Made by a program: the position numbers and the translations under genes
The notes under the pieces: model-generated
Databases searched by the model: none
Told to the model about the DNA's origin: nothing
Seen by the model: the letters and a program-made list of their open reading frames with translations, nothing else
Shown: in pieces, positions 1 to 64,000 of the stretch
Numbering within the stretch: position 1 is the first letter of the stretch
Layout of the letters: every line of letters starts with the position of its first letter
Virus record (IMG/VR): IMGVR_UViG_3300042507_006854
Span: 64,001-128,000 of that record
Reading direction: 5' to 3' (one strand)
Origin: a virus
Length of the DNA: 64,000 bases

Positions 1-1758
1 TTTGTCAATAAAGGGGTTGCCATCGATTAAATCTCTATATTCAGGTTTTGTAGCTACATATATTTTATATTTATCATTTGAATATCTATCTCTAATAGAT
101 TCAAATAAAGATGTTACTAAAAATATATCTCCTATACTTTCAGGTTGTACAATCAAAACTCTTTTTAAATTATCATCTTTATCAAATAAGTCTTTTAGCT
201 CTGTTTTTTGAGATTCAGATAATTCTTTTGTGGCTACTTGTCTAAAATAATTTTCAATTTGTTCTCTTGGAGCTTTATTTGATAATTGTGACATCCAATA
301 TCTAAGACCCTCATCTTCATCGGGTACATTCATATCTAATATATGTTTATACATATATTTCAACCATTCCTTCTCGTCTTCAATATGTGGAATAATGGCT
401 TGTGGATTTTGTTTTTTAGAAGACTCTTCAAAATTAAAATCACTGTCATTAAGAATGTCAAGACTATCTATAAATTCTTCAATTTTTTTTCCATTCACTT
501 CAATTGAATAATTTTCTAGAGCCCATTTTCTTGACTCTATTTCTAATTGGCGCTTTTTCTTTTGATCCATGTCGTAAACTTTTTTGAAGTTTTTCGAAAG
601 ATCAAAAGCAGACGGTTGCGATTTTAAAAATTGCGTTCCATGTTCTGTATAAAAAATAAATTTAATTGGCAAGCTTCCTTTGTTATATTCAATAATATCT
701 TCTCCAAAAGAGTAGGCGGCTGTTGTGATAATCTTCTCTGTTAAAGCTGCTTCTACACATGGTAATTCGCAAGCGCCTGATGTAGCAGGATGAGAATATA
801 ATGAAAATATATTATATATCTCATTTAATTGCTCATCTGTAACACCTAAACCTACATTTACTGTAACTAAACTTTTTCTTTTAGTTATGGGATTTTCAAT
901 ATCTTGGCCATGGAATGGTGCTATAAAATATTCTCTAGTTTCTTTGCAAATATAAGTACAAAGAATTTCTCTAGGATCTACGCCATATTGCTGACATAAT
1001 CTATGAATATCCCATCCTTCTCCGTAATGAGTATGAGTGTATAGAAATGTATTTTTGATTTCTGGGTTTGCTTTTTTGAACATTGCATATGCTTCAATTT
1101 GAGTATTGATTAGCTTTCGCAATTGATTTCTAAAAACAAAGCCAATAATAAAGGAGTCTTGTGGGATTCCAAACTTGCCTTTAATTTCAGCTATTTTTTC
1201 ATCAGGTAATTTGTAAAAATTTTTAGTATCTACTAGCGGATATTGGTTTTTAACATGCGGAAACCCAAGTTTGTGAAATTCTTTTCTTGCAAAATCACTC
1301 CAAGTCCAATAATGTTGAATATCTTTTGCTTTTGTTATAGTATCTGGTAAAAGGGGTAAAGAATCAAACGTGTTCCAACATACAGTCGGAACCTTTTTAA
1401 AGAACGGCATATCTGTTACAAATTGTGAGCCCCATGTATCATTAATAGCAAAAACAATATCTGGTTTAATTTCTTTAACAATATTATTTAATTCTAATTG
1501 TCCATAAGCGGCCGCTCTAGCTAAATTAGGATCTTGATTAATTTGTTGTATTTTAGATGGATCGTTTGGTAAAGTTCCAATTGTTTGCCATGGAAATTTT
1601 TTATTTCCAGGAGAGTCTTTTGGTACGCCCTGTGCGGCATTTACTATTTCATATTTACCTGTTTTATAAAGATAAGAAAGTAAAAATTTACACTGTTTAC
1701 CAAAACCCGTAAAAGCTCCAGCGTAATCTGTTAAAAATAAAACTCTTTTTTTACGCAT
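1..1758 (-). CDS. Glycosyltransferase (GT-B/GT4-like), runs off window start
   Basis: Not in ORF track (truncated). ATG at 1758 reads MRKKRVLFLTDYAGAFTGFGKQ...; contains RNQLRK and HPATSGACELPCVEAA GT4-like motifs; same frame reads DLIDGNPFIDK at the window edge. Confidence 0.75.
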   Translation of the reverse strand, partial: MRKKRVLFLTDYAGAFTGFGKQCKFLLSYLYKTGKYEIVNAAQGVPKDSPGNKKFPWQTIGTLPNDPSKIQQINQDPNLARAAAYGQLELNNIVKEIKPDIVFAINDTWGSQFVTDMPFFKKVPTVCWNTFDSLPLLPDTITKAKDIQHYWTWSDFARKEFHKLGFPHVKNQYPLVDTKNFYKLPDEKIAEIKGKFGIPQDSFIIGFVFRNQLRKLINTQIEAYAMFKKANPEIKNTFLYTHTHYGEGWDIHRLCQQYGVDPREILCTYICKETREYFIAPFHGQDIENPITKRKSLVTVNVGLGVTDEQLNEIYNIFSLYSHPATSGACELPCVEAALTEKIITTAAYSFGEDIIEYNKGSLPIKFIFYTEHGTQFLKSQPSAFDLSKNFKKVYDMDQKKKRQLEIESRKWALENYSIEVNGKKIEEFIDSLDILNDSDFNFEESSKKQNPQAIIPHIEDEKEWLKYMYKHILDMNVPDEDEGLRYWMSQLSNKAPREQIENYFRQVATKELSESQKTELKDLFDKDDNLKRVLIVQPESIGDIFLVTSLFESIRDRYSNDKYKIYVATKPEYRDLIDGNPFIDK

Positions 1759-1767
1759 ATTAACGTA

Positions 1768-2202
1768 TTATAAATACATTTGTTGTAAAGTCAATTTTAA
1801 ATATTCCTGAAGACGAAGAGTTTCTGCAAAATTTAATGCAATACTAATGCCACCTAATTTAATCAAATAACCAACATGCTTTTCTTCACGAATAAATGGC
1901 TCTACAAAAATAGGGGTTTTTCCAGCATGAACTGTTGACCATTTTTTTTCGCCATTAGATTGTAAAACTAAAAGAGTTTCAGCAATATCATTTTCACTAA
2001 GCTTAATTCTTTTATGTTTTTCAGGATTATTAACGTTTTCTTTAAAAGTTCCGTTTTTAGTTTCTTCGTTCCATCCCGCTTGACGGATCATATTTATATA
2101 AAAACCATTCTTTTTTTGATCTTCTTGGTCTTGAGTTAATCCAAAGGTAATCCAAGAGCCAGTTACGGATTTAGTTGGTTTACAAAAATCTAATTTTTTC
2201 AT
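1768..2202 (-). CDS. Hypothetical protein, possibly nucleic-acid binding
   Basis: 144 aa ORF in tandem with neighbours. Confidence 0.55.
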   Translation of the reverse strand: MKKLDFCKPTKSVTGSWITFGLTQDQEDQKKNGFYINMIRQAGWNEETKNGTFKENVNNPEKHKRIKLSENDIAETLLVLQSNGEKKWSTVHAGKTPIFVEPFIREEKHVGYLIKLGGISIALNFAETLRLQEYLKLTLQQMYL

Positions 2203-2217
2203 AAGTTATTATATGAT

Positions 2218-2601
2218 CTATCTGTTTGAGAATCTAAGAATAAAGTCTAATACTCTTAATATTAAAAAGATTAAACCAATATATAGAATATTACCCAAAA
2301 CCAAAGAAATTATTAAAGCAGTCCAAGTCGTTAAACATATAATACAACCAAACAGTTTTAGAAAAAAACTTATAATAAAATTATTATTTATTGATCTTTT
2401 AATATATAAGAACTCAATATAACTAGTAGCTTGCGTTTCGGTATCTGTAAAAAATTCTTCGATCAATAACCAATCATAAATCTTTTTAGGAAAGATAAAT
2501 TTTAAGGCTTTTGCATAATACGCAAAAAAATCTGAATAAAACCATAAATACATTAACCATGATCCGACACAACAGAGTAAAATTAAATATAAGCTTGACA
2601 T
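2218..2601 (-). CDS. Membrane protein
   Basis: Hydrophobic segments, CxxC-like CIIC. Confidence 0.55.
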   Translation of the reverse strand: MSSLYLILLCCVGSWLMYLWFYSDFFAYYAKALKFIFPKKIYDWLLIEEFFTDTETQATSYIEFLYIKRSINNNFIISFFLKLFGCIICLTTWTALIISLVLGNILYIGLIFLILRVLDFILRFSNR

Positions 2602-2757
2602 AAGTATAAAAAAAGTTAAAGTAAAGGAACATTTCTATTTCGAAACCTCACTTCGTTCGGCTTCGATTTGTTCGCTTTGCTCACAAAATTATATTTCTTT
2701 TTTTGAAAAAATCTAATATATCTTGACTTGTAATTCAAAATTTATTATCGTTATTTA

Positions 2758-3357
2758 ATGGTAAAAGATTTAAAAAAACATTCTGATAATCAGTTAATTA
2801 ATAAAGTTAAAAAAAATAATTGCAATGATAGTCTCAAAGAGCTTGTAGATCGTCATAGTGGAATGATTTTTAATATGGGGAAAAAATATTGCCCATCTTG
2901 TAATCTAGATTTAAATGATTTAAGTGGTAACAAATATTGGATTATATTTAATGCAATCCAATCTTATGATTCAGAAAAAGGGAGTAAATTTTCTACTTGG
3001 TTAGGTAATCAAATAAGATTCTTTTGTTTAAACCATAAAAATAAAAATACGAAACTTATACCAACAGAAAATGATTCTTTAGAATTTTTTCTTAATGACT
3101 TCTTAAAAAAAGAAAATACCTCAAATAAGAAAGAAGTTATAGACAAAATTATTGATTTATTTAATCAAATTTCAGATCCAAATACTAAAAATGCTATTTA
3201 CTATAGATATTTTTATAACAAAGAACGCATTTTAAATTATGCAGAAATTGCTGAAATCTTGAAAGTTACTCCTCAAACAGTTCTTAATTGGCATAATAAA
3301 TTTATTAGGCTTGCACAAAAAAAATTGACAAACAAATCATCTATTGATATTATATAA
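2758..3357 (+). CDS. Sigma-70 family RNA polymerase sigma factor
   Basis: Region 2 (YDSEKGSKFSTWL) and region 4 HTH (YAEIAEILKVTPQTV). Confidence 0.85.
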   Translation: MVKDLKKHSDNQLINKVKKNNCNDSLKELVDRHSGMIFNMGKKYCPSCNLDLNDLSGNKYWIIFNAIQSYDSEKGSKFSTWLGNQIRFFCLNHKNKNTKLIPTENDSLEFFLNDFLKKENTSNKKEVIDKIIDLFNQISDPNTKNAIYYRYFYNKERILNYAEIAEILKVTPQTVLNWHNKFIRLAQKKLTNKSSIDII

Positions 3358-3362
3358 AAATT

Positions 3363-3668
3363 ATGGATAACAATGATAAAACTAAACTCGAAGAAGCTGG
3401 TGCCTTTTGGATCAAGACTTCTAAAACTGGAAACCAATTTCTTACCGGAAAAGTAAAATCAAAGTCTGGGGAAGAAATTAGTGTTATGGTATTTAAGAAT
3501 AAATATAAAACTGAAGGGTCTAATCAACCTGATTACAGAATTTATTTTGATAACGGTCCTCAAAAAGTTAGCATTTCTACTACGAAAGCGGAAGAGGCGC
3601 CTAAAAAACAAAAAGCCCTTCCTAAAAAGGAAGAGTCTGCACCAAAAAACGAAGAAATTCCATTTTAA
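3363..3668 (+). CDS. DUF736-like / putative ssDNA-binding protein
   Basis: GAFW..SKTG..FLTG, PDYRIY, acidic EEIPF tail. Confidence 0.6.
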   Translation: MDNNDKTKLEEAGAFWIKTSKTGNQFLTGKVKSKSGEEISVMVFKNKYKTEGSNQPDYRIYFDNGPQKVSISTTKAEEAPKKQKALPKKEESAPKNEEIPF

Positions 3669-3671
3669 GCT

Positions 3672-4763
3672 GTGGCTAAATTAGCATTTAATTTACCTAT
3701 TAATTCAACCTCTTTGGGTCAAGTCTCTCTCTGTATTTTAAGAGAACTCTTTCAAAGAGGTCTGGACATTAATTTATTTCCCATTGGGGGCGTTGACATT
3801 TCAAGTCAAAATCAAGATCCAAAATTTTTTGAATGGATTCAAAAATCTATTAATGAAAGTCAAAAAAGTCATAATAGAAATACCCCAATTTTTAAATTAT
3901 GGCATTTAACTGGGAGTTTAGAAAGTTTTTCTCAAAAACAAGTTCTTTTAACTTTTTATGAGGTTGATTCTCCTACAACTACAGAAATTAATATAGTAAA
4001 AAATAATGCAAAAGTATTATTGTCAAGCAATTACGGAATTTCAATTTTTAAAAATTTTGATATAGAAAATGTTGATTTTCTTCCATTAGGGTTTGATAAT
4101 ATACATTTTCAAAAAGTTAATAATGATAAAAAGAAAGACGGTATTCATTTTGGTCTGTTTGGAAAGTTAGAGCCACAAAGAAAAAGACATTTAAAAACTC
4201 TTCAAGCTTGGGCTAAAAAATATGGTAATAAACACGGATACTTTTTAAACTGTGCTTTATTTAATCCATTTATGGATCCAAATATGCAGTCCCAAATTAT
4301 TGGACAAGCTTTAGGTAATCAAAAATATTGGAATATAAACTTTTTGGGCTATATGCAGTCTAATTCAATGTATAACGATTTATTAAATAATACTGATATT
4401 GTTCTTGCAATGAGCGGAGGAGAGGGGTGGGGGTTACCCGAATTTCAGTGTGTAGCAATGGGTAAACATTGTATTGGTTTAAACGCCCATGCATACAAAG
4501 AATGGATGACAGAAGAAAATTCTGTACTAATTAGTCCTGCAAATAAAATTCCAGTGTATGATAATTTCTTTTTTAAACAAGGTATGGACTTTAATCAAGG
4601 AAATATTTTCGATTGGAATGAAGAAGACTTTTTAGAAGGTCTAGACAAAGTTGTTGAAAAATTTAATAAAAACCCCGAGAACATTTCTGGGCTAAAATTA
4701 CAAGAAAAATTTTCTTATAAAAAAATGGTAGATAAAATTCTAGAAATATTAGAAAAAGTATGA
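3672..4763 (+). CDS. Glycosyltransferase family 4
   Basis: SGGEGWGLPEFQCVAMG motif. Confidence 0.85.
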   Translation: MAKLAFNLPINSTSLGQVSLCILRELFQRGLDINLFPIGGVDISSQNQDPKFFEWIQKSINESQKSHNRNTPIFKLWHLTGSLESFSQKQVLLTFYEVDSPTTTEINIVKNNAKVLLSSNYGISIFKNFDIENVDFLPLGFDNIHFQKVNNDKKKDGIHFGLFGKLEPQRKRHLKTLQAWAKKYGNKHGYFLNCALFNPFMDPNMQSQIIGQALGNQKYWNINFLGYMQSNSMYNDLLNNTDIVLAMSGGEGWGLPEFQCVAMGKHCIGLNAHAYKEWMTEENSVLISPANKIPVYDNFFFKQGMDFNQGNIFDWNEEDFLEGLDKVVEKFNKNPENISGLKLQEKFSYKKMVDKILEILEKV

Positions 4764-4912
4764 ATTTAAATAATCTAACACCAGCCTCTTTAGGAGAAAA
4801 AATTAAATTTAAAGATGGTACAGAATATATGCGTATGCCAAATGGCGAATTACGTAGAATGTCTCCTAAGGCGGTTCAAATTAGAAAAATGAATAAAAAA
4901 CAAGTAAAATAA
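4760..4912 (+). CDS. Small basic hypothetical protein (50 aa)
   Basis: ATGA-overlapping ORF filling the gap between flanking genes. Confidence 0.45.
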   Translation: MNLNNLTPASLGEKIKFKDGTEYMRMPNGELRRMSPKAVQIRKMNKKQVK

Positions 4913-4916
4913 GGAT

Positions 4917-5255
4917 ATGCCTTATTATTTGTTTAGCCATCCAGAAACCGAAGAAATACGTGAAATATTTTTTCATATGAATGATGAAAAAGTATATATT
5001 GACGAGAATGGTTTAAAATGGAGTCGTGAATTTATTGTTCCACAAGCTAGTATGGATACAAATATAGATCCATATTCTAAACGTGCTTTTATGGATAAAA
5101 CAAATAAAGCTGGAACATTTGGTGAAATGATGGATCTTTCAAAAGAATTAAGTGAAAAACGTGGTGGTATTAAAAATGATCCAGTTAAAAAAGAGTATGT
5201 TAAAAATTGGAAGACGAAAAGAAAATTAAAACATACACCAAAAGCGATTCAATAA
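4917..5255 (+). CDS. FmdB-like small phage protein
   Basis: MPYYLF N-terminus typical of the family; Cys ligands absent. Confidence 0.45.
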   Translation: MPYYLFSHPETEEIREIFFHMNDEKVYIDENGLKWSREFIVPQASMDTNIDPYSKRAFMDKTNKAGTFGEMMDLSKELSEKRGGIKNDPVKKEYVKNWKTKRKLKHTPKAIQ

Positions 5256-5327
5256 ATATTTTTTATTTTGAAAATTTTTTAATTTTTGCATCGTAAATCA
5301 TATTGATGTATAATTAATATTACTAAA

Positions 5328-7307
5328 ATGAGTACAGAAATTATTTCAGAAAAATTTGCAAACAAATACGTAAACAAACAACCGAATTGGGGTTTTAATG
5401 GTTTAGGGTATATTGTTTATAAAAGGACTTACGCTCGCCTTAAAGATGACGGCAAAACAGAGGAATGGCATGAAACTATTCGTCGTTGCATAAATGGTGC
5501 TCAAAAAATTGGTGCAAACTATACCCAAGAAGAAGCCGAGCAACTTTTTGATTTAATTTTTAATTTAAAATGTAATTTTGCAGGCCGTATGCTTTGGCAA
5601 CTTGGTACTCCAACAATTGATCGTTTTGGAGCGAACTCTCTTCTTAATTGTTGGAATGTTAGTATTAATAGTATTAAATCATTTCTGTTTCTTTTTGAAA
5701 ATCTAATGCTCGGTGGAGGGGTAGGGTTCTCTATTCGTCGTGAAGATATTCATGAATTGCCAAGAGTCAAAAAAGGGGTAAATATAATTCATAAGAATAC
5801 TAAAGACGCGGATTTTATTGTCTCCGATAGTAGAGAGGGGTGGATCCGTCTTTTAGAAAATGTCTTTAACGCATTTTATACGACAGGTAAATCTTTTAAT
5901 TATTCGACAATTCTTATTCGTGGCGCTGGAGAAAGAATCGGCGGGTTTGGTGGTATTGCAAGTGGTCCACAAATTCTTATTGATGGCATAGAAAAAATTA
6001 ATAAAATCTTTCAAACAAGAGAAGGTAAAAAACTTCGTTCTGTTGATGTTCTAGATATTTGTAATATTATAGGTGGAATTGTCGTTTCTGGAAATGTTCG
6101 TAGAAGCGCACAAATTGCGATTGGAGATCCAGACGATTATCTTTTCTTAAGAGCGAAAAATTGGTCTTTAGGAAATATCCCAAACTGGAGAGCTATGTCT
6201 AATAATACAATTTATGCAGATGATTTCTCTCATATTTCTAATGAGATATGGAGTAATGGTTATGTATTAGATTCTGAAACTGGTTTTGCAAAAGGTGAGC
6301 CATATGGATTTTTTAATCTTCCACTCTCACAAAAATATGGAAGACTTAAAGACGGGCCAATGAAAGATAGTAATCTTTATCCAACAGATGAAGATAATGT
6401 CGTTGGAACAAATCCTTGCGGTGAAATTAGTCTTGCTTCATATGAGTGTTGTAATCTTTCCGAATTGTATTTGAATAATATAACTTCTAAAGAAGAACTG
6501 ATTCTCTGTGCAAAGCTTTTATATAAAACACAAAAAGCTATTGCAGCATTACCTTTTATTCACGAAGAAACGAATAAAATTGTACATAAAAATATGCGCC
6601 TAGGTCTTGGCGTGACCGGAATTTGCCAATCTCTTAACAAAATTGATTGGCTTGATGCCTGTTATAAAGAGCTTCGTAAATTCGATAAAGAATGGAGTAA
6701 AGAACGTGGCTGGAATCGTAGTATTAAATTAACAACAGTTAAACCAAGTGGAACACTTAGTCTTTTGGCAGGGGCAACTCCAGGTGTTCATCCAGCGTAT
6801 TCTAAATATTATACTCGTAGAATTCGTATGGCAAGTAACGATCCTCTTGTAAGTTATTGTAGAGACCTAGGATATTATATAGAATATGTCGTAAATTTCG
6901 ATGGTTCTGAAAATCATGATACCGTGGTTGTAGAGTTTCCTTGCGAAACTCCAGACGGAGCATTATTTGCTGATGATATGGGTGTTATTAAACAGCTTGA
7001 TATGGTAAAAAAACTTCAAGAGGTTTGGTCAGATAACGCTGTTAGCGTTACAGCTTATTATAGCGAAGAAGAATTATCGGCCTTAAAACAATGGCTTTCA
7101 GACAATTATGAAAATGGGATTAAATCTGTAAGCTTCCTATTAAGACAAAAGCATGGGTTTAAACAGGCCCCATATGAAGAAATAACTAAAGAGCAATATG
7201 AGAATAAGAAATCTAAAGTAAAATCAATTATTAATATTAATCATAATATTGGAAATGAAGCTTTGGAGGGAATTGAATGTGAAGGCGGTGCTTGTCCAAT
7301 TAAATAA
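5328..7307 (+). CDS. nrdJ: Class II (AdoCbl-dependent) ribonucleotide reductase
   Basis: TNPCGEI, CNLSE, VKPSGTLS, C-terminal CEGGACPIK. Confidence 0.92.
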   Translation: MSTEIISEKFANKYVNKQPNWGFNGLGYIVYKRTYARLKDDGKTEEWHETIRRCINGAQKIGANYTQEEAEQLFDLIFNLKCNFAGRMLWQLGTPTIDRFGANSLLNCWNVSINSIKSFLFLFENLMLGGGVGFSIRREDIHELPRVKKGVNIIHKNTKDADFIVSDSREGWIRLLENVFNAFYTTGKSFNYSTILIRGAGERIGGFGGIASGPQILIDGIEKINKIFQTREGKKLRSVDVLDICNIIGGIVVSGNVRRSAQIAIGDPDDYLFLRAKNWSLGNIPNWRAMSNNTIYADDFSHISNEIWSNGYVLDSETGFAKGEPYGFFNLPLSQKYGRLKDGPMKDSNLYPTDEDNVVGTNPCGEISLASYECCNLSELYLNNITSKEELILCAKLLYKTQKAIAALPFIHEETNKIVHKNMRLGLGVTGICQSLNKIDWLDACYKELRKFDKEWSKERGWNRSIKLTTVKPSGTLSLLAGATPGVHPAYSKYYTRRIRMASNDPLVSYCRDLGYYIEYVVNFDGSENHDTVVVEFPCETPDGALFADDMGVIKQLDMVKKLQEVWSDNAVSVTAYYSEEELSALKQWLSDNYENGIKSVSFLLRQKHGFKQAPYEEITKEQYENKKSKVKSIININHNIGNEALEGIECEGGACPIK

Positions 7308-7735
7308 TGAAAGATAAAGATATACATAAACATTTACGAGATTCAATGGATGAAACATTGGAAAAAAAGTTTATGCAAAATCTTCAATGGTCAATGTTAT
7401 TTTTCTGTTTTAATCAAATTGCGAACCATATAAATGAAGAAAATAATTTTAAAAAAAAATATGTTCATCAAGAATTTATAAAAACATGGAAAAAATTTGC
7501 TAATCAAAATATCTCAAGCGTAGATTTAAAAATTATTAATGATATTTTAAATTCTCCTAAAAATGTTTTTTACTCAGCGCTTCAAAATAATAACGAAATT
7601 AGCGAAAGCACCGAAATATATCAAGAAAAATATAATAATATATTAAATAAAATTGAAAAATTTTTTTTAAATACTTTAAATAATGAGAAAAATTTTGAAT
7701 CTCCAGAAGAAGACGACGATAATAAATATGCGTAA
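7307..7735 (+). CDS. Hypothetical protein
   Basis: 142 aa ORF in operon. Confidence 0.55.
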   Translation: MKDKDIHKHLRDSMDETLEKKFMQNLQWSMLFFCFNQIANHINEENNFKKKYVHQEFIKTWKKFANQNISSVDLKIINDILNSPKNVFYSALQNNNEISESTEIYQEKYNNILNKIEKFFLNTLNNEKNFESPEEDDDNKYA

Positions 7736-8759
7736 AAAAGTTCTTATTACAGGCGTTACGGGCCAAGATGGTAGTTACATGGCAGATTTTCTACTAGAGA
7801 ATACTGATTATGAAATTTATGGAATGGTGAGAAGGGCTTCTACAAATAATTATCATAATATAAAACATTTATTAGATAACCCTAGATTTAAATTAATCAC
7901 TGGAGATTTAACAGACTCACAATCTATTGATAACATTGTTAGAGACGCGCAACCAGATTATTTTATAAATTTAGCTGCCCAAAGTTTTGTTGGAGCGTCT
8001 TGGCAAATACCCGAACAAACCTTTGATATAGATGCTGTTGGTGTTATTAGATGTTTAGAAGCCGTCAGAAAACACGCCCCAAATTGTAGATTTTATAACG
8101 CAGGATCTTCGGAAGAATTAGGAAACGTAGATTATAGTCCACAAGATGAAAAACACCCCTTAAAACCAAGAAGTCCTTACGGGGCAGCGAAAGCTGCTGC
8201 TAGACATATTGTAAAAGTTTATAGGGAAAGTTATAATCTTTTTGCAATTCAAGGGTTATTATACAATCATGAGAGCCCAAGGCGTGGAGAAGAATTTGTC
8301 ACAAGAAAAATTACAAAAGAAATTGCTAAGATTAAAAAAGCTTTAGATCATGGTTATGATTTTGAACCGCTAGAATTAGGCAATATTTATGCTAAAAGAG
8401 ATTGGAGCCATGCAAAAGATTTTGTTCGTGGCATTTGGATGATGTTAAATCAAGATACCCCTGTAGAATATTTATTATCTTCCGGAGAAACTCATACAGT
8501 AAAAGAATTTCTTGAAAAAGCCTTTGAACATGTAAGTATCAAAGGGGATTGGGTTGGGTCAGGAATAGAAGAAAAATTAATTTATAAAAATCAAATACTT
8601 GTACAGATTAATTCACAATTTTACAGACCAGCCGAAGTTGATTTATTGCTTGGAAATCCTACTCAAGCTGTAACAAAACTAGGGTGGAAACCAGAAATTT
8701 CTTTTGAAAATTTAGTTAAAGAAATGGTAGATTGGGATAATTTAAATCTGAATGTGTAA
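7728..8759 (+). CDS. gmd: GDP-mannose 4,6-dehydratase
   Basis: ITGVTGQDGSY, PRSPYGAAK, NHESPRRG, RPAEVDLL; start moved to MRKKVL. Confidence 0.93.
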   Translation: MRKKVLITGVTGQDGSYMADFLLENTDYEIYGMVRRASTNNYHNIKHLLDNPRFKLITGDLTDSQSIDNIVRDAQPDYFINLAAQSFVGASWQIPEQTFDIDAVGVIRCLEAVRKHAPNCRFYNAGSSEELGNVDYSPQDEKHPLKPRSPYGAAKAAARHIVKVYRESYNLFAIQGLLYNHESPRRGEEFVTRKITKEIAKIKKALDHGYDFEPLELGNIYAKRDWSHAKDFVRGIWMMLNQDTPVEYLLSSGETHTVKEFLEKAFEHVSIKGDWVGSGIEEKLIYKNQILVQINSQFYRPAEVDLLLGNPTQAVTKLGWKPEISFENLVKEMVDWDNLNLNV

Positions 8760-8770
8760 TAATATTTATT

Positions 8771-8977
8771 ATGGAAGAAACAGTTCAAATCATAACACCG
8801 GCAGACAAATTTAATCACTGTAAGCATCGTTCCCCAGAAGAAGAAAGTAGGGTAATTAAAAGATGCTCTTGTCAAGGTGGAGACTATGTTGACAAAGGTT
8901 ATTTTTGTCACAAAAGGCAAATTTTTAAACTAGGGGCACAAATTTGTGAAATCTGCGAACTTTTCGAGTCTAAATAA
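8771..8977 (+). CDS. Small Cys-rich protein
   Basis: Six Cys in 68 aa; GTGTAA motif upstream. Confidence 0.55.
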   Translation: MEETVQIITPADKFNHCKHRSPEEESRVIKRCSCQGGDYVDKGYFCHKRQIFKLGAQICEICELFESK

Positions 8978-9314
8978 AAAAGAGTTTGTTAAAAAATTCT
9001 TAAAAGACACAAATAATATTATTTGGCCAAAAGAAATGAAAATGGTCAAAAGTTTATTTAAAATTTTTCCAAATGAAAATTTTTGGAAAGGCTTAACGCT
9101 TAATTTTCAACTAAATAGTTTATGTTGGTTTTTATCCGATGACGGAAGAAAATTTCTTAATAAAGAATATAAAAAATTTAATTTAGAATTGCCAGAAATA
9201 AAAACTTTTGAAGTAGATAATAATAATATTGCATTCGAAAACAAATCGTCATATGATTTAGATAAAGCTCTCAATCTAAGAGAGTTCTTAAATTTATGGC
9301 AAAAGAAACTATAG
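8946..9314 (+). CDS. Hypothetical protein
   Basis: ORF in operon, start uncertain. Confidence 0.5.
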   Translation: MKSANFSSLNKKEFVKKFLKDTNNIIWPKEMKMVKSLFKIFPNENFWKGLTLNFQLNSLCWFLSDDGRKFLNKEYKKFNLELPEIKTFEVDNNNIAFENKSSYDLDKALNLREFLNLWQKKL

Positions 9315-10387
9315 GCGGCAAAAGCATATTATCTTCACATTTAAAAGATAATAAAGACAGTCATTATAATTTTGAAGATGAAAAAATCTTTCATATTTCA
9401 ACGGGATCTTTGCTTTTAGATTCTGAACTTAGCGGGTCGTTAGAAGTTCCAGCGATTGTTCGCTTTACCGGAGTAAGCGGTGGCGGAAAAACAAGCGCCG
9501 CGCTTCTTATAATGAAGAATTTTCTTAAAACCGTCCCAAACTCTAAAGGCTTCTTAGTTAAAGCCGAGGGGCGTTTAAATTCAAACGTCAAAAAAATTTC
9601 TGGAGTAGATTTTGTTGATAAGCCAGAAGAGTGGGATAATGGAAAATGTTTTGTTTTGCGCTCGAATGTTTACGAAAATATTGCCACGCTTATTCTAGAG
9701 TTGATTCAAAATAATCCAGAAAATACTCGATACTACTTTCTCATTGATAGTATGGATGCACTCATTTCTAAAAATGACTTAAGTAAAGGTTTTGACGATA
9801 GCGCTAAAGTTGCAGCTGGGGCTGTACTTACTTCAAATTTTCTCCGGAGAATAATGTTGCCGTTATCTACCTTTGGACATATTTGCGGTCTTATTTCGCA
9901 AGTTCGTTCTAACGTTCAAATTAATCCATACGCTAAAGGAGATCCAAAATTAACCAATAGCTCTGGCGGTAACGCATTACAACATTATGCTGATTGGATT
10001 TTTGAATTCCAGCCAAGATATAAATCAGATCAAATTATTGAAGATGGAAAAATTATTGGCCATTGGTCGAAGATTCTACTTAGAAAAACAACAAACGAAA
10101 AAGATGGTGTAGAAGTTACCTATCCAATTAAGCATGGAAGAAGTGACGGTAAAAGCATTTGGACAGAATATGAAATTGCTGATATGCTTATCCAATGGGG
10201 TTTTGCAAAAAAATCTGGAGCATGGATTGCTTTTGACGAAGGTTTAATCAAGGATATTAAAGAAGATGTCAAAGAAAATTGCCCTGATAAAATTCAAGGA
10301 ATGGATCAACTTAGAACATTTTTAGAAGAAAATAATAAAATATGTAATTATTTATTCAATAAATTTAAAGCTGCATTTGCTAAATGA
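9296..10387 (+). CDS. RecA/UvsX-like recombinase
   Basis: Walker A GVSGGGKT, IDSMDAL, SQVR, SGGNALQHYAD. Confidence 0.88.
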   Translation: MAKETIGGKSILSSHLKDNKDSHYNFEDEKIFHISTGSLLLDSELSGSLEVPAIVRFTGVSGGGKTSAALLIMKNFLKTVPNSKGFLVKAEGRLNSNVKKISGVDFVDKPEEWDNGKCFVLRSNVYENIATLILELIQNNPENTRYYFLIDSMDALISKNDLSKGFDDSAKVAAGAVLTSNFLRRIMLPLSTFGHICGLISQVRSNVQINPYAKGDPKLTNSSGGNALQHYADWIFEFQPRYKSDQIIEDGKIIGHWSKILLRKTTNEKDGVEVTYPIKHGRSDGKSIWTEYEIADMLIQWGFAKKSGAWIAFDEGLIKDIKEDVKENCPDKIQGMDQLRTFLEENNKICNYLFNKFKAAFAK

Positions 10388-11322
10388 AAATAGATTATAC
10401 AGATTTAATTATAAACTATTATAAAGATAAAGTTTCAAGCAAAAAAACTTTAGAACGTTCCGATTCTTTTTTAGACCAAAAAGAACGGTATGCAATTACC
10501 TTTAATAACGGTATTGGGGATAGCGTAGTTATTAATCAATTACTATTTGAAACAGAATCTAAAAGAAGTAATATCCATATAAAAAGTTATTCAGACAAAT
10601 TTTTTCAAATATCGCAATTTAATAAATTTATAAAAACAAATTTTTATGACGAAAGTTGTCCGGAACAATATAGAACAGAAGTTCTAGAAGATTATAATTT
10701 AGGCTCTGGGCATTTAATTCAAAAAATGAGAAAGTTTTTTAACTTACCGGTTTTAAATAAACCAAAATCATTTTTAGAAACCGGAGAAGAAAAAATTAAA
10801 AATCGAATTGGGTTACATTTATCGGTAGGGGCAAGCGCAATGGAACTATCCAAGTTTAATTCTTTTCCAAGGCAAATATACAAACAAAATATTGATATTA
10901 TCCAAAAATTTATTAATGAACATCCAGAATATCAATTTGTTGAATTTGGTGGGCAATCAGTTGGTTTAACGAACTGCATAGATTATTGCGGGCAAACTAT
11001 GTCCTTGTCTATTAAAGAGTTATCTAAATGTGAGTATTTTATCGGTTTAAATAGTGGGTTTATGAATTTAGCCGCATGTTTTGATATTAAATCTATTATT
11101 ATTTTAAACATACCTATTAACCCATCAGATATAGTACTCCCAGTCTTAAAAGATATAAGAGTTCCAGATATGAACTGGTTATATCCACAAAATGTTCATC
11201 TTCATCAAGATGGAAAGTCAGACTTAGTTCCTTTATTCAACTATGAAAACATTTTAAAAGCTATTAATGGAGAGATATATCCATTTTGGACAGAAAAATA
11301 TTTAGATTTAATTTATGGTTAA
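10384..11322 (+). CDS. GT9-like glycosyltransferase
   Basis: GIGDSV and FIGLNSGFMNLAA motifs. Confidence 0.7.
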   Translation: MKIDYTDLIINYYKDKVSSKKTLERSDSFLDQKERYAITFNNGIGDSVVINQLLFETESKRSNIHIKSYSDKFFQISQFNKFIKTNFYDESCPEQYRTEVLEDYNLGSGHLIQKMRKFFNLPVLNKPKSFLETGEEKIKNRIGLHLSVGASAMELSKFNSFPRQIYKQNIDIIQKFINEHPEYQFVEFGGQSVGLTNCIDYCGQTMSLSIKELSKCEYFIGLNSGFMNLAACFDIKSIIILNIPINPSDIVLPVLKDIRVPDMNWLYPQNVHLHQDGKSDLVPLFNYENILKAINGEIYPFWTEKYLDLIYG

Positions 11323-11647
11323 AATTAGTGTAGACGAATCGTACGCGTTTGATTATCTTTCTATTCTTTTTATAAAGAAGAATATGTCAGACGAGTGTTT
11401 TAGAAACTGGGAAAATTGTTATGATGAACTTTCATTACAAATAAATAATTTTGACGAAATTATTAATTCTCAAGAATATATAAATTTGCTAGAAGCAAAT
11501 CAAATTACTTTTACTGCCGTAGAGCACGCAAGGTATGGCGAAATCTCAGCAAAAGATGTTGATAATGCCAATATGTTACGACATAAAAGAAAAAAAGAAT
11601 TACAAGAAAAATATTTTGGCAATAAAATTACAGAACATAAAACATGA
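11315..11647 (+). CDS. Hypothetical protein
   Basis: 110 aa ORF in glycosylation cluster. Confidence 0.55.
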   Translation: MVKISVDESYAFDYLSILFIKKNMSDECFRNWENCYDELSLQINNFDEIINSQEYINLLEANQITFTAVEHARYGEISAKDVDNANMLRHKRKKELQEKYFGNKITEHKT

Positions 11648-12342
11648 AAAAACTTAAAAATACAACGTTAGTATGTGTAGATGGAGTTGGTAAAACCGAA
11701 TCTGCATTAAAGTCTATTGAAGCCTCTACTTTAAATATAGAATATGAAAAAATAGTACTAATTACTCCAGATAGAAATCTTGACTCTAATAATAAAATTC
11801 AAGTCAGCCATATTAATAAAATGTCATGGAATGATTATAATGAGTTTATTCTCAAAGATTTAACAAATTATTTTGATACAACATACGTTCTTTTAACACA
11901 AGACGACGGGTTTGTGTCTAACTCAGAAAATTGGACGGATGAATTTTTTGAATATGATTACATTGGAGCTCCATGGCCAATCTATTTAGTCAACCACCTT
12001 TTGGTAAATTTATCCCAAGGCACTGATTATCATGGCACTGGGTTTAAAACAAATGTTCCCAAATTACCCAATTATGATTTACATAATTATAGAGTTGGAA
12101 ATGGTGGTTTTTCTTTTAGGAGTAAACGTCTTTGCAATTTTACAAAAAACTATGCAAATAAATACCCAGAGAAACCAGAAGATTGTATAATATCTCTTTA
12201 CGAAAGACAAGATATTTATGATAATGATATGTATATCGCTCCAGTAGAAGTTGCTGCAAAGTTTGCTGTAGAATCCCCGAATGAATTTAATCCAACTAGA
12301 GATATAACAAAAACTTTTGGATTTCATAGGTTTAATTATTAA
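11644..12342 (+). CDS. DUF5672-like GT-A protein
   Basis: QDDGFV, YDYIGAPW, VGNGGFSFRS, TFGFH. Confidence 0.8.
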   Translation: MKKLKNTTLVCVDGVGKTESALKSIEASTLNIEYEKIVLITPDRNLDSNNKIQVSHINKMSWNDYNEFILKDLTNYFDTTYVLLTQDDGFVSNSENWTDEFFEYDYIGAPWPIYLVNHLLVNLSQGTDYHGTGFKTNVPKLPNYDLHNYRVGNGGFSFRSKRLCNFTKNYANKYPEKPEDCIISLYERQDIYDNDMYIAPVEVAAKFAVESPNEFNPTRDITKTFGFHRFNY

Positions 12343-12343
12343 A

Positions 12344-13030
12344 ATGATAAATATTATTTATCGATTTTGTAATACACCGTGTAGTGAAAGGCATAATCGA
12401 CCATATTGGTTTTCTAAAATTAATTGTTTTGAGTCCCTGTACCAAAATTTTGTAATTAAAGATGAGTATAAAATATACTGTATTCAAGATGGAGAAGATG
12501 ATGAATTAACTTATTTAATTAAATCAAAAGATAAAATTGAAAGATTTATTAATATTAATTATAAATCAAACGCTGCGAGCCTAGATTTTTGTTTAAATTA
12601 TGCAGATAATATAAAAGAAGGCGATTATTATTTTGTAGAAGATGATTTTTTGCATAGGCCGAATTCAAATTCTATTTTAGAAGAAGGTTTAAATAAGTTT
12701 GGTTTAATTACTCTATATGATCATTTAGATAGGTATACAGTGAGTGATGATATTACAAAAAATTGTGAATCTATTGCCTTAACCAATTCCTGCTACTGGA
12801 GAACAGCGGAAAGTACTACTTGTACATGGGCATGTAAACGAGAGACCTGGGAAGAAATAAAAGATGATGCTAAAAAATTTAATTTAAATGATCGGGGATT
12901 TTTTAGGCATTTAATACAAAAAAATATTAGATTATGGTCACCAATTAAAGCATATTCTACTCATTGTATGAGTCATTTACTATCCCCATTAATTGATTGG
13001 AAAAAAGTTAATAACGAATATATTATTTAA
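12344..13030 (+). CDS. Putative GT-A glycosyltransferase
   Basis: YFVEDDFLH motif. Confidence 0.65.
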   Translation: MINIIYRFCNTPCSERHNRPYWFSKINCFESLYQNFVIKDEYKIYCIQDGEDDELTYLIKSKDKIERFININYKSNAASLDFCLNYADNIKEGDYYFVEDDFLHRPNSNSILEEGLNKFGLITLYDHLDRYTVSDDITKNCESIALTNSCYWRTAESTTCTWACKRETWEEIKDDAKKFNLNDRGFFRHLIQKNIRLWSPIKAYSTHCMSHLLSPLIDWKKVNNEYII

Positions 13031-13031
13031 T

Positions 13032-13610
13032 ATGCAAAAAATATTATCAAAATACGAAGAACTAAAATCAACTCCGTCTGATATTAATGAACATTTTGAC
13101 ACGCTTTTAAAATATGGAGCCGAATGTAAAACTATTACCGAACTCGGAGTTAGGGGGATTTGTTCTACCTGGGCTTTTCTAGCTTCAAAGCCTGAAAAAT
13201 TAATAAGTTATGATCTTAAACATCCAATTTTTTTTGGTGGAAATCTTGAAGAAGTCGTTGAGGCAGCTAATGAAGCTGGTATTGATTTTAAATTTATAGA
13301 AGGAGATAGTACAAAAATTATCCTTGATAATACAGATTTATTATTTATTGATACGTGGCATACGTATGATCAATTGTCGCTAGAATTAAAATTGCATTCA
13401 AAAAATGTTAATAAATATATTGTTTTACATGACACAACAAATTATGAATATCAGGATGAGACATTCCATCATGTACATGCTTGGGAACAACCTTTTCAAG
13501 GTGGTGGTTTATGGAAAGCGGTAGAAGAATTTTTAGTTAAAAATAAAGATTGGCTTCTTAAAGAAAGGTTTATAAATAACAACGGTTTAACAATTTTAGA
13601 GAAAAAATGA
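13032..13610 (+). CDS. Class I SAM methyltransferase (Methyltransf_24-like)
   Basis: ELGVRG..ST, LFIDTWHTY, IVLHDT. Confidence 0.8.
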   Translation: MQKILSKYEELKSTPSDINEHFDTLLKYGAECKTITELGVRGICSTWAFLASKPEKLISYDLKHPIFFGGNLEEVVEAANEAGIDFKFIEGDSTKIILDNTDLLFIDTWHTYDQLSLELKLHSKNVNKYIVLHDTTNYEYQDETFHHVHAWEQPFQGGGLWKAVEEFLVKNKDWLLKERFINNNGLTILEKK

Positions 13611-14602
13611 AAAAAATTTTAATTACAGGCATAGCAGGAATGATTGGAAGTATCTTGGCAAGATACTTTTTATCAAGAGGTTATATAGTATATGGAATTG
13701 ATAATCTTAGCGGGGGGTTTATAGAAAATGTAGATGATCCAGTTCATTTTTATGAGATTGATATTTGCGATCAAAAACAAATCAATAGTATTTTTGAAAA
13801 AGATAAATATGATTATGTAATACATTGTGCAGCATATGCCGCAGAAATTTTAAGCCCTTTTATTCGTAATTATAATTATACAAACAATTTAATTGGTTCG
13901 GTGAATATAATAAATGCATGTATAAATAACGAAGTTAAAAAATTAATCAATTTTTCAAGTTTTGCTACTTATGGAGAAGGATCGCCACCTTTTAAAGAAA
14001 CTGATCTAAGGCAACCAAAAGATTGCTATGGTATAGCAAAATTAGCTGTAGAGATGGATTTAAAAGAGGCTAGTGATCATTTTGGATTAAGATATTCTAC
14101 AGTTCTTCCTCATAATGTTGTTTCTATTTATCAGAATTATTGGGATAAATATCGAAATGCTATCGCTATATGGGTAAGACAATGTGCAAAAGGTGAAGAT
14201 ATTACTATTTTTGGAGATGGTCTTCAAACTCGTGCTTTTTCAGATTGTAAATTTATTTGCGAGCCTATTGAAAAACTGTTAGAAAATTTTGATGGAGAAG
14301 TATTTAATATAGGATCTGATAATGCTATTACAATTAAAGAAGCGGCAGAGCTAGTTTTGAAAGTTGGCGAAAATTGGGGTTTGATAAATTCTAAATTAAT
14401 TTTTTTAGAAAAACGTCGAGAAGTTGTTCACGCTTATTGTGATCATAGTAAAGCAAAAAAATTATTAAATTTTAAAGATGAAACGAATTTAGAATCTTTA
14501 ATTGATCAAATGTTTGGTTATTATCTAACTTTCCCGAATAAATCGGTAGAGTATATGGATTATGAAATAAACAAGAACATGTATAGCATTTGGAAAAAAT
14601 GA
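13607..14602 (+). CDS. NAD-dependent epimerase/dehydratase
   Basis: TGIAGMIG, YGIAK. Confidence 0.9.
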   Translation: MKKILITGIAGMIGSILARYFLSRGYIVYGIDNLSGGFIENVDDPVHFYEIDICDQKQINSIFEKDKYDYVIHCAAYAAEILSPFIRNYNYTNNLIGSVNIINACINNEVKKLINFSSFATYGEGSPPFKETDLRQPKDCYGIAKLAVEMDLKEASDHFGLRYSTVLPHNVVSIYQNYWDKYRNAIAIWVRQCAKGEDITIFGDGLQTRAFSDCKFICEPIEKLLENFDGEVFNIGSDNAITIKEAAELVLKVGENWGLINSKLIFLEKRREVVHAYCDHSKAKKLLNFKDETNLESLIDQMFGYYLTFPNKSVEYMDYEINKNMYSIWKK

Positions 14603-15012
14603 AATTTAAAAATATTTTTGGCAAAGAGGTAAATAAAAATATTAACAAATATCTTATTGATTGGGACAAGCCCTGTAAAAGTAAGGTTCAATTTAATGTA
14701 AAAAAATTTACAGAATCCTATTGGGGCACACACGTTGTAGTAGAAGAGTTCCCTGTTTTTGGAACGAGGATGAGGTGTGACCTTATTAATTTTACTAAAA
14801 AAATTGCTATAGAGACCCATGGAATGCAACATGATAAATTTGTAAAACACTTTCACAGAACAAAAACTGGATTTAAAAATAGTGTAAAAAGAGACTTGCA
14901 AAAATATTCTTGGCTTGAACTGAATGGATTTAAGATTATCGAAATATTTGAAAATGAAATTCATTTACTATCTCCAGAATGGATAAAAGAAAAATTTGAT
15001 ATAGAGATTTAA
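14599..15012 (+). CDS. PD-(D/E)XK / Vsr-like endonuclease
   Basis: EEFPV..RCD..IAIETHGMQH..RD..K. Confidence 0.7.
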   Translation: MKFKNIFGKEVNKNINKYLIDWDKPCKSKVQFNVKKFTESYWGTHVVVEEFPVFGTRMRCDLINFTKKIAIETHGMQHDKFVKHFHRTKTGFKNSVKRDLQKYSWLELNGFKIIEIFENEIHLLSPEWIKEKFDIEI

Positions 15013-15013
15013 T

Positions 15014-15529
15014 ATGGGATATTTAAACAGACCATTATTTACGAATAACAAAGCTTTTTACGATGATCGTGGGGTTTTTGTGCCATTGTCGTTAACATCG
15101 CATTTAACATGGTCGCAATCTAATATATCTGTAAATTTAAAACCATTTACTTTGAGAGGGTTGCATTTTCAAAAGAACCCTTACCAACAATCAAAATTTA
15201 TAAAAGTCGTTAATGGGTCAATTCTTGATTTCGTAACTGATCTTGACCCTACATCCGAAACCTACCTAAAAATAGAAATGTTTGCAATGAAACCTGGAGA
15301 TGAACTATACGTGCCTCAAAATTATGCTCATGGATTTTTAACTTTAGAAGAAAATACGATTGTTCAATATTTAGTAAATAATATTTATAATCCAAATTCA
15401 GAAGGGGTAATTCCCTGGACAGAATTTCCAGAACTTCTTAAAGAATTTAAAAAAATAAAAAATTTTTCTATAAAAAATATTGTAATAAAAGATAGAGATT
15501 TAGTAGCTAAAAATTTTGATAAAAAATAG
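15014..15529 (+). CDS. rmlC: dTDP-4-dehydrorhamnose 3,5-epimerase
   Basis: DDRG, TLRGLHFQ, YAHGFLTL. Confidence 0.88.
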   Translation: MGYLNRPLFTNNKAFYDDRGVFVPLSLTSHLTWSQSNISVNLKPFTLRGLHFQKNPYQQSKFIKVVNGSILDFVTDLDPTSETYLKIEMFAMKPGDELYVPQNYAHGFLTLEENTIVQYLVNNIYNPNSEGVIPWTEFPELLKEFKKIKNFSIKNIVIKDRDLVAKNFDKK

Positions 15530-15565
15530 CTTGAATATCAAAATAAGTTAGGCTATCATATATGT

Positions 15566-16162
15566 ATGAGCGTATTATATATTGGTATAGCCGGTGTAGC
15601 GAGGTCTGGAAAAGACAGTCTTGCACTAGAAATCGAAAATTTAATCCGATCTTATAAAGGTAAAACAATTTATAGAACGTCTTTAGCGCAACCTCTTAAA
15701 GAAGACTGTAAAGATTTTATTAAACAATATCTTGGATTGAATGTTTTTACAGATAATAACGAAGAAAAAGCTACCTTTCGTGAATTCCTAGTTTGGTATG
15801 GCAAAGTCAAACGCCAACAAACAGAAGGAAAATATTGGACAAATCTTTTAGATGAGAGGGTAAAAAAATTTCAACCAGATATTTGTATTATCCCAGATGT
15901 GCGTTATCAGCAATACGAACAAGATGAAGTTAGCTGGTTAAAAGCAAAACCAAATAACATACTTATTCACTTGCAAAGAATCGCAATTAATGGTGAAATA
16001 GTCCCTCCTGCTAATATGGATGAGTCAATCAATGATTCTATCATTCAAAATAGTGCGGATTATAAAATAGTTTGGCCAACTTTTACTGATGAGAATAAGC
16101 AAGAAAATATGAGAGAATTTGCTGAAAAAGCATTTAATGCGGTAATTAAAAATAAAATTTAA
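15566..16162 (+). CDS. Deoxynucleoside monophosphate kinase
   Basis: GVARSGKD P-loop, IIPDVRY. Confidence 0.8.
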   Translation: MSVLYIGIAGVARSGKDSLALEIENLIRSYKGKTIYRTSLAQPLKEDCKDFIKQYLGLNVFTDNNEEKATFREFLVWYGKVKRQQTEGKYWTNLLDERVKKFQPDICIIPDVRYQQYEQDEVSWLKAKPNNILIHLQRIAINGEIVPPANMDESINDSIIQNSADYKIVWPTFTDENKQENMREFAEKAFNAVIKNKI

Positions 16163-16163
16163 T

Positions 16164-17636
16164 ATGAATTCTATTCGTAGCGTACAAATAGAAAAACATG
16201 TTCTTGCTGGTTTTCTAAAATACCCTCAAGTATATTTTGAAGTTTCTCATTTCATTAATGAGAATGATTTTTCGAATGGGCATAAAACGATATTTAGTGT
16301 TGTAAAAGGTCAGATCATGAAGGGTCAACCGCTTGATCCAGTAATAATCGGAGAAAAAATTAAAAACCTTGGTATTAATTTTAAACAAGATTTTAATGTT
16401 TTTGATTATATAGAGAGCCTAGCCTTTCTTAAAATTAGCCAAAAGTCTCTTATTGATGCTTGTAAAAATTTAAAAACAATTACTATTCGTCGTGAAATCG
16501 CGGAAACCGCATCTTTAATTGCAGAGTCAATGGAAAATTCTGGAGACAAATCTCCAGATGAAATTATCTCATTCGCAGATAAAATGTATAATGACAAAAT
16601 TACTGCCTATGATTTAGAATCTAATCCAGAAGATCTTTTCCAAGATATCGAAAAAATGGTTGAGGAAAGAGCTAATAACCCTATCACTGAAACCGGGTAT
16701 CTCACTCCATATAAGCTTTTTAATAAAATGTATGGCGGACTAAGGCCTGGAGAGCTTTATGCATGGGTGAGTCGTCCCAAACATGGTAAATCAACGATTC
16801 TTAGTGATATATGTTCCAAAGCAACCTTAGTTAACCCGAATATGCAGGCTCTTATTCTGGATACCGAAATGCAAACAAATGTAATTCGTTTTCGTATTGC
16901 TAGTAGCATTACTGGTATTCCAATGTGGTGGCTTGAAACAGGGCAATTCAGAAACAATAAAGAGCTTCTGGCAAAATGGAATAGTAAAAAATCAGAGCTT
17001 GCGAAAGCACAGGGTAAAGTAAAGCACTTGCAAGTAGCAGGGAAGCCCATCGCAGAAATTGAATCAATTATTCAGCGTTGGTATCTTGGCCAAGTCGGGC
17101 GTGGCAATCCTGCTATTGTTGTTTATGATTATATTAAACTAACAGGTGAAATAGAAAAAGGTAAACAGGAATATCAACTTATCGGTGATAAAGTAGATCG
17201 TCTTAAAGAGCTTTCTGTTCGTATGAATATTCCGATTCTTACTGCTTGCCAATTGAATCGTAGTGCCGAAAATGGGGCTGACGATTCTAGTGCTATTGCC
17301 CAATCAGATCGTCTTCAATGGTTTGCTGCTTATGTTGGGATTTTTAGACGTAAAACTCTTGAAGAACAAGCGGAAGATGGCGCTCAATTTGGAACGCATA
17401 AAATGATTGAACTTGCATCCCGATATCAAGGTCAGCATGCTCATGGTCACAATGATCTTGTGAGGGTAATTGAGAACAATCGTCCAGTATATCGTAAAAA
17501 TTTTATTTCATTTAATGTGGATAATTTTAATGTAGAAGAAAAAGGTACTTTACAAGATATTGTAAACCACCAAAATGGTGTTAATGTGAATATATTTGAC
17601 CGCGAAAATAATCAGGATCAAGAAGAAATCATATGA
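16164..17636 (+). CDS. dnaB: Replicative helicase
   Basis: RPKHGKS, VYDYI, CQLNR. Confidence 0.9.
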   Translation: MNSIRSVQIEKHVLAGFLKYPQVYFEVSHFINENDFSNGHKTIFSVVKGQIMKGQPLDPVIIGEKIKNLGINFKQDFNVFDYIESLAFLKISQKSLIDACKNLKTITIRREIAETASLIAESMENSGDKSPDEIISFADKMYNDKITAYDLESNPEDLFQDIEKMVEERANNPITETGYLTPYKLFNKMYGGLRPGELYAWVSRPKHGKSTILSDICSKATLVNPNMQALILDTEMQTNVIRFRIASSITGIPMWWLETGQFRNNKELLAKWNSKKSELAKAQGKVKHLQVAGKPIAEIESIIQRWYLGQVGRGNPAIVVYDYIKLTGEIEKGKQEYQLIGDKVDRLKELSVRMNIPILTACQLNRSAENGADDSSAIAQSDRLQWFAAYVGIFRRKTLEEQAEDGAQFGTHKMIELASRYQGQHAHGHNDLVRVIENNRPVYRKNFISFNVDNFNVEEKGTLQDIVNHQNGVNVNIFDRENNQDQEEII

Positions 17637-18529
17637 GACTTTTAGAACTTTTAAAAGATGCTGGGTGTAATCCTAGGTGCTATGGTAGTTATCTTACTTG
17701 TACTGCTCGCTATCGTGGTGGTGATGACCCTGGATCTGTAGCTATTTATCTGCAGACGAATATTGTCAAAGATTTTGTCACGGGACACTCTTTTTCTTTG
17801 GAAGAGTTTCTTAAACTAACCCTTAAATTAAAAGACCTGAAGCAAGTAGAACAAATTCTTGAAGATAAAGCAAAGTATTATACAGGATTTAATAATGATG
17901 TAGAAGACCCTTTTAACAGAAGTGTTAAATATTATTCACGGGAAGATATTGTAGATTTAAAACAAGATGGATCATATTGGAATCGTCGCGGGATTAGCGA
18001 TGAAACATTAAAAGTTTTTGAGGGGGGTATTTGTGAAGTGGGTAAAATGTATCAAAGATATGTATTTCCAATTTTTGATGCTCGCAAAAAAATTCAAGGA
18101 TTTTCTGGCCGTGATGTAACGGGTAAATCAAAAATTAAATGGAAACATATTGGCCGCAAAAACGAATGGGCGTATCCATTTATATTTAATTATAAATTTA
18201 TTAGAGAATCGAAACAGTTAATTCTTGTTGAAAGTATCGGAGATATGCTTTCTCTTTGGGAAAGTGGAATTAAAAATACCGGTATAACTTTCGGGACTGA
18301 AGCTGGTGGAGGCTTGTTAAAAGCGATTATTCGCCTTGATCCCGACCAAATAGTCATTGCGACCAACAATGATGAAAACAGGGCGGGGCAAAAAGCGGCT
18401 ATGAAAATACGCTCAACACTCATAGACGGATTTTTTGACCCCGCCCAAATTCATATTTGCCATCCATTTAAAAATGATTTTGGAGATCAAACTATAGAAG
18501 AAAATAAAGAATGGTATTCTAACTTATGA
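17633..18529 (+). CDS. dnaG: DNA primase (TOPRIM)
   Basis: FPIFD, GFSGR, LVESIGD; follows helicase. Confidence 0.8.
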   Translation: MRLLELLKDAGCNPRCYGSYLTCTARYRGGDDPGSVAIYLQTNIVKDFVTGHSFSLEEFLKLTLKLKDLKQVEQILEDKAKYYTGFNNDVEDPFNRSVKYYSREDIVDLKQDGSYWNRRGISDETLKVFEGGICEVGKMYQRYVFPIFDARKKIQGFSGRDVTGKSKIKWKHIGRKNEWAYPFIFNYKFIRESKQLILVESIGDMLSLWESGIKNTGITFGTEAGGGLLKAIIRLDPDQIVIATNNDENRAGQKAAMKIRSTLIDGFFDPAQIHICHPFKNDFGDQTIEENKEWYSNL

Positions 18530-18948
18530 GAAGTACTTGGGAACAACATGCAATGAATTTAGCTGCTATTGCGATGCAGCGTTCAGAGGATCCATATCAA
18601 CAAGTAGGAGCTTGTGTTTTAGGGCATCATAACGAAGTTCTGGCTGTCGCCTATAACGGCCTTGCTGCTGGAGTCAATGTAACACGGGAATTTTGGAGTG
18701 ATCGTGACGCAAGACGACCATATATGATTCATGCGGAAAGTAACTGCCTTGCTAGAATTAAAATGGGCGAAGGCAAACTTTTGGCCTGTACTCTTCTACC
18801 ATGTTCCGCATGCGCTACTAATATTGCTGCTTATGGAATTAAGCATGTTATTTTTAAAGATATCTATAATAGAGATACAAAATCAGTAGATATTTTTAAA
18901 TTTTATGGAATTTCTTGCCATCAAGTCGATCCAACATATCCATTATGA
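18526..18948 (+). CDS. dCMP deaminase
   Basis: HAESN, PCSAC. Confidence 0.88.
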   Translation: MRSTWEQHAMNLAAIAMQRSEDPYQQVGACVLGHHNEVLAVAYNGLAAGVNVTREFWSDRDARRPYMIHAESNCLARIKMGEGKLLACTLLPCSACATNIAAYGIKHVIFKDIYNRDTKSVDIFKFYGISCHQVDPTYPL

Positions 18949-19940
18949 GTGAACTAGTAAAACTTTCAGCCAGTAGAATCAAGACATTACAATCATGCTC
19001 TTGGATGTATTATTGCAATTATAATCTTAAATTGCCACAAAAGAATAATTCCGGAGCAATGCGTGGCACTGTAGCGCATTTAATCTTCGAAGTGTTGGCT
19101 AATCCTCGGCACGAGCATTACGTTAAAAAAATTGTAAAAAATAAAACGTGCCTAAAGTCTCCAGCAGTTTTTAAATTAATTATAAAGGCCGCTAAGCGCG
19201 AAGGGCTCGATTTAGATGAAATGGTCGCACCACTTAAAAAGAGTGGGCAAGAAATAACTAATCTTAAATGTATAGATGAGATGATTTTAGTTGGTTTAAA
19301 ATTTGATTTTATTGGAGATTATAAACTTATTGGTTCGGAATGGGAGTTCGATATTACCAGTGAGGAACCCAAGTATAGAATTGGTGGATTTGTTGACCGA
19401 ATCTTTAAAGATAAAAATCAAATGATTATTCGAGATTTTAAATCTAGTAAGAAGGCTTTTAAAGGAGACGAATTAGAAAGTAACCTACAAGGAATGATGT
19501 ACTCTCTAGCTCTTCGTAAAAAATACAAAAAACAAAAAGATATTTTAGTTAGATTCTTATTTTTAAGATATCCCGATGATCCAGAAAGAGAGTGCCCGCA
19601 TTTCAATGAAGAGGAGTTAATTGGTTTTGAGCATTACCTTGAATATATTAGTGAATATTTAAAAAACTTTGATGAAAAAAAGGCTCGATCAAATTTTGCT
19701 TCTAGCGAATTTAGTCGTAAATGGATGTGCAAAACAAAATCTGGATGGCGTTGTCCATACTTAGATCCAATTGAATATAAGGTTCTTATAGATAAAGATG
19801 GTAAAACTATTAAATCAATTTTTGCAAATGAAGAGTTTAAAGAAAAAGATTTAAAACCCGAATATCGTATTGAAGTAAGAAAATATGAAGGATGTCCAGC
19901 TTGGAAGCAAACTCAATCAAATAATGACTTTGACTTTTAA
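18945..19940 (+). CDS. PD-(D/E)XK exonuclease (RecB/Cas4-like)
   Basis: SASRI..C, GTVAH, GFVDRI, IRDFKSS, C-terminal Cys. Confidence 0.8.
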   Translation: MSELVKLSASRIKTLQSCSWMYYCNYNLKLPQKNNSGAMRGTVAHLIFEVLANPRHEHYVKKIVKNKTCLKSPAVFKLIIKAAKREGLDLDEMVAPLKKSGQEITNLKCIDEMILVGLKFDFIGDYKLIGSEWEFDITSEEPKYRIGGFVDRIFKDKNQMIIRDFKSSKKAFKGDELESNLQGMMYSLALRKKYKKQKDILVRFLFLRYPDDPERECPHFNEEELIGFEHYLEYISEYLKNFDEKKARSNFASSEFSRKWMCKTKSGWRCPYLDPIEYKVLIDKDGKTIKSIFANEEFKEKDLKPEYRIEVRKYEGCPAWKQTQSNNDFDF

Positions 19941-19966
19941 AAAAAGTATTGTTAATATTAGGTTCA

Positions 19967-20716
19967 ATGCTACCAATCTTTAGATCAAACTACTCGTTGA
20001 GTTCGGTTCTTACTCTAGAGCCATATTCTCCTATAGAGAATCGTGCTTTAAACCAACCCGACTCTGTATTTGATATTTGTAAAGACTATGGTATTGAAGA
20101 TGTTTTTATTGTTGATAACACCTTAACTGGAATGGTAGAAGCTTATGAAAATTCAAAAAAAGCAGGTTTAAATCTACGTTTTGGATATCGAGTAAACGTT
20201 TGTCAAGATATTGAAAATAAAACTCCAGAGTCTGAACTTACAGAAAGCAAATTTATTATTTTTGCTCTTAAAAATTCGTTTACAGATTTAATTAAATTGC
20301 ATAATATTTCTACTACAAAAGGAATTTATAATGGAAAACCTCGTCTTGATTTTAAAACTTTAAAAGAAAATTGGAGTAAAAATCTTTTGTTTGCGGTACC
20401 ATTTTATGATTCATATATTTATTATAATCTTTTATATGGTCGTCAATGCGTTCCAGAATTAGATTTCACTGATCCTGTTTATTTTATTGAGAATAATGGC
20501 TTACCATTTGACGATCTTTTAAGTAGTCATATTAAAGAAACAATTAAAGATCATGAAATCGTTTTGTCTAAAACAATTTATTATCGTGAGAGAAAAGATT
20601 TTAAATCTTATATGACGTATCGCTGTATTTTGAATCGGACAACATTCCAAAAACCAGAGCTACGTCATTTTGGAAGCCAAGAATTTTGTATGGAGGCACT
20701 GAAAGAAAATGCATAG
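19967..20716 (+). CDS. Stand-alone PHP domain of DNA polymerase III alpha
   Basis: PIFRSNYSLS N-terminus, PRLDF; metal-ligand His residues appear lost. Confidence 0.7.
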   Translation: MLPIFRSNYSLSSVLTLEPYSPIENRALNQPDSVFDICKDYGIEDVFIVDNTLTGMVEAYENSKKAGLNLRFGYRVNVCQDIENKTPESELTESKFIIFALKNSFTDLIKLHNISTTKGIYNGKPRLDFKTLKENWSKNLLFAVPFYDSYIYYNLLYGRQCVPELDFTDPVYFIENNGLPFDDLLSSHIKETIKDHEIVLSKTIYYRERKDFKSYMTYRCILNRTTFQKPELRHFGSQEFCMEALKENA

Positions 20717-21341
20717 TAATCTTCTACGTTTTAATAAAAAGCAAAAATATATTGTTTTTGATACGGAAACCGAATCTTTAGCATTAGCTTTAACTAGGCC
20801 TTGGCAACTTTCTTGGCTAGTTTATGATGATCATAAAATTGTTAAAAATGAAGATCACATGCTTTATTGGAAAGATTTGAATGTTTCTGCTGATGCGGCT
20901 AGAATTACAAGATTCGATTATAATAATTGGAAAGAAAAATCTGAAGACCCAAAAGAAGTTCTCCAACTTTTTGAAAGCTATCTTTACAATCCAGATTATC
21001 TAATAGTTGGCGCAAATCTTTTCGGGTTTGACATTTATGTTATAAATACGTTACGCAGAATTTTAGGATTGAAATCAGACTTTTCATATCTTGATCGTGT
21101 TTTAGATATACAATGTATTCAAAAAGGTATATATATGGGACTGAAATCTGTTCCAGAAAATAGAACAGCTTGGCAATATCAAATGTATCATTATGTCAAG
21201 AAAGGGGTAAAGACTTCTGTTAAACATCTATGTGGTCTTTATGATATCGAATATAATGATTTAAAAGCTCACGATGCTGTTTATGATAACGAAAAGTGTC
21301 TTGAAATTTTTAAGAAACAAATTTTGACAATTGAAATATGA
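20709..21341 (+). CDS. DEDDh 3'-5' exonuclease (DnaQ-like)
   Basis: FDTETE, N..FD, HDAVYD. Confidence 0.85.
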   Translation: MHSNLLRFNKKQKYIVFDTETESLALALTRPWQLSWLVYDDHKIVKNEDHMLYWKDLNVSADAARITRFDYNNWKEKSEDPKEVLQLFESYLYNPDYLIVGANLFGFDIYVINTLRRILGLKSDFSYLDRVLDIQCIQKGIYMGLKSVPENRTAWQYQMYHYVKKGVKTSVKHLCGLYDIEYNDLKAHDAVYDNEKCLEIFKKQILTIEI

Positions 21342-23872
21342 AATTTTTAGAACAATTTAAAAATATTGAGATGAAAAATGTCAACCTTGTGAGGTTGCCA
21401 AATATTTCTTTTACAAAAGAAGAGAAAGGTTTATTGGCTGAAAAAGCAGAAACAAACGAACAATTCCTTCAACAATTAGTAAATGAAGGATGGAAAAAGT
21501 TTCGTGATAAGATCCCAGAGCATAAAAAGAAAATCTATCTTGATCGTATCAAAGAAGAATTTGACATTGTCAAAGATTTAGGTTTTATTGATTACTTTCT
21601 TCTTGTTTGGCGTGTTATAAACAAAGCTCGTCAGCTTGGGGCTTTTATTGACTGGGGTCGTGGTTCAGCGGCGGGTAGTCTTATTTTCTATTTGATTGGC
21701 GTTACTGGTGTTGACCCAATCGATAAGAATCTTTTCTTTACTCGTTTTATTTCTAAAACTCGTGCTAAAAAAGAAGTCATTGACGGAGTCACTTATATTC
21801 AAGGAGATCTTGCTCCAGATGTTGATATTAACTTGGGTGGAGTTCGTGATGAGATTATTGAGTGGCTTAAAAAATGCTACCCGAATAAAGTTTGCAAAAT
21901 TTCTTCTGTTTCTACTTTTTCTGGAAAAATTCTGGTTAAAGATGTTTTTAAAATCATGAATGAGGCCTCGGAAGAAGATGCCAGTCATTTAGCAGATACT
22001 ATTGGCAAGCATTTCGGAGTTGTTGAAGATATTGAAGATTCTTATAAGAATAGCGAGAAGTTTCGTGATTGGGCTGATCGTTACGCAGAAACTTACCAAG
22101 TAGCTTTAAAATTGCGCGGATTAATTCGTGGGAAATCTACTCATGCAAGCGGATATTTTCTTTCATATTACCCTCTTGACAAGTTTGCTCCTGTCGAGAT
22201 GAATAAAGAAGGTGAGTTAACCATTTCTTATGAAATGAATACTGCGGCGAAGTTTGGTATCAAACTTGATCTTCTTGGTCTTATTAGTAATGAGATTATT
22301 AAAAATGTCTTTGAATTAATTTCAGAAAAATTTGAAGATATTAATCTTGATGATAATCCAGAAGTTTATACTCATCTTCAACGTGAGGACTTGCTTCCAT
22401 ATGGACTCTATCAAATTAGTGCTGATTGTGCTTATCGTGTTTGCAAAAACATTCGTCCAGCAAATATTGCACATTTGAGTGACGTAAATGCTATAGCCCG
22501 ACCTGGAGCCCTTGCTTACGAAAAAGATTACATTAATTTTAGTGGAGAAGCTCCACATGAAAAACTCGCCCCAGTATTTGCGGAAACGCGTAATCTTCCT
22601 CTTTATCAAGAACAATTAATTCAAGCTCTTGTTACGGTTGGTTTTACTGCTGACGAGTCTGAATATATTCGTCGTATTATTGGTAAAAAGAAACGGGACG
22701 AAATGCCCAAGTGGAAAGATAAAGTTTTCGAGATCTGTGAAAAGAATGGGTTTGGAGAACAGGTTGCGGAAGCTATTTGGAAAGTCATGTTGGATTCCGC
22801 TGACTACAGTTTTAATAAATCGCATTCTTACTGTGTTGCCTATCTGGGAGCTTTAACTGTTTATCTCAAATATAAGTATCCTTTGGAATTTTTTACGGCA
22901 TGTCTTAACGCTATTCAAAAGCTTCCTGATCCTATGGACGAAATCAGACAGATCGAGAGGGAACTGCCTTATTTTAATATAAAATTGCTTCCGCCAAGCT
23001 TATTGAAGTCGGACATAGGATTTACAGTCGAGGGCAAAAATATTAGATATGGTTTAAGCGCAATTAAAGGCGTTTCAGATAGCTCAATTGAAAAACTTAT
23101 TAAATTCCGTGGAGAATATGATAATAAGATTGATTGTTTCTTAGCTGCAAAACAGGCCGGATTAAACATTGGTATTGTTTCATCCCTTATTCAAGCTGGA
23201 GCGCTTGACGATCTTGGTTCGTCACGCCCACATCTTGTTTTACAGGTTCAAGCCTTTAATCTCTTAACCGATAAAGAAAAACGTCTTGTGAAGGGTTTGC
23301 ACGATGAAGGCGAAAATAAAAATATTCTTAGTATTATTCAATTGCTTGTAGATAAAAAGCAAATTAAAGAATCTCGTTTTGAGACGTTTAAGAAAAAGTA
23401 TGCGTCTTATAAACAAATTTATGAGTTAAATAGTCGAAACGAGGCACTTACAAATTATTTTTATGAAAAGAATTGTCTGGGTTTTAGTTATAGTCAAAAC
23501 CTCACTGAGATCTTTAAACAAGGTAACCATAATTTTATTACTATTAAAGACGCTTTTGAAACTAAAGAAGATAATGATAGAGTATTGTTAATTGGGGAAA
23601 TTGTTGAACCACCAAGACAATCTAAATCTAGAAATGGTAATAAATTTTTTAAAGCGAATGTGGCCGATGATACCGGTAAAATTTCAGTTCTTCTTTTTGA
23701 TGGTCGCTTTGGACTGTTTGAAGATTGTAAAGATAAGAATGGTGGCGCATTCCCAGAAGAGGAAGATATTGTAATTGTTAAAGGGCGTTTAAAAGGAACA
23801 GATGCTATCTTTGCAGATGAGATAGTTAAGCAAGACTGTAAAATATATAAGAATATGAGAGACTTAAAATAA
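21338..23872 (+). CDS. dnaE: DNA polymerase III alpha (PHP-less)
   Basis: GRGSAAGS, PDVDI, KLDLLGL, YSFNKSHS, OB-fold C-terminus. Confidence 0.92.
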   Translation: MKFLEQFKNIEMKNVNLVRLPNISFTKEEKGLLAEKAETNEQFLQQLVNEGWKKFRDKIPEHKKKIYLDRIKEEFDIVKDLGFIDYFLLVWRVINKARQLGAFIDWGRGSAAGSLIFYLIGVTGVDPIDKNLFFTRFISKTRAKKEVIDGVTYIQGDLAPDVDINLGGVRDEIIEWLKKCYPNKVCKISSVSTFSGKILVKDVFKIMNEASEEDASHLADTIGKHFGVVEDIEDSYKNSEKFRDWADRYAETYQVALKLRGLIRGKSTHASGYFLSYYPLDKFAPVEMNKEGELTISYEMNTAAKFGIKLDLLGLISNEIIKNVFELISEKFEDINLDDNPEVYTHLQREDLLPYGLYQISADCAYRVCKNIRPANIAHLSDVNAIARPGALAYEKDYINFSGEAPHEKLAPVFAETRNLPLYQEQLIQALVTVGFTADESEYIRRIIGKKKRDEMPKWKDKVFEICEKNGFGEQVAEAIWKVMLDSADYSFNKSHSYCVAYLGALTVYLKYKYPLEFFTACLNAIQKLPDPMDEIRQIERELPYFNIKLLPPSLLKSDIGFTVEGKNIRYGLSAIKGVSDSSIEKLIKFRGEYDNKIDCFLAAKQAGLNIGIVSSLIQAGALDDLGSSRPHLVLQVQAFNLLTDKEKRLVKGLHDEGENKNILSIIQLLVDKKQIKESRFETFKKKYASYKQIYELNSRNEALTNYFYEKNCLGFSYSQNLTEIFKQGNHNFITIKDAFETKEDNDRVLLIGEIVEPPRQSKSRNGNKFFKANVADDTGKISVLLFDGRFGLFEDCKDKNGGAFPEEEDIVIVKGRLKGTDAIFADEIVKQDCKIYKNMRDLK

Positions 23873-24631
23873 TTAGTATTCTTTAACAATTTCAAAAGAA
23901 CCTTCTACATACCCACCGGCACTTACAGTAGACTCAGAACTTGTAAGCTTACCATTTTGAATACTCGTATTAACACCGCCGCCGCCACCACAAATAGCGC
24001 CCACGCTTACAGTCACATTGTCAGAACCAGGGCATTGAGTTACAGCACGACCAGCATTTAAACCACGAGCGGTAATTGATTGTCTTGCGCTTCTAAAAGT
24101 AATCCCTAAAGCCGTTTGAGAACCTAGAATATAAATAGGTTCCCATTCTATAGATGCATTATATTCAAAACCAATAGCATTAGAAATTGCGGCAGAAGCA
24201 GATCCATGTCCAATTGGGGCGTCTTGTACAGTTCCCCCTCCGCCTTGACTCATAGGGCCACCACCAGGACCAAAAACAGTAAATGATAAAGATCCATTTA
24301 CAATTGCATTTGCTTCTGCTGATAGCGTATGGCTTGTTAAATAAGCTTTTGCAAAAGATTGACCTCCAATAGAAACACTAGTTCCCTGATAAACTCCTGG
24401 ATTAGCGACAATTGCTGAAAAAATACTAAAACCGGGGTCGCCAGCCGAAATAATATAATCAATATTAATAGTTCCTTCTACCGCCCCATTTGGAATGGTA
24501 GCAATAGCATTTTTCTGACCTAGGACTCTGACGCCCTCCATAGGAACTTGGAAAGAATAACTAGCGCTATTGGCGTATAGATTAGATCCGCCAACATTTA
24601 CAGAAACATTTGTATAATTAATAAGGGACAT
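23873..24631 (-). CDS. Putative virion structural (tail tube-like) protein
   Basis: Beta/Gly-rich with internal two-fold repeat; resembles neighbour. Confidence 0.5.
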   Translation of the reverse strand: MSLINYTNVSVNVGGSNLYANSASYSFQVPMEGVRVLGQKNAIATIPNGAVEGTINIDYIISAGDPGFSIFSAIVANPGVYQGTSVSIGGQSFAKAYLTSHTLSAEANAIVNGSLSFTVFGPGGGPMSQGGGGTVQDAPIGHGSASAAISNAIGFEYNASIEWEPIYILGSQTALGITFRSARQSITARGLNAGRAVTQCPGSDNVTVSVGAICGGGGGVNTSIQNGKLTSSESTVSAGGYVEGSFEIVKEY

Positions 24632-24642
24632 ATTAATATAAT

Positions 24643-25437
24643 TTACATTAAAAATGAACGAAAGGTCAGCTCCATTGTGGTAGAATTTTCCACATCTCCG
24701 TTATAATTAGTTGAAACAAGTCTAGCGTTTGGAGCATAGAAACTTTCTATAATTTGAGAATTATCACAATTTTTAAGATCTATAGTTATATTCTGAATAT
24801 CGGGAGAACAAAGTAGTGTTTGTATATCGGGCGATTCGTAATCATCTATTTCTAAAGTTAAATTAAAATCAATAGAAATTGGTTTTTTAAGGAAAACATC
24901 GGCGGGATCAAAACTTCCAAGTACGAATATTGGAACTCTTTCACATGATACATTATATTCAAATGAGGTAATACGATTAGTAGTGCCTTGATTTGCGGAT
25001 ACAAAAATATTACCAAAATTAGCCACATAAATTTTATCTGAATTAATGGAGGGAGTAATCGGGGTTGTTATATTACCCCCAATATTACCATATACAACAA
25101 ATTCCGTATCTATATTAGCAATATCACCAACAGAACAGCTAGCATTATAATTTACTAAATAACCGCTTTGAAAGCCAAAAGATTGATTTTTATAATTTAC
25201 AAATCCATTACAGGGAGCATCTCCAGTTAAAGATTTTAAAGGATCGGCATTAATTAAAAATCTACTAAAATTTATATTTCTAGTTAATTCTCCTTGAACT
25301 GTTGCGCCAAAGTTATTTCCTAATAAATCCACATTCTCATACGGAATGTCGATATTTCCATTAAAACTAGTAACTCCAGAAAGCTCTTGGCCATTTATAA
25401 TTAGTTTTTGATCTGGATGTATTATTCTACCGTACAT
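24643..25437 (-). CDS. Putative virion structural (tail tube-like) protein
   Basis: FEYNVSCERVPIFVLGS matches FEYNASIEWEPIYILGS of neighbour. Confidence 0.5.
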   Translation of the reverse strand: MYGRIIHPDQKLIINGQELSGVTSFNGNIDIPYENVDLLGNNFGATVQGELTRNINFSRFLINADPLKSLTGDAPCNGFVNYKNQSFGFQSGYLVNYNASCSVGDIANIDTEFVVYGNIGGNITTPITPSINSDKIYVANFGNIFVSANQGTTNRITSFEYNVSCERVPIFVLGSFDPADVFLKKPISIDFNLTLEIDDYESPDIQTLLCSPDIQNITIDLKNCDNSQIIESFYAPNARLVSTNYNGDVENSTTMELTFRSFLM

Positions 25438-25497
25438 AACTTATTTTACACTTATTTAAGGGTGGCTTAATTTTTATAATTAATGTAAATTATATAT

Positions 25498-26379
25498 ATG
25501 CCGATTCCAAATCCTAAAAAATCAGAAAAACAGGGAGATTTTGTTTCTCGTTGTATGGGCGATGAAACTATGAATAAAGATTTTCCTGATCAAAAGCAAC
25601 GCGCCGCAGTTTGTTATTCACAGTTTAAGAAAGCTAATGCGAGCATTGAAGCGGCAGAAAGTTTAGAAGAGTATAAGCAAGATTTTTTCAATATGTCTGT
25701 AGGGTCTTTAAATTCTATTAAAAAACATGCAGAAAATATTCTAGATTCTTTAAATGATCCGATGGTTAAAAATAATTTAACCGAATCTTGGTTACAGGGA
25801 AAAATTGCTATTACTGAAGATTACATGTTAACAATTCATAATTATGTAATGTTTGTAGATGAAAATGGAGAGGAATCAGAAGAATCAGAAGTAGACGCTG
25901 CTGCAGAAGATCTTACTGTAGATAATCTTTATATTCCAGAAGAATCTGAATATGTTTCTGCAGAAGAAGTAGTATTTGATGAAAATGATGTTGTAGAAAT
26001 AGACATTGCAAAAGAAAGACCTGGTCTTTGGGAAAATATTAGACGTAAAAAGAAAAGAGAAGGCAAAAATTATAAGCCAGCAAAACCTGGGGATAAAGAT
26101 CGCCCATCTTCAGAAGCTTGGAAAAAAGCTCAAGGCGCTGAATACCAAGGTCGAAAAGTCACTTTAAATAAACCATTCAGAACTCCAGGTGGTCCTAAAA
26201 AATTTGCCGTATATACTAAAAATCAAAGCGGTAATGTTGTAATCGTAAGATTCGGTGACCCGAATATGAAAATTAAAAAGAATATTCCTGAGCGCAGAAA
26301 AAGTTTTCGAGCCCGACATAATTGTTCGAGTCCTGGTCCAAAATGGAAAGCTAGATATTGGGCTTGCAAAAGTTGGTAA
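25498..26379 (+). CDS. Phage protein with acidic middle and basic C-terminal domain
   Basis: FVSRCM..QRAAVCY N-terminus; VRFGD..RRKSFRARH.C..ARYWAC domain seen in large phages. Confidence 0.6.
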   Translation: MPIPNPKKSEKQGDFVSRCMGDETMNKDFPDQKQRAAVCYSQFKKANASIEAAESLEEYKQDFFNMSVGSLNSIKKHAENILDSLNDPMVKNNLTESWLQGKIAITEDYMLTIHNYVMFVDENGEESEESEVDAAAEDLTVDNLYIPEESEYVSAEEVVFDENDVVEIDIAKERPGLWENIRRKKKREGKNYKPAKPGDKDRPSSEAWKKAQGAEYQGRKVTLNKPFRTPGGPKKFAVYTKNQSGNVVIVRFGDPNMKIKKNIPERRKSFRARHNCSSPGPKWKARYWACKSW

Positions 26380-26423
26380 ATTTTATTGACTAGTTAAAAA
26401 AATAGTTCTATCATATTGGCTAT

Positions 26424-26711
26424 ATGATAGTAACATGGACAGTAGAAGGTGTCGATTGGTCAAAAAATATAAAAGCGAGTATTGACTCCGAGCCTTCTGA
26501 AATTGCCACCCGTGGGGTAGAATCTATTTTAGAATCACTAAAAACAGAAGAAGATTCAATTCAGTTCGGCGCTATTTTGAGAGTCTTTCATAATAAAATG
26601 AAAGACGAAGGCGAGCATTGGATTATTTATGCTCCACCAATTTTAGCTAATGCTGGTCATTATCAAGATGCCGAAGAGCTTAAGCAAGCCTCGGAAAGAG
26701 AATTCTTGTGA
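26424..26711 (+). CDS. Hypothetical protein
   Basis: TTGACT promoter upstream. Confidence 0.55.
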   Translation: MIVTWTVEGVDWSKNIKASIDSEPSEIATRGVESILESLKTEEDSIQFGAILRVFHNKMKDEGEHWIIYAPPILANAGHYQDAEELKQASEREFL

Positions 26712-27946
26712 ACAAGCACCTTACATATGAAGAATACCGACAAATTTTGGAATCTCTTCTTGAGCATCATGGGGTATTTTATCAATTTTGGCGTTTGGTT
26801 AAGCCTGTTTATAGTAATGATATTCCTACTGCATGCGTTGGCTTTAATAAAGAAGGTAATTGCATTGAATTTTTAATCAATAAAAAGTTTTGGGACAAAC
26901 AATCAGAACATAATAAAAAATTTATTATTGCCCATGAATGTCTTCACGTAATAAATTCTCACGGAAAACGTGCTGGTAAAAAAATGTCAAACTTGGCAAA
27001 TCAAGCAATGGATATTGTTGTCAATGAAAGTCTTGTAAAATATTTTAAATTTAATCGAAAAGAGATAGATCCAAAGACTGAATATTATTGGATGGATAAT
27101 TCATTTGATAATGATCCCAATATTCTCCCATGGAATAATTTTGAGTATTATTATAATAGGCTATTAAAAGACGCTAAATTTGTAAAGAACAAACAACTTA
27201 TTAATGATCATAGTGGTCTTGGAGATTTTCCAGAAGACCATGTTCAACAGATTATTAATAATCTTTCAGAAGAAGACGCGGAAAGTCTTAAAAATATAAC
27301 AGAAGATGCTCAGAAAAATTCACGTAAAAATGATGATAAATCTATAGGTAACATAAAGGGCGGGTTAATTCAAAAAATTGAAAATAAACCAACTCAATAT
27401 AAAAAGAAATGGGAAAGTATTATAAGGCGTTTTGAAAAGAAAATGTCTAAAGATGAGGGTTTGGAGTCACACTGGATAATGAAAGATCGTCGTTTATATA
27501 ATCTTAATTTTAATATTTTTCTTCCATCTGATATAGAACAAACATTAAGAAAAACAGAAAGTGAGAAAGTTGCTACATGGTTTTTTATGGATACTAGTGG
27601 TTCTTGTTGGGGTTTAGCTCAACGCTTTTTCCAAGCGGCCAAAAGTTTAGACCCAGAAAAATTTGATGTTAAATATTTTGCTTTTGATACGGAAGTATAT
27701 GAAGTAGATTTAAAAAAACAAAAATTAGATGGCGGCGGAGGAACAAGTTTTCGTTGTATTACAGACTATATTTATAACAATAAAAAAGTAAAACCATTTG
27801 TTTGGATTTTAACTGATGGGTGGGGTTATGGCGCACAGATTCCAGAAGACCAAAGAAAAAAATGGAATTGGTTCTTAACAGAAGATGGAACAACAGCTTA
27901 TATCCCACAAGGATGTAAACTGCATGAGCTTAAGAATTTTGAATAA
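26708..27946 (+). CDS. HExxH metallopeptidase-like + VWA domain protein (DUF2201-like)
   Basis: AHECLH, MIDAS DTSGS, GGGTSF, LTDG. Confidence 0.85.
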   Translation: MNKHLTYEEYRQILESLLEHHGVFYQFWRLVKPVYSNDIPTACVGFNKEGNCIEFLINKKFWDKQSEHNKKFIIAHECLHVINSHGKRAGKKMSNLANQAMDIVVNESLVKYFKFNRKEIDPKTEYYWMDNSFDNDPNILPWNNFEYYYNRLLKDAKFVKNKQLINDHSGLGDFPEDHVQQIINNLSEEDAESLKNITEDAQKNSRKNDDKSIGNIKGGLIQKIENKPTQYKKKWESIIRRFEKKMSKDEGLESHWIMKDRRLYNLNFNIFLPSDIEQTLRKTESEKVATWFFMDTSGSCWGLAQRFFQAAKSLDPEKFDVKYFAFDTEVYEVDLKKQKLDGGGGTSFRCITDYIYNNKKVKPFVWILTDGWGYGAQIPEDQRKKWNWFLTEDGTTAYIPQGCKLHELKNFE

Positions 27947-27949
27947 ATT

Positions 27950-28255
27950 TTAAGCATAATCCCAATCTGGATCTCCAGATAGATTATTTGGATTTCCAGG
28001 AGGATCGTTTAAAAATTTTTTCAATTCGTCTCCACAAAACTCTGCTGGCCTTGTCGCTGTCATATTTCCTTCTGAATCTGGGCCAGTTACCCTCCATTCG
28101 TCTGGATTATTTTTCATATCATCTCGAACTTTATCTAACGTATCTTGAGTGACGTTTTCACCATTATATACTGTAGCAGGATCATTTGGATTGGGTGGAA
28201 AAGTTACTTCAACGATTCTTTTGCAACATTTGGGTTTTCCAGGATGAATTGTCAT
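27950..28255 (-). CDS. Small CCxR/NPDxW/FC family protein, paralog 4
   Basis: CCKR..NNPDEW..EFCG. Confidence 0.75.
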   Translation of the reverse strand: MTIHPGKPKCCKRIVEVTFPPNPNDPATVYNGENVTQDTLDKVRDDMKNNPDEWRVTGPDSEGNMTATRPAEFCGDELKKFLNDPPGNPNNLSGDPDWDYA

Positions 28256-28261
28256 AACGAG

Positions 28262-28543
28262 TTAGGGGGCAGGAATTCTTGAAAGACTACCTCCACAAAA
28301 AATACCATCTTTTATTAAAGTTATTGATCCATCTGGATTATCAACTCCAGTCCATTCATCAGGATTATTTTGTGCGTCATCAACAATACGCTCTACGTCT
28401 TGATCTCTAACATTAGAATCTTCTGATCCTTTAGAGTCTTTAGCGACACTATATCCAGGATCGTTTTCATCATCGCTTGGAGGTTGTATATTTAAATAAA
28501 TAGATCTACGACAGCAAGGTGGTGAAGGAGTATAATAAGCCAT
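28262..28543 (-). CDS. Small CCxR/NPDxW/FC family protein, paralog 3
   Basis: CCRR..NNPDEW..IFCG. Confidence 0.75.
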   Translation of the reverse strand: MAYYTPSPPCCRRSIYLNIQPPSDDENDPGYSVAKDSKGSEDSNVRDQDVERIVDDAQNNPDEWTGVDNPDGSITLIKDGIFCGGSLSRIPAP

Positions 28544-28566
28544 AATATAAATTTACATTTAAAAAA

Positions 28567-28878
28567 TTATAACCAACCGTTAAAATAACTACCGCAAAAT
28601 TCAGCTTCTCTATAAAATGAACCGCCTGGATTTTGACCAGGTGGAACCGGACCACTCCATTTATCTGGATTATTTTTAAAATCATTAATTGCAGTTTGTG
28701 CCGCATGTGATGATAAAGGAGGATTTCCACCTCCTTTAGCTACATCCCAAAATTCACTACCAGGACCTGGTGGACCAACGTAAATTCTTCTTTTACAACA
28801 AATAAAAGGGCCTAAAAATCCTAATAAAAAAATACTATTAGCCAAACTGAATTCAATAATATTAATTAATGTATTCAT
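28567..28878 (-). CDS. Small CCxR/NPDxW/FC family protein, paralog 2
   Basis: CCKR..NNPDKW..EFCG; hydrophobic N-terminus. Confidence 0.75.
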   Translation of the reverse strand: MNTLINIIEFSLANSIFLLGFLGPFICCKRRIYVGPPGPGSEFWDVAKGGGNPPLSSHAAQTAINDFKNNPDKWSGPVPPGQNPGGSFYREAEFCGSYFNGWL

Positions 28879-28897
28879 AATTTTTATATTACACTAG

Positions 28898-29209
28898 TTA
28901 AGAACCGAAATGTTCTATTTTTCCGCTCCCATTACAAAATGTGGCCATTCTTTGAAAAGTTTGTCGATTAGGATTTCCTGGTTTTTCAGTCCATTGATCG
29001 GGATTATCTATAAAGTCTTGCCTCATTTTTGCTTGATCTTCTTGTGATAAAGGTTCTCCGTCACCAGGTTTAGGATCATTTGGGTCACCGTTATCTCTTG
29101 AGTGCTCTGGGTCATCAAAATAATAATTTAAAGGCCCCTCATTTAACTGTTTAAATGACAAGGTTAGAAGTCTTCTACAGCAACCATCTGGAGGTCCACC
29201 AGCTTGCAT
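28898..29209 (-). CDS. Small CCxR/NPDxW/FC family protein, paralog 1
   Basis: CCRR..DNPDQW..TFCN. Confidence 0.75.
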   Translation of the reverse strand: MQAGGPPDGCCRRLLTLSFKQLNEGPLNYYFDDPEHSRDNGDPNDPKPGDGEPLSQEDQAKMRQDFIDNPDQWTEKPGNPNRQTFQRMATFCNGSGKIEHFGS

Positions 29210-30829
29210 TTATTGATTCCTTGGTGGGTCAATACAAATGACTTGTTTATTAGCTAATTTGAAACATCCGTAGACCCCAGATGGAATACTTTCTACTGTT
29301 TCATAATCATAAATATTCGTAGTATATAAGTTACGGAATCTTCTTGTTTTAGAATTATCTGGGAAAATTTTTATACCAGAAGGTAAATTTTTTCTTAATT
29401 GCAAATAACTATTATTAATTCCTTTTCTTAAATTATTATTTGATAATTCAATAGATTTTCTGAGATTATATGATAATCCGAACCCTCTTTTTAAGACTGG
29501 CTCTGAGATAATAAAATTTCCACTTCCCGTAGTTAAAGGATTTTTAAAAGTATTTCTTATTGTTTGATCAATGTATGAATTATCTCCGTAATTTTTATAG
29601 AAGAATCTAAATTCGTTATTTGTGCCCATACGGCCATCTTTAGTCGTGATATATTCTAAAGTAATAGAATGTCCAGATGGTATTGTCCCATCCCATGTAC
29701 CCGTCGCCAAAGTTTTATTATTTATATATAAACCACTGTAAAATTTATAGAACCACGTGTCTTTTAATGGGGTTGTTTGTTTTAATACGTTTAATAATTT
29801 ATATTTATTATTAATTCCCGAATTAAAATTATCTATTATTGGGTTTAAACTTATGCCAGAATCAAATATATTTTGACCGCTAGGTAAATATTCAGAACCA
29901 ATATCTAAAATATTAACACTAATCCCAGAATTAATTTGAACATATTCATATTTTGGTGGTTTACCAGCAACTTTGGGTTGAATTTTTGAAAGTCTTAACT
30001 CTAAATTATCAACTATAGTATTAACAAATCTGTTTTGCACCCCGTGAGGACTAACATAAACAATTTTTTCTGTTCCGTTTGTTGATTTTAATGATGCGAC
30101 TAATAATCCATTCATGTCTTTATACATTTCAGGATATGTATAAACCGAATCTAAAGCGATAACAGTATTTAATTGAAAAACTGGATATTGCCAAAGAGTT
30201 ACGCTATTTGGGTATGGTAAATAACCTGAAACATTTTCATATTTCTTATATAAGAATGTATTTCTATTGTCGTAATTAATTCCGCTATTATAACCGGTAA
30301 TATAATAGCCTGATGTTATAACATTGTTTTGAATAGTAATTGGTTGATAATTAAGTTTAGCTCCTGTTAAAGATGTATTGTTTGATAGATTTGCGGGAAA
30401 TTGAATTCTAGAGAAAGGTAAATTTCTATCAATACTTTTGAGATGTGTTTCTCTCGATTCTAAAAGTGGTTTAAAAAAATTGCTATTTAAAGTTTCAAAT
30501 CTGATTTTATATGGAGCGAAATAAGAATAATCTCCATAGAAATTTAAGGCAAGTTCTGAAATAGTTTCATAAATTTTATTATCATTTTTAATAATAATAT
30601 TTTCAAAAGCGTTTTGCTTTCTTCTACTAAAAAGAATATCATTATAAAGAGTTTTTCTTAGAACTGCTGTCGGTATAACGTTTCTTAAAGTTCCAAGATT
30701 TATTACATCAAATTTATAGTCACGAATTCTCGAATTTGGGTGTGGCTTAGTATCTATTCCAGCCCCATCAAATGCAGATGGAACAAAACTTAACCCTAAT
30801 TTTTTATAATTATTTGTCGAAAGACTCAT
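29210..30829 (-). CDS. Ribozyme-linked large protein, paralog A (putative virion protein)
   Basis: NLGTLR, KIVYVSPH, LKQTTPLKDTWFYK, TGTWDGTIPSG, GCF..CIDPP shared with paralogs B-D. Confidence 0.75.
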   Translation of the reverse strand: MSLSTNNYKKLGLSFVPSAFDGAGIDTKPHPNSRIRDYKFDVINLGTLRNVIPTAVLRKTLYNDILFSRRKQNAFENIIIKNDNKIYETISELALNFYGDYSYFAPYKIRFETLNSNFFKPLLESRETHLKSIDRNLPFSRIQFPANLSNNTSLTGAKLNYQPITIQNNVITSGYYITGYNSGINYDNRNTFLYKKYENVSGYLPYPNSVTLWQYPVFQLNTVIALDSVYTYPEMYKDMNGLLVASLKSTNGTEKIVYVSPHGVQNRFVNTIVDNLELRLSKIQPKVAGKPPKYEYVQINSGISVNILDIGSEYLPSGQNIFDSGISLNPIIDNFNSGINNKYKLLNVLKQTTPLKDTWFYKFYSGLYINNKTLATGTWDGTIPSGHSITLEYITTKDGRMGTNNEFRFFYKNYGDNSYIDQTIRNTFKNPLTTGSGNFIISEPVLKRGFGLSYNLRKSIELSNNNLRKGINNSYLQLRKNLPSGIKIFPDNSKTRRFRNLYTTNIYDYETVESIPSGVYGCFKLANKQVICIDPPRNQ

Positions 30830-30834
30830 AGTTT

Positions 30835-30900
30835 ACCATCCCCTGTCAGACACTATTCGGCGCTCTCTCTTGGTGAGCGCCTACTTCCGGTCTAACTGGG
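30835..30900 (-). ncRNA. Predicted 66-nt circular RNA exon A
   Basis: Between omega-G (30901) and GGGAUGGU|AAAC, which pairs with the IGS; folds as a rod. Confidence 0.65.
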
Positions 30901-31140
30901 CAACTTATGTTATCGTGCGGGAGTTTACCCCGCACATCTCTACGTCACCGTAGAGTTCAGACTATATCTTGTTTACGTTTGCACGTAAATCAGGGCGCTC
31001 GTGGGAAGATTACTGTCCGTTCTGGACTCGCTTCCTAGTCGTTACACCTTTTTCGTATTCCTACGAAACTTGGCTCGGTATTGTCTTTGCCGCGTTAGCG
31101 GCAAAGAGTTCCACCGAATTCACCCCGAAATGGCCTAAAT
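30901..31140 (-). ncRNA. Group I ribozyme copy A (permuted, IA-like, no ORF)
   Basis: P GAAUUCGGUGGAA, Q AAUACCGAGCCAAG, R GUGUAACGACUA, S AAGAUAUAGUCU; P3, P7, P8, P9 pair; ends AAGUUG. Confidence 0.9.
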
Positions 31141-31185
31141 TTTAAAAGATCGATAATAATATTTACACGTAAATTTATGTTTTTT

Positions 31186-31896
31186 TTAAAAAATATTTAA
31201 ATTTGAAGAGAATGTTTCTTCAACAATTCTTCTTGCTTCTTTATCCTCAGAATCTTTAACAGCGTAAACTAACTTATTATTATAAATACTACATTTATAA
31301 ATAGAATCTCCAGCTAAGTTTTTAATTTCTTTAAAGTTGCCTTTAAAATCAATTAAATATGAACGATAAACGCCATCCAAATCTGAAACAGTTATAATAA
31401 ACCTGTCTTCTTGTTCAAAAACATTTGTTAATCTATAAATAAATTTATATTCAAAAGGTAATTTAAATAGTTCATCGTTAACAATTAATTTATCATGACC
31501 ATGTTTATGATCTATAGAAAACAATTTATTTTGAATCAAGCAAGAGCTAAACGATCTTGTTATTATGTTCATATCTCCAATAATATTTAAATTGGAATCT
31601 ATAGGGATATTAATATAACAATATACAATAGGTGTATTTAAACCTTGATTAAAACCAGCTGTATAGCCAAGATAAAGATTATTATCTTTAATTAAAATAT
31701 GTGGATTACACTCTACGAGAATATCTCCATAAATGCCATATTTCGGGGTATTAATTTCAGATTCAACATTATTCGAATCTTTCTTCCAAATTTTCCACGG
31801 AACGAGTTCGTATTCTCCGCCAAAATTTAATTTAATAGAATTTTCTGCAGAACAATATAGTAAGAAATTAGAAGATAAATAAGGTTGATGTTTCAT
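31186..31896 (-). CDS. Hypothetical protein (beta-rich)
   Basis: 236 aa ORF, last in cassette B. Confidence 0.6.
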   Translation of the reverse strand: MKHQPYLSSNFLLYCSAENSIKLNFGGEYELVPWKIWKKDSNNVESEINTPKYGIYGDILVECNPHILIKDNNLYLGYTAGFNQGLNTPIVYCYINIPIDSNLNIIGDMNIITRSFSSCLIQNKLFSIDHKHGHDKLIVNDELFKLPFEYKFIYRLTNVFEQEDRFIITVSDLDGVYRSYLIDFKGNFKEIKNLAGDSIYKCSIYNNKLVYAVKDSEDKEARRIVEETFSSNLNIF

Positions 31897-31913
31897 TTTT
31901 TTATTAATTTTGT

Positions 31914-32660
31914 TTATTCCAATGAATCTAAAAGAATGTCCAAACTCCGTGAAGATGTAGTTGAAGGGTCATTGCCTCCACAGTTTTTTCTTAGTTCCAT
32001 ATACCCAGGATAAGTATAACCAGGTGGTTTAAATTTATTAGGCGGTTTACAACTATCACCATAATTGACTCCAGCACCCGCTTCTACGAGTGAATAATTA
32101 CAACCACAACCACCGCTACCATTTTGTTGATTTCTTTGAGCTTGTCGCATAGCTCTTTCTAAAGTTGCCACTGGATCCATGTCACCCTCAAGTTGTGCAG
32201 CATCAAAAGCGTCATAGAATTCTTGTTCTCTGTCGGTTGGTCCGCCCGATTCGCAACCTGTTAACGCACTAGCTACGGCGGCAGCGCTCCCTGCACCAGC
32301 TAACCATTTAGCCGTGCGCGCGGGACCACTTTGTTTAAGTTCTTCTGTAGCTTTATCTATCATACTATTACCAATACCATTTGCAATTTTTGACTGTAAT
32401 TCTTGACAAGTGTAATTACTATCCGATCCAGGAAAAAATTTTTCATTACTCTTGCCAGATTTAAGGTTAGTATAAGATTGATGAAATCCTCTACCACCAT
32501 TCGGACCCCAATGAGAAGTTTTCCAAGAGCCACCCAAAACAATGTCATCTGGTGTTGGTAAAGCTCCACAACTATTTAATTTATCTGCCGCAGCTTTTTT
32601 AGCGCAACTTGGGAAAGCAAATCGCATGGCTTTTATAAATTCAATTACAGCTTTTATCAT
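31914..32660 (-). CDS. Hypothetical Ala/Gly/Cys-rich protein
   Basis: 248 aa; internal hydrophobic helix ending LTGC. Confidence 0.65.
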   Translation of the reverse strand: MIKAVIEFIKAMRFAFPSCAKKAAADKLNSCGALPTPDDIVLGGSWKTSHWGPNGGRGFHQSYTNLKSGKSNEKFFPGSDSNYTCQELQSKIANGIGNSMIDKATEELKQSGPARTAKWLAGAGSAAAVASALTGCESGGPTDREQEFYDAFDAAQLEGDMDPVATLERAMRQAQRNQQNGSGGCGCNYSLVEAGAGVNYGDSCKPPNKFKPPGYTYPGYMELRKNCGGNDPSTTSSRSLDILLDSLE

Positions 32661-32662
32661 AT

Positions 32663-33598
32663 TTAAAATCTCCTATAATCGGGTTTGTTTTGAATGTTTG
32701 TAGTATTTGGTTTTAATGGGTTCATATTTAAAACTCTATTACCAAAAACCTCTACATCAAAATATTTTCTAGTTTTTACTTCGACATATGGAAAATGAAT
32801 AAAAATTATAAATTCTAACGGTTTTTGAACAATACTCTTGTCATTATTAAATTCATTTAGTAATGAAGATCTTAAACTTGAAGTTAAATTATTAAAAGTT
32901 GATGAATTCCAACTTTTCGCCGCAATATGTGGAATAATAGATCTTTGTGGTAAATTATTTATTATATTGTAAATAGATTCTATAAAAAGATATGTAATTG
33001 ATCTATTAATAGATGGATCCATTAAAAATTCTATATTAGAATTTACAGGCGTATTTTTTAGAGGGCCATACCACGGATTTGTTCCGGATGGGTTCGCTGT
33101 ATAATATACATCATGATAAAAACTGCCACATTTATTATTAGCAGATAATGAATTAAAAAGTTTTTTATTTTCTAATTCATAATTAATTGTGTTAGCGAAG
33201 ACCTCAAGGCTATCCCTATTAATTATTTGATTTTCTCTATTAATTGGATAATAGAATCCTGATATTAATGATAATTTACTATTTAAATATTTAATTAAAG
33301 GATCAGGATTAGAATTTTCATTATTATTTACCAAGGTCGTGGGATATGGACGACTAACGTCATTAGTAATATCAACTGTTATTAAACGAGATGGATAAAA
33401 ATTAATATCAATATTTGCAATATTTGTTCGAAAACCTTGTTCATGATGAACTATTGTAGACAGTTCTTCAATATTAAGACCTGTTTCAGGAGTTTTATCT
33501 AAAAAAACTACTCGGGCTGCATACCATTGAGGATTCGTTGGGCTGAATTTTTGAGTTAATGGGGTTAATGCAGTATTCATATTTATGTATAGCTCCAA
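32663..33598 (-). CDS. Hypothetical protein
   Basis: 311 aa ORF; start may be a few codons later. Confidence 0.6.
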   Translation of the reverse strand: MELYINMNTALTPLTQKFSPTNPQWYAARVVFLDKTPETGLNIEELSTIVHHEQGFRTNIANIDINFYPSRLITVDITNDVSRPYPTTLVNNNENSNPDPLIKYLNSKLSLISGFYYPINRENQIINRDSLEVFANTINYELENKKLFNSLSANNKCGSFYHDVYYTANPSGTNPWYGPLKNTPVNSNIEFLMDPSINRSITYLFIESIYNIINNLPQRSIIPHIAAKSWNSSTFNNLTSSLRSSLLNEFNNDKSIVQKPLEFIIFIHFPYVEVKTRKYFDVEVFGNRVLNMNPLKPNTTNIQNKPDYRRF

Positions 33599-36327
33599 AC
33601 TTTAAGTGGACCTCCGTTTATAGTCGTCCAGCGGTCTAAAATTGTATAACCATTGCCTAAAATAGGCTCAGATATATAAATATCACTACCCTGACCGCTC
33701 AATTTACAATAAATATCATTATTTGATAATTTAAAGCATCCTCCAGAATTTGGTGGAATATTAGCGATAGAATAATAATTATAATTACCAGGTTTAATTC
33801 CAGTAAAATAATTTTCAAAATATTGTCCTATAAGAAAACTTTTAATTCTACGGTCATTCGCGGTATAATTAACAATTTCTGGCAAAAATTTTCTTATCTT
33901 TGCAATGTAAGAATTTCTTTCAAACTTTCTATATTTTAGTTTATTTTTCCAAAAAGCTTCATTTAAAGAATTAAATGAGATACTATAAAAAGTTTTTTTT
34001 GTATTATATTCTTGTAACATCATTATCATTTTAATATAAACATCTTGTACCGAATTAGATCCATAATAATCATGCACTAATAAAAATTCATTTGTTGTTC
34101 CACATGGATTTTCACTTGTTGATAGGTATTCAATAAATAATTGAGTACCACTTGGTATAATTCCATTCCAAGTTCCGGTATTAAAAGTTTTACCGCCATT
34201 CCCAGTTGTATAAATTCCACTGTATAACTTATAAAACCAAGTATCTTTTATAGGAGTTGTTTGTTTTAAATGGTCACTAATTTTATATAAATCATTATTT
34301 ATTAAATGATATCCAAATATAGATTGATTAGCTTGCTCTGTAATTTGTTGGGTTGTTAAGCCTGGATATAAATTATATAATGCTGGATTTTGGGCAACCC
34401 AATCTTGAGTCACGTATCCACTTTTTGGCCAAAGACCACTACCCGTAGTAGCTGTATTAAGTCTTTCTATATATGGTTTAGAATATAATCCAGAATCTGG
34501 AAATACAAAACCACTATTATTATGAAAAGAGTCTAGGTCATACCCAAGAATTGTAATTCCAGAAACTACTTTTCTATATTCTAAACTTGGGGCCGATAAT
34601 CTTCTTATATAATCTCTTCCGATTAGTATAGTTGTTTCAATTCCGCTATTATGAATTATATTACTCCAATATCTTTGTTGTGTAGTGTTTGTTGTTAATG
34701 CGAATCCAGACCAATTAATTCCGTTAGATGACTTAAAACCGCTAGAAGTTTGTGAATAATTGTCTGGAATAATAGTCCATTCTTTACCATCATGAGTAAT
34801 TCCGGCCCAGCTTGTATTAGCTGGTAAAGTTCCTACAGACCATCCGCTACCATTTGTAGAAGTAAGATATTGATTGCCATATGATGGTATCCCAATAAAT
34901 CTTCCATTTGCAAATTGTATATCTTTAATATAAAGACTTCCTGGAAGTGAGAATTCTTGCCAATTAATCCCATTTAGAGAAATAGCTCCCATAGGAGAAG
35001 AGTAAAATCCGCCACCAGCATTATTAATAGCGACCCATTTACCATCTCCATAAGCTAAAGATCTATAATCTGTTTGGCCAGCAGATGTTGGTAATGCTGC
35101 ATTTCCACTCCAATTTACTCCGTCTGTAGAAGTAATAGTTCTATCAGAACTATCTCTACCTAATATTACCCAACGATTGATACCATTAAAAACAATTTTT
35201 TTGAACTGCGTCATTGGGAAATATTGACCGTTATTACTTCCATTTATATCTATTTCTGACCATGTTTGTCCATTATTAGTGGACGTAGCCCCTTTTGCAA
35301 AAGAAACATTATGAAAGGATGGAAGAGCTATCCAACGACCTGTTCCATAAGCGATATTTGCCCATAGAGCGGTATGAGGTAAAGCTTCAATACGTAATTC
35401 CCAACTTTTTCCATTTTGTGATCTAGCGAGATCTGTTGTGCTACCACCATATTTGTTTGACCCAACTGCAATCCAATAACCACTACCATAATCAGCATCC
35501 ATCCACTGCCCATCAAGCCTTGTTTCAACATCTTTTTGTTGTTTAGACAGCGAAACTTCTATATTCTCTACAATTGTATTAAAAAATTGTTTTTCGGCTT
35601 TGTGTGGGCTAATATAGACTATTTTTTGGTTAGTTGGTGTTCCCGTACTTAAAATTAATAATCCATTCATTGGGGCATTTGGTAAAAATGCATTTCTAAC
35701 TAATTTTGTGGGTATATTATATTTTGGATAAGTTTGTTGGAAAATTGTTTGTGGATATGGTACATAAGCCCCAGAATAAGATACGAAATGATTTTTTTCT
35801 TCTAAAGATTTAATAATCGGGTTATTAATATTAGGAGTTTTATATGTTGTAAAATATCCTGATAATGTATTTGTATTTGATACTTTCCATTCTCTTGGAA
35901 AAGAAAATCTTGCGTAAGATTTAAGAGGGTCTGTATTTCTAACATGTGACGCTGGTAATTTAAGCATCTTGCTATAAAATTTTTGGTCAAAAAAATCTAA
36001 ATGAATTAAATTCATTTTAAAACTTTCTAGCTCCCCATATTTTTTTTCAAAAAATTCTGAAAAAGCTTTATAATAAATATCTGAAGGTAATTTATTATTT
36101 GACCATATAACTTTGCCGTAATACCCAGCACTATTACTATCATTAAAAAATTCTATTTGTTTTTCTGCAACAATCGCATGATTTGGATTTTTTAAAGTTC
36201 CAAAATTTGCGTTTTTTGTAATGAATGACGCCAATGCCGCATTTTTATTAGGAACTAAATTTACGTTTTCAAGTAACGAAAGTGTTCCGCCTAATCCAAG
36301 ATTAGTTGCATCATTATAAATACTCAT
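33583..36327 (-). CDS. Ribozyme-linked large protein, paralog B, with inserted Asp-box-like repeat domain
   Basis: Family motifs plus repeated S.[DN]G..W / AYG.G.W.A units. Confidence 0.78.
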   Translation of the reverse strand: MSIYNDATNLGLGGTLSLLENVNLVPNKNAALASFITKNANFGTLKNPNHAIVAEKQIEFFNDSNSAGYYGKVIWSNNKLPSDIYYKAFSEFFEKKYGELESFKMNLIHLDFFDQKFYSKMLKLPASHVRNTDPLKSYARFSFPREWKVSNTNTLSGYFTTYKTPNINNPIIKSLEEKNHFVSYSGAYVPYPQTIFQQTYPKYNIPTKLVRNAFLPNAPMNGLLILSTGTPTNQKIVYISPHKAEKQFFNTIVENIEVSLSKQQKDVETRLDGQWMDADYGSGYWIAVGSNKYGGSTTDLARSQNGKSWELRIEALPHTALWANIAYGTGRWIALPSFHNVSFAKGATSTNNGQTWSEIDINGSNNGQYFPMTQFKKIVFNGINRWVILGRDSSDRTITSTDGVNWSGNAALPTSAGQTDYRSLAYGDGKWVAINNAGGGFYSSPMGAISLNGINWQEFSLPGSLYIKDIQFANGRFIGIPSYGNQYLTSTNGSGWSVGTLPANTSWAGITHDGKEWTIIPDNYSQTSSGFKSSNGINWSGFALTTNTTQQRYWSNIIHNSGIETTILIGRDYIRRLSAPSLEYRKVVSGITILGYDLDSFHNNSGFVFPDSGLYSKPYIERLNTATTGSGLWPKSGYVTQDWVAQNPALYNLYPGLTTQQITEQANQSIFGYHLINNDLYKISDHLKQTTPIKDTWFYKLYSGIYTTGNGGKTFNTGTWNGIIPSGTQLFIEYLSTSENPCGTTNEFLLVHDYYGSNSVQDVYIKMIMMLQEYNTKKTFYSISFNSLNEAFWKNKLKYRKFERNSYIAKIRKFLPEIVNYTANDRRIKSFLIGQYFENYFTGIKPGNYNYYSIANIPPNSGGCFKLSNNDIYCKLSGQGSDIYISEPILGNGYTILDRWTTINGGPLKVWSYT

Positions 36328-36335
36328 AAGTTTTT

Positions 36336-36401
36336 AACCAACAGAAGAATTTTTTTTCATACCGGGATTCAATCCGGCCGAAATGATTTACTTCCACTTA
36401 T
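36336..36401 (-). ncRNA. Predicted 66-nt circular RNA exon B
   Basis: Between omega-G (36402) and UGGUU|AAAAA pairing with IGS GACC. Confidence 0.6.
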
Positions 36402-36640
36402 CAACGTGTTATCGTGCGGGAGTTTACCCCGCACATCTCTACGTCACCGTAGAGTTCAGACTATATCTTGTTTACGTTTGCACGTAAATCAGGGCGCTCG
36501 TGGGAAGATTACTGTCCGTTCTGGACTCGCTTCCTAGTCGTTACACCTTTTTCGTATTCCTACGAAACTTGGCTCGGTATTGTCTTTGCCGCGTTAGCGG
36601 CAAAGAGTTCCACCGAATTCACCCCGAAAGGTCATATTAA
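36402..36640 (-). ncRNA. Group I ribozyme copy B (permuted)
   Basis: Core 36407-36629 reads identical to 30908-31130; ends CACGUUG. Confidence 0.9.
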
Positions 36641-36643
36641 TAT

Positions 36644-36667
36644 TTTAAAGAACAGTAATAATTACAC
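36644..36667 (-). promoter_or_regulatory. GTGTAA promoter motif plus boxA-like GTTCTTTAAA ahead of ribozyme B (equivalents at 31141-31168, 40519-40542, 48799-48823)
   Basis: Same arrangement before all four ribozymes; the boxA-like motif also precedes the tmRNA, tRNA-Val and the 58.5 kb RNA. Confidence 0.65.
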
Positions 36668-36700
36668 TTAAATATTTGAAATGTAGATTTTTTTATAAAA

Positions 36701-37468
36701 TTATCTTTTATATTGACTTGGAACTGGGAAATTATTACATTTTTTGGGTTCTATATCATTATTATTTAATAGTCTATAACTTTGTAGATTTACTTTATTT
36801 TTTGATTTAAATTTAATTATAGGAGAGGTAAAAACAATATCTAGATTTAAGGCATGAGGAACAATAGTCCCACGATTTCCAGTTTTTGATTCTAATTCTA
36901 TTTGTTTTTGCTCGGTTGGTATACTTCCCATTGCGTAACCATAACAATCAAAATAATCTTTTTCCGGATTAGTAGCGTCAGTCCATTGGTTGTTTATATT
37001 TTTATATCTAATTAAACCAAGATTTAATTCAAGATCTTCTTTTTTATATTCATTATTCAAGTATTTATTTAATAAAGATGAGAATTGCTTTGAAGAACGA
37101 ATATCTTGATTATTTTCAGTATAATTGCTTCCTAAAGATTTAAACTCTAACGAAAATTCTTGAAAGTCTGGTTGTGGTCCTTCCCATTTTGGGCTTTTAG
37201 GGCCGATTCTTGGAATAAAATTTGTATAGGGTTTTGTTGAGAAATTTCCAGGTTTTAAAATTTTCTTATAGTGTTGAGAGCGTACTATTTTTTGATTATA
37301 ATTTTCAACAATTACCGATTCAGAATCTTGTGTTAAGATGTTAGTAATATTTATAAATACTTGATCTGGCGGAGCCACCGAAGTCGTTTCTAAATTAATC
37401 CGTTTTCCGCCCAGAGAAATAGAAGTTCTTACACCATGTTTAAAATTTGTTGTGTCGATATTAATCAT
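36701..37468 (-). CDS. Hypothetical protein
   Basis: 255 aa ORF, cassette C. Confidence 0.6.
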   Translation of the reverse strand: MINIDTTNFKHGVRTSISLGGKRINLETTSVAPPDQVFINITNILTQDSESVIVENYNQKIVRSQHYKKILKPGNFSTKPYTNFIPRIGPKSPKWEGPQPDFQEFSLEFKSLGSNYTENNQDIRSSKQFSSLLNKYLNNEYKKEDLELNLGLIRYKNINNQWTDATNPEKDYFDCYGYAMGSIPTEQKQIELESKTGNRGTIVPHALNLDIVFTSPIIKFKSKNKVNLQSYRLLNNNDIEPKKCNNFPVPSQYKR

Positions 37469-37481
37469 AAATTTTATTTTT

Positions 37482-38336
37482 CTAACCTATTACTGGCCAT
37501 AGTTGTGCCCCTCCGTTCTGTGAAGAATTTTGTGCTTCTCCGTCTATTTCATCTGAACAGCTATCGCCCCCATCGTCTGTTTCGTCTAAATCTTCCTCTT
37601 TTTCATCTTCTTCTTCTTCGTTTTCGTCGTCATCGTCTTTATCGGGCGGATAATCTTTATTACGTTTTCTATTCTTATCGGGTCTTTTATCTCTACATCC
37701 TGGACAATTTGGATCATTATTACTTATTACCGTATCATCGGGATTTAGTAATTCATTTGCCAAAGCGCCTACCGCTCCTGCAGCGAGAGTCGCGGCGGCT
37801 CCAACTCCTTGAGGACTACTGAGAGCGCCATCTATCGCAGCTTTTGTAGCCGCTTTAGCTTCTGCATTTAAAGCTGTTTGCTCCATTTTTGCTAAGCCAT
37901 GAGCATGCTCTCTTATAAAATTTTCTTTACGTACAGTTTGATTTAACAGGTCAGATTTTCTCACCTCGTTAAAATTTTCCATTAGAGATTTAGCGCTTGT
38001 ATCTCCACGCCAAGCTGCTTGTTTAGACGCTTTATCCCATAAGCTTGCTGGAGAGGATGGTTTGAGAATGTTGTCTCTTAAATAACCTTGCATTTCGGGC
38101 CTATTAAGTTGTGCCCTTGCAGCTTGAGTTATTCCATCTCGACCAGTATTATTTACGATAGTATTACTAACTTCACCGATTTTATATCCAGGTTTACCAA
38201 CACCAGCCTTTAATCCTTGAGAAATACCTCTTGATGTTGACCACGATTTACTTACAGCCTTTGCTGCTGCAGCCACTGCAGCGCTTTGTGTCGCAGCTCT
38301 TGCGGCGAGTCCACCTAATAGTAAAGGAAATCCCAT
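37482..38336 (-). CDS. Ala-rich protein with acidic C-terminal tract
   Basis: Hydrophobic Ala/Gly helices, CPGC, poly-D/E. Confidence 0.65.
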   Translation of the reverse strand: MGFPLLLGGLAARAATQSAAVAAAAKAVSKSWSTSRGISQGLKAGVGKPGYKIGEVSNTIVNNTGRDGITQAARAQLNRPEMQGYLRDNILKPSSPASLWDKASKQAAWRGDTSAKSLMENFNEVRKSDLLNQTVRKENFIREHAHGLAKMEQTALNAEAKAATKAAIDGALSSPQGVGAAATLAAGAVGALANELLNPDDTVISNNDPNCPGCRDKRPDKNRKRNKDYPPDKDDDDENEEEEDEKEEDLDETDDGGDSCSDEIDGEAQNSSQNGGAQLWPVIG

Positions 38337-40201
38337 TAGCTACCTCCCCCCGCTGCCGATGGAGCTAATTTAAAATTTGAATGTCTACGAGAAAACGTAT
38401 TTAAAGAAGGATAAGCTTTCAATCTTTTTCTATTAAAAAAGGTAAGAGATCTTTTCATGCGATTTGTTTGTGTCATAAGTAGTGGGAATTTATTTATTAT
38501 ATTTTTTACATATAAATTTCTTTTATATACCTCAAATTTTTGAAAATTTTTCCAAAAACCGTCCTCCATAGAATTAAAAGATATAGAGGTAAATTCTTTA
38601 GAAATACTAGTATCAAATAATAAAGATAATCCCATTGATTTTTTAATGGACACATCTATCAAAGAATTATCTCCATAATTAGAATGAACTAGCAAAAAGT
38701 CTGCATTTGTACCGCATGGTTCTTCGTTAGTGCTAAGATATTCCATAAAAACAGTTGTTCCGCTAGGTATAATTCCATTCCAAGTACCCAAATTAAATGT
38801 TTTATTTCCGGTATATAAGCCACTATATAATTTGTAAAATAAAGTATTTTGAATCGGAATTTCTTGTTTTAAGAAATTATTTACTTTATAGACATTACAA
38901 TCTAATAACATTGATACAAAATAATTTAAATTCGCCTGTTGTAAATTATCTAAACCAGAAATAAAAGAAATATTATCTGGAGCTGGCGCGCTTCCGCTTA
39001 TAAATGAATTCATAGTATTAAGATATGTTAACATTTCATTCGTAATTAATCCGGAAATAGGCCAGGTGCTCATAATACCTGTATCTCCTAAATTAGCTAA
39101 TTCCGTGGGACTTTTAGAAATCAAACCTGTTGGAAATACAAAACCATTATTTACATATATTGAATTTACGTCTATCCCAGGAACCGAAATACCATATGAT
39201 GTTTTAACATAATTTAAAATTCCTGTATAACCAGTAAATGAACATGATCTAGGATCACTTGGATTAATATATTTTTTACATCTGAAGTTATTAAATGGTT
39301 TAAAATTTTGAACACTCGTTTCGAAAGTTTCTACTACTGTATTAAAAACTCTTGTGGATCCGCTATGTGGTGAAATATACACAATTTTCTGAGAATAATG
39401 ATTACCAGTAGAAATTAGTAAAATACCATTAAGATTACTATTTGCAGAAATAGAATTTTGAGTAATTACGGTGTCAATATTTAATCTTGGTAATTGATGC
39501 AAGTAAATTGATTGTGGATAGATTACATATCCAGAATAATCTTTATTATAAATAAAATTATTAATGTTATTTATAGCATTTAATGTTGCTAAATTTCCAG
39601 TAACAAAAGATCTTCTTAAATTTCCAGTTAATTGTTCAAAATTATAAACATTTGGAGAATCGATATAATCAATAATTCCGGTCGATAAGCCAGAATTAAA
39701 AAAACCAGTTACTGGAACTGATTTAATACCAGATAAAATTTTTGTATTGTGGACGCCCCAATCTTTTGGAAATGAAAATCTTACATAATCTAATAGAGGA
39801 TGGGTATCTTCATTATTAAAGTTTTTGTTTATTCTTATAAAATTAAAAAATCCTTGATCAAGAGTATCTCTTTGAATAGGTGGAGTATCGATACTATACA
39901 ATTCACCATAAAAAGTATGAGAATATTTTGAAATAGTTTTAAAATAATCTTTAACATTTAAAGGATGTTCGGTCCAAACGATTTTGCTATGATAAGCTTT
40001 TAAATTCTCATCTATAGAATTATCAATTTCTTTTTGTAGTACAAGCGCAGTGTTAGGGACTCTTAAAGTACCAAGGTTATCGATAGAAATAATATAACCA
40101 TTTAATTTTGTGTTGAGAGAAGGGGTTAGATCAACGTTCTCTAACAAATTAATAGGCCCTCCAAACCCAATTTTACTAGCATCGGAAATTAGTTGTTGCA
40201 T
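38336..40201 (-). CDS. Ribozyme-linked large protein, paralog C
   Basis: NLGTLR, KIVYISPH, FYKLYSG, TFNLGTWNGIIPSG. Confidence 0.75.
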   Translation of the reverse strand: MQQLISDASKIGFGGPINLLENVDLTPSLNTKLNGYIISIDNLGTLRVPNTALVLQKEIDNSIDENLKAYHSKIVWTEHPLNVKDYFKTISKYSHTFYGELYSIDTPPIQRDTLDQGFFNFIRINKNFNNEDTHPLLDYVRFSFPKDWGVHNTKILSGIKSVPVTGFFNSGLSTGIIDYIDSPNVYNFEQLTGNLRRSFVTGNLATLNAINNINNFIYNKDYSGYVIYPQSIYLHQLPRLNIDTVITQNSISANSNLNGILLISTGNHYSQKIVYISPHSGSTRVFNTVVETFETSVQNFKPFNNFRCKKYINPSDPRSCSFTGYTGILNYVKTSYGISVPGIDVNSIYVNNGFVFPTGLISKSPTELANLGDTGIMSTWPISGLITNEMLTYLNTMNSFISGSAPAPDNISFISGLDNLQQANLNYFVSMLLDCNVYKVNNFLKQEIPIQNTLFYKLYSGLYTGNKTFNLGTWNGIIPSGTTVFMEYLSTNEEPCGTNADFLLVHSNYGDNSLIDVSIKKSMGLSLLFDTSISKEFTSISFNSMEDGFWKNFQKFEVYKRNLYVKNIINKFPLLMTQTNRMKRSLTFFNRKRLKAYPSLNTFSRRHSNFKLAPSAAGGGS

Positions 40202-40209
40202 ATTTTTTT

Positions 40210-40280
40210 AACCAATGAATAGATTACCTGGAGCTCTAGCTTTTCTGGGTGCCGGAGCTTTATTCTTTCTATACAATTAT
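40210..40280 (-). ncRNA. Predicted 71-nt circular RNA exon C
   Basis: Between omega-G (40281) and UGGUU|AAAAA pairing with IGS GACC. Confidence 0.6.
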
Positions 40281-40515
40281 CAACGTGTTATCGTGCGGGA
40301 GTTTACCCCGCACATCTCTACGTCACCGTAGAGTTCAGACTATATCTTGTTTACGCTTGCGCGTAAATCAGGGCGCTCGTGGACAGTTTATTGTTTTGTG
40401 CTACTCACTGTCTAGTCGTTGCACCTTCTACTTACTATTGCACTTCAGTAGCTTGGCTCAAGATTGTCTTCTTAAAAAGAGTTTCCTTGAATTCACCCCG
40501 AAAGGTCATATTTAA
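40281..40515 (-). ncRNA. Group I ribozyme copy C (permuted)
   Basis: P/Q/R/S conserved; compensatory changes in P4 (UUCAAG/CUUGAG) and P8. Confidence 0.9.
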
Positions 40516-40593
40516 ATTTTTAAAGAACATCCTTTATTACACATTTTTAAATAAAAACCTTGTTTTTTTTAAAAAAAACTTTATAATTCTTTT

Positions 40594-41625
40594 ATGGCTG
40601 AAAATATCAATACAATTAAAAATAAACTAAATCAATATTTTAAAATTGGTAAGAATGTATTACTTGAAGGCCGTCATGGAACTGGAAAAACAAGTCTTGT
40701 CACAGAAGTATTTAGTAAAAATTGTAAAAATTGGCTTTATTTTTCTGGGTCAACCCTCGACCCATGGGTAGATTTTGTTGGAGTTCCCAAAGAAATTAAA
40801 AAAGGGAATGATTATGTTCTTTCGTTTGTTCTTCCGGAAAAAATGGCAGACGATAAAGTAGAAGCTATTTTTATTGATGAGTATAATCGTAGCCACAAAA
40901 AAATTCGCAATGCTACTATGGAACTTGTTCAGTTCAAAAGCATTAATGGGCGTAAATTCCCCAATCTTAAAGTTGTATGGGCTGCTATTAATCCAAGCGA
41001 TGACGAAGAAGAATACGACGTAGAAGAACTAGATGGCGCACAAACAGATCGTTTTCAAATTAGAATCAAAGTTCCATTTGTTCCTGATATTGAGTATTTC
41101 CAAAATAAATTTGGTAACGATTGGGCCAAATCAGCCCTTGAATGGTGGAATGGAATGCCAGATAAAGCTAAAAAATTAGTATCACCACGTAGGCTTGATT
41201 ATGCACTAGAAATTCATAAAGAAGGTGGGGATATCTTTGACGTTATTCCACTAGAAACAAACCCAACAAAGTTAATTGCAACATTAAAACTCGGAAGTCT
41301 TGAAGATAAAATCAAAAGTCTTTATAAACTAAAAGATGCAAAAAAAGCTCAACAATTTTTTGAAGACGAGAATAGTTTTCAAGCTGCGTTACCAATTATT
41401 AAAAGAAAAGCTGATTACATGAAATTCTTTTTACCAACTATTGATAACGAACGCATTACTTCTCTTTTCTTCAGCGATGCACATTATAAAACATTTATTT
41501 TAGATCATGCTCCATATTTTAAACCAGCATTAGAAGAAATTTCAAAATTAAAATCTGTTAGTAAAGATGATATTCGTATGATTAATCATGCTCTTAAACA
41601 AGTGGGAAATATTACTTATTTTTAA
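40594..41625 (+). CDS. MoxR/dynein-related AAA+ ATPase
   Basis: GRHGTGKT, FIDEYNR, AAINP, DRF. Confidence 0.85.
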   Translation: MAENINTIKNKLNQYFKIGKNVLLEGRHGTGKTSLVTEVFSKNCKNWLYFSGSTLDPWVDFVGVPKEIKKGNDYVLSFVLPEKMADDKVEAIFIDEYNRSHKKIRNATMELVQFKSINGRKFPNLKVVWAAINPSDDEEEYDVEELDGAQTDRFQIRIKVPFVPDIEYFQNKFGNDWAKSALEWWNGMPDKAKKLVSPRRLDYALEIHKEGGDIFDVIPLETNPTKLIATLKLGSLEDKIKSLYKLKDAKKAQQFFEDENSFQAALPIIKRKADYMKFFLPTIDNERITSLFFSDAHYKTFILDHAPYFKPALEEISKLKSVSKDDIRMINHALKQVGNITYF

Positions 41626-41858
41626 TAAAAAAATAATTCTTTATTAAAAGCCCAGCCAGTTAATACCAATAGCCCCATTTGTAAAAATGATGCCCAACAG
41701 AATGGTGGTTCTAATTTTATACCAAATCCTAAACGTATAAAAATTAAACAAGCGGCTACAGCAAATAATGTTATTGAAACTATCAACATTAAATTGACTA
41801 CTTTTTTGATGATTTTCTTAGTTTGGGTTTTCATTTCGCCTAGATTCCAGAATAGCAA
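41622..41858 (-). CDS. Small two-TM membrane protein
   Basis: Two hydrophobic helices. Confidence 0.5.
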   Translation of the reverse strand: MLFWNLGEMKTQTKKIIKKVVNLMLIVSITLFAVAACLIFIRLGFGIKLEPPFCWASFLQMGLLVLTGWAFNKELFFY

Positions 41859-42156
41859 CCATTTGCTCTATCTGCCTCAACCTTATTTCTATAAGTTCTA
41901 ATGTTTTGTTTTGCGAAAGATCTATTTGATTTTTAATTTCTAATTGGCCCAAAATAAGCTCAATTCTTTGAACCTTTTCTGAAGTTTTTTGGTATTCAGT
42001 TTTTGTAATAAAATTGTTTTGTAAATATAAACTGGCGACCATAAATGCCAAGATTGCCAATTTCCATATATTATCAAACGATAAAAAATCTGATAAATGT
42101 ACGGGCTTTGGATTATTTGCTACAATTTTTTTAGTATTTTTATTAGAAGTAAGCAT
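41818..42156 (-). CDS. TM plus coiled-coil protein (holin-like?)
   Basis: One TM followed by heptad pattern. Confidence 0.45.
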   Translation of the reverse strand: MLTSNKNTKKIVANNPKPVHLSDFLSFDNIWKLAILAFMVASLYLQNNFITKTEYQKTSEKVQRIELILGQLEIKNQIDLSQNKTLELIEIRLRQIEQMVAILESRRNENPN

Positions 42157-42190
42157 GGTAAAAACGTATGATATTATATATTACACATAA

Positions 42191-42850
42191 ATGGCATATA
42201 TTAATACAGATATACCACTTTTTTCTGCTTATTTAGATACAAGTTTTTTATATGATAAAGAATCTCGGAGTACAAATGAGTTTATTCCGGTAGAAGTGTT
42301 TGGATTTACCTCTTTAAATCGGCGTTGCGCCCTTTTTTCTGTAATGACTGAAATGGGTAGCGTACATGCTCGTGTTCCTATCCATTATTTAACAGATCTT
42401 CTGCCAGAAGAAGGTTTAACGAACTTTCCATTAGATTGGCTAGAACTTTGGGATTGTTACTCTCCATATGTTACAGTGAATAGGTACGAATATTTAAAAC
42501 ATAGTGCTTGTAAAATTGTATTGAAAAATCGGGAATGGCATGACGCTACGTATTTAATGACATTTGATTGGGCTTATGGGCCGCAACACCAAACTGGCCA
42601 AAGTGAAAATCCTGGGGGTCATAAACAGGGGCATCTTCTAATTGGTAAAGGTGGTCAATATTTTTTCCAGCCTGGAAATCGTATTGTTTGGCGTGATGGG
42701 GGCGCTTTTATAGGAAAAGAATTAAAAGGGCACGAAAAATGGAAAGTATTTAGTAAGGAATTTTCTTGCGAACAAACTGGTAGTCGCTGGTTTGCTGGTG
42801 AAGAAGAACTTTATTTTTATCAGTTTGAACCTAATAAAGATAAGTCTTGA
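42191..42850 (+). CDS. Hypothetical phage protein
   Basis: 219 aa ORF. Confidence 0.65.
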   Translation: MAYINTDIPLFSAYLDTSFLYDKESRSTNEFIPVEVFGFTSLNRRCALFSVMTEMGSVHARVPIHYLTDLLPEEGLTNFPLDWLELWDCYSPYVTVNRYEYLKHSACKIVLKNREWHDATYLMTFDWAYGPQHQTGQSENPGGHKQGHLLIGKGGQYFFQPGNRIVWRDGGAFIGKELKGHEKWKVFSKEFSCEQTGSRWFAGEEELYFYQFEPNKDKS

Positions 42851-42883
42851 ATTTTAATTCATTTAATTATAATATATTCAACA

Positions 42884-43507
42884 ATGAATAATACTGTTGA
42901 ATTAATTGGTTACTATGGTTCTGATGAAGTAATTGCCTGTTCTGCTTGGACTTCTACTTCACGTAATTTGACAGAAGAAAAGCGCGAAAGAATTGAGGGG
43001 TTGATTAATATGCTTTGGTCTAATGGGCACGAGACTCCATTTGAAAAGGGTGTCGTTCATTTTTTAGTAAATACAGATATTGCTACTCATATTCATCTTC
43101 TCAAACATCGTATTTCGAGCATCAATGCTGAATCAGCGCGCTATAAAGAATTAAAAGAAGATAAATATTATGTTCCTCATGATTGGCCCATTGAATGGAT
43201 TGAAAAATTAGAAAACTACACATCGCAAGGATTGAAATTATACCATGAATGCGTCGATAGTCTTACAAAGCATTATGGAATTGATCGAAAGCGCGCTAAA
43301 GAATCAGCAAGATTTTTTAGAACCTATAACACTCAAATTGAAGCAGATGTTATGTTTAATATGCGTAGTTTTGCTAATTTCTTAAAATTAAGAGATAGTG
43401 AGCACGCTCAAAAAGAAGTGCGAGACATTGCTCAGCAAATGGCGCAAGCAGTAAAGTCTATAGAAAATAGACCTTTTAAATATACTTTAAAAGTCTTTGG
43501 TTATTAA
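42884..43507 (+). CDS. thyX: FAD-dependent thymidylate synthase
   Basis: GHETPFE, KHR..S.N.ESARY, HAQKEVR. Confidence 0.9.
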   Translation: MNNTVELIGYYGSDEVIACSAWTSTSRNLTEEKRERIEGLINMLWSNGHETPFEKGVVHFLVNTDIATHIHLLKHRISSINAESARYKELKEDKYYVPHDWPIEWIEKLENYTSQGLKLYHECVDSLTKHYGIDRKRAKESARFFRTYNTQIEADVMFNMRSFANFLKLRDSEHAQKEVRDIAQQMAQAVKSIENRPFKYTLKVFGY

Positions 43508-44089
43508 TTAGGGCAAACTAATTTTAACTAAGGCGTATCCGTTTTCGTCTTTACGGCTTAAGAATTTTCCGATAACAACGATTCCGTCTGTAGCTATACG
43601 ACCATTCGATCCAACGTAAGCTGCATCTCCGATATCAGGAGCACCTCCGCCGCCACCACGATTGGTTTCATCAATATCATTGATAAGAATAAGACCTCTT
43701 GTTAATACTGGAACTGCTTGAATATCTTTAATAATAACATCCATTTCAGCAGCTTTACGAGAATTAAAGATTAATTTTTCGCCATTTTCATCAAATTCAC
43801 GAATATCTTTAAGTAGAACACCTATTGCTGTTGGTACATCATCATGATTAACAACAGGTTCCACTTGACCAACTAATTCAAAATTTTGCGTTACAGTATT
43901 TGTATATACAGCGCCAGGAGCGGAAGATCCTAAGTCCAAAGGCCCTGCAGTTCTTTTATCAGAAGCTCCAGTTGATTTCCAGCTTCTTTTTGGCTTAACA
44001 AGAGTTCCTTTATTTGCAATAGCTGTGCAAGCAAAAAAGTTTAAAACTTCATGTTCACTATAATCTCTAAATGGAAGTAAGTTTGGCAT
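43508..44089 (-). CDS. Putative head decoration/structural protein
   Basis: Late-type GTGTAA motif; beta-rich, GVLLKD..VPVLTRG. Confidence 0.5.
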   Translation of the reverse strand: MPNLLPFRDYSEHEVLNFFACTAIANKGTLVKPKRSWKSTGASDKRTAGPLDLGSSAPGAVYTNTVTQNFELVGQVEPVVNHDDVPTAIGVLLKDIREFDENGEKLIFNSRKAAEMDVIIKDIQAVPVLTRGLILINDIDETNRGGGGGAPDIGDAAYVGSNGRIATDGIVVIGKFLSRKDENGYALVKISLP

Positions 44090-44206
44090 ATATTGATATT
44101 ACACTCAAAAAATAGATTATCTACTTTTTTTTAAATTAAATTATTTAATTTATTTACATTACACTTTTTTTTATATTTAAATAGATTATTTATATAATTT
44201 ATAACA

Positions 44207-44689
44207 ATGGATTTACAACAAATTTTAAATATACAAGAATTAGAAGGGTTACATCTCGATGTAATGTTTGGAGCAGTACCTAAACGTTTAATAGGAGATG
44301 TTTCTAAAAAATTTAATAAACGTAAAACAAAAAATTTATTTTATATAATATTCGGAGTTTATTTAAAGGAATCTAAACAATATATTGTATTTACGAGCGT
44401 ATTTAAATCTTCTAGAAAAAAAATAGAAAATCAATGGTTTTCAGAAGTAATGGTTGATTCAGCAGTATTTGAAGACAAACAGAAAGTTCTAGATTATTTA
44501 TATGATTTTATGGATAATTTTGAAGAGCACGAAAGGATTATTAATGAAGAAATTATGAGTATGGGTATGATGCCAGCCATAGAAGCTTTTCGATATTTAC
44601 TCATATGGAATAGAGGAATTTTCGATTATTTCAATATTTTTATTGAAAGCGAGAATAAAAAACGATTTAAATTTTTAAAATTGTTTTAA
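44207..44689 (+). CDS. Hypothetical protein
   Basis: 160 aa ORF. Confidence 0.55.
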   Translation: MDLQQILNIQELEGLHLDVMFGAVPKRLIGDVSKKFNKRKTKNLFYIIFGVYLKESKQYIVFTSVFKSSRKKIENQWFSEVMVDSAVFEDKQKVLDYLYDFMDNFEEHERIINEEIMSMGMMPAIEAFRYLLIWNRGIFDYFNIFIESENKKRFKFLKLF

Positions 44690-44721
44690 CAACCGCTCAT
44701 AATAATATTATTATACTAAAT

Positions 44722-44925
44722 TTAACGACAAGACGAAGAAGATGAAGAATAACCGTCATGGCCAGGCCTTCCATAAAAAGGACAACTTGGCCCACATTGA
44801 TGAATACTTGGAGGAGATTGGGGTGGACTAATAGGCCCTAGACTAGGGGCTCCTGGAATTCCACATGGATCAGGCGGTATGCAATTATTAATGGTTGAAC
44901 CTGCAGATGATGTTGAAACGCTCAT
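44722..44925 (-). CDS. Small Pro/Ser/Cys-rich protein
   Basis: Start reassigned to MSVSTSSAGSTINNCIPP, paralogous to next ORF. Confidence 0.6.
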   Translation of the reverse strand: MSVSTSSAGSTINNCIPPDPCGIPGAPSLGPISPPQSPPSIHQCGPSCPFYGRPGHDGYSSSSSSCR

Positions 44926-44930
44926 AATAT

Positions 44931-45146
44931 TTATTTTAAAGTTTTTGTAGGTGATGGAGTTGGTGGTTGAGGACCCTGTGGTGGCATACCAGGGTAAGGA
45001 TAAAAAGAATCTCCAGGGTTCATTGATGGGGGCCACTCTGTACACTGCCCTTGACCTGGATAATCAGGTCCAGTACAAGAAGATGAACTTGCTGGAGGAA
45101 TACAATTATTTATTGTACCCCCAGCTGATGATGAAGCGGCACTCAT
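44931..45146 (-). CDS. Small Pro/Ser/Cys-rich protein
   Basis: MSAASSSAGGTINNCIPP; GTGTAA 10 nt upstream. Confidence 0.65.
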   Translation of the reverse strand: MSAASSSAGGTINNCIPPASSSSCTGPDYPGQGQCTEWPPSMNPGDSFYPYPGMPPQGPQPPTPSPTKTLK

Positions 45147-45204
45147 AATAATATTATTACACTTTTTTAAAAAAAATTGACTTATTTAAATTAAATGCTA
45201 TAAT

Positions 45205-45429
45205 ATGTTTATGTATTGGCCATCTATGCAAGTATTAAAAAGCAGCGATCTTTGGAAAAAGCTCGATAAAAAAATGAAATGGACTTTTATGGGTATGTGG
45301 ACTGTTGAGGATTCACAAGTTCATTCTGATAACCCAGAATATAAATTAGAGCCAAATATGGCTTATATTAACAAAAGAAAATCAGGTTTTAAACCTCGCC
45401 CGAAACGAGAAGAAGAATTTGATGATTAA
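45205..45429 (+). CDS. Hypothetical protein
   Basis: TTGACT-TATAAT promoter directly upstream. Confidence 0.55.
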   Translation: MFMYWPSMQVLKSSDLWKKLDKKMKWTFMGMWTVEDSQVHSDNPEYKLEPNMAYINKRKSGFKPRPKREEEFDD

Positions 45430-45764
45430 TTTTGATAAGTAATATAAGCAAATACTGGAGCACTACCATTAGTTGCTACCAGTCTTATATTGGCAATAGG
45501 AGAATCAAAGAAAATAGGGTCTCCATATCCAGCGCCAACTCCCGTAGCTGTATAAAAAGAAAGTGCATTTGCTACCCCACCTTCTAAAAACATAGGGTGT
45601 TGAGTTAATTCTGTTTTAGCTTGTAAATTAATATCTACACTAGAACCGCTAGCATAAATAACTACAAAACCATTTTTACATAAAGCTGTGTTAACCCATC
45701 GTCCAGTAAATGGGGCAGATTGTCCGGTTGCTAAAAATTCGGTCTTAATAAGAGAAGGGTTCAT
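45426..45764 (-). CDS. Putative small virion protein
   Basis: Beta-rich; GTGTAA 9 nt upstream. Confidence 0.5.
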   Translation of the reverse strand: MNPSLIKTEFLATGQSAPFTGRWVNTALCKNGFVVIYASGSSVDINLQAKTELTQHPMFLEGGVANALSFYTATGVGAGYGDPIFFDSPIANIRLVATNGSAPVFAYITYQN

Positions 45765-45821
45765 TATTCATAATTACACATAAAATAGATAGTTTTTGTT
45801 TTAAAATTTAAAATAATACAA

Positions 45822-46229
45822 ATGAATAGACAAAAAACAATATGCTTTTTACGCCAAATCTGTTTGCAATATGAAGTTAAAGTTAGATTTCGTACCCGTT
45901 TTGATAAAGAATTAGACGGAGAAGCAGATACTGAAAAAGAAATAATTTATATAGATAAAAAATTACCACGTAGAGCCATGGCTGAAGCGGTATTTCATGA
46001 ATTGGGTCATATTTATTGTGTCCGAAAAGGTATTTGGAATAAATTCCATAAAGAGCATGATTATTCCGCAATCAAATCATTCAAAGCAGAGAATTGGATT
46101 GAACACTGGGCCAAACGCGAATGGGATGCGTGGGGTATGAGAAAAATATTTGGACAGTATCGATTTGTTTATTTAAAAAGCGAAAAGAAAAAATTAGTAA
46201 AATGGTTTGAAAAAAAATTCAACTTATAA
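45822..46229 (+). CDS. ImmA/IrrE-like HExxH protein
   Basis: FHELGH..E. Confidence 0.6.
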   Translation: MNRQKTICFLRQICLQYEVKVRFRTRFDKELDGEADTEKEIIYIDKKLPRRAMAEAVFHELGHIYCVRKGIWNKFHKEHDYSAIKSFKAENWIEHWAKREWDAWGMRKIFGQYRFVYLKSEKKKLVKWFEKKFNL

Positions 46230-46234
46230 ACTTA

Positions 46235-48334
46235 TCATAGGGGTGGATCAATACAAACCCCGATACCCCCAGATAGAGTAAAACATCCAAAAACTCCAGG
46301 AGGAATATCTGATATTGTTGCATAATCATAAGGCAATACTTTTTTCCATTCTACTTTTTGTCCGGAGATAAAAGTATCTTCGATCAAATTATTATTTGTT
46401 AATCTAAAACCGGCACGAGTTGATATACCGGTTGGAAGTCCAGGGCGATTTCTGAGAGGAATGCCAGCATATCCTGTATAAGAACATGACATTGGGTCAG
46501 AAGGGTTAATATAGGTCTTACAGTATCTACCCACACCGTCTTTTGGATTATTTTTAACAAGATCTAAACGGCCCATCAAATCAATCATTTTTCTTACTTT
46601 TGCATTACCTTTTGTAATTCCTCTTGACCATAAATAACCATATAATCGAGATTTCGCTTGTTTACTTGCTTTTCTACTGGCTAAATAAGATGCTTCATAT
46701 TGATTATTTGCACTAGCAGTAACTTTATATCCATAAAATATACCTGAACCTAATAAACCACTAGGGTTTTCGGAATATTGATAAATTCCGCTCCCACTTT
46801 CAGAAGAAAGGATGAAAGCATTAGAGATATATACATTTAAATTTGGGGTCGTAATTTCTGAATTTTTCAATCTGACCGTTTCAATAGAAAAAGGTGTTCC
46901 GCTTGGAATTATTCCATTCCAAGTGCCAGTGTTAAAAGTATTTTTTCTATATACTGGCTCATACAATTTATAGAACAATGTGTCCTTTAAAGGAATTTGT
47001 TGTTTTAATCGTGCCGCATCAAAATTGTAAAAACGTTTAGAAGAACCACTTGTTATCTTAGTGATATAATTTAAGCCAGTATAATTATAATCAAAACTGG
47101 AGACGCTTGTTAAATTTCCACTTTGTAATAAATAGACATCTCTTGAATTAATTATTCTACCATTACTTCCAGTAATTGGAATACGGCTTGAAGAAGATAA
47201 TTCGGCCCAAAATCCGGCGAAATTTTCAATAGCGTGAGGACTTACGTAAACAATTTTTTTAGATGATATCCCAGTACTTACAATGATTATGTCACTAATT
47301 TTATTTCCATTATTTTCAAAAGTAATAACACTATTATATCTTAATGCTGGGTAGCTTTGAATATTATAGGAATGGGGATATGTTATCCAGTTATTATTAG
47401 CTGGAAGATTTCCACTTGTATTCCCTACAACACCATTCACAGATGAATAAATTTTATTTTTACCGTTAGAAATTCTTGTCGTTGCTAATTTAAAAAATCC
47501 TTCTAATTCAATTTCTTCTGAAACAGGTAAAGGATTTGATCCACTTGTGGAGCTTGAACCTGTAATTTGCCAATTATTTCCCGTAGGCAAAGTATTATTT
47601 CCAAGAAGAACATACAAAGGACGAAAATTTAATCTCCATTGATCTCTTTGTCTTAAAACCCATCCACTTTGCGTAGGTACAGATATAAAACCAGATATTC
47701 CAGATACAAAATTATTATTTTGAAACCAAATCATATCAACTGGTATAGAATTAGAAGAATTTACATATCTTGTTTTATTATTTATAACCCCATTTGGAAC
47801 AAAAATTCCATTAATTGGGAGGGAGGACTGACTTACTATAATATTTTGACTTTTTGTAAAACCGGAAGACAATGCGAAAAATTTTTGCTGTTCTCCTTGC
47901 GAAATTCCAGTCACGCCACTTTGAATAGTTATAGAAGTAACTCTTGAAGATAAACGGTTAAAACTTGCAAAAAGTGGATCATAAGGATTATTTTGATCGA
48001 TTGATGAATTGCTTTGATATGTTAAGACTTGACCATTTAAAACAATTTCGCTAAGAGTTTCTTGAAAATAATATTGTGGTGCAGATTCGTTTTTTATTTC
48101 AATTGGATAGTAACCTTGCGTCTCATTATCAAAAATGACCAATTTCTCAATCGGTTTTCTCAAAGTTCCAACGTTAATAGTTTTTAAATCTATTTTAGAA
48201 TAACTATTAAAATCTTTTATCGTCTTATTTAGACTGATTGGGGTAGAAGTTGAAATTTTTTGCTCAGACTTGCGAATGTCTACTAGATAATCTTTTTTAG
48301 ATAATCCTAATTTTTTCCTTTTAAAGTTATTCAT
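46235..48334 (-). CDS. Ribozyme-linked large protein, paralog D
   Basis: NVGTLR, KIVYVSPH, LKQQIPLKDTLFYKLY, TFNTGTWNGIIPSG, GCF..CIDPP. Confidence 0.75.
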   Translation of the reverse strand: MNNFKRKKLGLSKKDYLVDIRKSEQKISTSTPISLNKTIKDFNSYSKIDLKTINVGTLRKPIEKLVIFDNETQGYYPIEIKNESAPQYYFQETLSEIVLNGQVLTYQSNSSIDQNNPYDPLFASFNRLSSRVTSITIQSGVTGISQGEQQKFFALSSGFTKSQNIIVSQSSLPINGIFVPNGVINNKTRYVNSSNSIPVDMIWFQNNNFVSGISGFISVPTQSGWVLRQRDQWRLNFRPLYVLLGNNTLPTGNNWQITGSSSTSGSNPLPVSEEIELEGFFKLATTRISNGKNKIYSSVNGVVGNTSGNLPANNNWITYPHSYNIQSYPALRYNSVITFENNGNKISDIIIVSTGISSKKIVYVSPHAIENFAGFWAELSSSSRIPITGSNGRIINSRDVYLLQSGNLTSVSSFDYNYTGLNYITKITSGSSKRFYNFDAARLKQQIPLKDTLFYKLYEPVYRKNTFNTGTWNGIIPSGTPFSIETVRLKNSEITTPNLNVYISNAFILSSESGSGIYQYSENPSGLLGSGIFYGYKVTASANNQYEASYLASRKASKQAKSRLYGYLWSRGITKGNAKVRKMIDLMGRLDLVKNNPKDGVGRYCKTYINPSDPMSCSYTGYAGIPLRNRPGLPTGISTRAGFRLTNNNLIEDTFISGQKVEWKKVLPYDYATISDIPPGVFGCFTLSGGIGVCIDPPL

Positions 48335-48373
48335 AATAGTATCACTATAATATTAATAAATTATTATATGTTT

Positions 48374-48565
48374 ATCCGCCATCCAGATGTCAGTTACTAG
48401 CCCGAGTAATTCTCCGACCATGAAGAATTTTCCCAGTTGGGTCCGAATCTGGTAGGTCATTACAGCATTGCCATTGTGAATTGATTCACCATGCTCAATC
48501 CGCTATATTTATAGCTCTAATTTAAAGCGATAAAGGTAGCGGATTGAGAATACAACGTGTCTCAT
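48374..48565 (-). ncRNA. Predicted structured circular RNA exon D (192 nt; 179 nt if omega-G is 48553)
   Basis: Ends AUGGCGGAU|AAAC, pairing 9 bp with IGS GUCCGUUAU; multiple internal helices. Confidence 0.62.
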
Positions 48566-48793
48566 CATTGTGTTATCGTATAAGTGTTTATCTTATACAT
48601 CTTTGCGTCACCGCAAAGTTCAGACTATATCTTCTTTTCTTTTGAAAAGTTCGGGCGCTCTTGGGCTATTTTATTGTTGGGACTCAACAGCCTAGTCGTT
48701 ACACCTTCCATCCTATCTTTCCCAGATGGCTTGGCTCGGGATTGTCTTTTTATAAAGAGTTCCCCCGAATTCACCCGATAACGGACATTTTTT
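48566..48793 (-). ncRNA. Group I ribozyme copy D (permuted, most diverged)
   Basis: GAAUUCGGGGGAA, AAUCCCGAGCCAAG, GUGUAACGACUA, AAGAUAUAGUCU. Confidence 0.9.
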
Positions 48794-48867
48794 TAAATTT
48801 TAAAGAACTATTTATTTTTACACAAAATAATATTGAATACCCCAAAAAAATTTATTATCATAATAAT

Positions 48868-49143
48868 ATGCATGAATATATAGCTGAAATTTTTGGAATA
48901 ATAATGACGATCAGTTTTATGTTTTGTTATATTCCCCAAATTTTAAAGATTTTTAAAAATCGTTCTTCTAAAGATGTTTCTTTAGCCTTGATATTAATGT
49001 CAATTTGTGGTTACATATCTGGCATGGTATATATGTTTTTGACCCAATTTGGGGTTTGGTGGTTTGCAAATTACTCAGTTGGGTTAGTAATGTGTATAAT
49101 ATTAGTTTACGCTTGGTTTAAATTTCAAAAAGGAGTACGGTAA
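48868..49143 (+). CDS. PQ-loop / SemiSWEET-like membrane protein
   Basis: YIPQILKIFKNRSSKDVS, three TMs; start moved to MHEY. Confidence 0.8.
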   Translation: MHEYIAEIFGIIMTISFMFCYIPQILKIFKNRSSKDVSLALILMSICGYISGMVYMFLTQFGVWWFANYSVGLVMCIILVYAWFKFQKGVR

Positions 49144-49213
49144 AGTTGGAGAGTTACATCAGACTGTAAATCTGACGCCATTGGCTTAGTAGGTTCGAAT
49201 CCTATTGCTCCTA
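49131..49213 (+). tRNA. tRNA-Tyr(GTA)
   Basis: Cloverleaf, TCAGA-CTGTAAA-TCTGA, variable arm. Confidence 0.9.
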
Positions 49214-49230
49214 GTTCTTTAAAATTTTAT

Positions 49231-49302
49231 GCACGGTTAGCTCAGTGGTAGAGCGGCTGCTTTACACGCAGTTGGTCGGGGGTTCAAATCCCTCACCGTG
49301 TA
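49231..49302 (+). tRNA. tRNA-Val(TAC)
   Basis: Cloverleaf, loop TTTACAC. Confidence 0.92.
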
Positions 49303-49389
49303 CGTTTTGGGATTATCTCGTAAAAGGAGCCGACTTTCCGCTGGTTGTGGTTTTCCCAGAGCAGTCGCGGGTAAACTGCTCACATTTAA

Positions 49390-49462
49390 GGGGGTGTAGC
49401 TCATCTGGTAGAGCAGGACCTTTGCAAGGTCAAGGTAGCAGGTTCGAGCCCTGTCACCTCCA
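49390..49462 (+). tRNA. tRNA-Ala(TGC)
   Basis: Cloverleaf, G3:U70, loop TTTGCAA. Confidence 0.92.
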
Positions 49463-49466
49463 AAAT

Positions 49467-49548
49467 GCTGATGTGGCGTAATTGGCAGCCGCGACAGACT
49501 TAGGATCTGTTTTCTTCGGAAGTGTAGGTTCGACTCCTATCATCAGCA
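49467..49548 (+). tRNA. tRNA-Leu(TAG)
   Basis: Cloverleaf, loop CTTAGGA, variable arm. Confidence 0.92.
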
Positions 49549-49614
49549 CTTTCTTCTTGATTATTAATTAATTATATGTATAATAAATAAAGCGTGTGAA
49601 GCAAGTTCTCTATT

Positions 49615-49803
49615 ATGAGCAAATTTAAAAAACCAACAAAAAAAGAGATTAAAAGATTATCAGAAGTAATTGTTCATCTCTTCGAAAAAGATAAACATCG
49701 TGAATTTGAAAATAGTTTACACCTTGCCCTATCATCTAGTTTGCATAAAAAAGCGTTGGTTGAACAATCTATTTCAGTGGCTTTTGGTTTAGATCCTTTT
49801 TAA
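49615..49803 (+). CDS. Hypothetical protein
   Basis: 62 aa ORF. Confidence 0.45.
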   Translation: MSKFKKPTKKEIKRLSEVIVHLFEKDKHREFENSLHLALSSSLHKKALVEQSISVAFGLDPF

Positions 49804-49804
49804 T

Positions 49805-50962
49805 ATGAACTCATATAGAATTCCAAAATCTAAAATGCCTGAACTTACATTGGCTGGATTATTCCATTCAGAATTTGTTAACCCGATGGCGTTAATTACT
49901 GCCCTATCCGATGGCGAAATACCATCTTATAAAAGATACAGAGAAAATTTCTTTAAAAATAAAATTATTGACTATCTTAATAAAAATGGAGCACAACTTG
50001 TTCAAATTGGCGAAGAGGTTCTAATTTCTAAAACATTAGACGAGCTAGAACAAGAAGAAGGAGAAGAACCATTCATGATTGGTGGGGAAGTTATTCTTCC
50101 TAGCTTTGATTATGAAGACGGCTCAATTTACTTCTATAAAGATAATTTTATACAAATTAATTCTGAAAGTGGACGGGATAAAGATAAATGCAAATTAATG
50201 TTTTATTATCCTACCAGCAAACAATGTGTAGATGAAGAATTTAGAGAGTTTATGGATACAGATAAACGTCCAAATATTTTCATGGTAAACCAGGATTACG
50301 GTAATTTTAATTTTTCCAAATTTAATATTAACTTGCCAGAAACATTTGATCTTGAATTAAATTATGGGGATGATTTTAAATCAGTTAGTGATAAAATGAT
50401 TAAATCATTGCATGAAAATTCTTCTGGTCTATACATGCTTCATGGGATCCCTGGAACTGGTAAGACAACTTATATCAGATATCTAGCTTCAGTTCTTAAA
50501 AAAGATGTTATTTTCTTTCCAACTTCTTTTGTAGATGAAATTACAAACCCATCAATTTTGAGTTTACTAAAGAAAAAAACTGATTGCGTTATGATTCTTG
50601 AAGATGCCGAGAAAGCTCTTACAAAGCGCAGTCTTTCCGACCAGCCATCTCTTGTATCTACGCTTCTTAACATGACAGATGGTATTCTTGGGGATGTTTT
50701 AAAATTAAATGTTATTGTTACCTATAATTGTGATCGCCAAGATATTGACGAGGCCCTTTTAAGAAAAGGGCGCTTGAAAGCAGAGTATTCGTTCCAAGGC
50801 TTGAAAAAACACCAAGCAGCAAAATTAATAAAAACACTTGACTTAGATATCAAAGCCGACGATAATATGACTCTAGCAGATATATACTATGCTAAAAGTG
50901 ACGAAGAACTTATTGGAAATATCAAAACCTTAGAAAAACCAAAAATAGGATTTATGCCATGA
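49805..50962 (+). CDS. AAA+ ATPase
   Basis: GIPGTGKT, ILEDAE, ALLRKGR. Confidence 0.88.
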   Translation: MNSYRIPKSKMPELTLAGLFHSEFVNPMALITALSDGEIPSYKRYRENFFKNKIIDYLNKNGAQLVQIGEEVLISKTLDELEQEEGEEPFMIGGEVILPSFDYEDGSIYFYKDNFIQINSESGRDKDKCKLMFYYPTSKQCVDEEFREFMDTDKRPNIFMVNQDYGNFNFSKFNINLPETFDLELNYGDDFKSVSDKMIKSLHENSSGLYMLHGIPGTGKTTYIRYLASVLKKDVIFFPTSFVDEITNPSILSLLKKKTDCVMILEDAEKALTKRSLSDQPSLVSTLLNMTDGILGDVLKLNVIVTYNCDRQDIDEALLRKGRLKAEYSFQGLKKHQAAKLIKTLDLDIKADDNMTLADIYYAKSDEELIGNIKTLEKPKIGFMP

Positions 50963-51615
50963 AAAAGAAACAAGTAAAAATTAAACCAAATAAAGTAATT
51001 AAGCCAACTCGTAAAATTGAAAAAATGAAAACTTATGTTAAAGACTTTGGCGCGAGCACTAAAAAAATCAATATTATTGACCCTCTTGAATACAAATCTA
51101 CTTGGAAAAGTTGGTTTAATATTAATATTTGGCTTAGATGGCTAATGTTTAAAAAAAATTTCTATTATAAAATTCCATACCAAATCCGTGATGGTTGGTA
51201 TAAATTTAAATGCTTTTTTAATCCAAAAAATAAAAAATATCGTGCCGCGATTCCTAATACATGGACTGATGTATGCGTTCTAATTGAAGACGTTAATTTT
51301 GCGTTCGTAAAAGGTTTCTATGAAGATGAGTATAAAAATGGAATTGTAGACTGGGAAGCTTCTGGAAAAGAATGCTCAAAGTTTGCAAAATGGCTTGAAA
51401 AAGCTTACGCTTATTTGACAGTAGAAAGACCTAAACTTCAAAAGGATCTTGATGCTGCATATCCACCGCTAACCGCAAAGCGTCTTACAGAAGTAAGAAG
51501 GGACTCATATGAACAAGATTACGCAGAAGTTCATCGTATTGAAACCTTAATTAATAAAAGCGATACAAAGCTCTTGACAGAAATTGTAAAATATAGAGAA
51601 TATTTTTGGACATGA
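50959..51615 (+). CDS. Hypothetical protein
   Basis: 218 aa ORF in operon. Confidence 0.6.
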   Translation: MKKKQVKIKPNKVIKPTRKIEKMKTYVKDFGASTKKINIIDPLEYKSTWKSWFNINIWLRWLMFKKNFYYKIPYQIRDGWYKFKCFFNPKNKKYRAAIPNTWTDVCVLIEDVNFAFVKGFYEDEYKNGIVDWEASGKECSKFAKWLEKAYAYLTVERPKLQKDLDAAYPPLTAKRLTEVRRDSYEQDYAEVHRIETLINKSDTKLLTEIVKYREYFWT

Positions 51616-51989
51616 GCGAAGATTCTCCAAAGTACGAAGTTCTCTATAATCACAATACGCTTCTAGAAACTCGTCAGTTTAATAATAAATCAGAATCAAT
51701 TTATACAATTACAATGGTTCCAGAAAAATCTGGAGAGCGTTGTCGATGTGTTGGTTTCTATACTAGGTATAGTGACGCCCTGCATTTTATAGAAAAAAAT
51801 GGGATCAATGGTCTTGATGAGGGCGGATTATTTAAATATTTAATAATTGAAAAAATATCTGAAGGTATTTATGCCATGTCTGATGAATTTGAAGAGTCAT
51901 GGTTTGAAGCTGATTTTAAAACCATGAAATGGAAAGAAATAAAAAAGCCAGAAAAGTTTAAAGGTGTAATTAACTTTGGGCTTGGATGA
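51606..51989 (+). CDS. Hypothetical protein
   Basis: ORF in operon. Confidence 0.55.
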   Translation: MDMSEDSPKYEVLYNHNTLLETRQFNNKSESIYTITMVPEKSGERCRCVGFYTRYSDALHFIEKNGINGLDEGGLFKYLIIEKISEGIYAMSDEFEESWFEADFKTMKWKEIKKPEKFKGVINFGLG

Positions 51990-52386
51990 TATGGCTAAAT
52001 ACGAAAATTTTATTGTTACAAAAGATTTTTTAGACAAAAATCCGAATGCTGTATTTGTCTTTGGTGATAATCTTCGTCGGGTAGGTTATGGTGGCGCGGC
52101 GGCTTTAAGAGATCACCCACAAACATACGGGTTTATAACTAAAAAAAATCCAGATAATATGGATGAATCTTTTTTTCGTCCTGAAAGTTACCGAATTGAT
52201 TTTACCGTTCAGTCTATTGAGCTACAATTGGTTATTGAAAAAAATCCTGATAAAATTTATTATATCTCCCAGTTAGGTGGTGGGTTAGCCAATAGATATA
52301 AAATATGGGAACAAGTTTTAAAGCCTGGATTAGAAAAAGATTTCTCACATTACGAAAATGTTATATTCCTTTGGGATAAAGATTAA
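51976..52386 (+). CDS. Conserved phage protein (FVFGDN family)
   Basis: FVFGDN..GYGGAA, LGGGLA. Confidence 0.6.
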   Translation: MGLDDMAKYENFIVTKDFLDKNPNAVFVFGDNLRRVGYGGAAALRDHPQTYGFITKKNPDNMDESFFRPESYRIDFTVQSIELQLVIEKNPDKIYYISQLGGGLANRYKIWEQVLKPGLEKDFSHYENVIFLWDKD

Positions 52387-52399
52387 TGTAATTCTATGA

Positions 52400-53056
52400 A
52401 TGCAATGTAAAATATTAGCATTCTCTGATATTCACCTTGGCGATCCTGATTGTCAACCCAAAAAAGTAATTAACGTTTTAAGAAAGGTTAAAGCCGAAAA
52501 AATAATTATTGTAGGCGATCTTTTTGATTCTAAACATCTTTCGAGATTAAAGAAAAATCATTGGCGTGTTTTGTCTACTATACGTAGCGTTAGTAAAAAA
52601 TGTGAAGTAATTTATTTATTAGGTAACCATTGTTTTCTTAACATGGAACACATGACCCATCTTTTGGGAATTAAAACTGGTTTGGAGCATGAGGAAACAA
52701 TTAATGGGAAAAAATTTATTTTTTTACATGGTGATATTTTTGATTTTTTTGTTTCAACAAAGCGTTGGAGAACGGATTTAACAACTGATTTTTATTACTG
52801 GTTAAGAACAAATTTTCCTGATCTAGCCCGTTGGGTTCGCCATGCTTGCCACAAATTAGTCTGTAAAGCAACTTATTATAAAGATAATGCAAAAAAGTAT
52901 TGTACATTGAATAAAAAAGATTATATAATATGTGGACATTCGCATTTTCCAGCTATAGAAGGATGTTACGTTAATACGGGGTCTTTCTGTGAGAGAAAAT
53001 TGTGTTCATACATAACAATTGACGAAAACGCAGAAATCAGACTAAACTACATTTAA
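52400..53056 (+). CDS. Metallophosphoesterase (LpxH-like)
   Basis: SDIHLG, VGDLFD, GNH, HGD, CGHSH, NTGS. Confidence 0.85.
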   Translation: MQCKILAFSDIHLGDPDCQPKKVINVLRKVKAEKIIIVGDLFDSKHLSRLKKNHWRVLSTIRSVSKKCEVIYLLGNHCFLNMEHMTHLLGIKTGLEHEETINGKKFIFLHGDIFDFFVSTKRWRTDLTTDFYYWLRTNFPDLARWVRHACHKLVCKATYYKDNAKKYCTLNKKDYIICGHSHFPAIEGCYVNTGSFCERKLCSYITIDENAEIRLNYI

Positions 53057-53058
53057 CC

Positions 53059-53847
53059 ATGAAAACTCTTATAATACCAGATATTCATCAAGATATAGCT
53101 GGGCTTAAAAAGATTTTTCAACTTGAGAAGTTAGAATCGTTTGATGAGATTATCTTTCTTGGGGACTGGCTAGATTCTTTTTACGAGCCCCCAAAAGTTG
53201 CAAGTTTTAAAGATACTTGTCTATTTTTGCGTGATCTTGTTTGGGAAAATGAAAAAACCGGTAAAATGGTTTTTCTTGTCGGAAACCATGATCTTGCTTA
53301 TATTTATAATAACAAAAAAGGCGGCTATACTAGCGTTGCGCCAAGTATAACCTATTGGTGTTCAGGAGTCACTAAAAGTAAAATTGGTACTTTTCGCCAA
53401 GTCTTTTACGATAAAGGTCTTAAAGATGACTGGTTTGTAAAAAACTTTAAAATTGCACATCGTTCGCAGGGATGGATTTTTTCTCATGCTGGGATGATTA
53501 ATCGTCAAATTCCATATGGTTATACCGTAAATCAAATAATTGATGAGGTTATACCAGATGTTTGGCTTAACTTTAGGAATGTTGCTTACCGTCAGAACGC
53601 ATTGATTTCTGCTGTTGGGGTTGCTCGTGGGGGACAAGACAATACTGGCGGACTTTTGTGGCTTGATTACTATAATGAATTTCATGCGTCACCTGATATC
53701 GGTAAGCAGGTTTTTGGGCATAGTTATGTGCCAGAGCCAACCGCTACGGCATTGAATACCGAATATGAAAGCTGGAATTTAGATACTAATCTTAAAGACT
53801 ACGCAATCATTCGTGACGGTCGCTTAACAACATATAGAATACGATGA
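53059..53847 (+). CDS. Calcineurin-like metallophosphoesterase
   Basis: PDIH, LGDWLD, GNHD, SHAG, FGHS. Confidence 0.85.
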   Translation: MKTLIIPDIHQDIAGLKKIFQLEKLESFDEIIFLGDWLDSFYEPPKVASFKDTCLFLRDLVWENEKTGKMVFLVGNHDLAYIYNNKKGGYTSVAPSITYWCSGVTKSKIGTFRQVFYDKGLKDDWFVKNFKIAHRSQGWIFSHAGMINRQIPYGYTVNQIIDEVIPDVWLNFRNVAYRQNALISAVGVARGGQDNTGGLLWLDYYNEFHASPDIGKQVFGHSYVPEPTATALNTEYESWNLDTNLKDYAIIRDGRLTTYRIR

Positions 53848-54428
53848 ATAAAAATATACAAAAATTAATATCTGATATTATGACTCAATGTATTAGGCAT
53901 GGGATTAATTTTCGTTTAGAATATACGGACCAAGTTGACCAAGAAAATATTCCTTGTAGTGGGTATTTTGATGAACAAACGCTTGCGGTTGCCACAAAAA
54001 AAGAAAAAATGCAGGACTGGCTTGATATTCTTGTTCACGAATCCTGTCACTTGGATCAAATGTTGGAGGGTCCACCAGTTTGGATTCCAGATAAAGATTC
54101 TTTATTTATTGTTGAAGACTGGATTCATGGTAAAAACTTGTCAAAAAAAACCCTAGAAAAAGGTTTCAAAAATGCGATCAATCTTGAGATTGATTGTGAA
54201 AAAAGAACCGTTGCAAAAATGCAAAAATACAAAATTCGTTTTAATAAAAAACAATATATACAAAAGGCAAATTCATATCTTTTTTCTTATACTTATGCTT
54301 TTGTTAATAAGGCTTGGTATCCAAAGCCATATGAAAACCCAAAAATTTATAATAATATGCCGACAAAGTTCTTGACTGTTAATGAATATTTTGATATAAA
54401 TAGCAAATACTTTCAATACTATCTATGA
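53844..54428 (+). CDS. HExxH hypothetical protein
   Basis: VHESCH..E.DCE. Confidence 0.6.
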   Translation: MNKNIQKLISDIMTQCIRHGINFRLEYTDQVDQENIPCSGYFDEQTLAVATKKEKMQDWLDILVHESCHLDQMLEGPPVWIPDKDSLFIVEDWIHGKNLSKKTLEKGFKNAINLEIDCEKRTVAKMQKYKIRFNKKQYIQKANSYLFSYTYAFVNKAWYPKPYENPKIYNNMPTKFLTVNEYFDINSKYFQYYL

Positions 54429-54775
54429 AAAAAATAACTCAACCCAAACAAGAAGAACGTGCGGAGTATTTTTCTGATTTCAGTGATAAATCTTTTGAAG
54501 GTTTTAACCCAGATGTCGAAATCAAATTTGAATTTAATTATGGGTCTGAATTTGACGGCTCGCGTGTCGAATTCCATTTGACAGACGAAGAAGCTAAACA
54601 CGTTTTAGATTTTATTCGCATGAATTTGTCTGAAGGTAAAATTACCGAATTCAAAAATAAGTTAGAAGAAAACGAAGAATACTATGAAGAAAATATGAAT
54701 GCGCGTGATTGGGAATCATGTGATCGTTTTGGTAATTGTATTTTTCTTCTTAAATATCTTTTAAATGAAAAATAA
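54425..54775 (+). CDS. Hypothetical protein
   Basis: Overlapping start/stop in operon. Confidence 0.55.
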   Translation: MKKITQPKQEERAEYFSDFSDKSFEGFNPDVEIKFEFNYGSEFDGSRVEFHLTDEEAKHVLDFIRMNLSEGKITEFKNKLEENEEYYEENMNARDWESCDRFGNCIFLLKYLLNEK

Positions 54776-55004
54776 ATATAATAAAATTAATAACCCGATT
54801 TTATATTATCATAATCTTGATATTCTAGGAAATTTATTCCGTTTTTACGGTGGAAATTCTTTATATTATATTTCAGAGTACAGAGATAAAATAAGACATA
54901 TTTCTAATCAAAATATAAGAATTAAAGAAGAAATGTTTACGTATGCTGATAATATGATAGAATTTTTAAAAATTCTTGATGAGTTTATTTTTGAAAATTT
55001 GTGA
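54765..55004 (+). CDS. Hypothetical protein
   Basis: ORF in operon. Confidence 0.45.
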   Translation: MKNKYNKINNPILYYHNLDILGNLFRFYGGNSLYYISEYRDKIRHISNQNIRIKEEMFTYADNMIEFLKILDEFIFENL

Positions 55005-55163
55005 ATATAATTAATCTTAAACACCGATACGTTTTTGGCCATAATGTTCTCGTATGGTGGAACACTCATTCTGAATTTAAACTAATAAAAATAGATAATC
55101 GTATGTATAAAAAATACAGTTTATACGTGGGAAGATTTATTTTTGAAATAGGAAAGCTTAAAT

Positions 55164-55526
55164 ATGGAACAAACAATAAATCTATATCAACAATTAGTAA
55201 ATAATTTAACAAATGCAATCGACCAAAATTTCCGTAATCAGCTCACCAAAGAAAAGCAAATCGAAACGCTTGACCCAAAGTGGAAAGCAGCGCGCCAAAA
55301 TATCGAAAAATATTTGCAACAAATTGCCAATCAAAACATGGGGCTTGAGCCCATTCTTTTATCAGATAGGTATTTTCTTTACGAAGATGTCGCGGCTCTT
55401 TTAATTGATTTAATTTGGCAAGAGCTTCATAACAAACTAGATATAAAAGAAACTCTGTATTTTTATCGATATTATAAAATACAAATTAGTGACAAATATT
55501 TATTGACAGCACCACAAAATTCATAG
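55164..55526 (+). CDS. Hypothetical protein
   Basis: ORF in operon. Confidence 0.5.
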   Translation: MEQTINLYQQLVNNLTNAIDQNFRNQLTKEKQIETLDPKWKAARQNIEKYLQQIANQNMGLEPILLSDRYFLYEDVAALLIDLIWQELHNKLDIKETLYFYRYYKIQISDKYLLTAPQNS

Positions 55527-55536
55527 ATAATAAGGT

Positions 55537-55830
55537 ATGGAAAAATATAAAAAAGTTCAAGAAAAAAAAGAACTTTTCATCCAATTTTCTGAGGAAGAAA
55601 TGACCGAGCTTGGGTGGGAAGAAGGTCAAAAACTTTCTTTTAAATTTGATGAGAAAACTAAAGCTATTACTCTAGAGCCATTTATTAAAATGGAATTAGA
55701 TATAGATAGCTGGCCAAAAGAATTACTACTCTTTCTCATTCAAGAGTCCTGTGAAAAAGATATATCTGTGAATGAAGTTATTTCAAATACGTTAGAGGAG
55801 TCATTAAAATATTATGATAAACAAAAATAA
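55537..55830 (+). CDS. AbrB/MazE-like domain protein
   Basis: LFIQF..ELGWEEGQKL.F pattern. Confidence 0.55.
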   Translation: MEKYKKVQEKKELFIQFSEEEMTELGWEEGQKLSFKFDEKTKAITLEPFIKMELDIDSWPKELLLFLIQESCEKDISVNEVISNTLEESLKYYDKQK

Positions 55831-56104
55831 AAAAGATCTTTATTGGTTTCATAGTTATAAAGTCGTTCAAAATATGAGTGATTTAACGCATAGCAATTAT
55901 CCCAATGTAAGCATGGAAATCAGTGAAGAGGCGACCATCGGAGATCATCTTTACGCCTTTGAAAGATTTTTACAAAGTATTGGATTCGTTTTACCAGAAA
56001 ATAGTCATCTTGATTTTGTTGAGAACGAATCCGAAAGCCGCAGTTTTGAAGATTTAACTGTAATTGAAGGGGATGAAAAAAATACAAAAAACGGAACACA
56101 CTAA
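55814..56104 (+). CDS. Hypothetical protein
   Basis: FERFLQSIGF motif. Confidence 0.5.
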   Translation: MINKNKKDLYWFHSYKVVQNMSDLTHSNYPNVSMEISEEATIGDHLYAFERFLQSIGFVLPENSHLDFVENESESRSFEDLTVIEGDEKNTKNGTH

Positions 56105-56300
56105 TATGATAGATCGTAGAAAATTTAATTTTAATTTAATGTTAGTTGTAATGATCTTATTTTTATTTTCGGTGGTTCTTTATAACCAAAGACTCATATT
56201 AAATATGAATAGCCATATACAAGATATAGACAATAAAATTGATAAATACTTTGCGCCAATTGAAGATGTTGAACTTCCACAATGGGAGGAGAATCCATAA
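56064..56300 (+). CDS. Single-TM protein
   Basis: One hydrophobic helix; start uncertain. Confidence 0.45.
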   Translation: MKGMKKIQKTEHTNMIDRRKFNFNLMLVVMILFLFSVVLYNQRLILNMNSHIQDIDNKIDKYFAPIEDVELPQWEENP

Positions 56301-56890
56301 TGGGAATGTTTGATTCAATAGAGTGCAATTATCCGCTCCCACTTCCATTGGAAGTAGTAGATGTTATGCCAGATCCATATGATCAAGACTTTCAAACTAA
56401 AGATCTTGAAAATTTACTAGATTTGTATTATTTGAATGAAGATGGAGTTTTATACTGGCGTAAAAGAAAATACGAGTGGAAAGATGATGATAACGCCTTT
56501 TTGAAAGGCTACATGGACGTTATTGAGGAAAAGGTCGTACCTACCGATTTTCATGGAATTCTAAATTTTTATTTCTATGAAACCATTCATGAAGACGAAT
56601 CTTCTGATAAAGCAAAAGACGTTACAATAGATTATCTTGCCAAATTTACGAACGGAAAACTTGAAAATATAGAAGTTCTTTCCTATGAAATTCGTGACGC
56701 TACCGTGCGTATTATTGATTTAAAAAATACCATGAAAAAGCATGAGGAGCGGCGTAAGCGTTGGTATAATAAATATGTTTTCTATACTAAAGGTTGGAGA
56801 TTTATTAAAAATAAAATAATTTTAAATCCTATTGATTTATTGAGAAAATTTTTAGATAAATTATACTGGTTGGTTGTAAAATATTTGTAA
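56300..56890 (+). CDS. Conserved phage protein (MGMFD family)
   Basis: MGMFD..FQTKDL..AKFTNG. Confidence 0.6.
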   Translation: MGMFDSIECNYPLPLPLEVVDVMPDPYDQDFQTKDLENLLDLYYLNEDGVLYWRKRKYEWKDDDNAFLKGYMDVIEEKVVPTDFHGILNFYFYETIHEDESSDKAKDVTIDYLAKFTNGKLENIEVLSYEIRDATVRIIDLKNTMKKHEERRKRWYNKYVFYTKGWRFIKNKIILNPIDLLRKFLDKLYWLVVKYL

Positions 56891-57087
56891 TGAAATTAGA
56901 TTTTACAGAAATCAATGGTAAACAACTTCAAGTTACCGACATGGAATATCTCTATACTTATACAAGTAACGATGGAGAAGAAATAGCAGTATTTGAATAT
57001 CAAGGGGAGCGAATTGAGAGAAAGGTAATTAAAAATACTTAATTTTTGGGGGTGGGTTTAAATAAATTTAAAGTGTAATATTATATT

Positions 57088-57492
57088 ATGTACACAACAA
57101 CAGTTAATAAAAGCGTTTCTACAAATCTAGATTTTCAGTATTCTAGTAATATAACCATATCTGGCGCTGCAAAATACTCTATTAATCAAGTAGTTCCTAC
57201 TGGAACTAACGGTGCATTAGTTAATTTTGGATTTAGTATGGTTAGTGGTACATTTTTAGCAATTTCTGCTGTTCAGGGCGCTTTAGAGTTAAGAGCTTTT
57301 TCAGGAGCATCTCCTGGAAATACATTTTTATTAGATGCCGGGGAGAGCTATATATTTGATAATTTAGTTATCGCAAAAGATTCTCTTGGGGCAAATTTGG
57401 CCACATTTAATACTTTATTTGTGTATAATAGTGGTTCTGTTCCAGCCACGCTAAGAATTGATTCATTATTAGATCCAACTCCTGGAATCTAA
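57088..57492 (+). CDS. Putative small virion protein
   Basis: GTGTAA 9 nt upstream; beta/SG-rich. Confidence 0.5.
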   Translation: MYTTTVNKSVSTNLDFQYSSNITISGAAKYSINQVVPTGTNGALVNFGFSMVSGTFLAISAVQGALELRAFSGASPGNTFLLDAGESYIFDNLVIAKDSLGANLATFNTLFVYNSGSVPATLRIDSLLDPTPGI

Positions 57493-57500
57493 TTTAAAAG

Positions 57501-57949
57501 TGGAGATGAGGGGAGTCGAACCCCTGTCCAAATAACTTACGCTAAAAGGTCTACATGTTTAGGTATCTTTAGCATTTCAGCTACCATACGGTAACGAAGA
57601 CTTTAGGCTGCTTGGTGACACTAACCGGGTTTTTAGTCTGCCTATGCAGAGAATGTTCTGCATAACACCTAACAATTAATTTTACAAGTAAGTTAGGACT
57701 TCATAAACCTATTGCGGTTCCAATGCTTTTAATAGGATCCAGACATTGGTTCTTAGGCAGCCATCAAGTACTCTTCTTCAACACCGCCGAGAAACTCGTC
57801 GGAGTTGTTAAAGATATACTCAGCTTCTGCCAAGATCGAGTCAGTATTATCTTCTGCTCTTAGTTTTTTAATCGATTTTTTACGAGGCCATCGATTAACC
57901 TCGACATGCGCTTTTAATTTCAACTATTTGTCGAAACCAGTACATCCCC
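57501..57949 (-). ncRNA. ssrA: tmRNA
   Basis: 5' GGGGATGTACTGGTTTCGAC; 3' GGGGTTCGACTCCCCTCATCTCCA; tag ORF ending YLMAA*. Confidence 0.93.
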
Positions 57950-58014
57950 AAATTTTCAAAGAATAATGTATTATTACAATAATTTTATACTTTTGTCAAA
58001 TATAAATTGACTTT

Positions 58015-58221
58015 ATGTGTAAAAAATTCGATAATATTATTATGGAATGTCAAAATAATAATTCTTGTGGGGCCGGAAAAGGCGATAAACCAAGAAATTG
58101 CTTTTCACAAAAATATCGTGATAATTATGATAGTATAAATTGGAATAAAAAAAATGAAAAAGATAAACTTAATATTGATATTGCTCCTCCTCCAAAACGT
58201 GGGGTGTCAGCACCTCGATAA
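58015..58221 (+). CDS. Small protein (GKGDKPR motif)
   Basis: GAGKGDKPR..Y.DNYD.I.W. Confidence 0.55.
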   Translation: MCKKFDNIIMECQNNNSCGAGKGDKPRNCFSQKYRDNYDSINWNKKNEKDKLNIDIAPPPKRGVSAPR

Positions 58222-58423
58222 AATACAAGTAAAGGGAGAGGTTACCGGAACTAGATATAGTAGCCAACAATTTATTAAAGGTAAGCATGTTATTTCAGCT
58301 ACTTACCCACTTTCAGAAACAATAAATATCAAAGGAAAAATGGCTCAACCATATATTAGTAGTCATTCTATGGATGTGGGGATGCCCGATTATGGAGAAA
58401 CTGGGTTAGAAATTTTATTTTAA
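58154..58423 (+). CDS. Putative lipoprotein
   Basis: Signal-like N-terminus ending NVGC. Confidence 0.5.
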   Translation: MKKINLILILLLLQNVGCQHLDKIQVKGEVTGTRYSSQQFIKGKHVISATYPLSETINIKGKMAQPYISSHSMDVGMPDYGETGLEILF

Positions 58424-58480
58424 AAACAGTTGACAAAATAATAAAATAAGTGTATATAAAAATAGTTCTTTGAAAATTTT

Positions 58481-58821
58481 ATTAGCGAACCGCTCACATT
58501 GAGCAGAGACGCTAATGAATGGTGGCGTGGCGATGTACAACCAATAAAATCGGGATCGCCTTTGATAAGGTATGCAACTCTACCTCCATATGTGCCAAGC
58601 TTATTACGCTTGGCGAATTCTAGAATCCATATGGTTCCACAGTGAATAAGACTATCGGAGTCGTTAGTTCAAAAAAGAAGAGCGTAGGTTCTGGGTTATC
58701 CAAGGCTAGATGGGCCAAAACTCTTGTATAAATGGTTAGGTGTTCTGAATTAAAGAGTAGTCTTTAATAATGCCAGCAGGGGCGCAACTCTGAACTGGTC
58801 CAAAGTGCGATAAAAACACCA
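58481..58821 (+). ncRNA. Unidentified structured RNA (about 340 nt)
   Basis: ORF-free, GC-elevated, many helices, preceded by TTGACA promoter and boxA-like motif. Confidence 0.7.
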
Positions 58822-58830
58822 AATTTTAAT

Positions 58831-58903
58831 TGCAGGATCGACAAGAGGTTAAGTCAGTAGGCTCATAACCTACCATGCGTGAGTTCAAATCTCACTCCTG
58901 CTA
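58831..58903 (+). tRNA. tRNA-Met(CAT), initiator-like
   Basis: Loop CTCATAA; 1:72 mismatch and A11:U24. Confidence 0.85.
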
Positions 58904-58946
58904 TTTTTTATTTGACTCTAATGTAAAATCATAATAATATCAATAC

Positions 58947-59213
58947 ATGAACAACACAATTGATATTAATAGTCGTAATACTCCTACAATTCATCAACTT
59001 CGGCGTGCTGGATGGAAAGTGCGCGTAATTCATGGTCAGTATGAGAATGATGAAGCGCTATTTGATCGCTATACCCGCATTGAACTAACAAGTCCAGAAG
59101 GTAAAGATTCTTTTGGTGTTGCTAACTGTAGTAAAAAAGATCAATGGAATCGTAAACTTGGCAATCGTATTGCCCTTGGTAGGGCTTTGAAAAATTATAC
59201 TCCTATTTCATGA
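58947..59213 (+). CDS. Hypothetical phage protein
   Basis: A.CS.KD..NRKLG..IALGRA motif. Confidence 0.6.
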   Translation: MNNTIDINSRNTPTIHQLRRAGWKVRVIHGQYENDEALFDRYTRIELTSPEGKDSFGVANCSKKDQWNRKLGNRIALGRALKNYTPIS

Positions 59214-59413
59214 AAAAAATCATTTTTATTTTATTTTTGTCTATAACTATTTGTAACGCTGATTACGTTTCTAGCGGAAGTGGAGAAAATAAAGGAGAAG
59301 CGTATATCGAAGCTATGAGTAATGCTCCAAGTGGCGGTCATTGGATTTTACATGATATACGTTATGGACCAAATGGAACTACGTGTACTATTACTTGGAA
59401 AATTAAAAAATAA
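59210..59413 (+). CDS. Small secreted protein
   Basis: Signal peptide-like N-terminus. Confidence 0.5.
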   Translation: MKKIIFILFLSITICNADYVSSGSGENKGEAYIEAMSNAPSGGHWILHDIRYGPNGTTCTITWKIKK

Positions 59414-59418
59414 TTAAA

Positions 59419-59489
59419 TGCCCTCTGGTGAAATGGTATCACGGTTCCCTTTGGAGGAATTTTTCTACGTTCGAGTCGTAGGGGGGCAG
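59419..59489 (+). tRNA. tRNA-Gln(TTG)
   Basis: Cloverleaf, loop CTTTGGA. Confidence 0.88.
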
Positions 59490-59532
59490 CTTTTAAGTTG
59501 ACTTTATATTCAATAAACTATATCATCCTCTT

Positions 59533-59727
59533 ATGAAAGATAACACAAATATTTATTTTGCATTTATTACGTCACTTGGCTTTATGATTTGTCTTTTGGC
59601 TATTGTTTCCCTTCATAAAGAAAATAAAAAATTGCAAGCACAAATTGATGAGCTGCACTTGATTTTTAATCAAAACTTTTTGCAAGAAATGGTTGTTAAT
59701 AAACCCACTGTTAAATTTGAATTTTAA
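59533..59727 (+). CDS. Single-TM protein
   Basis: TM plus coiled coil; promoter upstream. Confidence 0.5.
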   Translation: MKDNTNIYFAFITSLGFMICLLAIVSLHKENKKLQAQIDELHLIFNQNFLQEMVVNKPTVKFEF

Positions 59728-59730
59728 AAA

Positions 59731-59824
59731 ACTGGATTAGTGTAATTGGAAGCACCGACGAGCTTATACCTCGTGTGCCCTAGATGAGGGCCGAGCGCTG
59801 GTTCGATTCCAGCATCCAGTACCA
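59731..59824 (+). tRNA. tRNA-Ile(TAT) with long variable arm
   Basis: ACGAG-CTTATAC-CTCGT; GCCC/GGGC variable stem; encoded CCA. Confidence 0.85.
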
Positions 59825-59831
59825 TTTAAAT

Positions 59832-59907
59832 GTTGCTCGTGGTGTAACGGTAAGCATTACAGATTGTGATTCTGTCGGTGAGGGTTCGAGCCCCTTCGAG
59901 CAACCCA
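59832..59907 (+). tRNA. tRNA-His(GTG)
   Basis: G-1:C73, loop TTGTGAT, CCA. Confidence 0.92.
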
Positions 59908-59952
59908 AAAAATATTTGACATTTCATTCAATCAGTCTTATAATAATATACT

Positions 59953-64000: not shown

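What the first reader, a model, noticed from the sequence alone, without database searches (positions are those of the whole stretch)
29210..48334. Each ribozyme heads a member of one modular protein family
Seen: the first gene after every ribozyme (539, 914, 621, 699 aa) shares ordered motifs NxGTL[RK], KIVY[VI]SPH, LKQxxPxxxTxFYK, GTW[ND]GxIPSG. Modules are shuffled: B has an inserted Asp-box-like repeat domain; CKxYINPSDPxSCSxTGY is central in C but C-terminal in D; a GCFxL..C tail is in A, B and D. The 4/4 linkage implies ribozyme and protein form one functional unit. A virion or receptor-binding role is inference from SG-rich composition and the late-type promoter.
Basis: partly seen in the sequence, partly recalled or inferred. 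Interest (0 to 1): 0.72.

Follow-up and report, generated by a model that had tools for sequence, protein, structure and literature searches.

The report
Permuted ribozyme heads phage protein family
In this uncultured phage and its freshwater relatives, every gene of one previously undescribed protein family has a rearranged (circularly permuted) group I ribozyme directly in front of it. The ribozyme's predicted cut site lies a few bases before the start codon, so RNA enzyme and gene look like one inherited expression unit.

Summary
Genes A-D (539, 914, 621 and 699 aa) are paralogs (24-35% identity) with the stated motifs and shuffled modules. B's insert folds as a Ycf48/BNR-type beta-propeller.

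All four upstream elements match Rfam group I (68-82 bits). The 147-kb record holds exactly four ribozymes and four family genes, always paired.

The linkage holds elsewhere. All 31 homolog loci from IMG/VR and JGI metagenomes whose 5' flank is available carry the ribozyme directly upstream. Of 31 unique ribozymes of this subfamily, 30 head a family gene.

The guide sequence, just 5' of P3, covaries with GGNU|AA lying downstream of the core, a median 7 nt before the ATG. An upstream partner exists in only 2 of 31 sequences. Canonical relatives, introns in capsid and Hsp70 genes, use the same GGU|AAAC and GAUAACA..UG| splice sites. The ribozyme is therefore circularly permuted, and its first step should create the mRNA's 5' end.

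The protein has no Pfam, PHROG, NCBIfam, PADLOC or PDB match and no recognisable fold, despite a confident model. It lies in the replication and nucleotide-metabolism region, not the structural module. The virion role and the "late promoter" are unsupported.

No natural permuted group I ribozyme was found in the literature searched. Earlier notes of this scan concern this same genome only.

The parts
29210..30829 (-). Family gene A (539 aa, P0001), minimal form of the family
   Evidence: AF2 model has pLDDT 86.7 and pTM 0.80.
30830..30834 (-). Predicted post-cleavage leader of A (AAACU) between the 5' splice site U30835 and the ATG
   Evidence: plus reading of P1 in the register fixed by distance to P3
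30835..30900 (-). 66-nt spacer between omega-G (30901) and the predicted 5' splice site U (30835). It would be released as a circle if both splicing steps occur.
30901..31202 (-). Group I ribozyme A. The guide sequence is at 31131-31136. The core from P3 to omega-G is 99% identical to that of B.
   Evidence: RF00028 69.9 bits; nhmmer 211 bits; core identity 222/225
33583..36327 (-). Family gene B (914 aa, P0002)
34588..35544 (-). Insert in B (residues about 262-580): Ycf48/BNR-type beta-propeller placed at the family's insertion hot spot between YxSPH and GTWxG
36336..36401 (-). 66-nt spacer of cassette B. The 5' splice site U is at 36336 and is followed by the 8-nt leader AAAAACUU.
36402..36707 (-). 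Group I ribozyme B. Guide sequence UGACC at 36630-36634, omega-G at 36402.
   Evidence: RF00028 68.3 bits; nhmmer 232 bits
38336..40201 (-). Family gene C (621 aa, P0003). The Cys module is at residues 308-328 (39218-39280).
40210..40280 (-). 71-nt spacer of cassette C. The 5' splice site U is at 40210 and is followed by an 8-nt leader.
40281..40583 (-). Group I ribozyme C. Guide sequence UGACC at 40504-40508, omega-G at 40281.
   Evidence: RF00028 81.6 bits; nhmmer 216 bits
46235..48334 (-). Family gene D (699 aa, P0004). The Cys module is at residues 605-625 (46460-46522), after the core.
48374..48565 (-). 192-nt spacer of cassette D. The 5' splice site U is at 48374 and is followed by a 39-nt leader.
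48566..48853 (-). Group I ribozyme D. Guide sequence UGUCC at 48783-48787, omega-G at 48566.
   Evidence: RF00028 76.0 bits; nhmmer 262 bits
43508..44089 (-). 193-aa ORFan. It is a homolog of the ~190-aa gene that neighbours the cassette in 17 of 22 related loci.
   Evidence: cluster; E 2.4e-96; no family match
31179..31193 (-). Cassette-specific A/T motif TTTTWWAAAAAAAWC upstream of ribozyme A. It also occurs at 36686-36700 (B) and 40562-40576 (C), and nowhere else in the 147-kb record.

Best explanation
The four genes are paralogs of a rare, previously undescribed phage protein family. Every member examined is expressed from a fixed cassette with this order:
- a short A/T-rich upstream element;
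- a circularly permuted group I (IA2-like) ribozyme;
- a 60-71 nt hairpin spacer (sometimes 135-192 nt);
- a 5' splice site GGNU|AA;
- an A-rich leader of 2-13 nt that lacks a Shine-Dalgarno sequence;
- the ORF.

Shown by comparison: the ribozyme's guide sequence, just 5' of P3, pairs with the strand immediately upstream of the start codon and not with anything upstream of itself. The omega-G 3' splice site lies before that strand.

Inferred: after transcription the ribozyme folds, and exogenous GTP attacks after the wobble U. This cuts the mRNA free with a G-plus-short-leader 5' end and releases the start region from the P1/core structure. Translation of the family protein is thereby gated by ribozyme action. 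A second step would join the spacer's ends into a small circle.

Inferred more weakly: the protein is a beta-rich scaffold that displays swappable binding modules (beta-propeller, Laminin-G lectin, Cys loop) at one hot spot. This suggests a diversifying ligand- or glycan-binding role. Whether it is a virion component is unknown.
For: Family and paralogy. The family has 85 cluster representatives among 1.84 billion, 61 of them at E<1e-30.

Group I identity of all four elements. Twenty-six core pairs show compensatory changes.

Exclusive pairing:
- The record holds 4 ribozymes and 4 family genes.
- 13 of 13 IMG/VR homolog loci have the ribozyme.
- 18 of 18 metagenome loci with an intact 5' flank have it; the other 10 are cut at the contig or locus edge.
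- 30 of 31 unique subfamily ribozymes head a family ORF with the KLGL...NxGTL N-terminus.
- 42 further group I cores with the same P3/P7 words score only 30-119 bits, lack the 5' domain, and have no family gene.

Permuted P1:
- RNAalifold finds a helix between columns 131-135 and 451-455 with an invariant G.U and GC/AU/UA covariation.
- 92.8% of cells are paired, against 17-51% when the partner is slid; only 2 of 500 shuffles reach the covariation score.
- Over 31 unique sequences, a downstream partner exists in 30 and an upstream partner in 2.
- The +1 pair covaries as U:A, A:U and C:G.

Splice-site calibration from canonical relatives: an Hsp70 gene is split at DLGG|GTFD, with 5' site GGU|AAAC and 3' site GAUAACAAAAUG|.

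P10 and omega-G: positions +1 and +2 after omega-G pair with the guide's 5' flank in 26 and 24 of 31 sequences.

Distance from cut to ATG: median 7 nt, and at most 13 nt in 22 of 26.

Translation without Shine-Dalgarno: only 16 of 96 starts in this phage have an SD-like 4-mer.

Insertion hot spot: the YxSPH-to-GTWxG spacing ranges from 99 to 1057 aa. Inserted modules are a propeller and Laminin_G_3.
Against: - No RNA data or biochemistry exists. Cleavage, G addition, circle formation and translational gating are all inferred.
- P1 is short, 4-5 bp plus the wobble.
- A few cassettes have leaders of 20-39 nt, including D, which weakens the 'near-leaderless' idea.
- Cassette A fits only when the register is set by distance to P3.
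- One subfamily ribozyme (L037) heads an unrelated 129-aa ORF, so the ribozyme is not strictly confined to this family.
- Protein function has no direct support. There is no family or fold match, and the genomic position is among replication and nucleotide-metabolism genes, not structural genes.
Confidence: 0.65

Rival explanations
1. The ribozymes are canonical introns, and each gene is an intron-borne ORF. The 5' splice site before a gene would pair with the guide of the next ribozyme downstream. Each gene (plus followers) would then sit in a giant L1 loop, and the short spacers would be the real exons.
For: In the tandem run C-B-A, the substrate before C (GGUUA) also fits the guide of ribozyme B (UGACC). 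The substrate before B fits ribozyme A's guide in 4 of 5 positions. Canonical relatives have the same splice-site words.
Against: - Single cassettes in other phages have no downstream ribozyme, yet their guide covaries with the substrate 60-190 nt downstream of the same core: 30 of 31 downstream against 2 of 31 upstream.
- Gene A has no ribozyme after it.
- D's substrate (GGAUA) mismatches C's guide, and genes on the opposite strand lie between them.
Confidence: 0.07
2. The main product is RNA, not the processed mRNA. The cassette would exist to make the small circular or rod-like RNA, or the freed ribozyme. The family protein is co-expressed because it binds, protects or uses that RNA as a ribonucleoprotein partner, analogous to acpG beside CP group II ribozymes.
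For: - Both splice sites and P10 appear conserved.
- Spacer length is tightly held at 60-71 nt in 19 of 26 sequences, while its sequence is unrelated between cassettes (53-63% identity).
- CP group II ribozymes also have an associated gene of unknown role (PMC8637638).
Against: - The protein shows no recognisable RNA-binding domain or fold.
- Charged residues are low, 16-19% against 23% for the genome.
- The cut site tracks the start codon closely, which is expected if the mRNA end matters.
- This reading is compatible with the best explanation rather than exclusive of it.
Confidence: 0.15
3. The ribozyme is a selfish or vestigial passenger. A degenerate mobile intron would have lodged once in front of an ancestral gene and been inherited passively, with no role in expression.
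For: Group I introns are common selfish elements in phages (PMC3984707). Close canonical relatives sit in capsid and Hsp70 genes of similar phages. Cores A and B are 99% identical, which shows recent copying.
Against: - The ribozyme is retained without exception while the proteins diverged to about 20-25% identity.
- The catalytic core keeps compensatory changes in 26 pairs.
- Guide and substrate co-vary.
- No homing endonuclease is present that could maintain it selfishly.
- Gene conversion stops sharply at P3 and omega-G, leaving each cassette's own guide and substrate intact.
Confidence: 0.08
4. Protein function: the family proteins are virion tail-fibre or receptor-binding proteins transcribed late.
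For: - S+G+T+N content is 33-37% against 26.5% for the genome.
- There are multiple diverged paralogs per phage.
- Lectin-like and propeller modules are swapped at one site.
- The weak top BFVD rows are tail-fibre proteins, and ESM-Atlas leads point to baseplate-J-like clusters at 0.85.
Against: - There is no PHROG structural family match.
- The genes lie outside the terminase and large-protein module and next to RNR, PurA-like and sigma-factor genes in relatives.
- The putative promoter motif is confined to the cassettes.
Confidence: 0.3

Closest known systems
Natural circularly permuted (CP) group II ribozymes with the associated gene acpG (Roth et al. 2021, PMC8637638)
   Same: [quoted passage not shown] In both, a protein gene of unknown function tends to sit beside the ribozyme.
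   Different: The ribozyme class is different, group I with exogenous G rather than group II with branching. Here the 5' splice site abuts the start codon of the partner gene, so the reaction should also make the mRNA 5' end. The linkage is essentially obligate, and the hosts are phages. Activity is proven in vitro for CP group II and untested here.
Lariat-capping (GIR1) ribozyme upstream of homing-endonuclease ORFs in twin-ribozyme introns (PMC4167309, PMC3679873)
   Same: Both are group I-derived ribozymes placed directly 5' of an ORF, and their cleavage creates the 5' end of that ORF's mRNA.
   Different: The LC ribozyme does a one-step branching that leaves a 3-nt lariat cap, lives inside another intron in eukaryotic rDNA, and heads a homing endonuclease. 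Here the full group I core (RF00028, not GIR1) with G-binding P7 and omega-G is kept, the topology is permuted, and the ORF is not a nuclease family.
c-di-GMP-II riboswitch plus group I ribozyme in a Clostridioides difficile 5' UTR (described in PMC3984707 and PMC9481103)
   Same: Both have a group I ribozyme in a 5' UTR whose processing decides whether the downstream start codon is usable.
   Different: That ribozyme has the canonical order, with the 5' splice site upstream. It needs an aptamer and ligand, and it builds or removes a ribosome-binding site by exon ligation. Here no aptamer is seen, the order is permuted, and the gene sits on the 'intron' side of the 5' splice site.
Engineered permuted intron-exon (PIE) group I constructs from T4 td and Anabaena (e.g. 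PMC4344496, PMC12355055)
   Same: The topology is the same: 3' part of the intron, 3' splice site, exon, 5' splice site. It yields circular exons.
   Different: Those are laboratory constructs split in a peripheral loop. Here the break is natural and lies in the P1 loop, so only the substrate strand is moved, and a protein gene follows the 5' splice site.
Canonical phage group IA2 introns, in capsid, Hsp70 and tail-tube genes of the related IMG/VR contigs found here and in T4 td/nrdB/sunY (the latter from general knowledge)
   Same: They share the core sequence words (AACGACUAG...AGAUAUAGUCUGAAC, GAUAACA..UG| 3' site, GGU|AAAC 5' site).
   Different: They interrupt conserved coding sequences, with the 5' site upstream. 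They lack the GUGUAA/GUUCUUU 5' domain, scoring only from HMM position ~94 onward, and are never followed by the family gene.

Membership tests
Group I catalytic intron (Rfam RF00028) | Covariance-model score above the curated gathering score | tested here: met
   A 69.9, B 68.3, C 81.6 and D 76.0 bits against a cut-off of 50, each matching the full model 1-253
Group I catalytic intron (Rfam RF00028) | P3-P9 core helices supported by compensatory changes; conserved J8/7 and P7 G-binding strand | tested here: met
   55 predicted pairs, 26 with double changes, in 14 sequences. AAGAUAUAGUCU is invariant.
Group I catalytic intron (Rfam RF00028) | Interrupts a gene, with the 5' splice site upstream and the 3' splice site downstream of the core (canonical intron order) | tested here: not met
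   The N-termini are complete at the ATG (KLGL...NxGTL is conserved). The guide's partner is downstream in 30 of 31 sequences and upstream in 2 of 31.
Group I catalytic intron (Rfam RF00028) | GTP-dependent self-cleavage or splicing activity | not testable with these tools
   Needs in vitro transcription assays or RNA-seq.
Circularly permuted self-splicing ribozyme (PIE topology) | The 3' splice site (omega-G) precedes the 5' splice site (U.G wobble in P1) on one transcript | tested here: met
   Omega-G was assigned from canonical relatives. P1 covariation has 92.8% of cells paired and only 2 of 500 shuffles reach it.
Circularly permuted self-splicing ribozyme (PIE topology) | P10 pairing that aligns the 3' splice site for exon ligation (circle formation) | tested here: inconclusive
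   Positions +1, +2 and +3 pair in 26, 24 and 17 of 31 sequences, with some covariation at +1. The helix is short and A/U-rich, and no product data exist.
Lariat-capping ribozyme (GIR1) | Match to the GIR1 covariance model or architecture | tested here: not met
   Rfam scans at the gathering score and at E<=1 return only RF00028 for these elements.
Any curated protein family (Pfam, PHROGs, NCBIfam, PADLOC) | Profile match for the conserved scaffold | tested here: not met
   No family for P0001-P0004 apart from noise-level hits. The PDB profile search had a best E of 0.057. No match in GenBank phages by tblastn.
Phage tail fibre / receptor-binding protein | Fold or sequence similarity to known fibre, spike or RBP domains | tested here: inconclusive
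Phage tail fibre / receptor-binding protein | Location in the structural (tail or baseplate) gene module | tested here: not met
   The genes lie at 93-112 kb, between DNA polymerase/HNH and the tRNA block. The terminase and large-protein module is at 0-60 kb. In relatives the neighbours are RNR, adenylosuccinate synthetase, glycosyltransferase and sigma-factor genes.
Intron-encoded homing endonuclease or maturase | LAGLIDADG, GIY-YIG, HNH or His-Cys box domain | tested here: not met
   No such Pfam or PHROG hit in any of the four proteins or in eight long homologs.
BNR/Asp-box (Ycf48-like) beta-propeller (insert of B only) | Multi-bladed propeller fold with SxDxGxxW-like repeats | tested here: met
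   The AF2 insert is all-beta repeats. Foldseek gives Ycf48 at E 9e-11 with TM by target 0.59-0.63, plus NanB sialidase and GH74. Repeats such as STNNGQTW and STDGVNW are visible. No Pfam BNR hit.

The most novel reading that the evidence does not exclude
This would be a new kind of gene-expression cassette. A naturally circularly permuted group I ribozyme, not reported before in the literature searched, does two things in one reaction. It back-splices a ~65-nt hairpin into a circular RNA, and it creates the G-initiated, near-leaderless 5' end of a dedicated protein's mRNA. The circle and the hypervariable protein could then act together, for example as an RNA-protein pair in host recognition or counter-defence.
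Probability: 0.3. Interest if true: 0.92.

Novelty: new variant of a known kind. Interest (0 to 1): 0.8.

Why it matters
Group I ribozymes are known in nature as introns, plus two domesticated cases: the lariat-capping ribozyme and one riboswitch-gated 5' UTR. Permuted versions are known only as laboratory tools for making circular RNA.

Here a permuted form appears to be fixed in nature, conserved across dozens of diverged phage cassettes, and tied one-to-one to a protein family with no known relatives or fold.

If the predicted chemistry holds, it gives three things:
- a natural PIE system making small circular RNAs in phage infections;
- a new way of defining and gating an mRNA 5' end in hosts that do not use Shine-Dalgarno sequences;
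- a handle on an unknown, rapidly diversifying phage protein family.

All of this is directly testable with one in vitro transcript and with existing freshwater metatranscriptomes.

Tried and rejected
- Rfam E-value scans missed ribozyme A in the 22-kb scan and the one in L005. Both were recovered with a focused scan and an nhmmer profile, so 'L005 lacks a ribozyme' was a false negative.
Contexts came from the search for related loci and DNA-pattern scans instead.
- My first guess for the guide sequence, the conserved GUUCUUU, gave no consistent partner by RNAduplex and was dropped.
- A canonical upstream 5' splice site was rejected: a partner exists in only 2 of 31 sequences.
- The sigma-70 promoter and terminator scan was at chance, 104 sites against 103 expected.
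- tblastn against GenBank phages found no match.
- ESM Atlas gave only 0.85-level leads to baseplate-J-like clusters with low shared features, treated as noise.
- PADLOC and NCBIfam found nothing.
- BLASTP among the cassette's follower genes found only the four ~100-aa ORFs to be related.
- Literature searches for natural permuted group I ribozymes returned only engineered PIE systems and CP group II.
- L078 and L079 could not be extended because their records are not held.

Full report
**Setting.** The window is bases 64001-128000 of a 146,949-bp IMG/VR virus record, estimated 78% complete. Its GC content is 32.6%.
- The left part of the window encodes ribonucleotide reductase, a DnaB-like helicase, a UvsX-like recombinase, DNA polymerase and an HNH endonuclease.
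- The right part holds a tRNA cluster and a tmRNA.
- The terminase and a run of very large ORFs, up to 3367 aa, lie at 0-60 kb of the record.
- The finding occupies the stretch between the replication genes and the tRNAs.

**Observation.** Four - strand ORFs give proteins of 539, 914, 621 and 699 aa: 29210-30829, 33583-36327, 38336-40201 and 46235-48334. They align as paralogs at 24-35% identity.
- The Cys-rich CKxYINPSDPxSCSxTGY module lies before the GTWxG core in C (residue 308) and after it in D (residue 605).
- The GCFxL..C tail is in A, B and D.
- B carries a roughly 320-aa insert. In an AlphaFold model (pLDDT 75.6) it is a beta-propeller whose best PDB matches are Ycf48 (E 9e-11), then BNR sialidase and GH74. 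'Asp-box-like repeat domain' is therefore a fair description.
- Each gene is preceded by a full-length RF00028 match above the gathering score.
- A profile search of the whole record finds exactly four ribozymes and four family genes, always adjacent.

**The family.** No Pfam, PHROG, NCBIfam or PADLOC family matches the scaffold. Nor does any PDB sequence or GenBank phage.
- An exhaustive profile search of 1.84 billion cluster representatives finds only 85 relatives, 61 at E<1e-30, with lengths up to 1468 aa.
- A 64-sequence alignment gives a confident model of A (pLDDT 86.7, pTM 0.80).
- Across 70 homologs, the distance from YxSPH to GTWxG ranges from 99 to 1057 aa, while the C-terminal part stays at about 120-230 aa.
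- This is the site of B's propeller, C's Cys module and the Laminin_G_3 lectin domain of P0020. The family is thus a conserved scaffold with one main insertion hot spot.

- *Ribozyme core pattern.* An exact DNA pattern from the core found 40 IMG/VR loci. An nhmmer profile built from the family-linked copies split these into two groups: a high-scoring group (over 140 bits, matching from the 5' domain) and a low-scoring group matching only from P3 onward. All but one of the 19 unique high-scoring copies are followed by an ORF with the family N-terminus.
- *Protein-pattern scan of IMG/VR.* This gave 13 loci, and 12 have the ribozyme within the locus. In the thirteenth (L052) the gene runs off the locus. 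The record has one RF00028 hit (81.6 bits) exactly upstream of the gene's true start, with the cut site 2 nt before the ATG.
- *Scan of JGI metagenome contigs.* This gave 28 loci. All 18 whose 5' flank is present have the ribozyme directly upstream, and the other 10 are cut at the contig or locus edge.
- *Control.* A second DNA pattern specific to this P3/P6-P7 type found 42 further loci. All score 30-119 bits, lack the 5' domain and have no family gene.
- The early 'no ribozyme' result for L005 was a false negative of the Rfam filter.

**What the other cores are.** The low-scoring cores sit in or before fragments of major capsid proteins (Phage_cap_E, Gp10A-like, SU10_MCP, Mu gpT), a tail-tube protein and Hsp70. 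In the Hsp70 cases the flanks read ...DLGG|GTFD.... The 5' splice site is GGU|AAACUAA and the 3' splice site is GAUAACAAAAUG|. These are canonical introns. They calibrate the splice-site words for the family-linked copies.

**Topology of the family-linked ribozyme.**
- RNAalifold on 14 cassettes predicted the usual P3-P9.1 helices, 26 pairs with double compensatory changes. It also predicted a long-range helix between AUGNCC just 5' of P3 and GGNUA just before the ATG, with an invariant G.U.
- Counted on that alignment, 92.8% of cells pair, against 17-51% when the partner is slid by 1-3 columns. Only 2 of 500 shuffles reach the observed covariation score.
- Over 31 unique cassettes, the middle pair takes G:C, U:A and A:U, and the pair after the wobble takes U:A, A:U and C:G.
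- A 5-bp partner is found downstream in 30 of 31 sequences and in the 107 nt upstream in only 2 of 31. The one exception is cassette A, which fits (UGGU with GCCA) once the register is set by distance to P3.
- The conserved GAUAACA(N)UG, the 3' splice site of the canonical relatives, lies before this strand. The first two bases after it can pair with the guide's 5' flank in 26 and 24 of 31 sequences.
- The order is therefore guide, core, omega-G, spacer, 5' splice site, gene. This is a circular permutation with the break in the P1 loop.
- The spacer is 60-71 nt in 19 of 26 cassettes and 135-192 nt in 7. The distance from the cut to the ATG has a median of 7 nt, ranges from 2 to 39, and is at most 13 nt in 22 of 26.
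- Window coordinates for all four cassettes come and are listed under parts. They agree with the sites the first-stage notes proposed.

**How it most likely works.**
- Shown: the pairing, the order of sites and the obligate association.
- Inferred: GTP attacks after the wobble U, freeing an mRNA that begins G-AAA..AUG. In the precursor the start region is held in or next to P1, docked in the core.
- This phage rarely uses Shine-Dalgarno sequences; only 16 of 96 starts have an SD-like 4-mer, and the upstream regions are A/U-rich. An unstructured A-rich 5' end would therefore be what initiation needs, making translation dependent on ribozyme action.
- A second step would circularise the spacer.
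- Cores A and B are 99% identical (222/225). Their 5' domains (74%), spacers (53%) and proteins (about 32-35%) are not. The catalytic core is thus homogenised by gene conversion while each cassette keeps its own guide-substrate pair.

**Protein role.**
- The insertion hot spot, the lectin and propeller modules, multiple diverged paralogs per phage, and a mildly S/G/T/N-rich, low-charge composition point to a diversifying binding protein.
- Nothing ties it to the virion. There is no structural-family or fold match. The position is among replication and nucleotide-metabolism genes here and in relatives, which have RNR large and small subunits, adenylosuccinate synthetase, glycosyltransferase and a sigma factor as neighbours.
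- The A/T motif upstream of A-C occurs nowhere else in the record, so it is not a general late promoter. The sigma-70 scan is uninformative.
- A ~190-aa ORFan is the most constant neighbour, present in 17 of 22 loci and often divergent from and abutting the ribozyme. It has a homolog at 43508-44089 in the window.

**Comparison with known systems.**
- Natural CP group II ribozymes make small circles and have an associated gene, acpG, of unknown role (PMC8637638).
- The lariat-capping ribozyme creates the 5' end of a homing-endonuclease mRNA (PMC4167309).
- A C. difficile 5'-UTR group I ribozyme gates translation under c-di-GMP control (PMC3984707).
- Permuted group I constructs are standard tools for making circular RNA.
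- I found no report of a natural permuted group I ribozyme, or of this protein family, in the library searched.

**Verdict.** I rate this a new variant of a known kind, with high interest. The association is solid. The chemistry and its effect on expression are well-founded predictions. The protein's function remains open.

Noticed in passing
L013:66-4481 (- strand); L010:18-2082; L022:2006-6573 (- strand): Some IMG/VR contigs carry tandem arrays of 7-11 group I ribozyme cores spaced about 290-360 nt apart, with only short stretches between them. ORFs called across them (MVNTENNNPSTSA...) start inside P3 and may be spurious. This is not the family-linked subtype.
   Followed up: partly
L018:3941-5233 and L031 (Hsp70); L007, L008, L012, L026, L039 (major capsid proteins); L020 (tail-tube-like): Canonical relatives of the same intron clade interrupt or precede Hsp70 (split at DLGG|GTFD), several major capsid protein types and a tail-tube gene. 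In L008 and L039 the downstream ORF holds nearly the whole capsid domain, so the intron sits very near the gene's 5' end.
   Followed up: partly
L037:1277-1670 (- strand) and ORF L037:890-1279 (- strand): One ribozyme of the permuted subfamily (151 bits, guide UGGCC, substrate GGCUA) heads an unrelated 129-aa ORFan instead of a family gene. The ribozyme module can therefore serve another gene.
   Followed up: partly
window 30901-31125 vs 36402-36624: Ribozyme cores A and B are 99% identical (222/225). Their 5' domains, spacers and genes are diverged. This indicates gene conversion with sharp boundaries at P3 and omega-G.
   Followed up: yes
window 27950-29209 (- strand): Four consecutive ~100-aa ORFs downstream of gene A are paralogs of one another (26-38% identity). 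They have no family match.
   Followed up: partly
window 43508-44089 (- strand); genome 12764-13306 (+): A ~190-aa ORFan family is the most conserved neighbour of the cassette in other phages (17 of 22 loci, often divergent and abutting the ribozyme's 5' end). It has two copies in this record.
   Followed up: partly
window 57498-57949 (- strand); tRNAs at 49131-49548 and 58831-63844: The phage encodes a full-length tmRNA (RF00023, 141.5 bits) and at least ten tRNAs.
   Followed up: no
L014:12241-13236 (- strand), L025:3433-4428 (- strand): Related phages carry an adenylosuccinate-synthetase-like gene. It matches phrog_1211, whose PHROG description is '2-aminooxy adenylosuccinate synthetase', and lies near the cassette. 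I did not check whether it indicates modified DNA bases.
   Followed up: no
window 40561-40576: The upstream motif of cassette C is a perfect T8A8 palindrome, so it reads the same on both strands. It lies between the divergent AAA-ATPase gene (40594-41625, +) and ribozyme C.
   Followed up: no
whole record (G000): Only 16 of 96 long ORFs have an SD-like 4-mer upstream, and upstream regions are A/U-rich. This suggests a host with SD-independent initiation, possibly Bacteroidota. The host was not determined.
   Followed up: partly

What the first reader, a model, noticed from the sequence alone, without database searches (positions are those of the whole stretch)
30830..48823. Four naturally permuted group I ribozymes predicted to make small circular RNAs
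Seen: four minus-strand group I cores (30901-31140, 36402-36640, 40281-40515, 48566-48793) with P/Q/R/S elements and no ORF. Each begins about 30 nt after a GTGTAA/boxA promoter, so there is no upstream exon and no gene is interrupted. The guide just 5' of P3 instead pairs with a site DOWNSTREAM of the omega-G, ending in the canonical U.G pair followed by AAA. A: IGS GCCAUUUC (31134-31127) with GGGAUGGU|AAAC (cut after 30835). B and C: GACC with GGUU|AAAAA (36336, 40210). D: GUCCGUUAU (48786-48778) with AUGGCGGAU|AAAC (48374). Guide and target change together across copies. Established: with the 5' splice site 3' of the 3' splice site, group I chemistry ligates the intervening exon into a circle, the basis of engineered permuted/self-targeting circularisation. 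Inference: this phage encodes a natural version yielding 66, 66, 71 and 192 (or 179) nt circles. I know of natural permuted group II introns but not of this group I arrangement. Pairing in B and C is short (4 bp core).
Basis: partly seen in the sequence, partly recalled or inferred. Interest (0 to 1): 0.97.

Follow-up and report, generated by a model that had tools for sequence, protein, structure and literature searches.

The report
Ribozyme-first (permuted) group I elements in phage
Four genes of this uncultured phage are each preceded by a complete self-splicing-type (group I) RNA enzyme whose cutting site lies behind it, just before the start codon. It should therefore cut the message free with a very short leader and probably close a small spacer RNA of about 65 bases into a ring, a layout I found described only for engineered RNAs and one coral mitochondrial intron.

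Summary
Observation confirmed, interpretation supported by sequence comparison. No RNA data could be obtained.

- **The cores are real.** All four minus-strand elements are group I cores. Rfam RF00028 scores 68-82 bits for B, C and D, and A's core is 221/221 identical to B's. They sit in intergenic DNA with no P1/P2 upstream.
- **A wider family exists.** I found 27 such elements (24 non-redundant) in related phage contigs. Core helices are 94.6% paired, and 31 of 53 pairs show compensatory change.
- **The guide pairs downstream.**
  - A guide at a fixed place before P3 always pairs with a site within 45 nt 5' of the start codon.
  - The terminal pair is U.G in 24/24, and the next pair takes all four Watson-Crick forms.
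  - Permutation gave 0/20000.
- **3' splice-site features are kept.** The terminal G is kept where conventional relatives have their 3' splice site. A short P10 (mean 2.5 bp against 1.67 permuted, p = 2e-4) aligns the spacer's start next to P1.
- **Geometry.** Spacers are 60-71 nt in 21 of 24 elements. Cuts fall 2-13 nt before the start codon in 21 of 24.
- **Context.** Other genes of this phage start 8-13 nt after the same GTGTAA motif. Every member of one orphan protein family (12/12) is ribozyme-headed.

This scan's own unchecked notes report similar ribozymes in other phage genomes.

The parts
31163..31168 (-). A: GTGTAA promoter-like motif
   Evidence: The same hexamer lies 8-13 nt 5' of the first ATG of 11 long ORFs, against a mean of 0.4 for permuted hexamers.
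31140..31151 (-). A: conserved 5' leader box (GAUCUUUUAAAA; (A)GUUCUUUAAAA in the other copies). Role unknown.
   Evidence: Nearly invariant in 26 aligned elements. Absent from the other GTGTAA sites.
31129..31134 (-). A: internal guide GCCAUU
   Evidence: Pairs with GAUGGU at 30840-30835.
30901..31128 (-). A: group I core, P3 to the terminal G (30901)
   Evidence: 221/221 identical to B's core. Core covariation shown.
30835..30900 (-). A: 66-nt spacer, the predicted circle. It ends in the 5' splice-site U at 30835.
   Evidence: The closing stem is conserved in orthologs.
29210..30829 (-). A: headed gene, 539 aa, orphan family. ATG lies 5 nt after the cut.
36662..36667 (-). B: GTGTAA motif
36643..36653 (-). 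B: leader box GUUCUUUAAAA
36630..36633 (-). B: guide GACC
   Evidence: Pairs with GGUU at 36339-36336.
36402..36627 (-). B: group I core, P3 to the terminal G (36402)
   Evidence: RF00028 68.3 bits.
36336..36401 (-). B: 66-nt spacer, the predicted circle. U|AAAAA cut after 36336.
33583..36327 (-). B: headed gene, 914 aa. ATG lies 8 nt after the cut.
40537..40542 (-). C: GTGTAA motif
40517..40528 (-). C: leader box GUUCUUUAAAAA
40504..40507 (-). C: guide GACC
   Evidence: Pairs with GGUU at 40213-40210.
40281..40501 (-). C: group I core, P3 to the terminal G (40281)
   Evidence: RF00028 81.6 bits.
40210..40280 (-). C: 71-nt spacer, the predicted circle
38336..40201 (-). C: headed gene, 621 aa. 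ATG lies 8 nt after the cut.
48818..48823 (-). D: GTGTAA motif
48798..48809 (-). D: leader box AGUUCUUUAAAA
48778..48786 (-). D: guide GUCCGUUA(U)
   Evidence: Pairs with (A)UGGCGGAU at 48382-48374. The same pair occurs in ortholog L007.
48566..48778 (-). D: group I core, P3 to the terminal G (48566 by family consensus)
   Evidence: RF00028 76.0 bits.
48374..48565 (-). D: 192-nt spacer, the predicted circle
46235..48334 (-). D: headed gene, 699 aa. ATG lies 39 nt after the cut.

Best explanation
Each element is a complete group I ribozyme encoded 'ribozyme first'. This equals a circular permutation opened in the P1 loop.

**Layout of the RNA**
- The RNA most likely starts about 9 nt after a GTGTAA promoter-like motif (inferred).
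- It begins with a conserved (A)GUUCUUUAAAA leader of unknown role.
- A 4-9 nt guide follows, 6 nt before P3.
- Then comes a compact IA-like core: P3-P9.1 with a P7.1 hairpin and no P2, ending in a conserved terminal G.
- The other strand of P1 lies 60-192 nt further 3'. It ends in a U that forms the U.G pair, followed by AAA, a few nt before the start codon of an orphan protein gene.

**Predicted reaction (inferred from established group I chemistry)**
1. Free guanosine or GTP attacks after that U. This releases the mRNA with one added G and a leader of only about 3-14 nt, like the near-leaderless messages this phage makes directly from GTGTAA sites.
2. The new 3'-OH of the spacer, held on the guide next to a 2-8 bp P10, attacks after the terminal G. 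This closes the spacer into a circle of about 65 nt (192 nt in D) and frees the linear ribozyme.

**What is shown:** the core, its covariation, the downstream P1, the conserved terminal G and P10, and the strict link to one gene family. **What is inferred:** transcription start, catalysis, the circle, and what the phage gains from it.
For: - **Core.** Rfam hits. 94.6% of cells paired; 31 of 53 pairs with compensatory change; 0/500 shuffles reach this; P7 is invariant.
- **P1.**
  - Positions 0-3 are paired in 24/24 elements.
  - Position 0 is always U.G.
  - Position 1 is U:A 7, A:U 6, C:G 9, G:C 2.
  - The fixed-position guide finds its site in 24/24; null product 5e-10; permutation 0/20000.
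  - Orthologs of A changed guide and target together.
  - The A and B cores are 221/221 identical while their guides differ and still match their own targets.
- **3' splice site.** UG| sits at GAUAACA+5..8 in all elements. In the conventional relatives L035 and L093 the SU10 capsid reading frame opens straight after that G.
- **P10.** Pair +1/-1 in 22/24 and +2/-2 in 20/24. Mean length 2.5 bp against 1.67 when permuted, p = 2e-4. It reaches 8 bp in L070, 5 bp in L073 and 4 bp in L007.
- **No upstream partner** for the guide.
- **Spacers** are structured (mean z = -2.1), their ends pair, and 21/24 are 60-71 nt.
- **Cut to ATG** is 2-13 nt in 21/24.
- **GTGTAA** lies 8-13 nt before 11 ORF starts, against 0.4 expected.
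- **Gene link.** 12 of 12 family genes in 8 genomes are ribozyme-headed.
- **Engineered analogue.** Ribozyme-first Tetrahymena constructs circularise with P1 alone (PMC10457212).
Against:
- The P1 core is only 4 bp in B, C and most relatives.
- P10 is short and AU-rich, so its support is modest.
- In A's orthologs the spacer's first bases (GUCC) equal the guide and can sequester the target. Cutting may therefore be regulated or inefficient.
- D, L007 and L045 have long spacers, and D and L045 cut 29-39 nt from the ATG. The 'short leader' reading does not fit those two.
- The conserved leader box has no assigned role.
- Transcription start is inferred from motif spacing only.
Confidence: 0.7

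Rival explanations
1. Cleavage-only device. The ribozyme serves to cut the 5' region off and give the mRNA a short, G-started leader. The second step does not occur to any useful extent, or 3' splice-site hydrolysis replaces it, so no functional circle exists.
For: - The cut position tracks the start codon: 2-13 nt in 21/24.
- The phage's other genes are near-leaderless.
- Spacer sequences are poorly conserved between paralogs.
- There is a strict link to one gene family.
Against: - The terminal G, the UG| context and P10 are conserved although step 1 does not need them.
- Spacer length is tightly held at 60-71 nt with paired ends. A mere linker would not need this.
- The L019-type tandem elements sit at the end of an operon with no gene to release.
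Confidence: 0.2
2. Inactive relic or purely structural/regulatory 5' UTR. The guide-target helix merely masks the translation start region, and the group I fold is a decayed intron.
For: The helix lies next to the start codon. Some spacers can sequester the target.
Against: - 31 compensatory pairs, an invariant P7 and invariant J8/7.
- An invariant U.G, rather than any Watson-Crick pair, at the cut site in 24/24.
- The cores still reach Rfam's curated threshold.
Confidence: 0.05
3. Conventional intron. Transcripts start far upstream, or a separate RNA supplies the 5' exon (trans-splicing), and the spacer plus gene is the 3' exon.
For: A and B have same-strand genes upstream. C has a chance AAGGUU 50 nt upstream.
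Against: - No consistent upstream complement exists.
- C and D abut divergent genes or tRNAs.
- No P1/P2 hairpins of the kind conventional relatives have.
- The invariant leader cannot covary with the varying guides.
- The cognate site is always downstream in cis.
Confidence: 0.03
4. Trans-acting ribozyme. The guide targets other phage or host RNAs, and the cis site is incidental or a decoy.
For: Four-base guides would match many RNAs.
Against: The cis site is retained through guide changes and sits at a fixed place before the start codon.
Confidence: 0.02

Closest known systems
[quoted passage not shown]
   Same: The order is guide - core - terminal G - insert - target U. P1 alone suffices. 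The products are a circular insert plus a released 3' tail.
   Different: - These elements are natural, compact (about 225 nt) and IA-like.
- The released 3' tail is a protein-coding mRNA.
- The insert is a 60-71 nt non-coding hairpin.
- PIE constructs are opened in a peripheral loop, not in the P1 loop.
ND5-717 group I intron of corallimorpharian mitochondria (Chi et al. 2019, PMC6545197)
   Same: A natural group I ribozyme on a permuted precursor that back-splices and gives a circular exon RNA.
   Different: - It is opened in P8 by an ~18-kb insertion in a circular genome.
- It joins two coding exons of ND5.
- It is eukaryotic and organellar.
- Here nothing coding is joined, and the break is in the P1 loop.
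Conventional ORF-less phage group I introns of the same sequence family (for example in SU10-type capsid genes, loci L035 and L093)
   Same: The same core motifs: GGGUGAAUUC, AAGGUGNAACGACUAG, AAGAUAUAGUCUGAAC and GAUAACA-N-UG|. The same U|AAC context at the 5' splice site.
   Different: They have P1 and a P2 hairpin upstream, interrupt a reading frame about 6 codons in, and restore it by splicing.
Allosteric c-di-GMP-II/group I ribozyme in a Clostridioides difficile 5' UTR (reviewed in PMC3984707)
   Same: A group I ribozyme domesticated in a 5' UTR, where the site of GTP attack decides what lies before the start codon.
   Different: That one has the conventional order, with an upstream aptamer and two exons. 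No aptamer is found here.
Lariat-capping (GIR1) ribozyme
   Same: A group I-derived ribozyme placed directly 5' of an mRNA, whose reaction defines the mRNA's 5' end.
   Different: GIR1 has no P1 or guide and works by branching. Here P1 with U.G, a canonical P7 and a terminal G are kept. No other Rfam family, which includes any GIR1 model it holds, matched this region at E <= 1.
Natural circularly permuted group II introns (Roth et al. 2021, PMC8637638)
   Same: Free-standing permuted self-splicing ribozymes in prokaryotes that yield small RNA circles.
   Different: A different ribozyme class and chemistry. Those are never found next to an ORF, whereas these always head a gene.

Membership tests
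Group I ribozyme (Rfam RF00028) | Conserved P3-P8 core with P4-P6 and P3-P9 domains and the P3/P7 pseudoknot | tested here: met
   68-82 bits for B, C and D, and 71-101 bits in relatives. 94.6% of cells paired, 31/53 compensatory pairs.
Group I ribozyme (Rfam RF00028) | Guanosine-binding P7 with flanking J6/7 and J8/7 consensus | tested here: inconclusive
   P7 GACUA/UAGUC and AAGAUAUAGUC are invariant in 26/26 and match the Rfam consensus. Binding itself is not testable here.
Group I ribozyme (Rfam RF00028) | P1 between an internal guide and the 5' splice site, ending in U.G | tested here: met
   24/24 with U.G and covariation at positions 1-3. The target strand lies 3' of the core, not 5'.
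Group I ribozyme (Rfam RF00028) | Terminal G at the 3' splice site | tested here: met
   UG| sits at the same place as in conventional relatives.
Group I intron in the strict sense | Interrupts a gene and restores it by exon ligation | tested here: not met
   The elements are intergenic. No upstream exon partner exists, and the downstream ORF starts after the cut.
Group I intron in the strict sense | Self-splicing activity | not testable with these tools
   Needs in vitro transcription or RNA reads.
Permuted intron-exon / back-splicing group I | 3' splice site upstream of the 5' splice site on one transcript | tested here: met
   The terminal G lies 60-192 nt 5' of the U|AAA site in all 24 elements.
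Permuted intron-exon / back-splicing group I | Both insert ends aligned on the guide (P1 plus P10) | tested here: met
   P10 mean 2.5 bp against 1.67 permuted, p = 2e-4; up to 8 bp. Short in most elements.
Permuted intron-exon / back-splicing group I | Circular product with the predicted junction | not testable with these tools
   No RNA data.
Lariat-capping ribozyme (GIR1) | No P1 or guide, a remodelled core, and the branching triad | tested here: not met
   P1 with U.G and a canonical P7 are present. No Rfam family other than RF00028, tRNA and a weak U6 match was found in 28000-50000 at E <= 1.
c-di-GMP-dependent allosteric group I ribozyme | c-di-GMP-II aptamer directly 5' of the ribozyme | tested here: not met
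   No riboswitch hit. Only about 30 nt of leader precede the guide.

The most novel reading that the evidence does not exclude
A lineage of large aquatic phages has turned a capsid-gene intron into a gene-expression device. A ribozyme-first group I element manufactures near-leaderless mRNAs whose 5' end is a GTP-derived G, coupling expression of one virion or host-interaction protein family to the GTP/Mg state. At the same time it releases a size-constrained circular RNA of about 65 nt that has a function of its own, for example as a stable decoy against host nucleases or defence systems.
Probability: 0.25. Interest if true: 0.95.

Novelty: new variant of a known kind. Interest (0 to 1): 0.86.

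Why it matters
- **New biology.** It would be the first described bacterial or phage case of a naturally permuted group I ribozyme. It would also be the first in which the permutation is used to make an mRNA 5' end instead of mending a gene.
- **A ready experimental system.** There are 24 natural variants with covarying 4-9 nt guides, compact cores of about 225 nt from cold-water phages, and defined predicted junctions.
- **Questions it makes testable.**
  - How little P1/P10 is needed for circularisation.
  - Whether phages make functional circular RNAs.
  - How leaderless-type translation is fed by RNA processing.
- **Practical use.** Natural ribozyme-first scaffolds are directly relevant to circular-RNA manufacture, where only Tetrahymena, Anabaena, T4 td and a few other introns are in use.

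Tried and rejected
- **Collection scans.** Two of three IMG/VR pattern scans gave almost only chance matches: GTTCNT..GGGTGAATTC and ATTTTGGGTGAATTC. RF00028 searches of related records missed several copies that nhmmer found (against 37).
- **Partner for the conserved leader box.**
  - Complement in the spacers: only C has one.
  - J7/9 GAAC: no covariation in A, L007 or L040.
  - P5 GAACU: not conserved.
  - L9.1 UAAAC: four AU pairs only.
  - The leader as the 5' exon of a local P1: rejected, because the box is invariant while the guides vary.
  - Conclusion: the box is left unexplained.
- **A possible extra helix** between the guide-P3 linker and the bases before the terminal G (CAUUUU/AAAAUG, CGUUAU/AUGAUG) holds in only about half of the elements, so it is not claimed.
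- **In-frame stop.** The idea that the U|AA always forms an in-frame stop before the ATG does not fit the spread of cut-to-ATG distances.
- **Function of the headed protein family.**
  - No Pfam or PHROG hit.
  - All 24 homologues are unnamed or called hypothetical.
  - No PDB sequence match.
  - Atlas gave only a 0.85 lead to baseplate-like clusters.
  - The AlphaFold model (pLDDT 69, mostly beta) has no convincing Foldseek match (TM <= 0.1) or VIA match (Z <= 6 over about 60 residues).
- **L064**, which looked like an intermediate, heads an unrelated gene.
- **Literature.** Searches for a natural permuted group I in bacteria or phages found none. The library does not hold most subscription-journal papers.


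Full report
**1. What is there**

The window is bases 64001-128000 of a 146.9-kb IMG/VR phage record (32.6% G+C, CheckV 78% complete). Rfam RF00028 matches three of the four stated places above its curated threshold: C 81.6 bits and D 76.0 bits, and B 68.3 bits. A was missed by the filters, but it is 221/221 identical to B from P3 to the GAUAACA motif. A profile built from the four copies finds exactly these four in the whole record.

All four lie on the minus strand in intergenic DNA. Each sits between a GTGTAA motif and the ATG of a gene of 539, 914, 621 or 699 codons. Among the copies, P4, P8, P9 and P9.1 differ by compensatory changes.

**2. A family, and its conventional cousins**

A core pattern scan of IMG/VR returned 117 loci. 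They fall into two groups.

- **Conventional introns.** Most have a P1 and a P2 hairpin upstream and lie in reading frames. L035 and L093, for example, interrupt SU10-type major capsid genes about 6 codons in.
- **Ribozyme-first elements.** A minority share the window's layout: GTGTAA, a conserved (A)GUUCUUUAAAA box, a short guide, then P3 directly.

Adding whole related records and contigs that encode homologues of the headed protein gave 27 such elements, 24 of them non-redundant.

On an alignment of 26 elements, the nine core helices are 94.6% paired. Of 53 pairs, 31 show changes on both sides. None of 500 shuffles reaches the observed values, and sliding the partners drops pairing to 38-47%. 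P7 is invariant. These are ribozymes under selection, not relics.

**3. P1 is made with a downstream site**

I read the guide at a fixed distance from P3, so the choice does not depend on the target.

- Its first four bases have a complementary site within 45 nt 5' of the start codon in all 27 elements, always followed by AA or UAA.
- Per-element null probabilities (all 64 G-started 4-mers) multiply to 5e-10 over 24 clusters.
- Shuffling guides among elements never reached 24 hits in 20000 trials; the mean was 11.9 and the maximum 20.
- The pair at the cut is U.G in 24/24.
- The next pair is U:A 7, A:U 6, C:G 9, G:C 2.
- Positions 2 and 3 are paired in 24/24.

Orthologous loci changed both sides together. 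A has GCCAUU/GAUGGU, while L345, L342, L343 and L347 have GUCC/GGAU at the same gene. A and B share an identical core but keep different guides that match their own targets.

Upstream sequence holds no consistent partner. The invariant leader cannot be the partner of a varying guide.

**4. Features needed for the second step are kept**

- **Terminal G.** All elements end the core with GAUAACA, then 3-6 nt, then UG. Conventional relatives have the same ending, and in L035 and L093 the capsid reading frame opens at the very next base. So this G is the homologue of the 3' splice-site G.
- **P10.** The first bases after it (mostly AU or GU) pair with the bases just 5' of the guide's G: +1/-1 in 22/24 and +2/-2 in 20/24. 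Mean P10 is 2.5 bp against 1.67 for non-cognate combinations (p = 2e-4). It reaches 8 bp in L070, 5 bp in L073 and 4 bp in L007, where D's ortholog changed both strands.
- **Consequence.** Both ends of the spacer can be lined up on one guide. That is the geometry for exon ligation, and here it closes a circle.
- **Spacers.** They are 60-71 nt in 21 of 24 elements (140, 140 and 192 nt in the rest). They are more stable than shuffles (mean z = -2.1) and have paired ends. The closing stem is kept in A's orthologs.

**5. Relation to the message**

The cut lies 2-13 nt before the start codon in 21 of 24 elements: 5, 8, 8 and 39 nt in A-D.

In this phage GTGTAA sits 8-13 nt before the first ATG of 11 long ORFs, against a mean of 0.4 for permuted hexamers. 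It therefore behaves as a promoter or -10-like element that yields almost leaderless messages. Cleavage would give the ribozyme-headed genes a similar short, G-started leader.

All headed genes belong to one orphan protein family. In eight genomes, all 12 family genes are ribozyme-headed and none lacks a ribozyme. The family's function stays unknown.

**6. Mechanism, shown and inferred**

- **Shown:** the architecture, its conservation and its covariation.
- **Inferred from established group I chemistry:**
  - Guanosine attack at U|AAA.
  - Release of the G-tagged mRNA.
  - Attack of the spacer's 3'-OH after the terminal G, producing a circle plus the free ribozyme.
- **Engineered precedent:** the ribozyme-first design with the Tetrahymena ribozyme shows this order works, and that P1 alone suffices (PMC10457212).
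- **Open:** what the phage gains. The options are a short leader for translation, a timing or GTP gate, or a functional circle or free ribozyme.

**7. Comparison with what is known**

[quoted passage not shown] That case is opened in P8 and joins coding exons.

I found no paper on a bacterial or phage case. Within group I, this is a new variant. The break is in the P1 loop, nothing coding is joined, and the released 'intron tail' is the mRNA.

Earlier unchecked notes of this scan describe similar ribozyme-first elements in other phage genomes. These are leads, not evidence.

**8. Verdict**

| Claim | Confidence |
|---|---|
| The downstream-P1 architecture is real and selected | about 0.9 |
| It cleaves | about 0.75 |
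| Circles form | about 0.55-0.6 |

The overall confidence in the stated mechanism is 0.7.

Noticed in passing
window 57498-57949 (-); 49131-49549 and 58830-63845 (+): The phage encodes a tmRNA (RF00023, 141.5 bits) and 11 tRNA genes in two clusters. The first cluster directly abuts element D's promoter region.
   Followed up: no
whole record G000, e.g. window 60991, 57073, 45779, 44104, 28894, 25451: GTGTAA lies 8-13 nt 5' of many start codons (11 long ORFs against 0.4 expected). This suggests a phage promoter that yields leaderless or near-leaderless mRNAs.
   Followed up: partly
window 30901-31128 vs 36402-36627: The A and B cores are 221/221 identical, although their leaders and guides (19/34 identical) and their proteins (about 30% identical) differ. 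B's ortholog in L342 carries a core closer to C's (200/216). Cores seem to be exchanged by gene conversion while guides are kept.
   Followed up: partly
window 31140-31151, 36643-36653, 40517-40528, 48798-48809: A conserved 5' leader box, (A)GUUCUUUAAAA, occurs only at ribozyme-headed GTGTAA sites. It would be the first bases of the RNA. No pairing partner or role was found.
   Followed up: partly
L019:8216-8711 (-) and six near-identical loci: Two group I ribozymes in tandem (100.9 and 86.2 bits) sit after a 228-codon ORF and face a convergent 583-codon gene. Both guides (GCCCAU, GCCCGU) match one downstream site, GUGGGU|AAC, and no gene follows.
   Followed up: partly
L242:1518-1798 (+); G006:C1:12374-12537 (+): More divergent ribozyme-first elements head genes unrelated to the main family. 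L242 has guide GCCUU with AAGGU|AAAC 11 nt before its ATG. The G006 copy has a mismatched P1 and lies far from its ORF.
   Followed up: partly
L345:9921-10004, L342:9921-10004, L343:9921-10004 (orthologs of A): The spacer begins with GUCC, the same bases as the guide. It can pair with the target GGGGGAU in the spacer's closing stem. This is a possible competing fold that hides the cut site.
   Followed up: partly
L035:472-693 (+), L093:1088-1307 (-): The closest conventional relatives are ORF-less introns about 6 codons into SU10-type major capsid genes (Pfam PF17236, E 1e-43 to 1e-45). This suggests a possible origin for the ribozyme-first form.
   Followed up: partly
L064:9878-10091 (-): This conventional-looking relative forms P1 with an upstream UUGCCU. 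Its 5' exon contains GUUCUUU, the same heptamer as the leader box, and a GTGTAA lies 24 nt before its ATG. Its downstream gene is unrelated to the family.
   Followed up: partly
window 28898-40201 (-): Each ribozyme-headed gene opens a small operon of orphan genes: C with 284 and 255 aa; B with 311, 248 and 236 aa; A with 103 aa. The 236-aa protein has a weak DUF5050 (beta-propeller) match.
   Followed up: no

What the first reader, a model, noticed from the sequence alone, without database searches (positions are those of the whole stretch)
30835..30900. Predicted circle A is a rod with a loop E/sarcin-ricin-type motif
Seen (minus strand): CCC-A-GUUAGAC pairs with GUCUGAC-A-GGG; GGCGCUC pairs with GAGCGCC around loop ACCAAGAGA; the internal loop has AGUA opposite GAA, the bulged-G motif signature. 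Exons B and C also fold as imperfect rods of similar length (66, 71 nt) despite unrelated sequence, and C has a similar apical loop (ACCCAGAAAA). Inference: circles are selected for size and shape and could be stable decoys or ligands, e.g. for host defence or RNA-binding proteins.
Basis: partly seen in the sequence, partly recalled or inferred. Interest (0 to 1): 0.7.

Follow-up and report, generated by a model that had tools for sequence, protein, structure and literature searches.

The report
Rod-shaped insert of permuted phage ribozyme
The 66-base piece is a real, evolutionarily conserved RNA rod that sits between the swapped splice sites of a rearranged self-splicing (group I) ribozyme in an uncultured phage, so it is predicted to be released as a tiny RNA circle, but its "sarcin-ricin" loop is not conserved and nothing shows the circle has a job of its own.

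Summary
The pairings at 30835-30900 (minus strand) are all present. The 66 nt fold far better than shuffles (z -4.7 linear, -4.2 circular).

The piece lies between the terminal G (30901) of a group I ribozyme core (Rfam 69.9 bits) and a site that pairs with the ribozyme's guide sequence (31130-31134), 5 nt before the ATG of ORF 29210-30829. There is no upstream exon.

About 25 related elements from other viral and metagenomic contigs have the same layout. Their guide and downstream site covary (0 of 5000 permutations reach the observed score).

Seven orthologous inserts keep the rod through compensatory changes; an eighth ortholog has a 43-nt insert that is not a rod. All nine independent small inserts (62-71 nt) are end-closing rods (joint chance about 8e-8).

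The AGUA/GAA signature occurs only in A and a near-identical copy. It is absent from the other orthologs and arises in 0.5% of shuffles. Other family members carry 119-192-nt inserts, so size is not universal.

Best reading: the rod holds the two splice sites together. The circle is a predicted product of unknown function. No RNA data could be obtained.

This scan has noted natural permuted group I ribozymes on other DNA (29 notes, at least 24 genomes). In the held paper library I found only a coral mitochondrial case and engineered constructs.

The parts
30835..30900 (-). 66-nt insert ('exon A', the predicted circle): an unbranched rod. Basal stem 30898-30900 with 30841-30843; A.A mismatch 30897/30844; outer stem 30889-30896 with 30845-30853; internal loop 30882-30888 opposite 30854-30858; inner stem 30875-30881 with 30859-30865; apical loop 30866-30874.
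   Evidence: Covariation in orthologs.
30882..30885 (-). AGUA of the loop E-type signature (5' strand of the internal loop). Its partner GAA is at 30856-30858.
   Evidence: Found only here and in L104, so not conserved.
30835..30839 (-). AUGGU, the 5'-splice-site strand of P1. U30835 forms the G.U wobble, and predicted cleavage falls between 30835 and 30834.
31130..31135 (-). Internal guide sequence GGCCAU, just 5' of P3. G31134 pairs with U30835.
   Evidence: L112 has GCCUU paired with AAGGU, a compensatory change.
30901..31129 (-). Group I ribozyme core A: P3-P9, P7.1, P9.1 (30915-30935), the conserved GAUAACA (30908-30914) and the terminal G at 30901.
   Evidence: Rfam RF00028, 69.9 bits over 30938-31200. 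Thirty-five of 49 predicted pairs show compensatory changes in 23 family members.
31162..31168 (-). GTGTAAA, a promoter-like motif. The same motif ends about 8 nt before the ATG of other genes in this phage.
29210..30829 (-). Downstream ORF of 539 aa with no family match. It is a paralog of the ORFs after ribozymes B and C. After the predicted cut its leader is 5 nt (AAACU).
36336..36401 (-). Insert B, 66 nt, behind core B (Rfam 36437-36673, 68.3 bits; terminal G 36402) and before ORF 33583-36327.
40210..40280 (-). Insert C, 71 nt, behind core C (40316-40565, 81.6 bits; terminal G 40281) and before ORF 38336-40201. The upstream neighbour is a divergent plus-strand gene starting at 40594.
48374..48565 (-). 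Insert D, about 192 nt, behind core D (48601-48839, 76 bits; terminal G 48566) and before ORF 46235-48334. A second guide-complementary site lies at 48498.
   Evidence: The distal site is conserved in L007.

Best explanation
The 66 nt are the insert of a naturally permuted group I ribozyme opened in the P1 loop. The transcript starts at a phage promoter about 30 nt before the guide sequence. It then runs through the complete catalytic core to the terminal G (30901), through the 66-nt insert, and into the mRNA of a structural-type gene. The guide (31130-31134) pairs with the last five bases of the insert, not with anything upstream. In step 1, exogenous G would cut between 30835 and 30834. This frees an mRNA that carries the added G and a 5-nt leader. 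In step 2, the new 3' OH of U30835 would attack behind G30901 and close the insert into a 66-nt circle. The rod is conserved mainly because it holds the 3' splice site (at its base) and the 5' splice site (6 nt from its base) side by side next to P1 and the active site. It also keeps the insert folded apart from the core. The AGUA/GAA loop is a feature of this lineage only, not of the family. Shown here: the ribozyme core, its covariation, the P1 covariation, the absence of an upstream exon, the conserved rod, and cut sites 2-9 nt before the start codon. Inferred: both chemical steps, the circle, and the role of the rod.
For: Core: Rfam 69.9 bits. Four paralogous cores lie in the window. Thirty-five of 49 pairs are compensatory in 23 members. 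No upstream exon: core C abuts a divergent gene. The promoter-like GTGTAAT motif lies just upstream, and the same motif sits about 15 nt before the ATG of other genes in a phage with almost no Shine-Dalgarno sites. The guide fits downstream better than upstream in 21 of 25 elements. P1: the best guide complement lies 2-9 nt before the ATG in most elements. Fourteen guide variants are matched by their own sites, and a class-level permutation reached the observed score 0 of 5000 times. L112 shows a two-sided change against A. The unconstrained fold of the 325-nt precursor gives P1 plus the rod. Rod: z -4.7 and -4.2. Seven orthologs keep it with different inner-stem sequences. In the outer stem 94.8% of cells are paired, against 26-48% when slid, and the covariation score was reached by 1 of 500 shuffles. 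Nine of 9 independent small inserts are end-closing rods. No sequence word is shared between insert classes beyond chance.
Against: Neither cleavage nor a circle has therefore been observed. P10 for A is only about 1 bp by hand reading, although it is 3-8 bp in B, C, L106, L007 and L041. The terminal G was assigned as the first UG after GAUAACA, which is a weak criterion on its own. B and C fold no better than shuffles in energy. One ortholog, L111, has a 43-nt insert that is not a rod, so the rod is dispensable in at least one lineage. The A-rich apical loops (AC...AAAAGA) recur in orthologs and in C and are not explained by a pure spacer role.
Confidence: 0.6

Rival explanations
1. The circle is the point. 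The rod, with its S-turn-like internal loop and A-rich apical loop, is a stable small RNA that acts in trans, for example as a protein ligand or as a decoy that mimics the ribosomal sarcin-ricin loop. The ribozyme exists to make it.
For: There is an exact AGUA/GAA match flanked by Watson-Crick pairs. The fold is very stable. The terminal G and, in several members, P10 are kept, which only step 2 needs. Sizes cluster at 62-71 nt in 14 members. AC...AAAAGA-type apical loops recur in orthologs and in C.
Against: The motif is absent from six of the seven other orthologs and from all other insert classes. Paralogous inserts within one phage share no sequence beyond chance. Insert size ranges from 43 to 192 nt across the family. 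No partner is known.
Confidence: 0.2
2. Only the first step matters. The ribozyme is an mRNA 5'-end maker that trims a long leader to a near-leaderless message. The rod stays attached to the ribozyme as a peripheral 3' domain that stands in for the missing P2 and helps the core fold, and no circle accumulates.
For: Cut sites lie 2-9 nt before the ATG in most members. The phage otherwise uses leaderless-type starts. These elements have no P2. P10 is weak in A.
Against: A promoter placed at the ATG, as at other genes in this phage, would give the same mRNA without a 300-nt ribozyme. The UG terminal-G context is present in all 26 elements. P10 of 4-8 bp occurs in L007 and L041 (hand reading).
Confidence: 0.15
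3. This is an ordinary group I intron in a 5' UTR. Its 5' exon lies upstream, and the rod is simply a leader hairpin of the 3' exon that regulates translation.
For: Rfam aligns an A/U-rich P1 upstream. Core C has an upstream AAGGUU that fits its guide with 6 bp.
Against: That upstream site lies beyond the promoter-like motif and is not conserved in L106 or L108. A, B and most others have no upstream complement. The downstream sites covary with the guide. The Rfam P1 region scores poorly and is low-complexity.
Confidence: 0.05

Closest known systems
Phage group I introns of the IA2 type (Rfam RF00028; e.g. T4 td, Twort orf142, Bastillevirinae introns, PMC11878797)
   Same: The catalytic core is the same: P3-P9 with P7.1 and P9.1, the J8/7 and P7 sequence, a G.U at the 5' splice site and a terminal G. 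The best partial DNA matches are to introns of Bacillus and Enterococcus phages.
   Different: No gene is interrupted, there is no upstream exon and no P2. The P1 substrate strand lies 66 nt downstream of the terminal G, so the splice sites are in reversed order.
Engineered circular-RNA constructs: the permuted intron-exon (PIE) method, and designs with the whole ribozyme core at one end (PMC11417360, PMC10415121)
   Same: The topology is guide plus core, then insert, then 5' splice site, which yields a circular insert by normal group I chemistry. Small structured inserts and end-joining helices aid circularisation.
   Different: Those constructs are man-made. This one is natural, sits in a phage 5' UTR, and releases a downstream mRNA at the same time.
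Back-spliced giant group I intron in mushroom-coral mitochondrial ND5 (Chi et al. 2019, PMC6545197, as cited in PMC8637638)
   Same: It is a natural group I RNA whose precursor order requires back-splicing and gives a circular product.
   Different: It is mitochondrial, its exons are protein-coding and kilobases long, and its purpose is to restore an ORF. It does not produce a 66-nt non-coding rod.
[quoted passage not shown] 2021, PMC8637638)
   Same: They are free-standing permuted self-splicing ribozymes in bacteria that make small RNA circles of unknown function.
   Different: They belong to a different ribozyme class and chemistry, and they never abut an ORF. These elements sit 2-9 nt from a start codon.
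Lariat-capping (GIR1) ribozyme
   Same: It is a group I-derived ribozyme in a 5' UTR whose reaction creates the 5' end of the downstream mRNA.
   Different: GIR1 makes a 3-nt 2',5' lariat by branching and has a remodelled core. Here the core is a standard group I core, and only RF00028 matched.
Sarcin-ricin / loop E (bulged-G) motif
   Same: AGUA lies opposite GAA, closed by a G-C pair on one side and an A-U pair on the other.
   Different: It is not conserved in orthologs, and its three-dimensional geometry is untested.

Membership tests
Group I intron (RF00028) | Conserved catalytic core scoring above the curated threshold | tested here: met
   69.9 bits against a gathering score of 50, over 30938-31200. 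Cores B, C and D score 68.3, 81.6 and 76.0 bits.
Group I intron (RF00028) | Core helices maintained by compensatory changes | tested here: met
   Thirty-five of 49 predicted pairs show both-sided changes in 23 family members.
Group I intron (RF00028) | P1 between the guide sequence and the 5' splice site, with a G.U wobble | tested here: met
   GCCAU pairs with AUGGU. Covariation extends across 14 guide variants, and 0 of 5000 permutations reach the observed score. The substrate strand lies downstream, not upstream.
Group I intron (RF00028) | Terminal G at the 3' splice site | tested here: inconclusive
   A UG lies 3-7 nt after the conserved GAUAACA in all 26 elements. Its chemical role was not tested.
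Group I intron (RF00028) | Interrupts a gene; flanking exons are joined to restore it | tested here: not met
   The element lies between a promoter-like motif or a divergent gene and a start codon, and there is no upstream guide complement.
Group I intron (RF00028) | Self-splicing activity | not testable with these tools
   Requires in vitro transcription or RNA data.
Permuted intron-exon (circularly permuted group I) | The 3' splice site precedes the 5' splice site on one transcript | tested here: met
   Terminal G at 30901 and P1 site at 30835.
Permuted intron-exon (circularly permuted group I) | A covalently closed insert is produced | not testable with these tools
   No RNA reads were obtainable.
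Sarcin-ricin / loop E motif | AGUA opposite GAA, flanked by canonical pairs | tested here: met
   30882-30885 opposite 30856-30858, next to the inner helix.
Sarcin-ricin / loop E motif | Motif (or isosteric variants) kept in homologs | tested here: not met
   Present only in A and L104. Absent in L105, L112 and L106-L109 and in all other insert classes.
Sarcin-ricin / loop E motif | S-turn three-dimensional geometry | not testable with these tools
   Needs chemical probing or a solved structure.
Viroid-like / Obelisk-like rod-shaped circular RNA | RNA replicon without a DNA copy | tested here: not met
   The rod is encoded in the DNA of a 146,949-bp phage contig.
Lariat-capping ribozyme (GIR1) | Match to the GIR1 model or its remodelled core | tested here: not met
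   A permissive Rfam scan of 30700-31300 returned only RF00028.

The most novel reading that the evidence does not exclude
Phages of this group use permuted group I ribozymes to make 62-71-nt rod-shaped RNA circles that are themselves effectors. In the A lineage the circle would carry a mimic of the ribosomal sarcin-ricin loop that binds or diverts a host factor or defence nuclease. The same reaction would create a G-tagged, near-leaderless mRNA for a virion protein.
Probability: 0.08. Interest if true: 0.85.

Novelty: new variant of a known kind. Interest (0 to 1): 0.62.

Why it matters
If the chemistry is confirmed, this is a natural counterpart of the engineered route to circular RNA, found in phages. 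One ribozyme reaction would produce both a small RNA circle and the mature 5' end of a late mRNA, 2-9 nt before its start codon. The comparative data give a design rule: small inserts are end-closing rods, whatever their sequence. That rule is directly testable and may be useful for making circular RNA. The data also argue against reading function into the loop E look-alike.

Tried and rejected

2. Close relatives by DNA. Megablast of 29000-32500 against cultured phages found nothing. A sensitive blastn of the element found only 10-23% partial core matches to ordinary phage introns.

3. Exact pattern for insert A in IMG/VR: no hit.

4. Protein A in IMG/VR by peptide patterns: no relative. Relatives came from the large protein collection instead.

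5. Pfam and PHROGs on the downstream ORFs: nothing. The protein atlas gave only a 0.85 lead to baseplate J/gp6-like clusters.

6. Shared sequence motif among inserts (GAAGUA, AGUAAAC and others): not beyond chance.

7. The conserved leader GUUCUUUAAAA as a general promoter element: not enriched in the window, with 13 matches against 8.8 expected.

8. MAFFT alignment of the orthologous inserts misaligned the inner stems. Only the outer stem could be counted formally. The inner stems were compared from individual folds.

9. Literature. Six full-text searches found no natural phage or bacterial permuted group I ribozyme. Hits for "circularly permuted group I" were group II papers or engineered scaffolds.

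Full report
**What is at the coordinates.** A 3-bp basal stem comes first, then an A opposite an A, then an 8-bp outer stem with one bulged U. Next is an internal loop of 7 nt opposite 5 nt, a 7-bp G+C-rich inner stem, and a 9-nt apical loop. AGUA abuts the inner stem on the 5' side and GAA on the 3' side. RNAfold gives this structure as the MFE. The energy is -27.9 kcal/mol linear and -22.9 circular. Against 500 dinucleotide shuffles, z is -4.67 and -4.24, and no shuffle folds as well.

Inserts B (36336-36401) and C (40210-40280) are also single hairpins. Their energies are ordinary, with z of -1.7 and -0.9.

**Context.** The window is part of a 146,949-bp IMG/VR virus record. It has about 31% G+C, 11 tRNA genes and a tmRNA gene.

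- Directly 5' of the 66 nt lies a group I core. Rfam RF00028 scores 69.9 bits over 30938-31200.
- Three more cores lie at 36437-36673, 40316-40565 and 48601-48839. These four are the only copies in the record.
- Each core precedes a large minus-strand ORF with no Pfam or PHROG match.
- The ORFs after A, B and C are paralogs at 28-44% identity. A protein-atlas lead to baseplate J/gp6-like proteins is weak (0.85).

**No upstream exon.**

- Core C is flanked upstream by a divergent plus-strand ATPase gene that starts at 40594.
- All four cores are preceded by GTGTAA-N12-15-TTTAAA, a combination found nowhere else in the window.
- GTGTAAT-like motifs alone end about 8 nt before the ATG of several other ORFs. 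The phage has almost no Shine-Dalgarno sites. The motif therefore behaves like a promoter for leaderless messages. At the ribozymes it would start the RNA about 25-30 nt before the guide sequence.

**Reversed splice sites.** The guide GCCAU (31130-31134), 2 nt before P3, pairs with AUGGU at the 3' end of the 66 nt. U30835 sits opposite G31134.

I collected about 25 non-identical elements with the same anatomy. They came from IMG/VR pattern scans and from contigs that encode homologs of protein A.

- In most of them, the best guide complement downstream of the core lies 2-9 nt before the start codon. The guide G is at a fixed distance from P3.
- Fourteen guide variants are each matched by their own site.
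- Swapping guides among 12 class representatives never reached the observed total. The observed score was 42.5, the permuted mean 26.6 (sd 3.7), and 0 of 5000 permutations were as high.
- L112, an ortholog of A, has GCCUU paired with AAGGU, a two-sided change relative to A.
- The guide fits downstream better than anywhere in the 80 nt upstream in 21 of 25 elements. The exception at C is an upstream AAGGUU that lies beyond the promoter-like motif and is not conserved in L106 or L108.
- With no constraints, the 325-nt precursor folds into P1 (guide with insert end), the intact rod, and P3-P9.1. This holds in both MFE and centroid (z -6.6).

**The cores are under selection.** In 23 members, 35 of 49 predicted pairs show compensatory changes. 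All 26 elements have an A/U-rich linker ending in UG, 3-7 nt after an invariant GAUAACA. By hand reading, P10 is 8 bp in L041, 4 bp in L007, 3 bp in B, C and L106, and only about 1 bp in A.

The layout is that of a permuted intron-exon construct opened in the P1 loop. Step 1 would release the mRNA with a short A-rich leader plus the added G. Step 2 would circularise the insert.

- Eight orthologs of gene A were readable upstream. Seven keep an insert with the same plan: L104, L105, L112, L106, L107, L108 and L109 (67-70 nt, z -2.0 to -5.5).
- L104 differs from A by one C-to-U change that turns a G-C pair into G.U.
- The outer stem changes from GUUAGAC/GUCUGAC to GGCUGAC/GUCAGCC and to GGCCGAU/GUUGGCC.
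- On the MAFFT alignment, 94.8% of outer-stem cells pair, against 26-48% when the partner is slid. The covariation score was reached by 1 of 500 shuffles.
- The inner stems are 5-9 bp in every ortholog but have unrelated sequences.
- L111 is the exception. Its insert is 43 nt and is not a rod.

Across the family, nine independent small inserts (62-71 nt) all give an unbranched MFE that closes their two ends. Only 10-25% of their shuffles do so, and the product of those fractions is about 8e-8. The thresholds were set after seeing the data.

Sizes are 62-71 nt in 14 elements. The others are 43, 77, 79, 119-140 and 192 nt. Size is therefore clade-specific, not universal.

**Loop E / sarcin-ricin claim.** The seven-base signature with canonical closing pairs is there.

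- It appears in 32 of 6000 shuffles of insert A (0.5%). It was found after inspecting several loops.
- Only A and L104 have it.
- L105 and L112 have GCAGG opposite AGCGGA at that place. L106, L108 and L109 have an asymmetric (A/G)GAAAG loop. L107 keeps only the 3' GAAUAG.
- GAAGUA recurs in B, L027 and L047, but no word is shared among insert classes more than shuffles allow.

I therefore treat the motif as a lineage-specific possibility, not as a selected family feature.

Two features are recurrent and remain unexplained:
- the A.A mismatch above the basal stem;
- the A-rich apical loops of the AC...AAAAGA type in orthologs and in C.

**Mechanism.**

- Most likely (0.6): the rod is the scaffold that puts the 3' splice site (at its base) and the 5' splice site (6 nt away) next to P1. 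These elements have no P2 and no local P1 hairpin. The circle is then the expected product.
- Rivals: the circle is an effector in its own right (0.2); only cleavage matters and the rod is a peripheral domain (0.15); it is an ordinary 5'-UTR intron (0.05).

Shape is conserved without sequence among paralogs in one phage. That favours the scaffold reading over a sequence-specific ligand.

**Comparison with what is known.** The core belongs with phage IA2-type group I introns, and partial blastn matches go to Bacillus and Enterococcus phage introns. The defining "interrupts a gene" feature is not met.

- The topology equals engineered PIE and end-placed-core designs (PMC11417360, PMC10415121).
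- The only natural permuted group I case I found in the library is the coral mitochondrial ND5 intron (Chi 2019, cited in PMC8637638).
- Natural permuted group II introns make circles of unknown function (PMC8637638).
- Six searches found no description of such phage elements.
- The library lacks most subscription journals, so prior publication cannot be excluded.

Earlier notes of this scan report natural permuted group I ribozymes on other DNA: 29 notes in at least 24 genomes. Those are unchecked AI notes and are not counted as evidence here.

**Verdict.** The rod is real and conserved, and it is best explained as part of how a permuted ribozyme works. The loop E motif and the decoy idea are not supported by comparative data.

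Noticed in passing
window 57498-57949 (-); tRNAs at 49131-49549 and 58830-63845 (+): The phage contig carries a full-length tmRNA gene (Rfam 141.5 bits, with a long insertion in the tag region of the alignment) and 11 tRNA genes.
   Followed up: no
window 28888-28894, 44098-44104, 45156-45162, 45773-45779 (-), 57073-57079 (+) and others: GTGTAAT/ATGTAAT motifs end about 8 nt before the ATG of many ORFs, and almost no ORF has a Shine-Dalgarno site. This looks like a promoter that gives leaderless mRNAs.
   Followed up: partly
window 31141-31150, 36643-36653, 40518-40528, 48798-48808 (-); all related loci: A nearly invariant GUUCUUUAAAA segment lies between the promoter-like motif and the guide sequence in every family member. 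L027 and L047 carry an extra hairpin before it. Its role (RNA element or promoter part) is unknown, and it is not enriched elsewhere in the window.
   Followed up: partly
window 30938-31200 and 36437-36673 (-): The whole-window Rfam scan at gathering threshold missed cores A and B, although they score 68-70 bits when short stretches are scanned. Default filters under-report these elements.
   Followed up: yes
L111:555-597: An ortholog of gene A (62% protein identity) has the ribozyme but only a 43-nt insert. The insert folds as two small hairpins, not a rod, and the predicted cut is 3 nt before the ATG.
   Followed up: partly
L106: about 700-1000 and about 3110-3406: A related 130-kb contig also has ribozyme-plus-insert modules in front of two successive paralogous genes, as in the window. 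The module travels with this gene family, whose members share an N-terminal K-L-G-L-G motif.
   Followed up: partly
window 48498 and 48374 (-): Insert D has two sites complementary to its guide, giving a 68-nt or a 192-nt insert. Only the distal site is conserved in L007. Alternative circles are conceivable.
   Followed up: partly
window 30866-30874 against 31094-31100 (-); L106, L107, L109: By hand reading, the A-rich apical loops of A-type inserts are complementary (5-7 bp) to the U-rich 5' strand of P5 in their own ribozyme. This could be chance in A/T-rich RNA or an alternative pairing.
   Followed up: no
L058:11586 onward (+): A group I core with the same P3 motif but no downstream guide match. 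An open frame starts shortly after the presumed terminal G. It may be a conventional intron related to this family.
   Followed up: no
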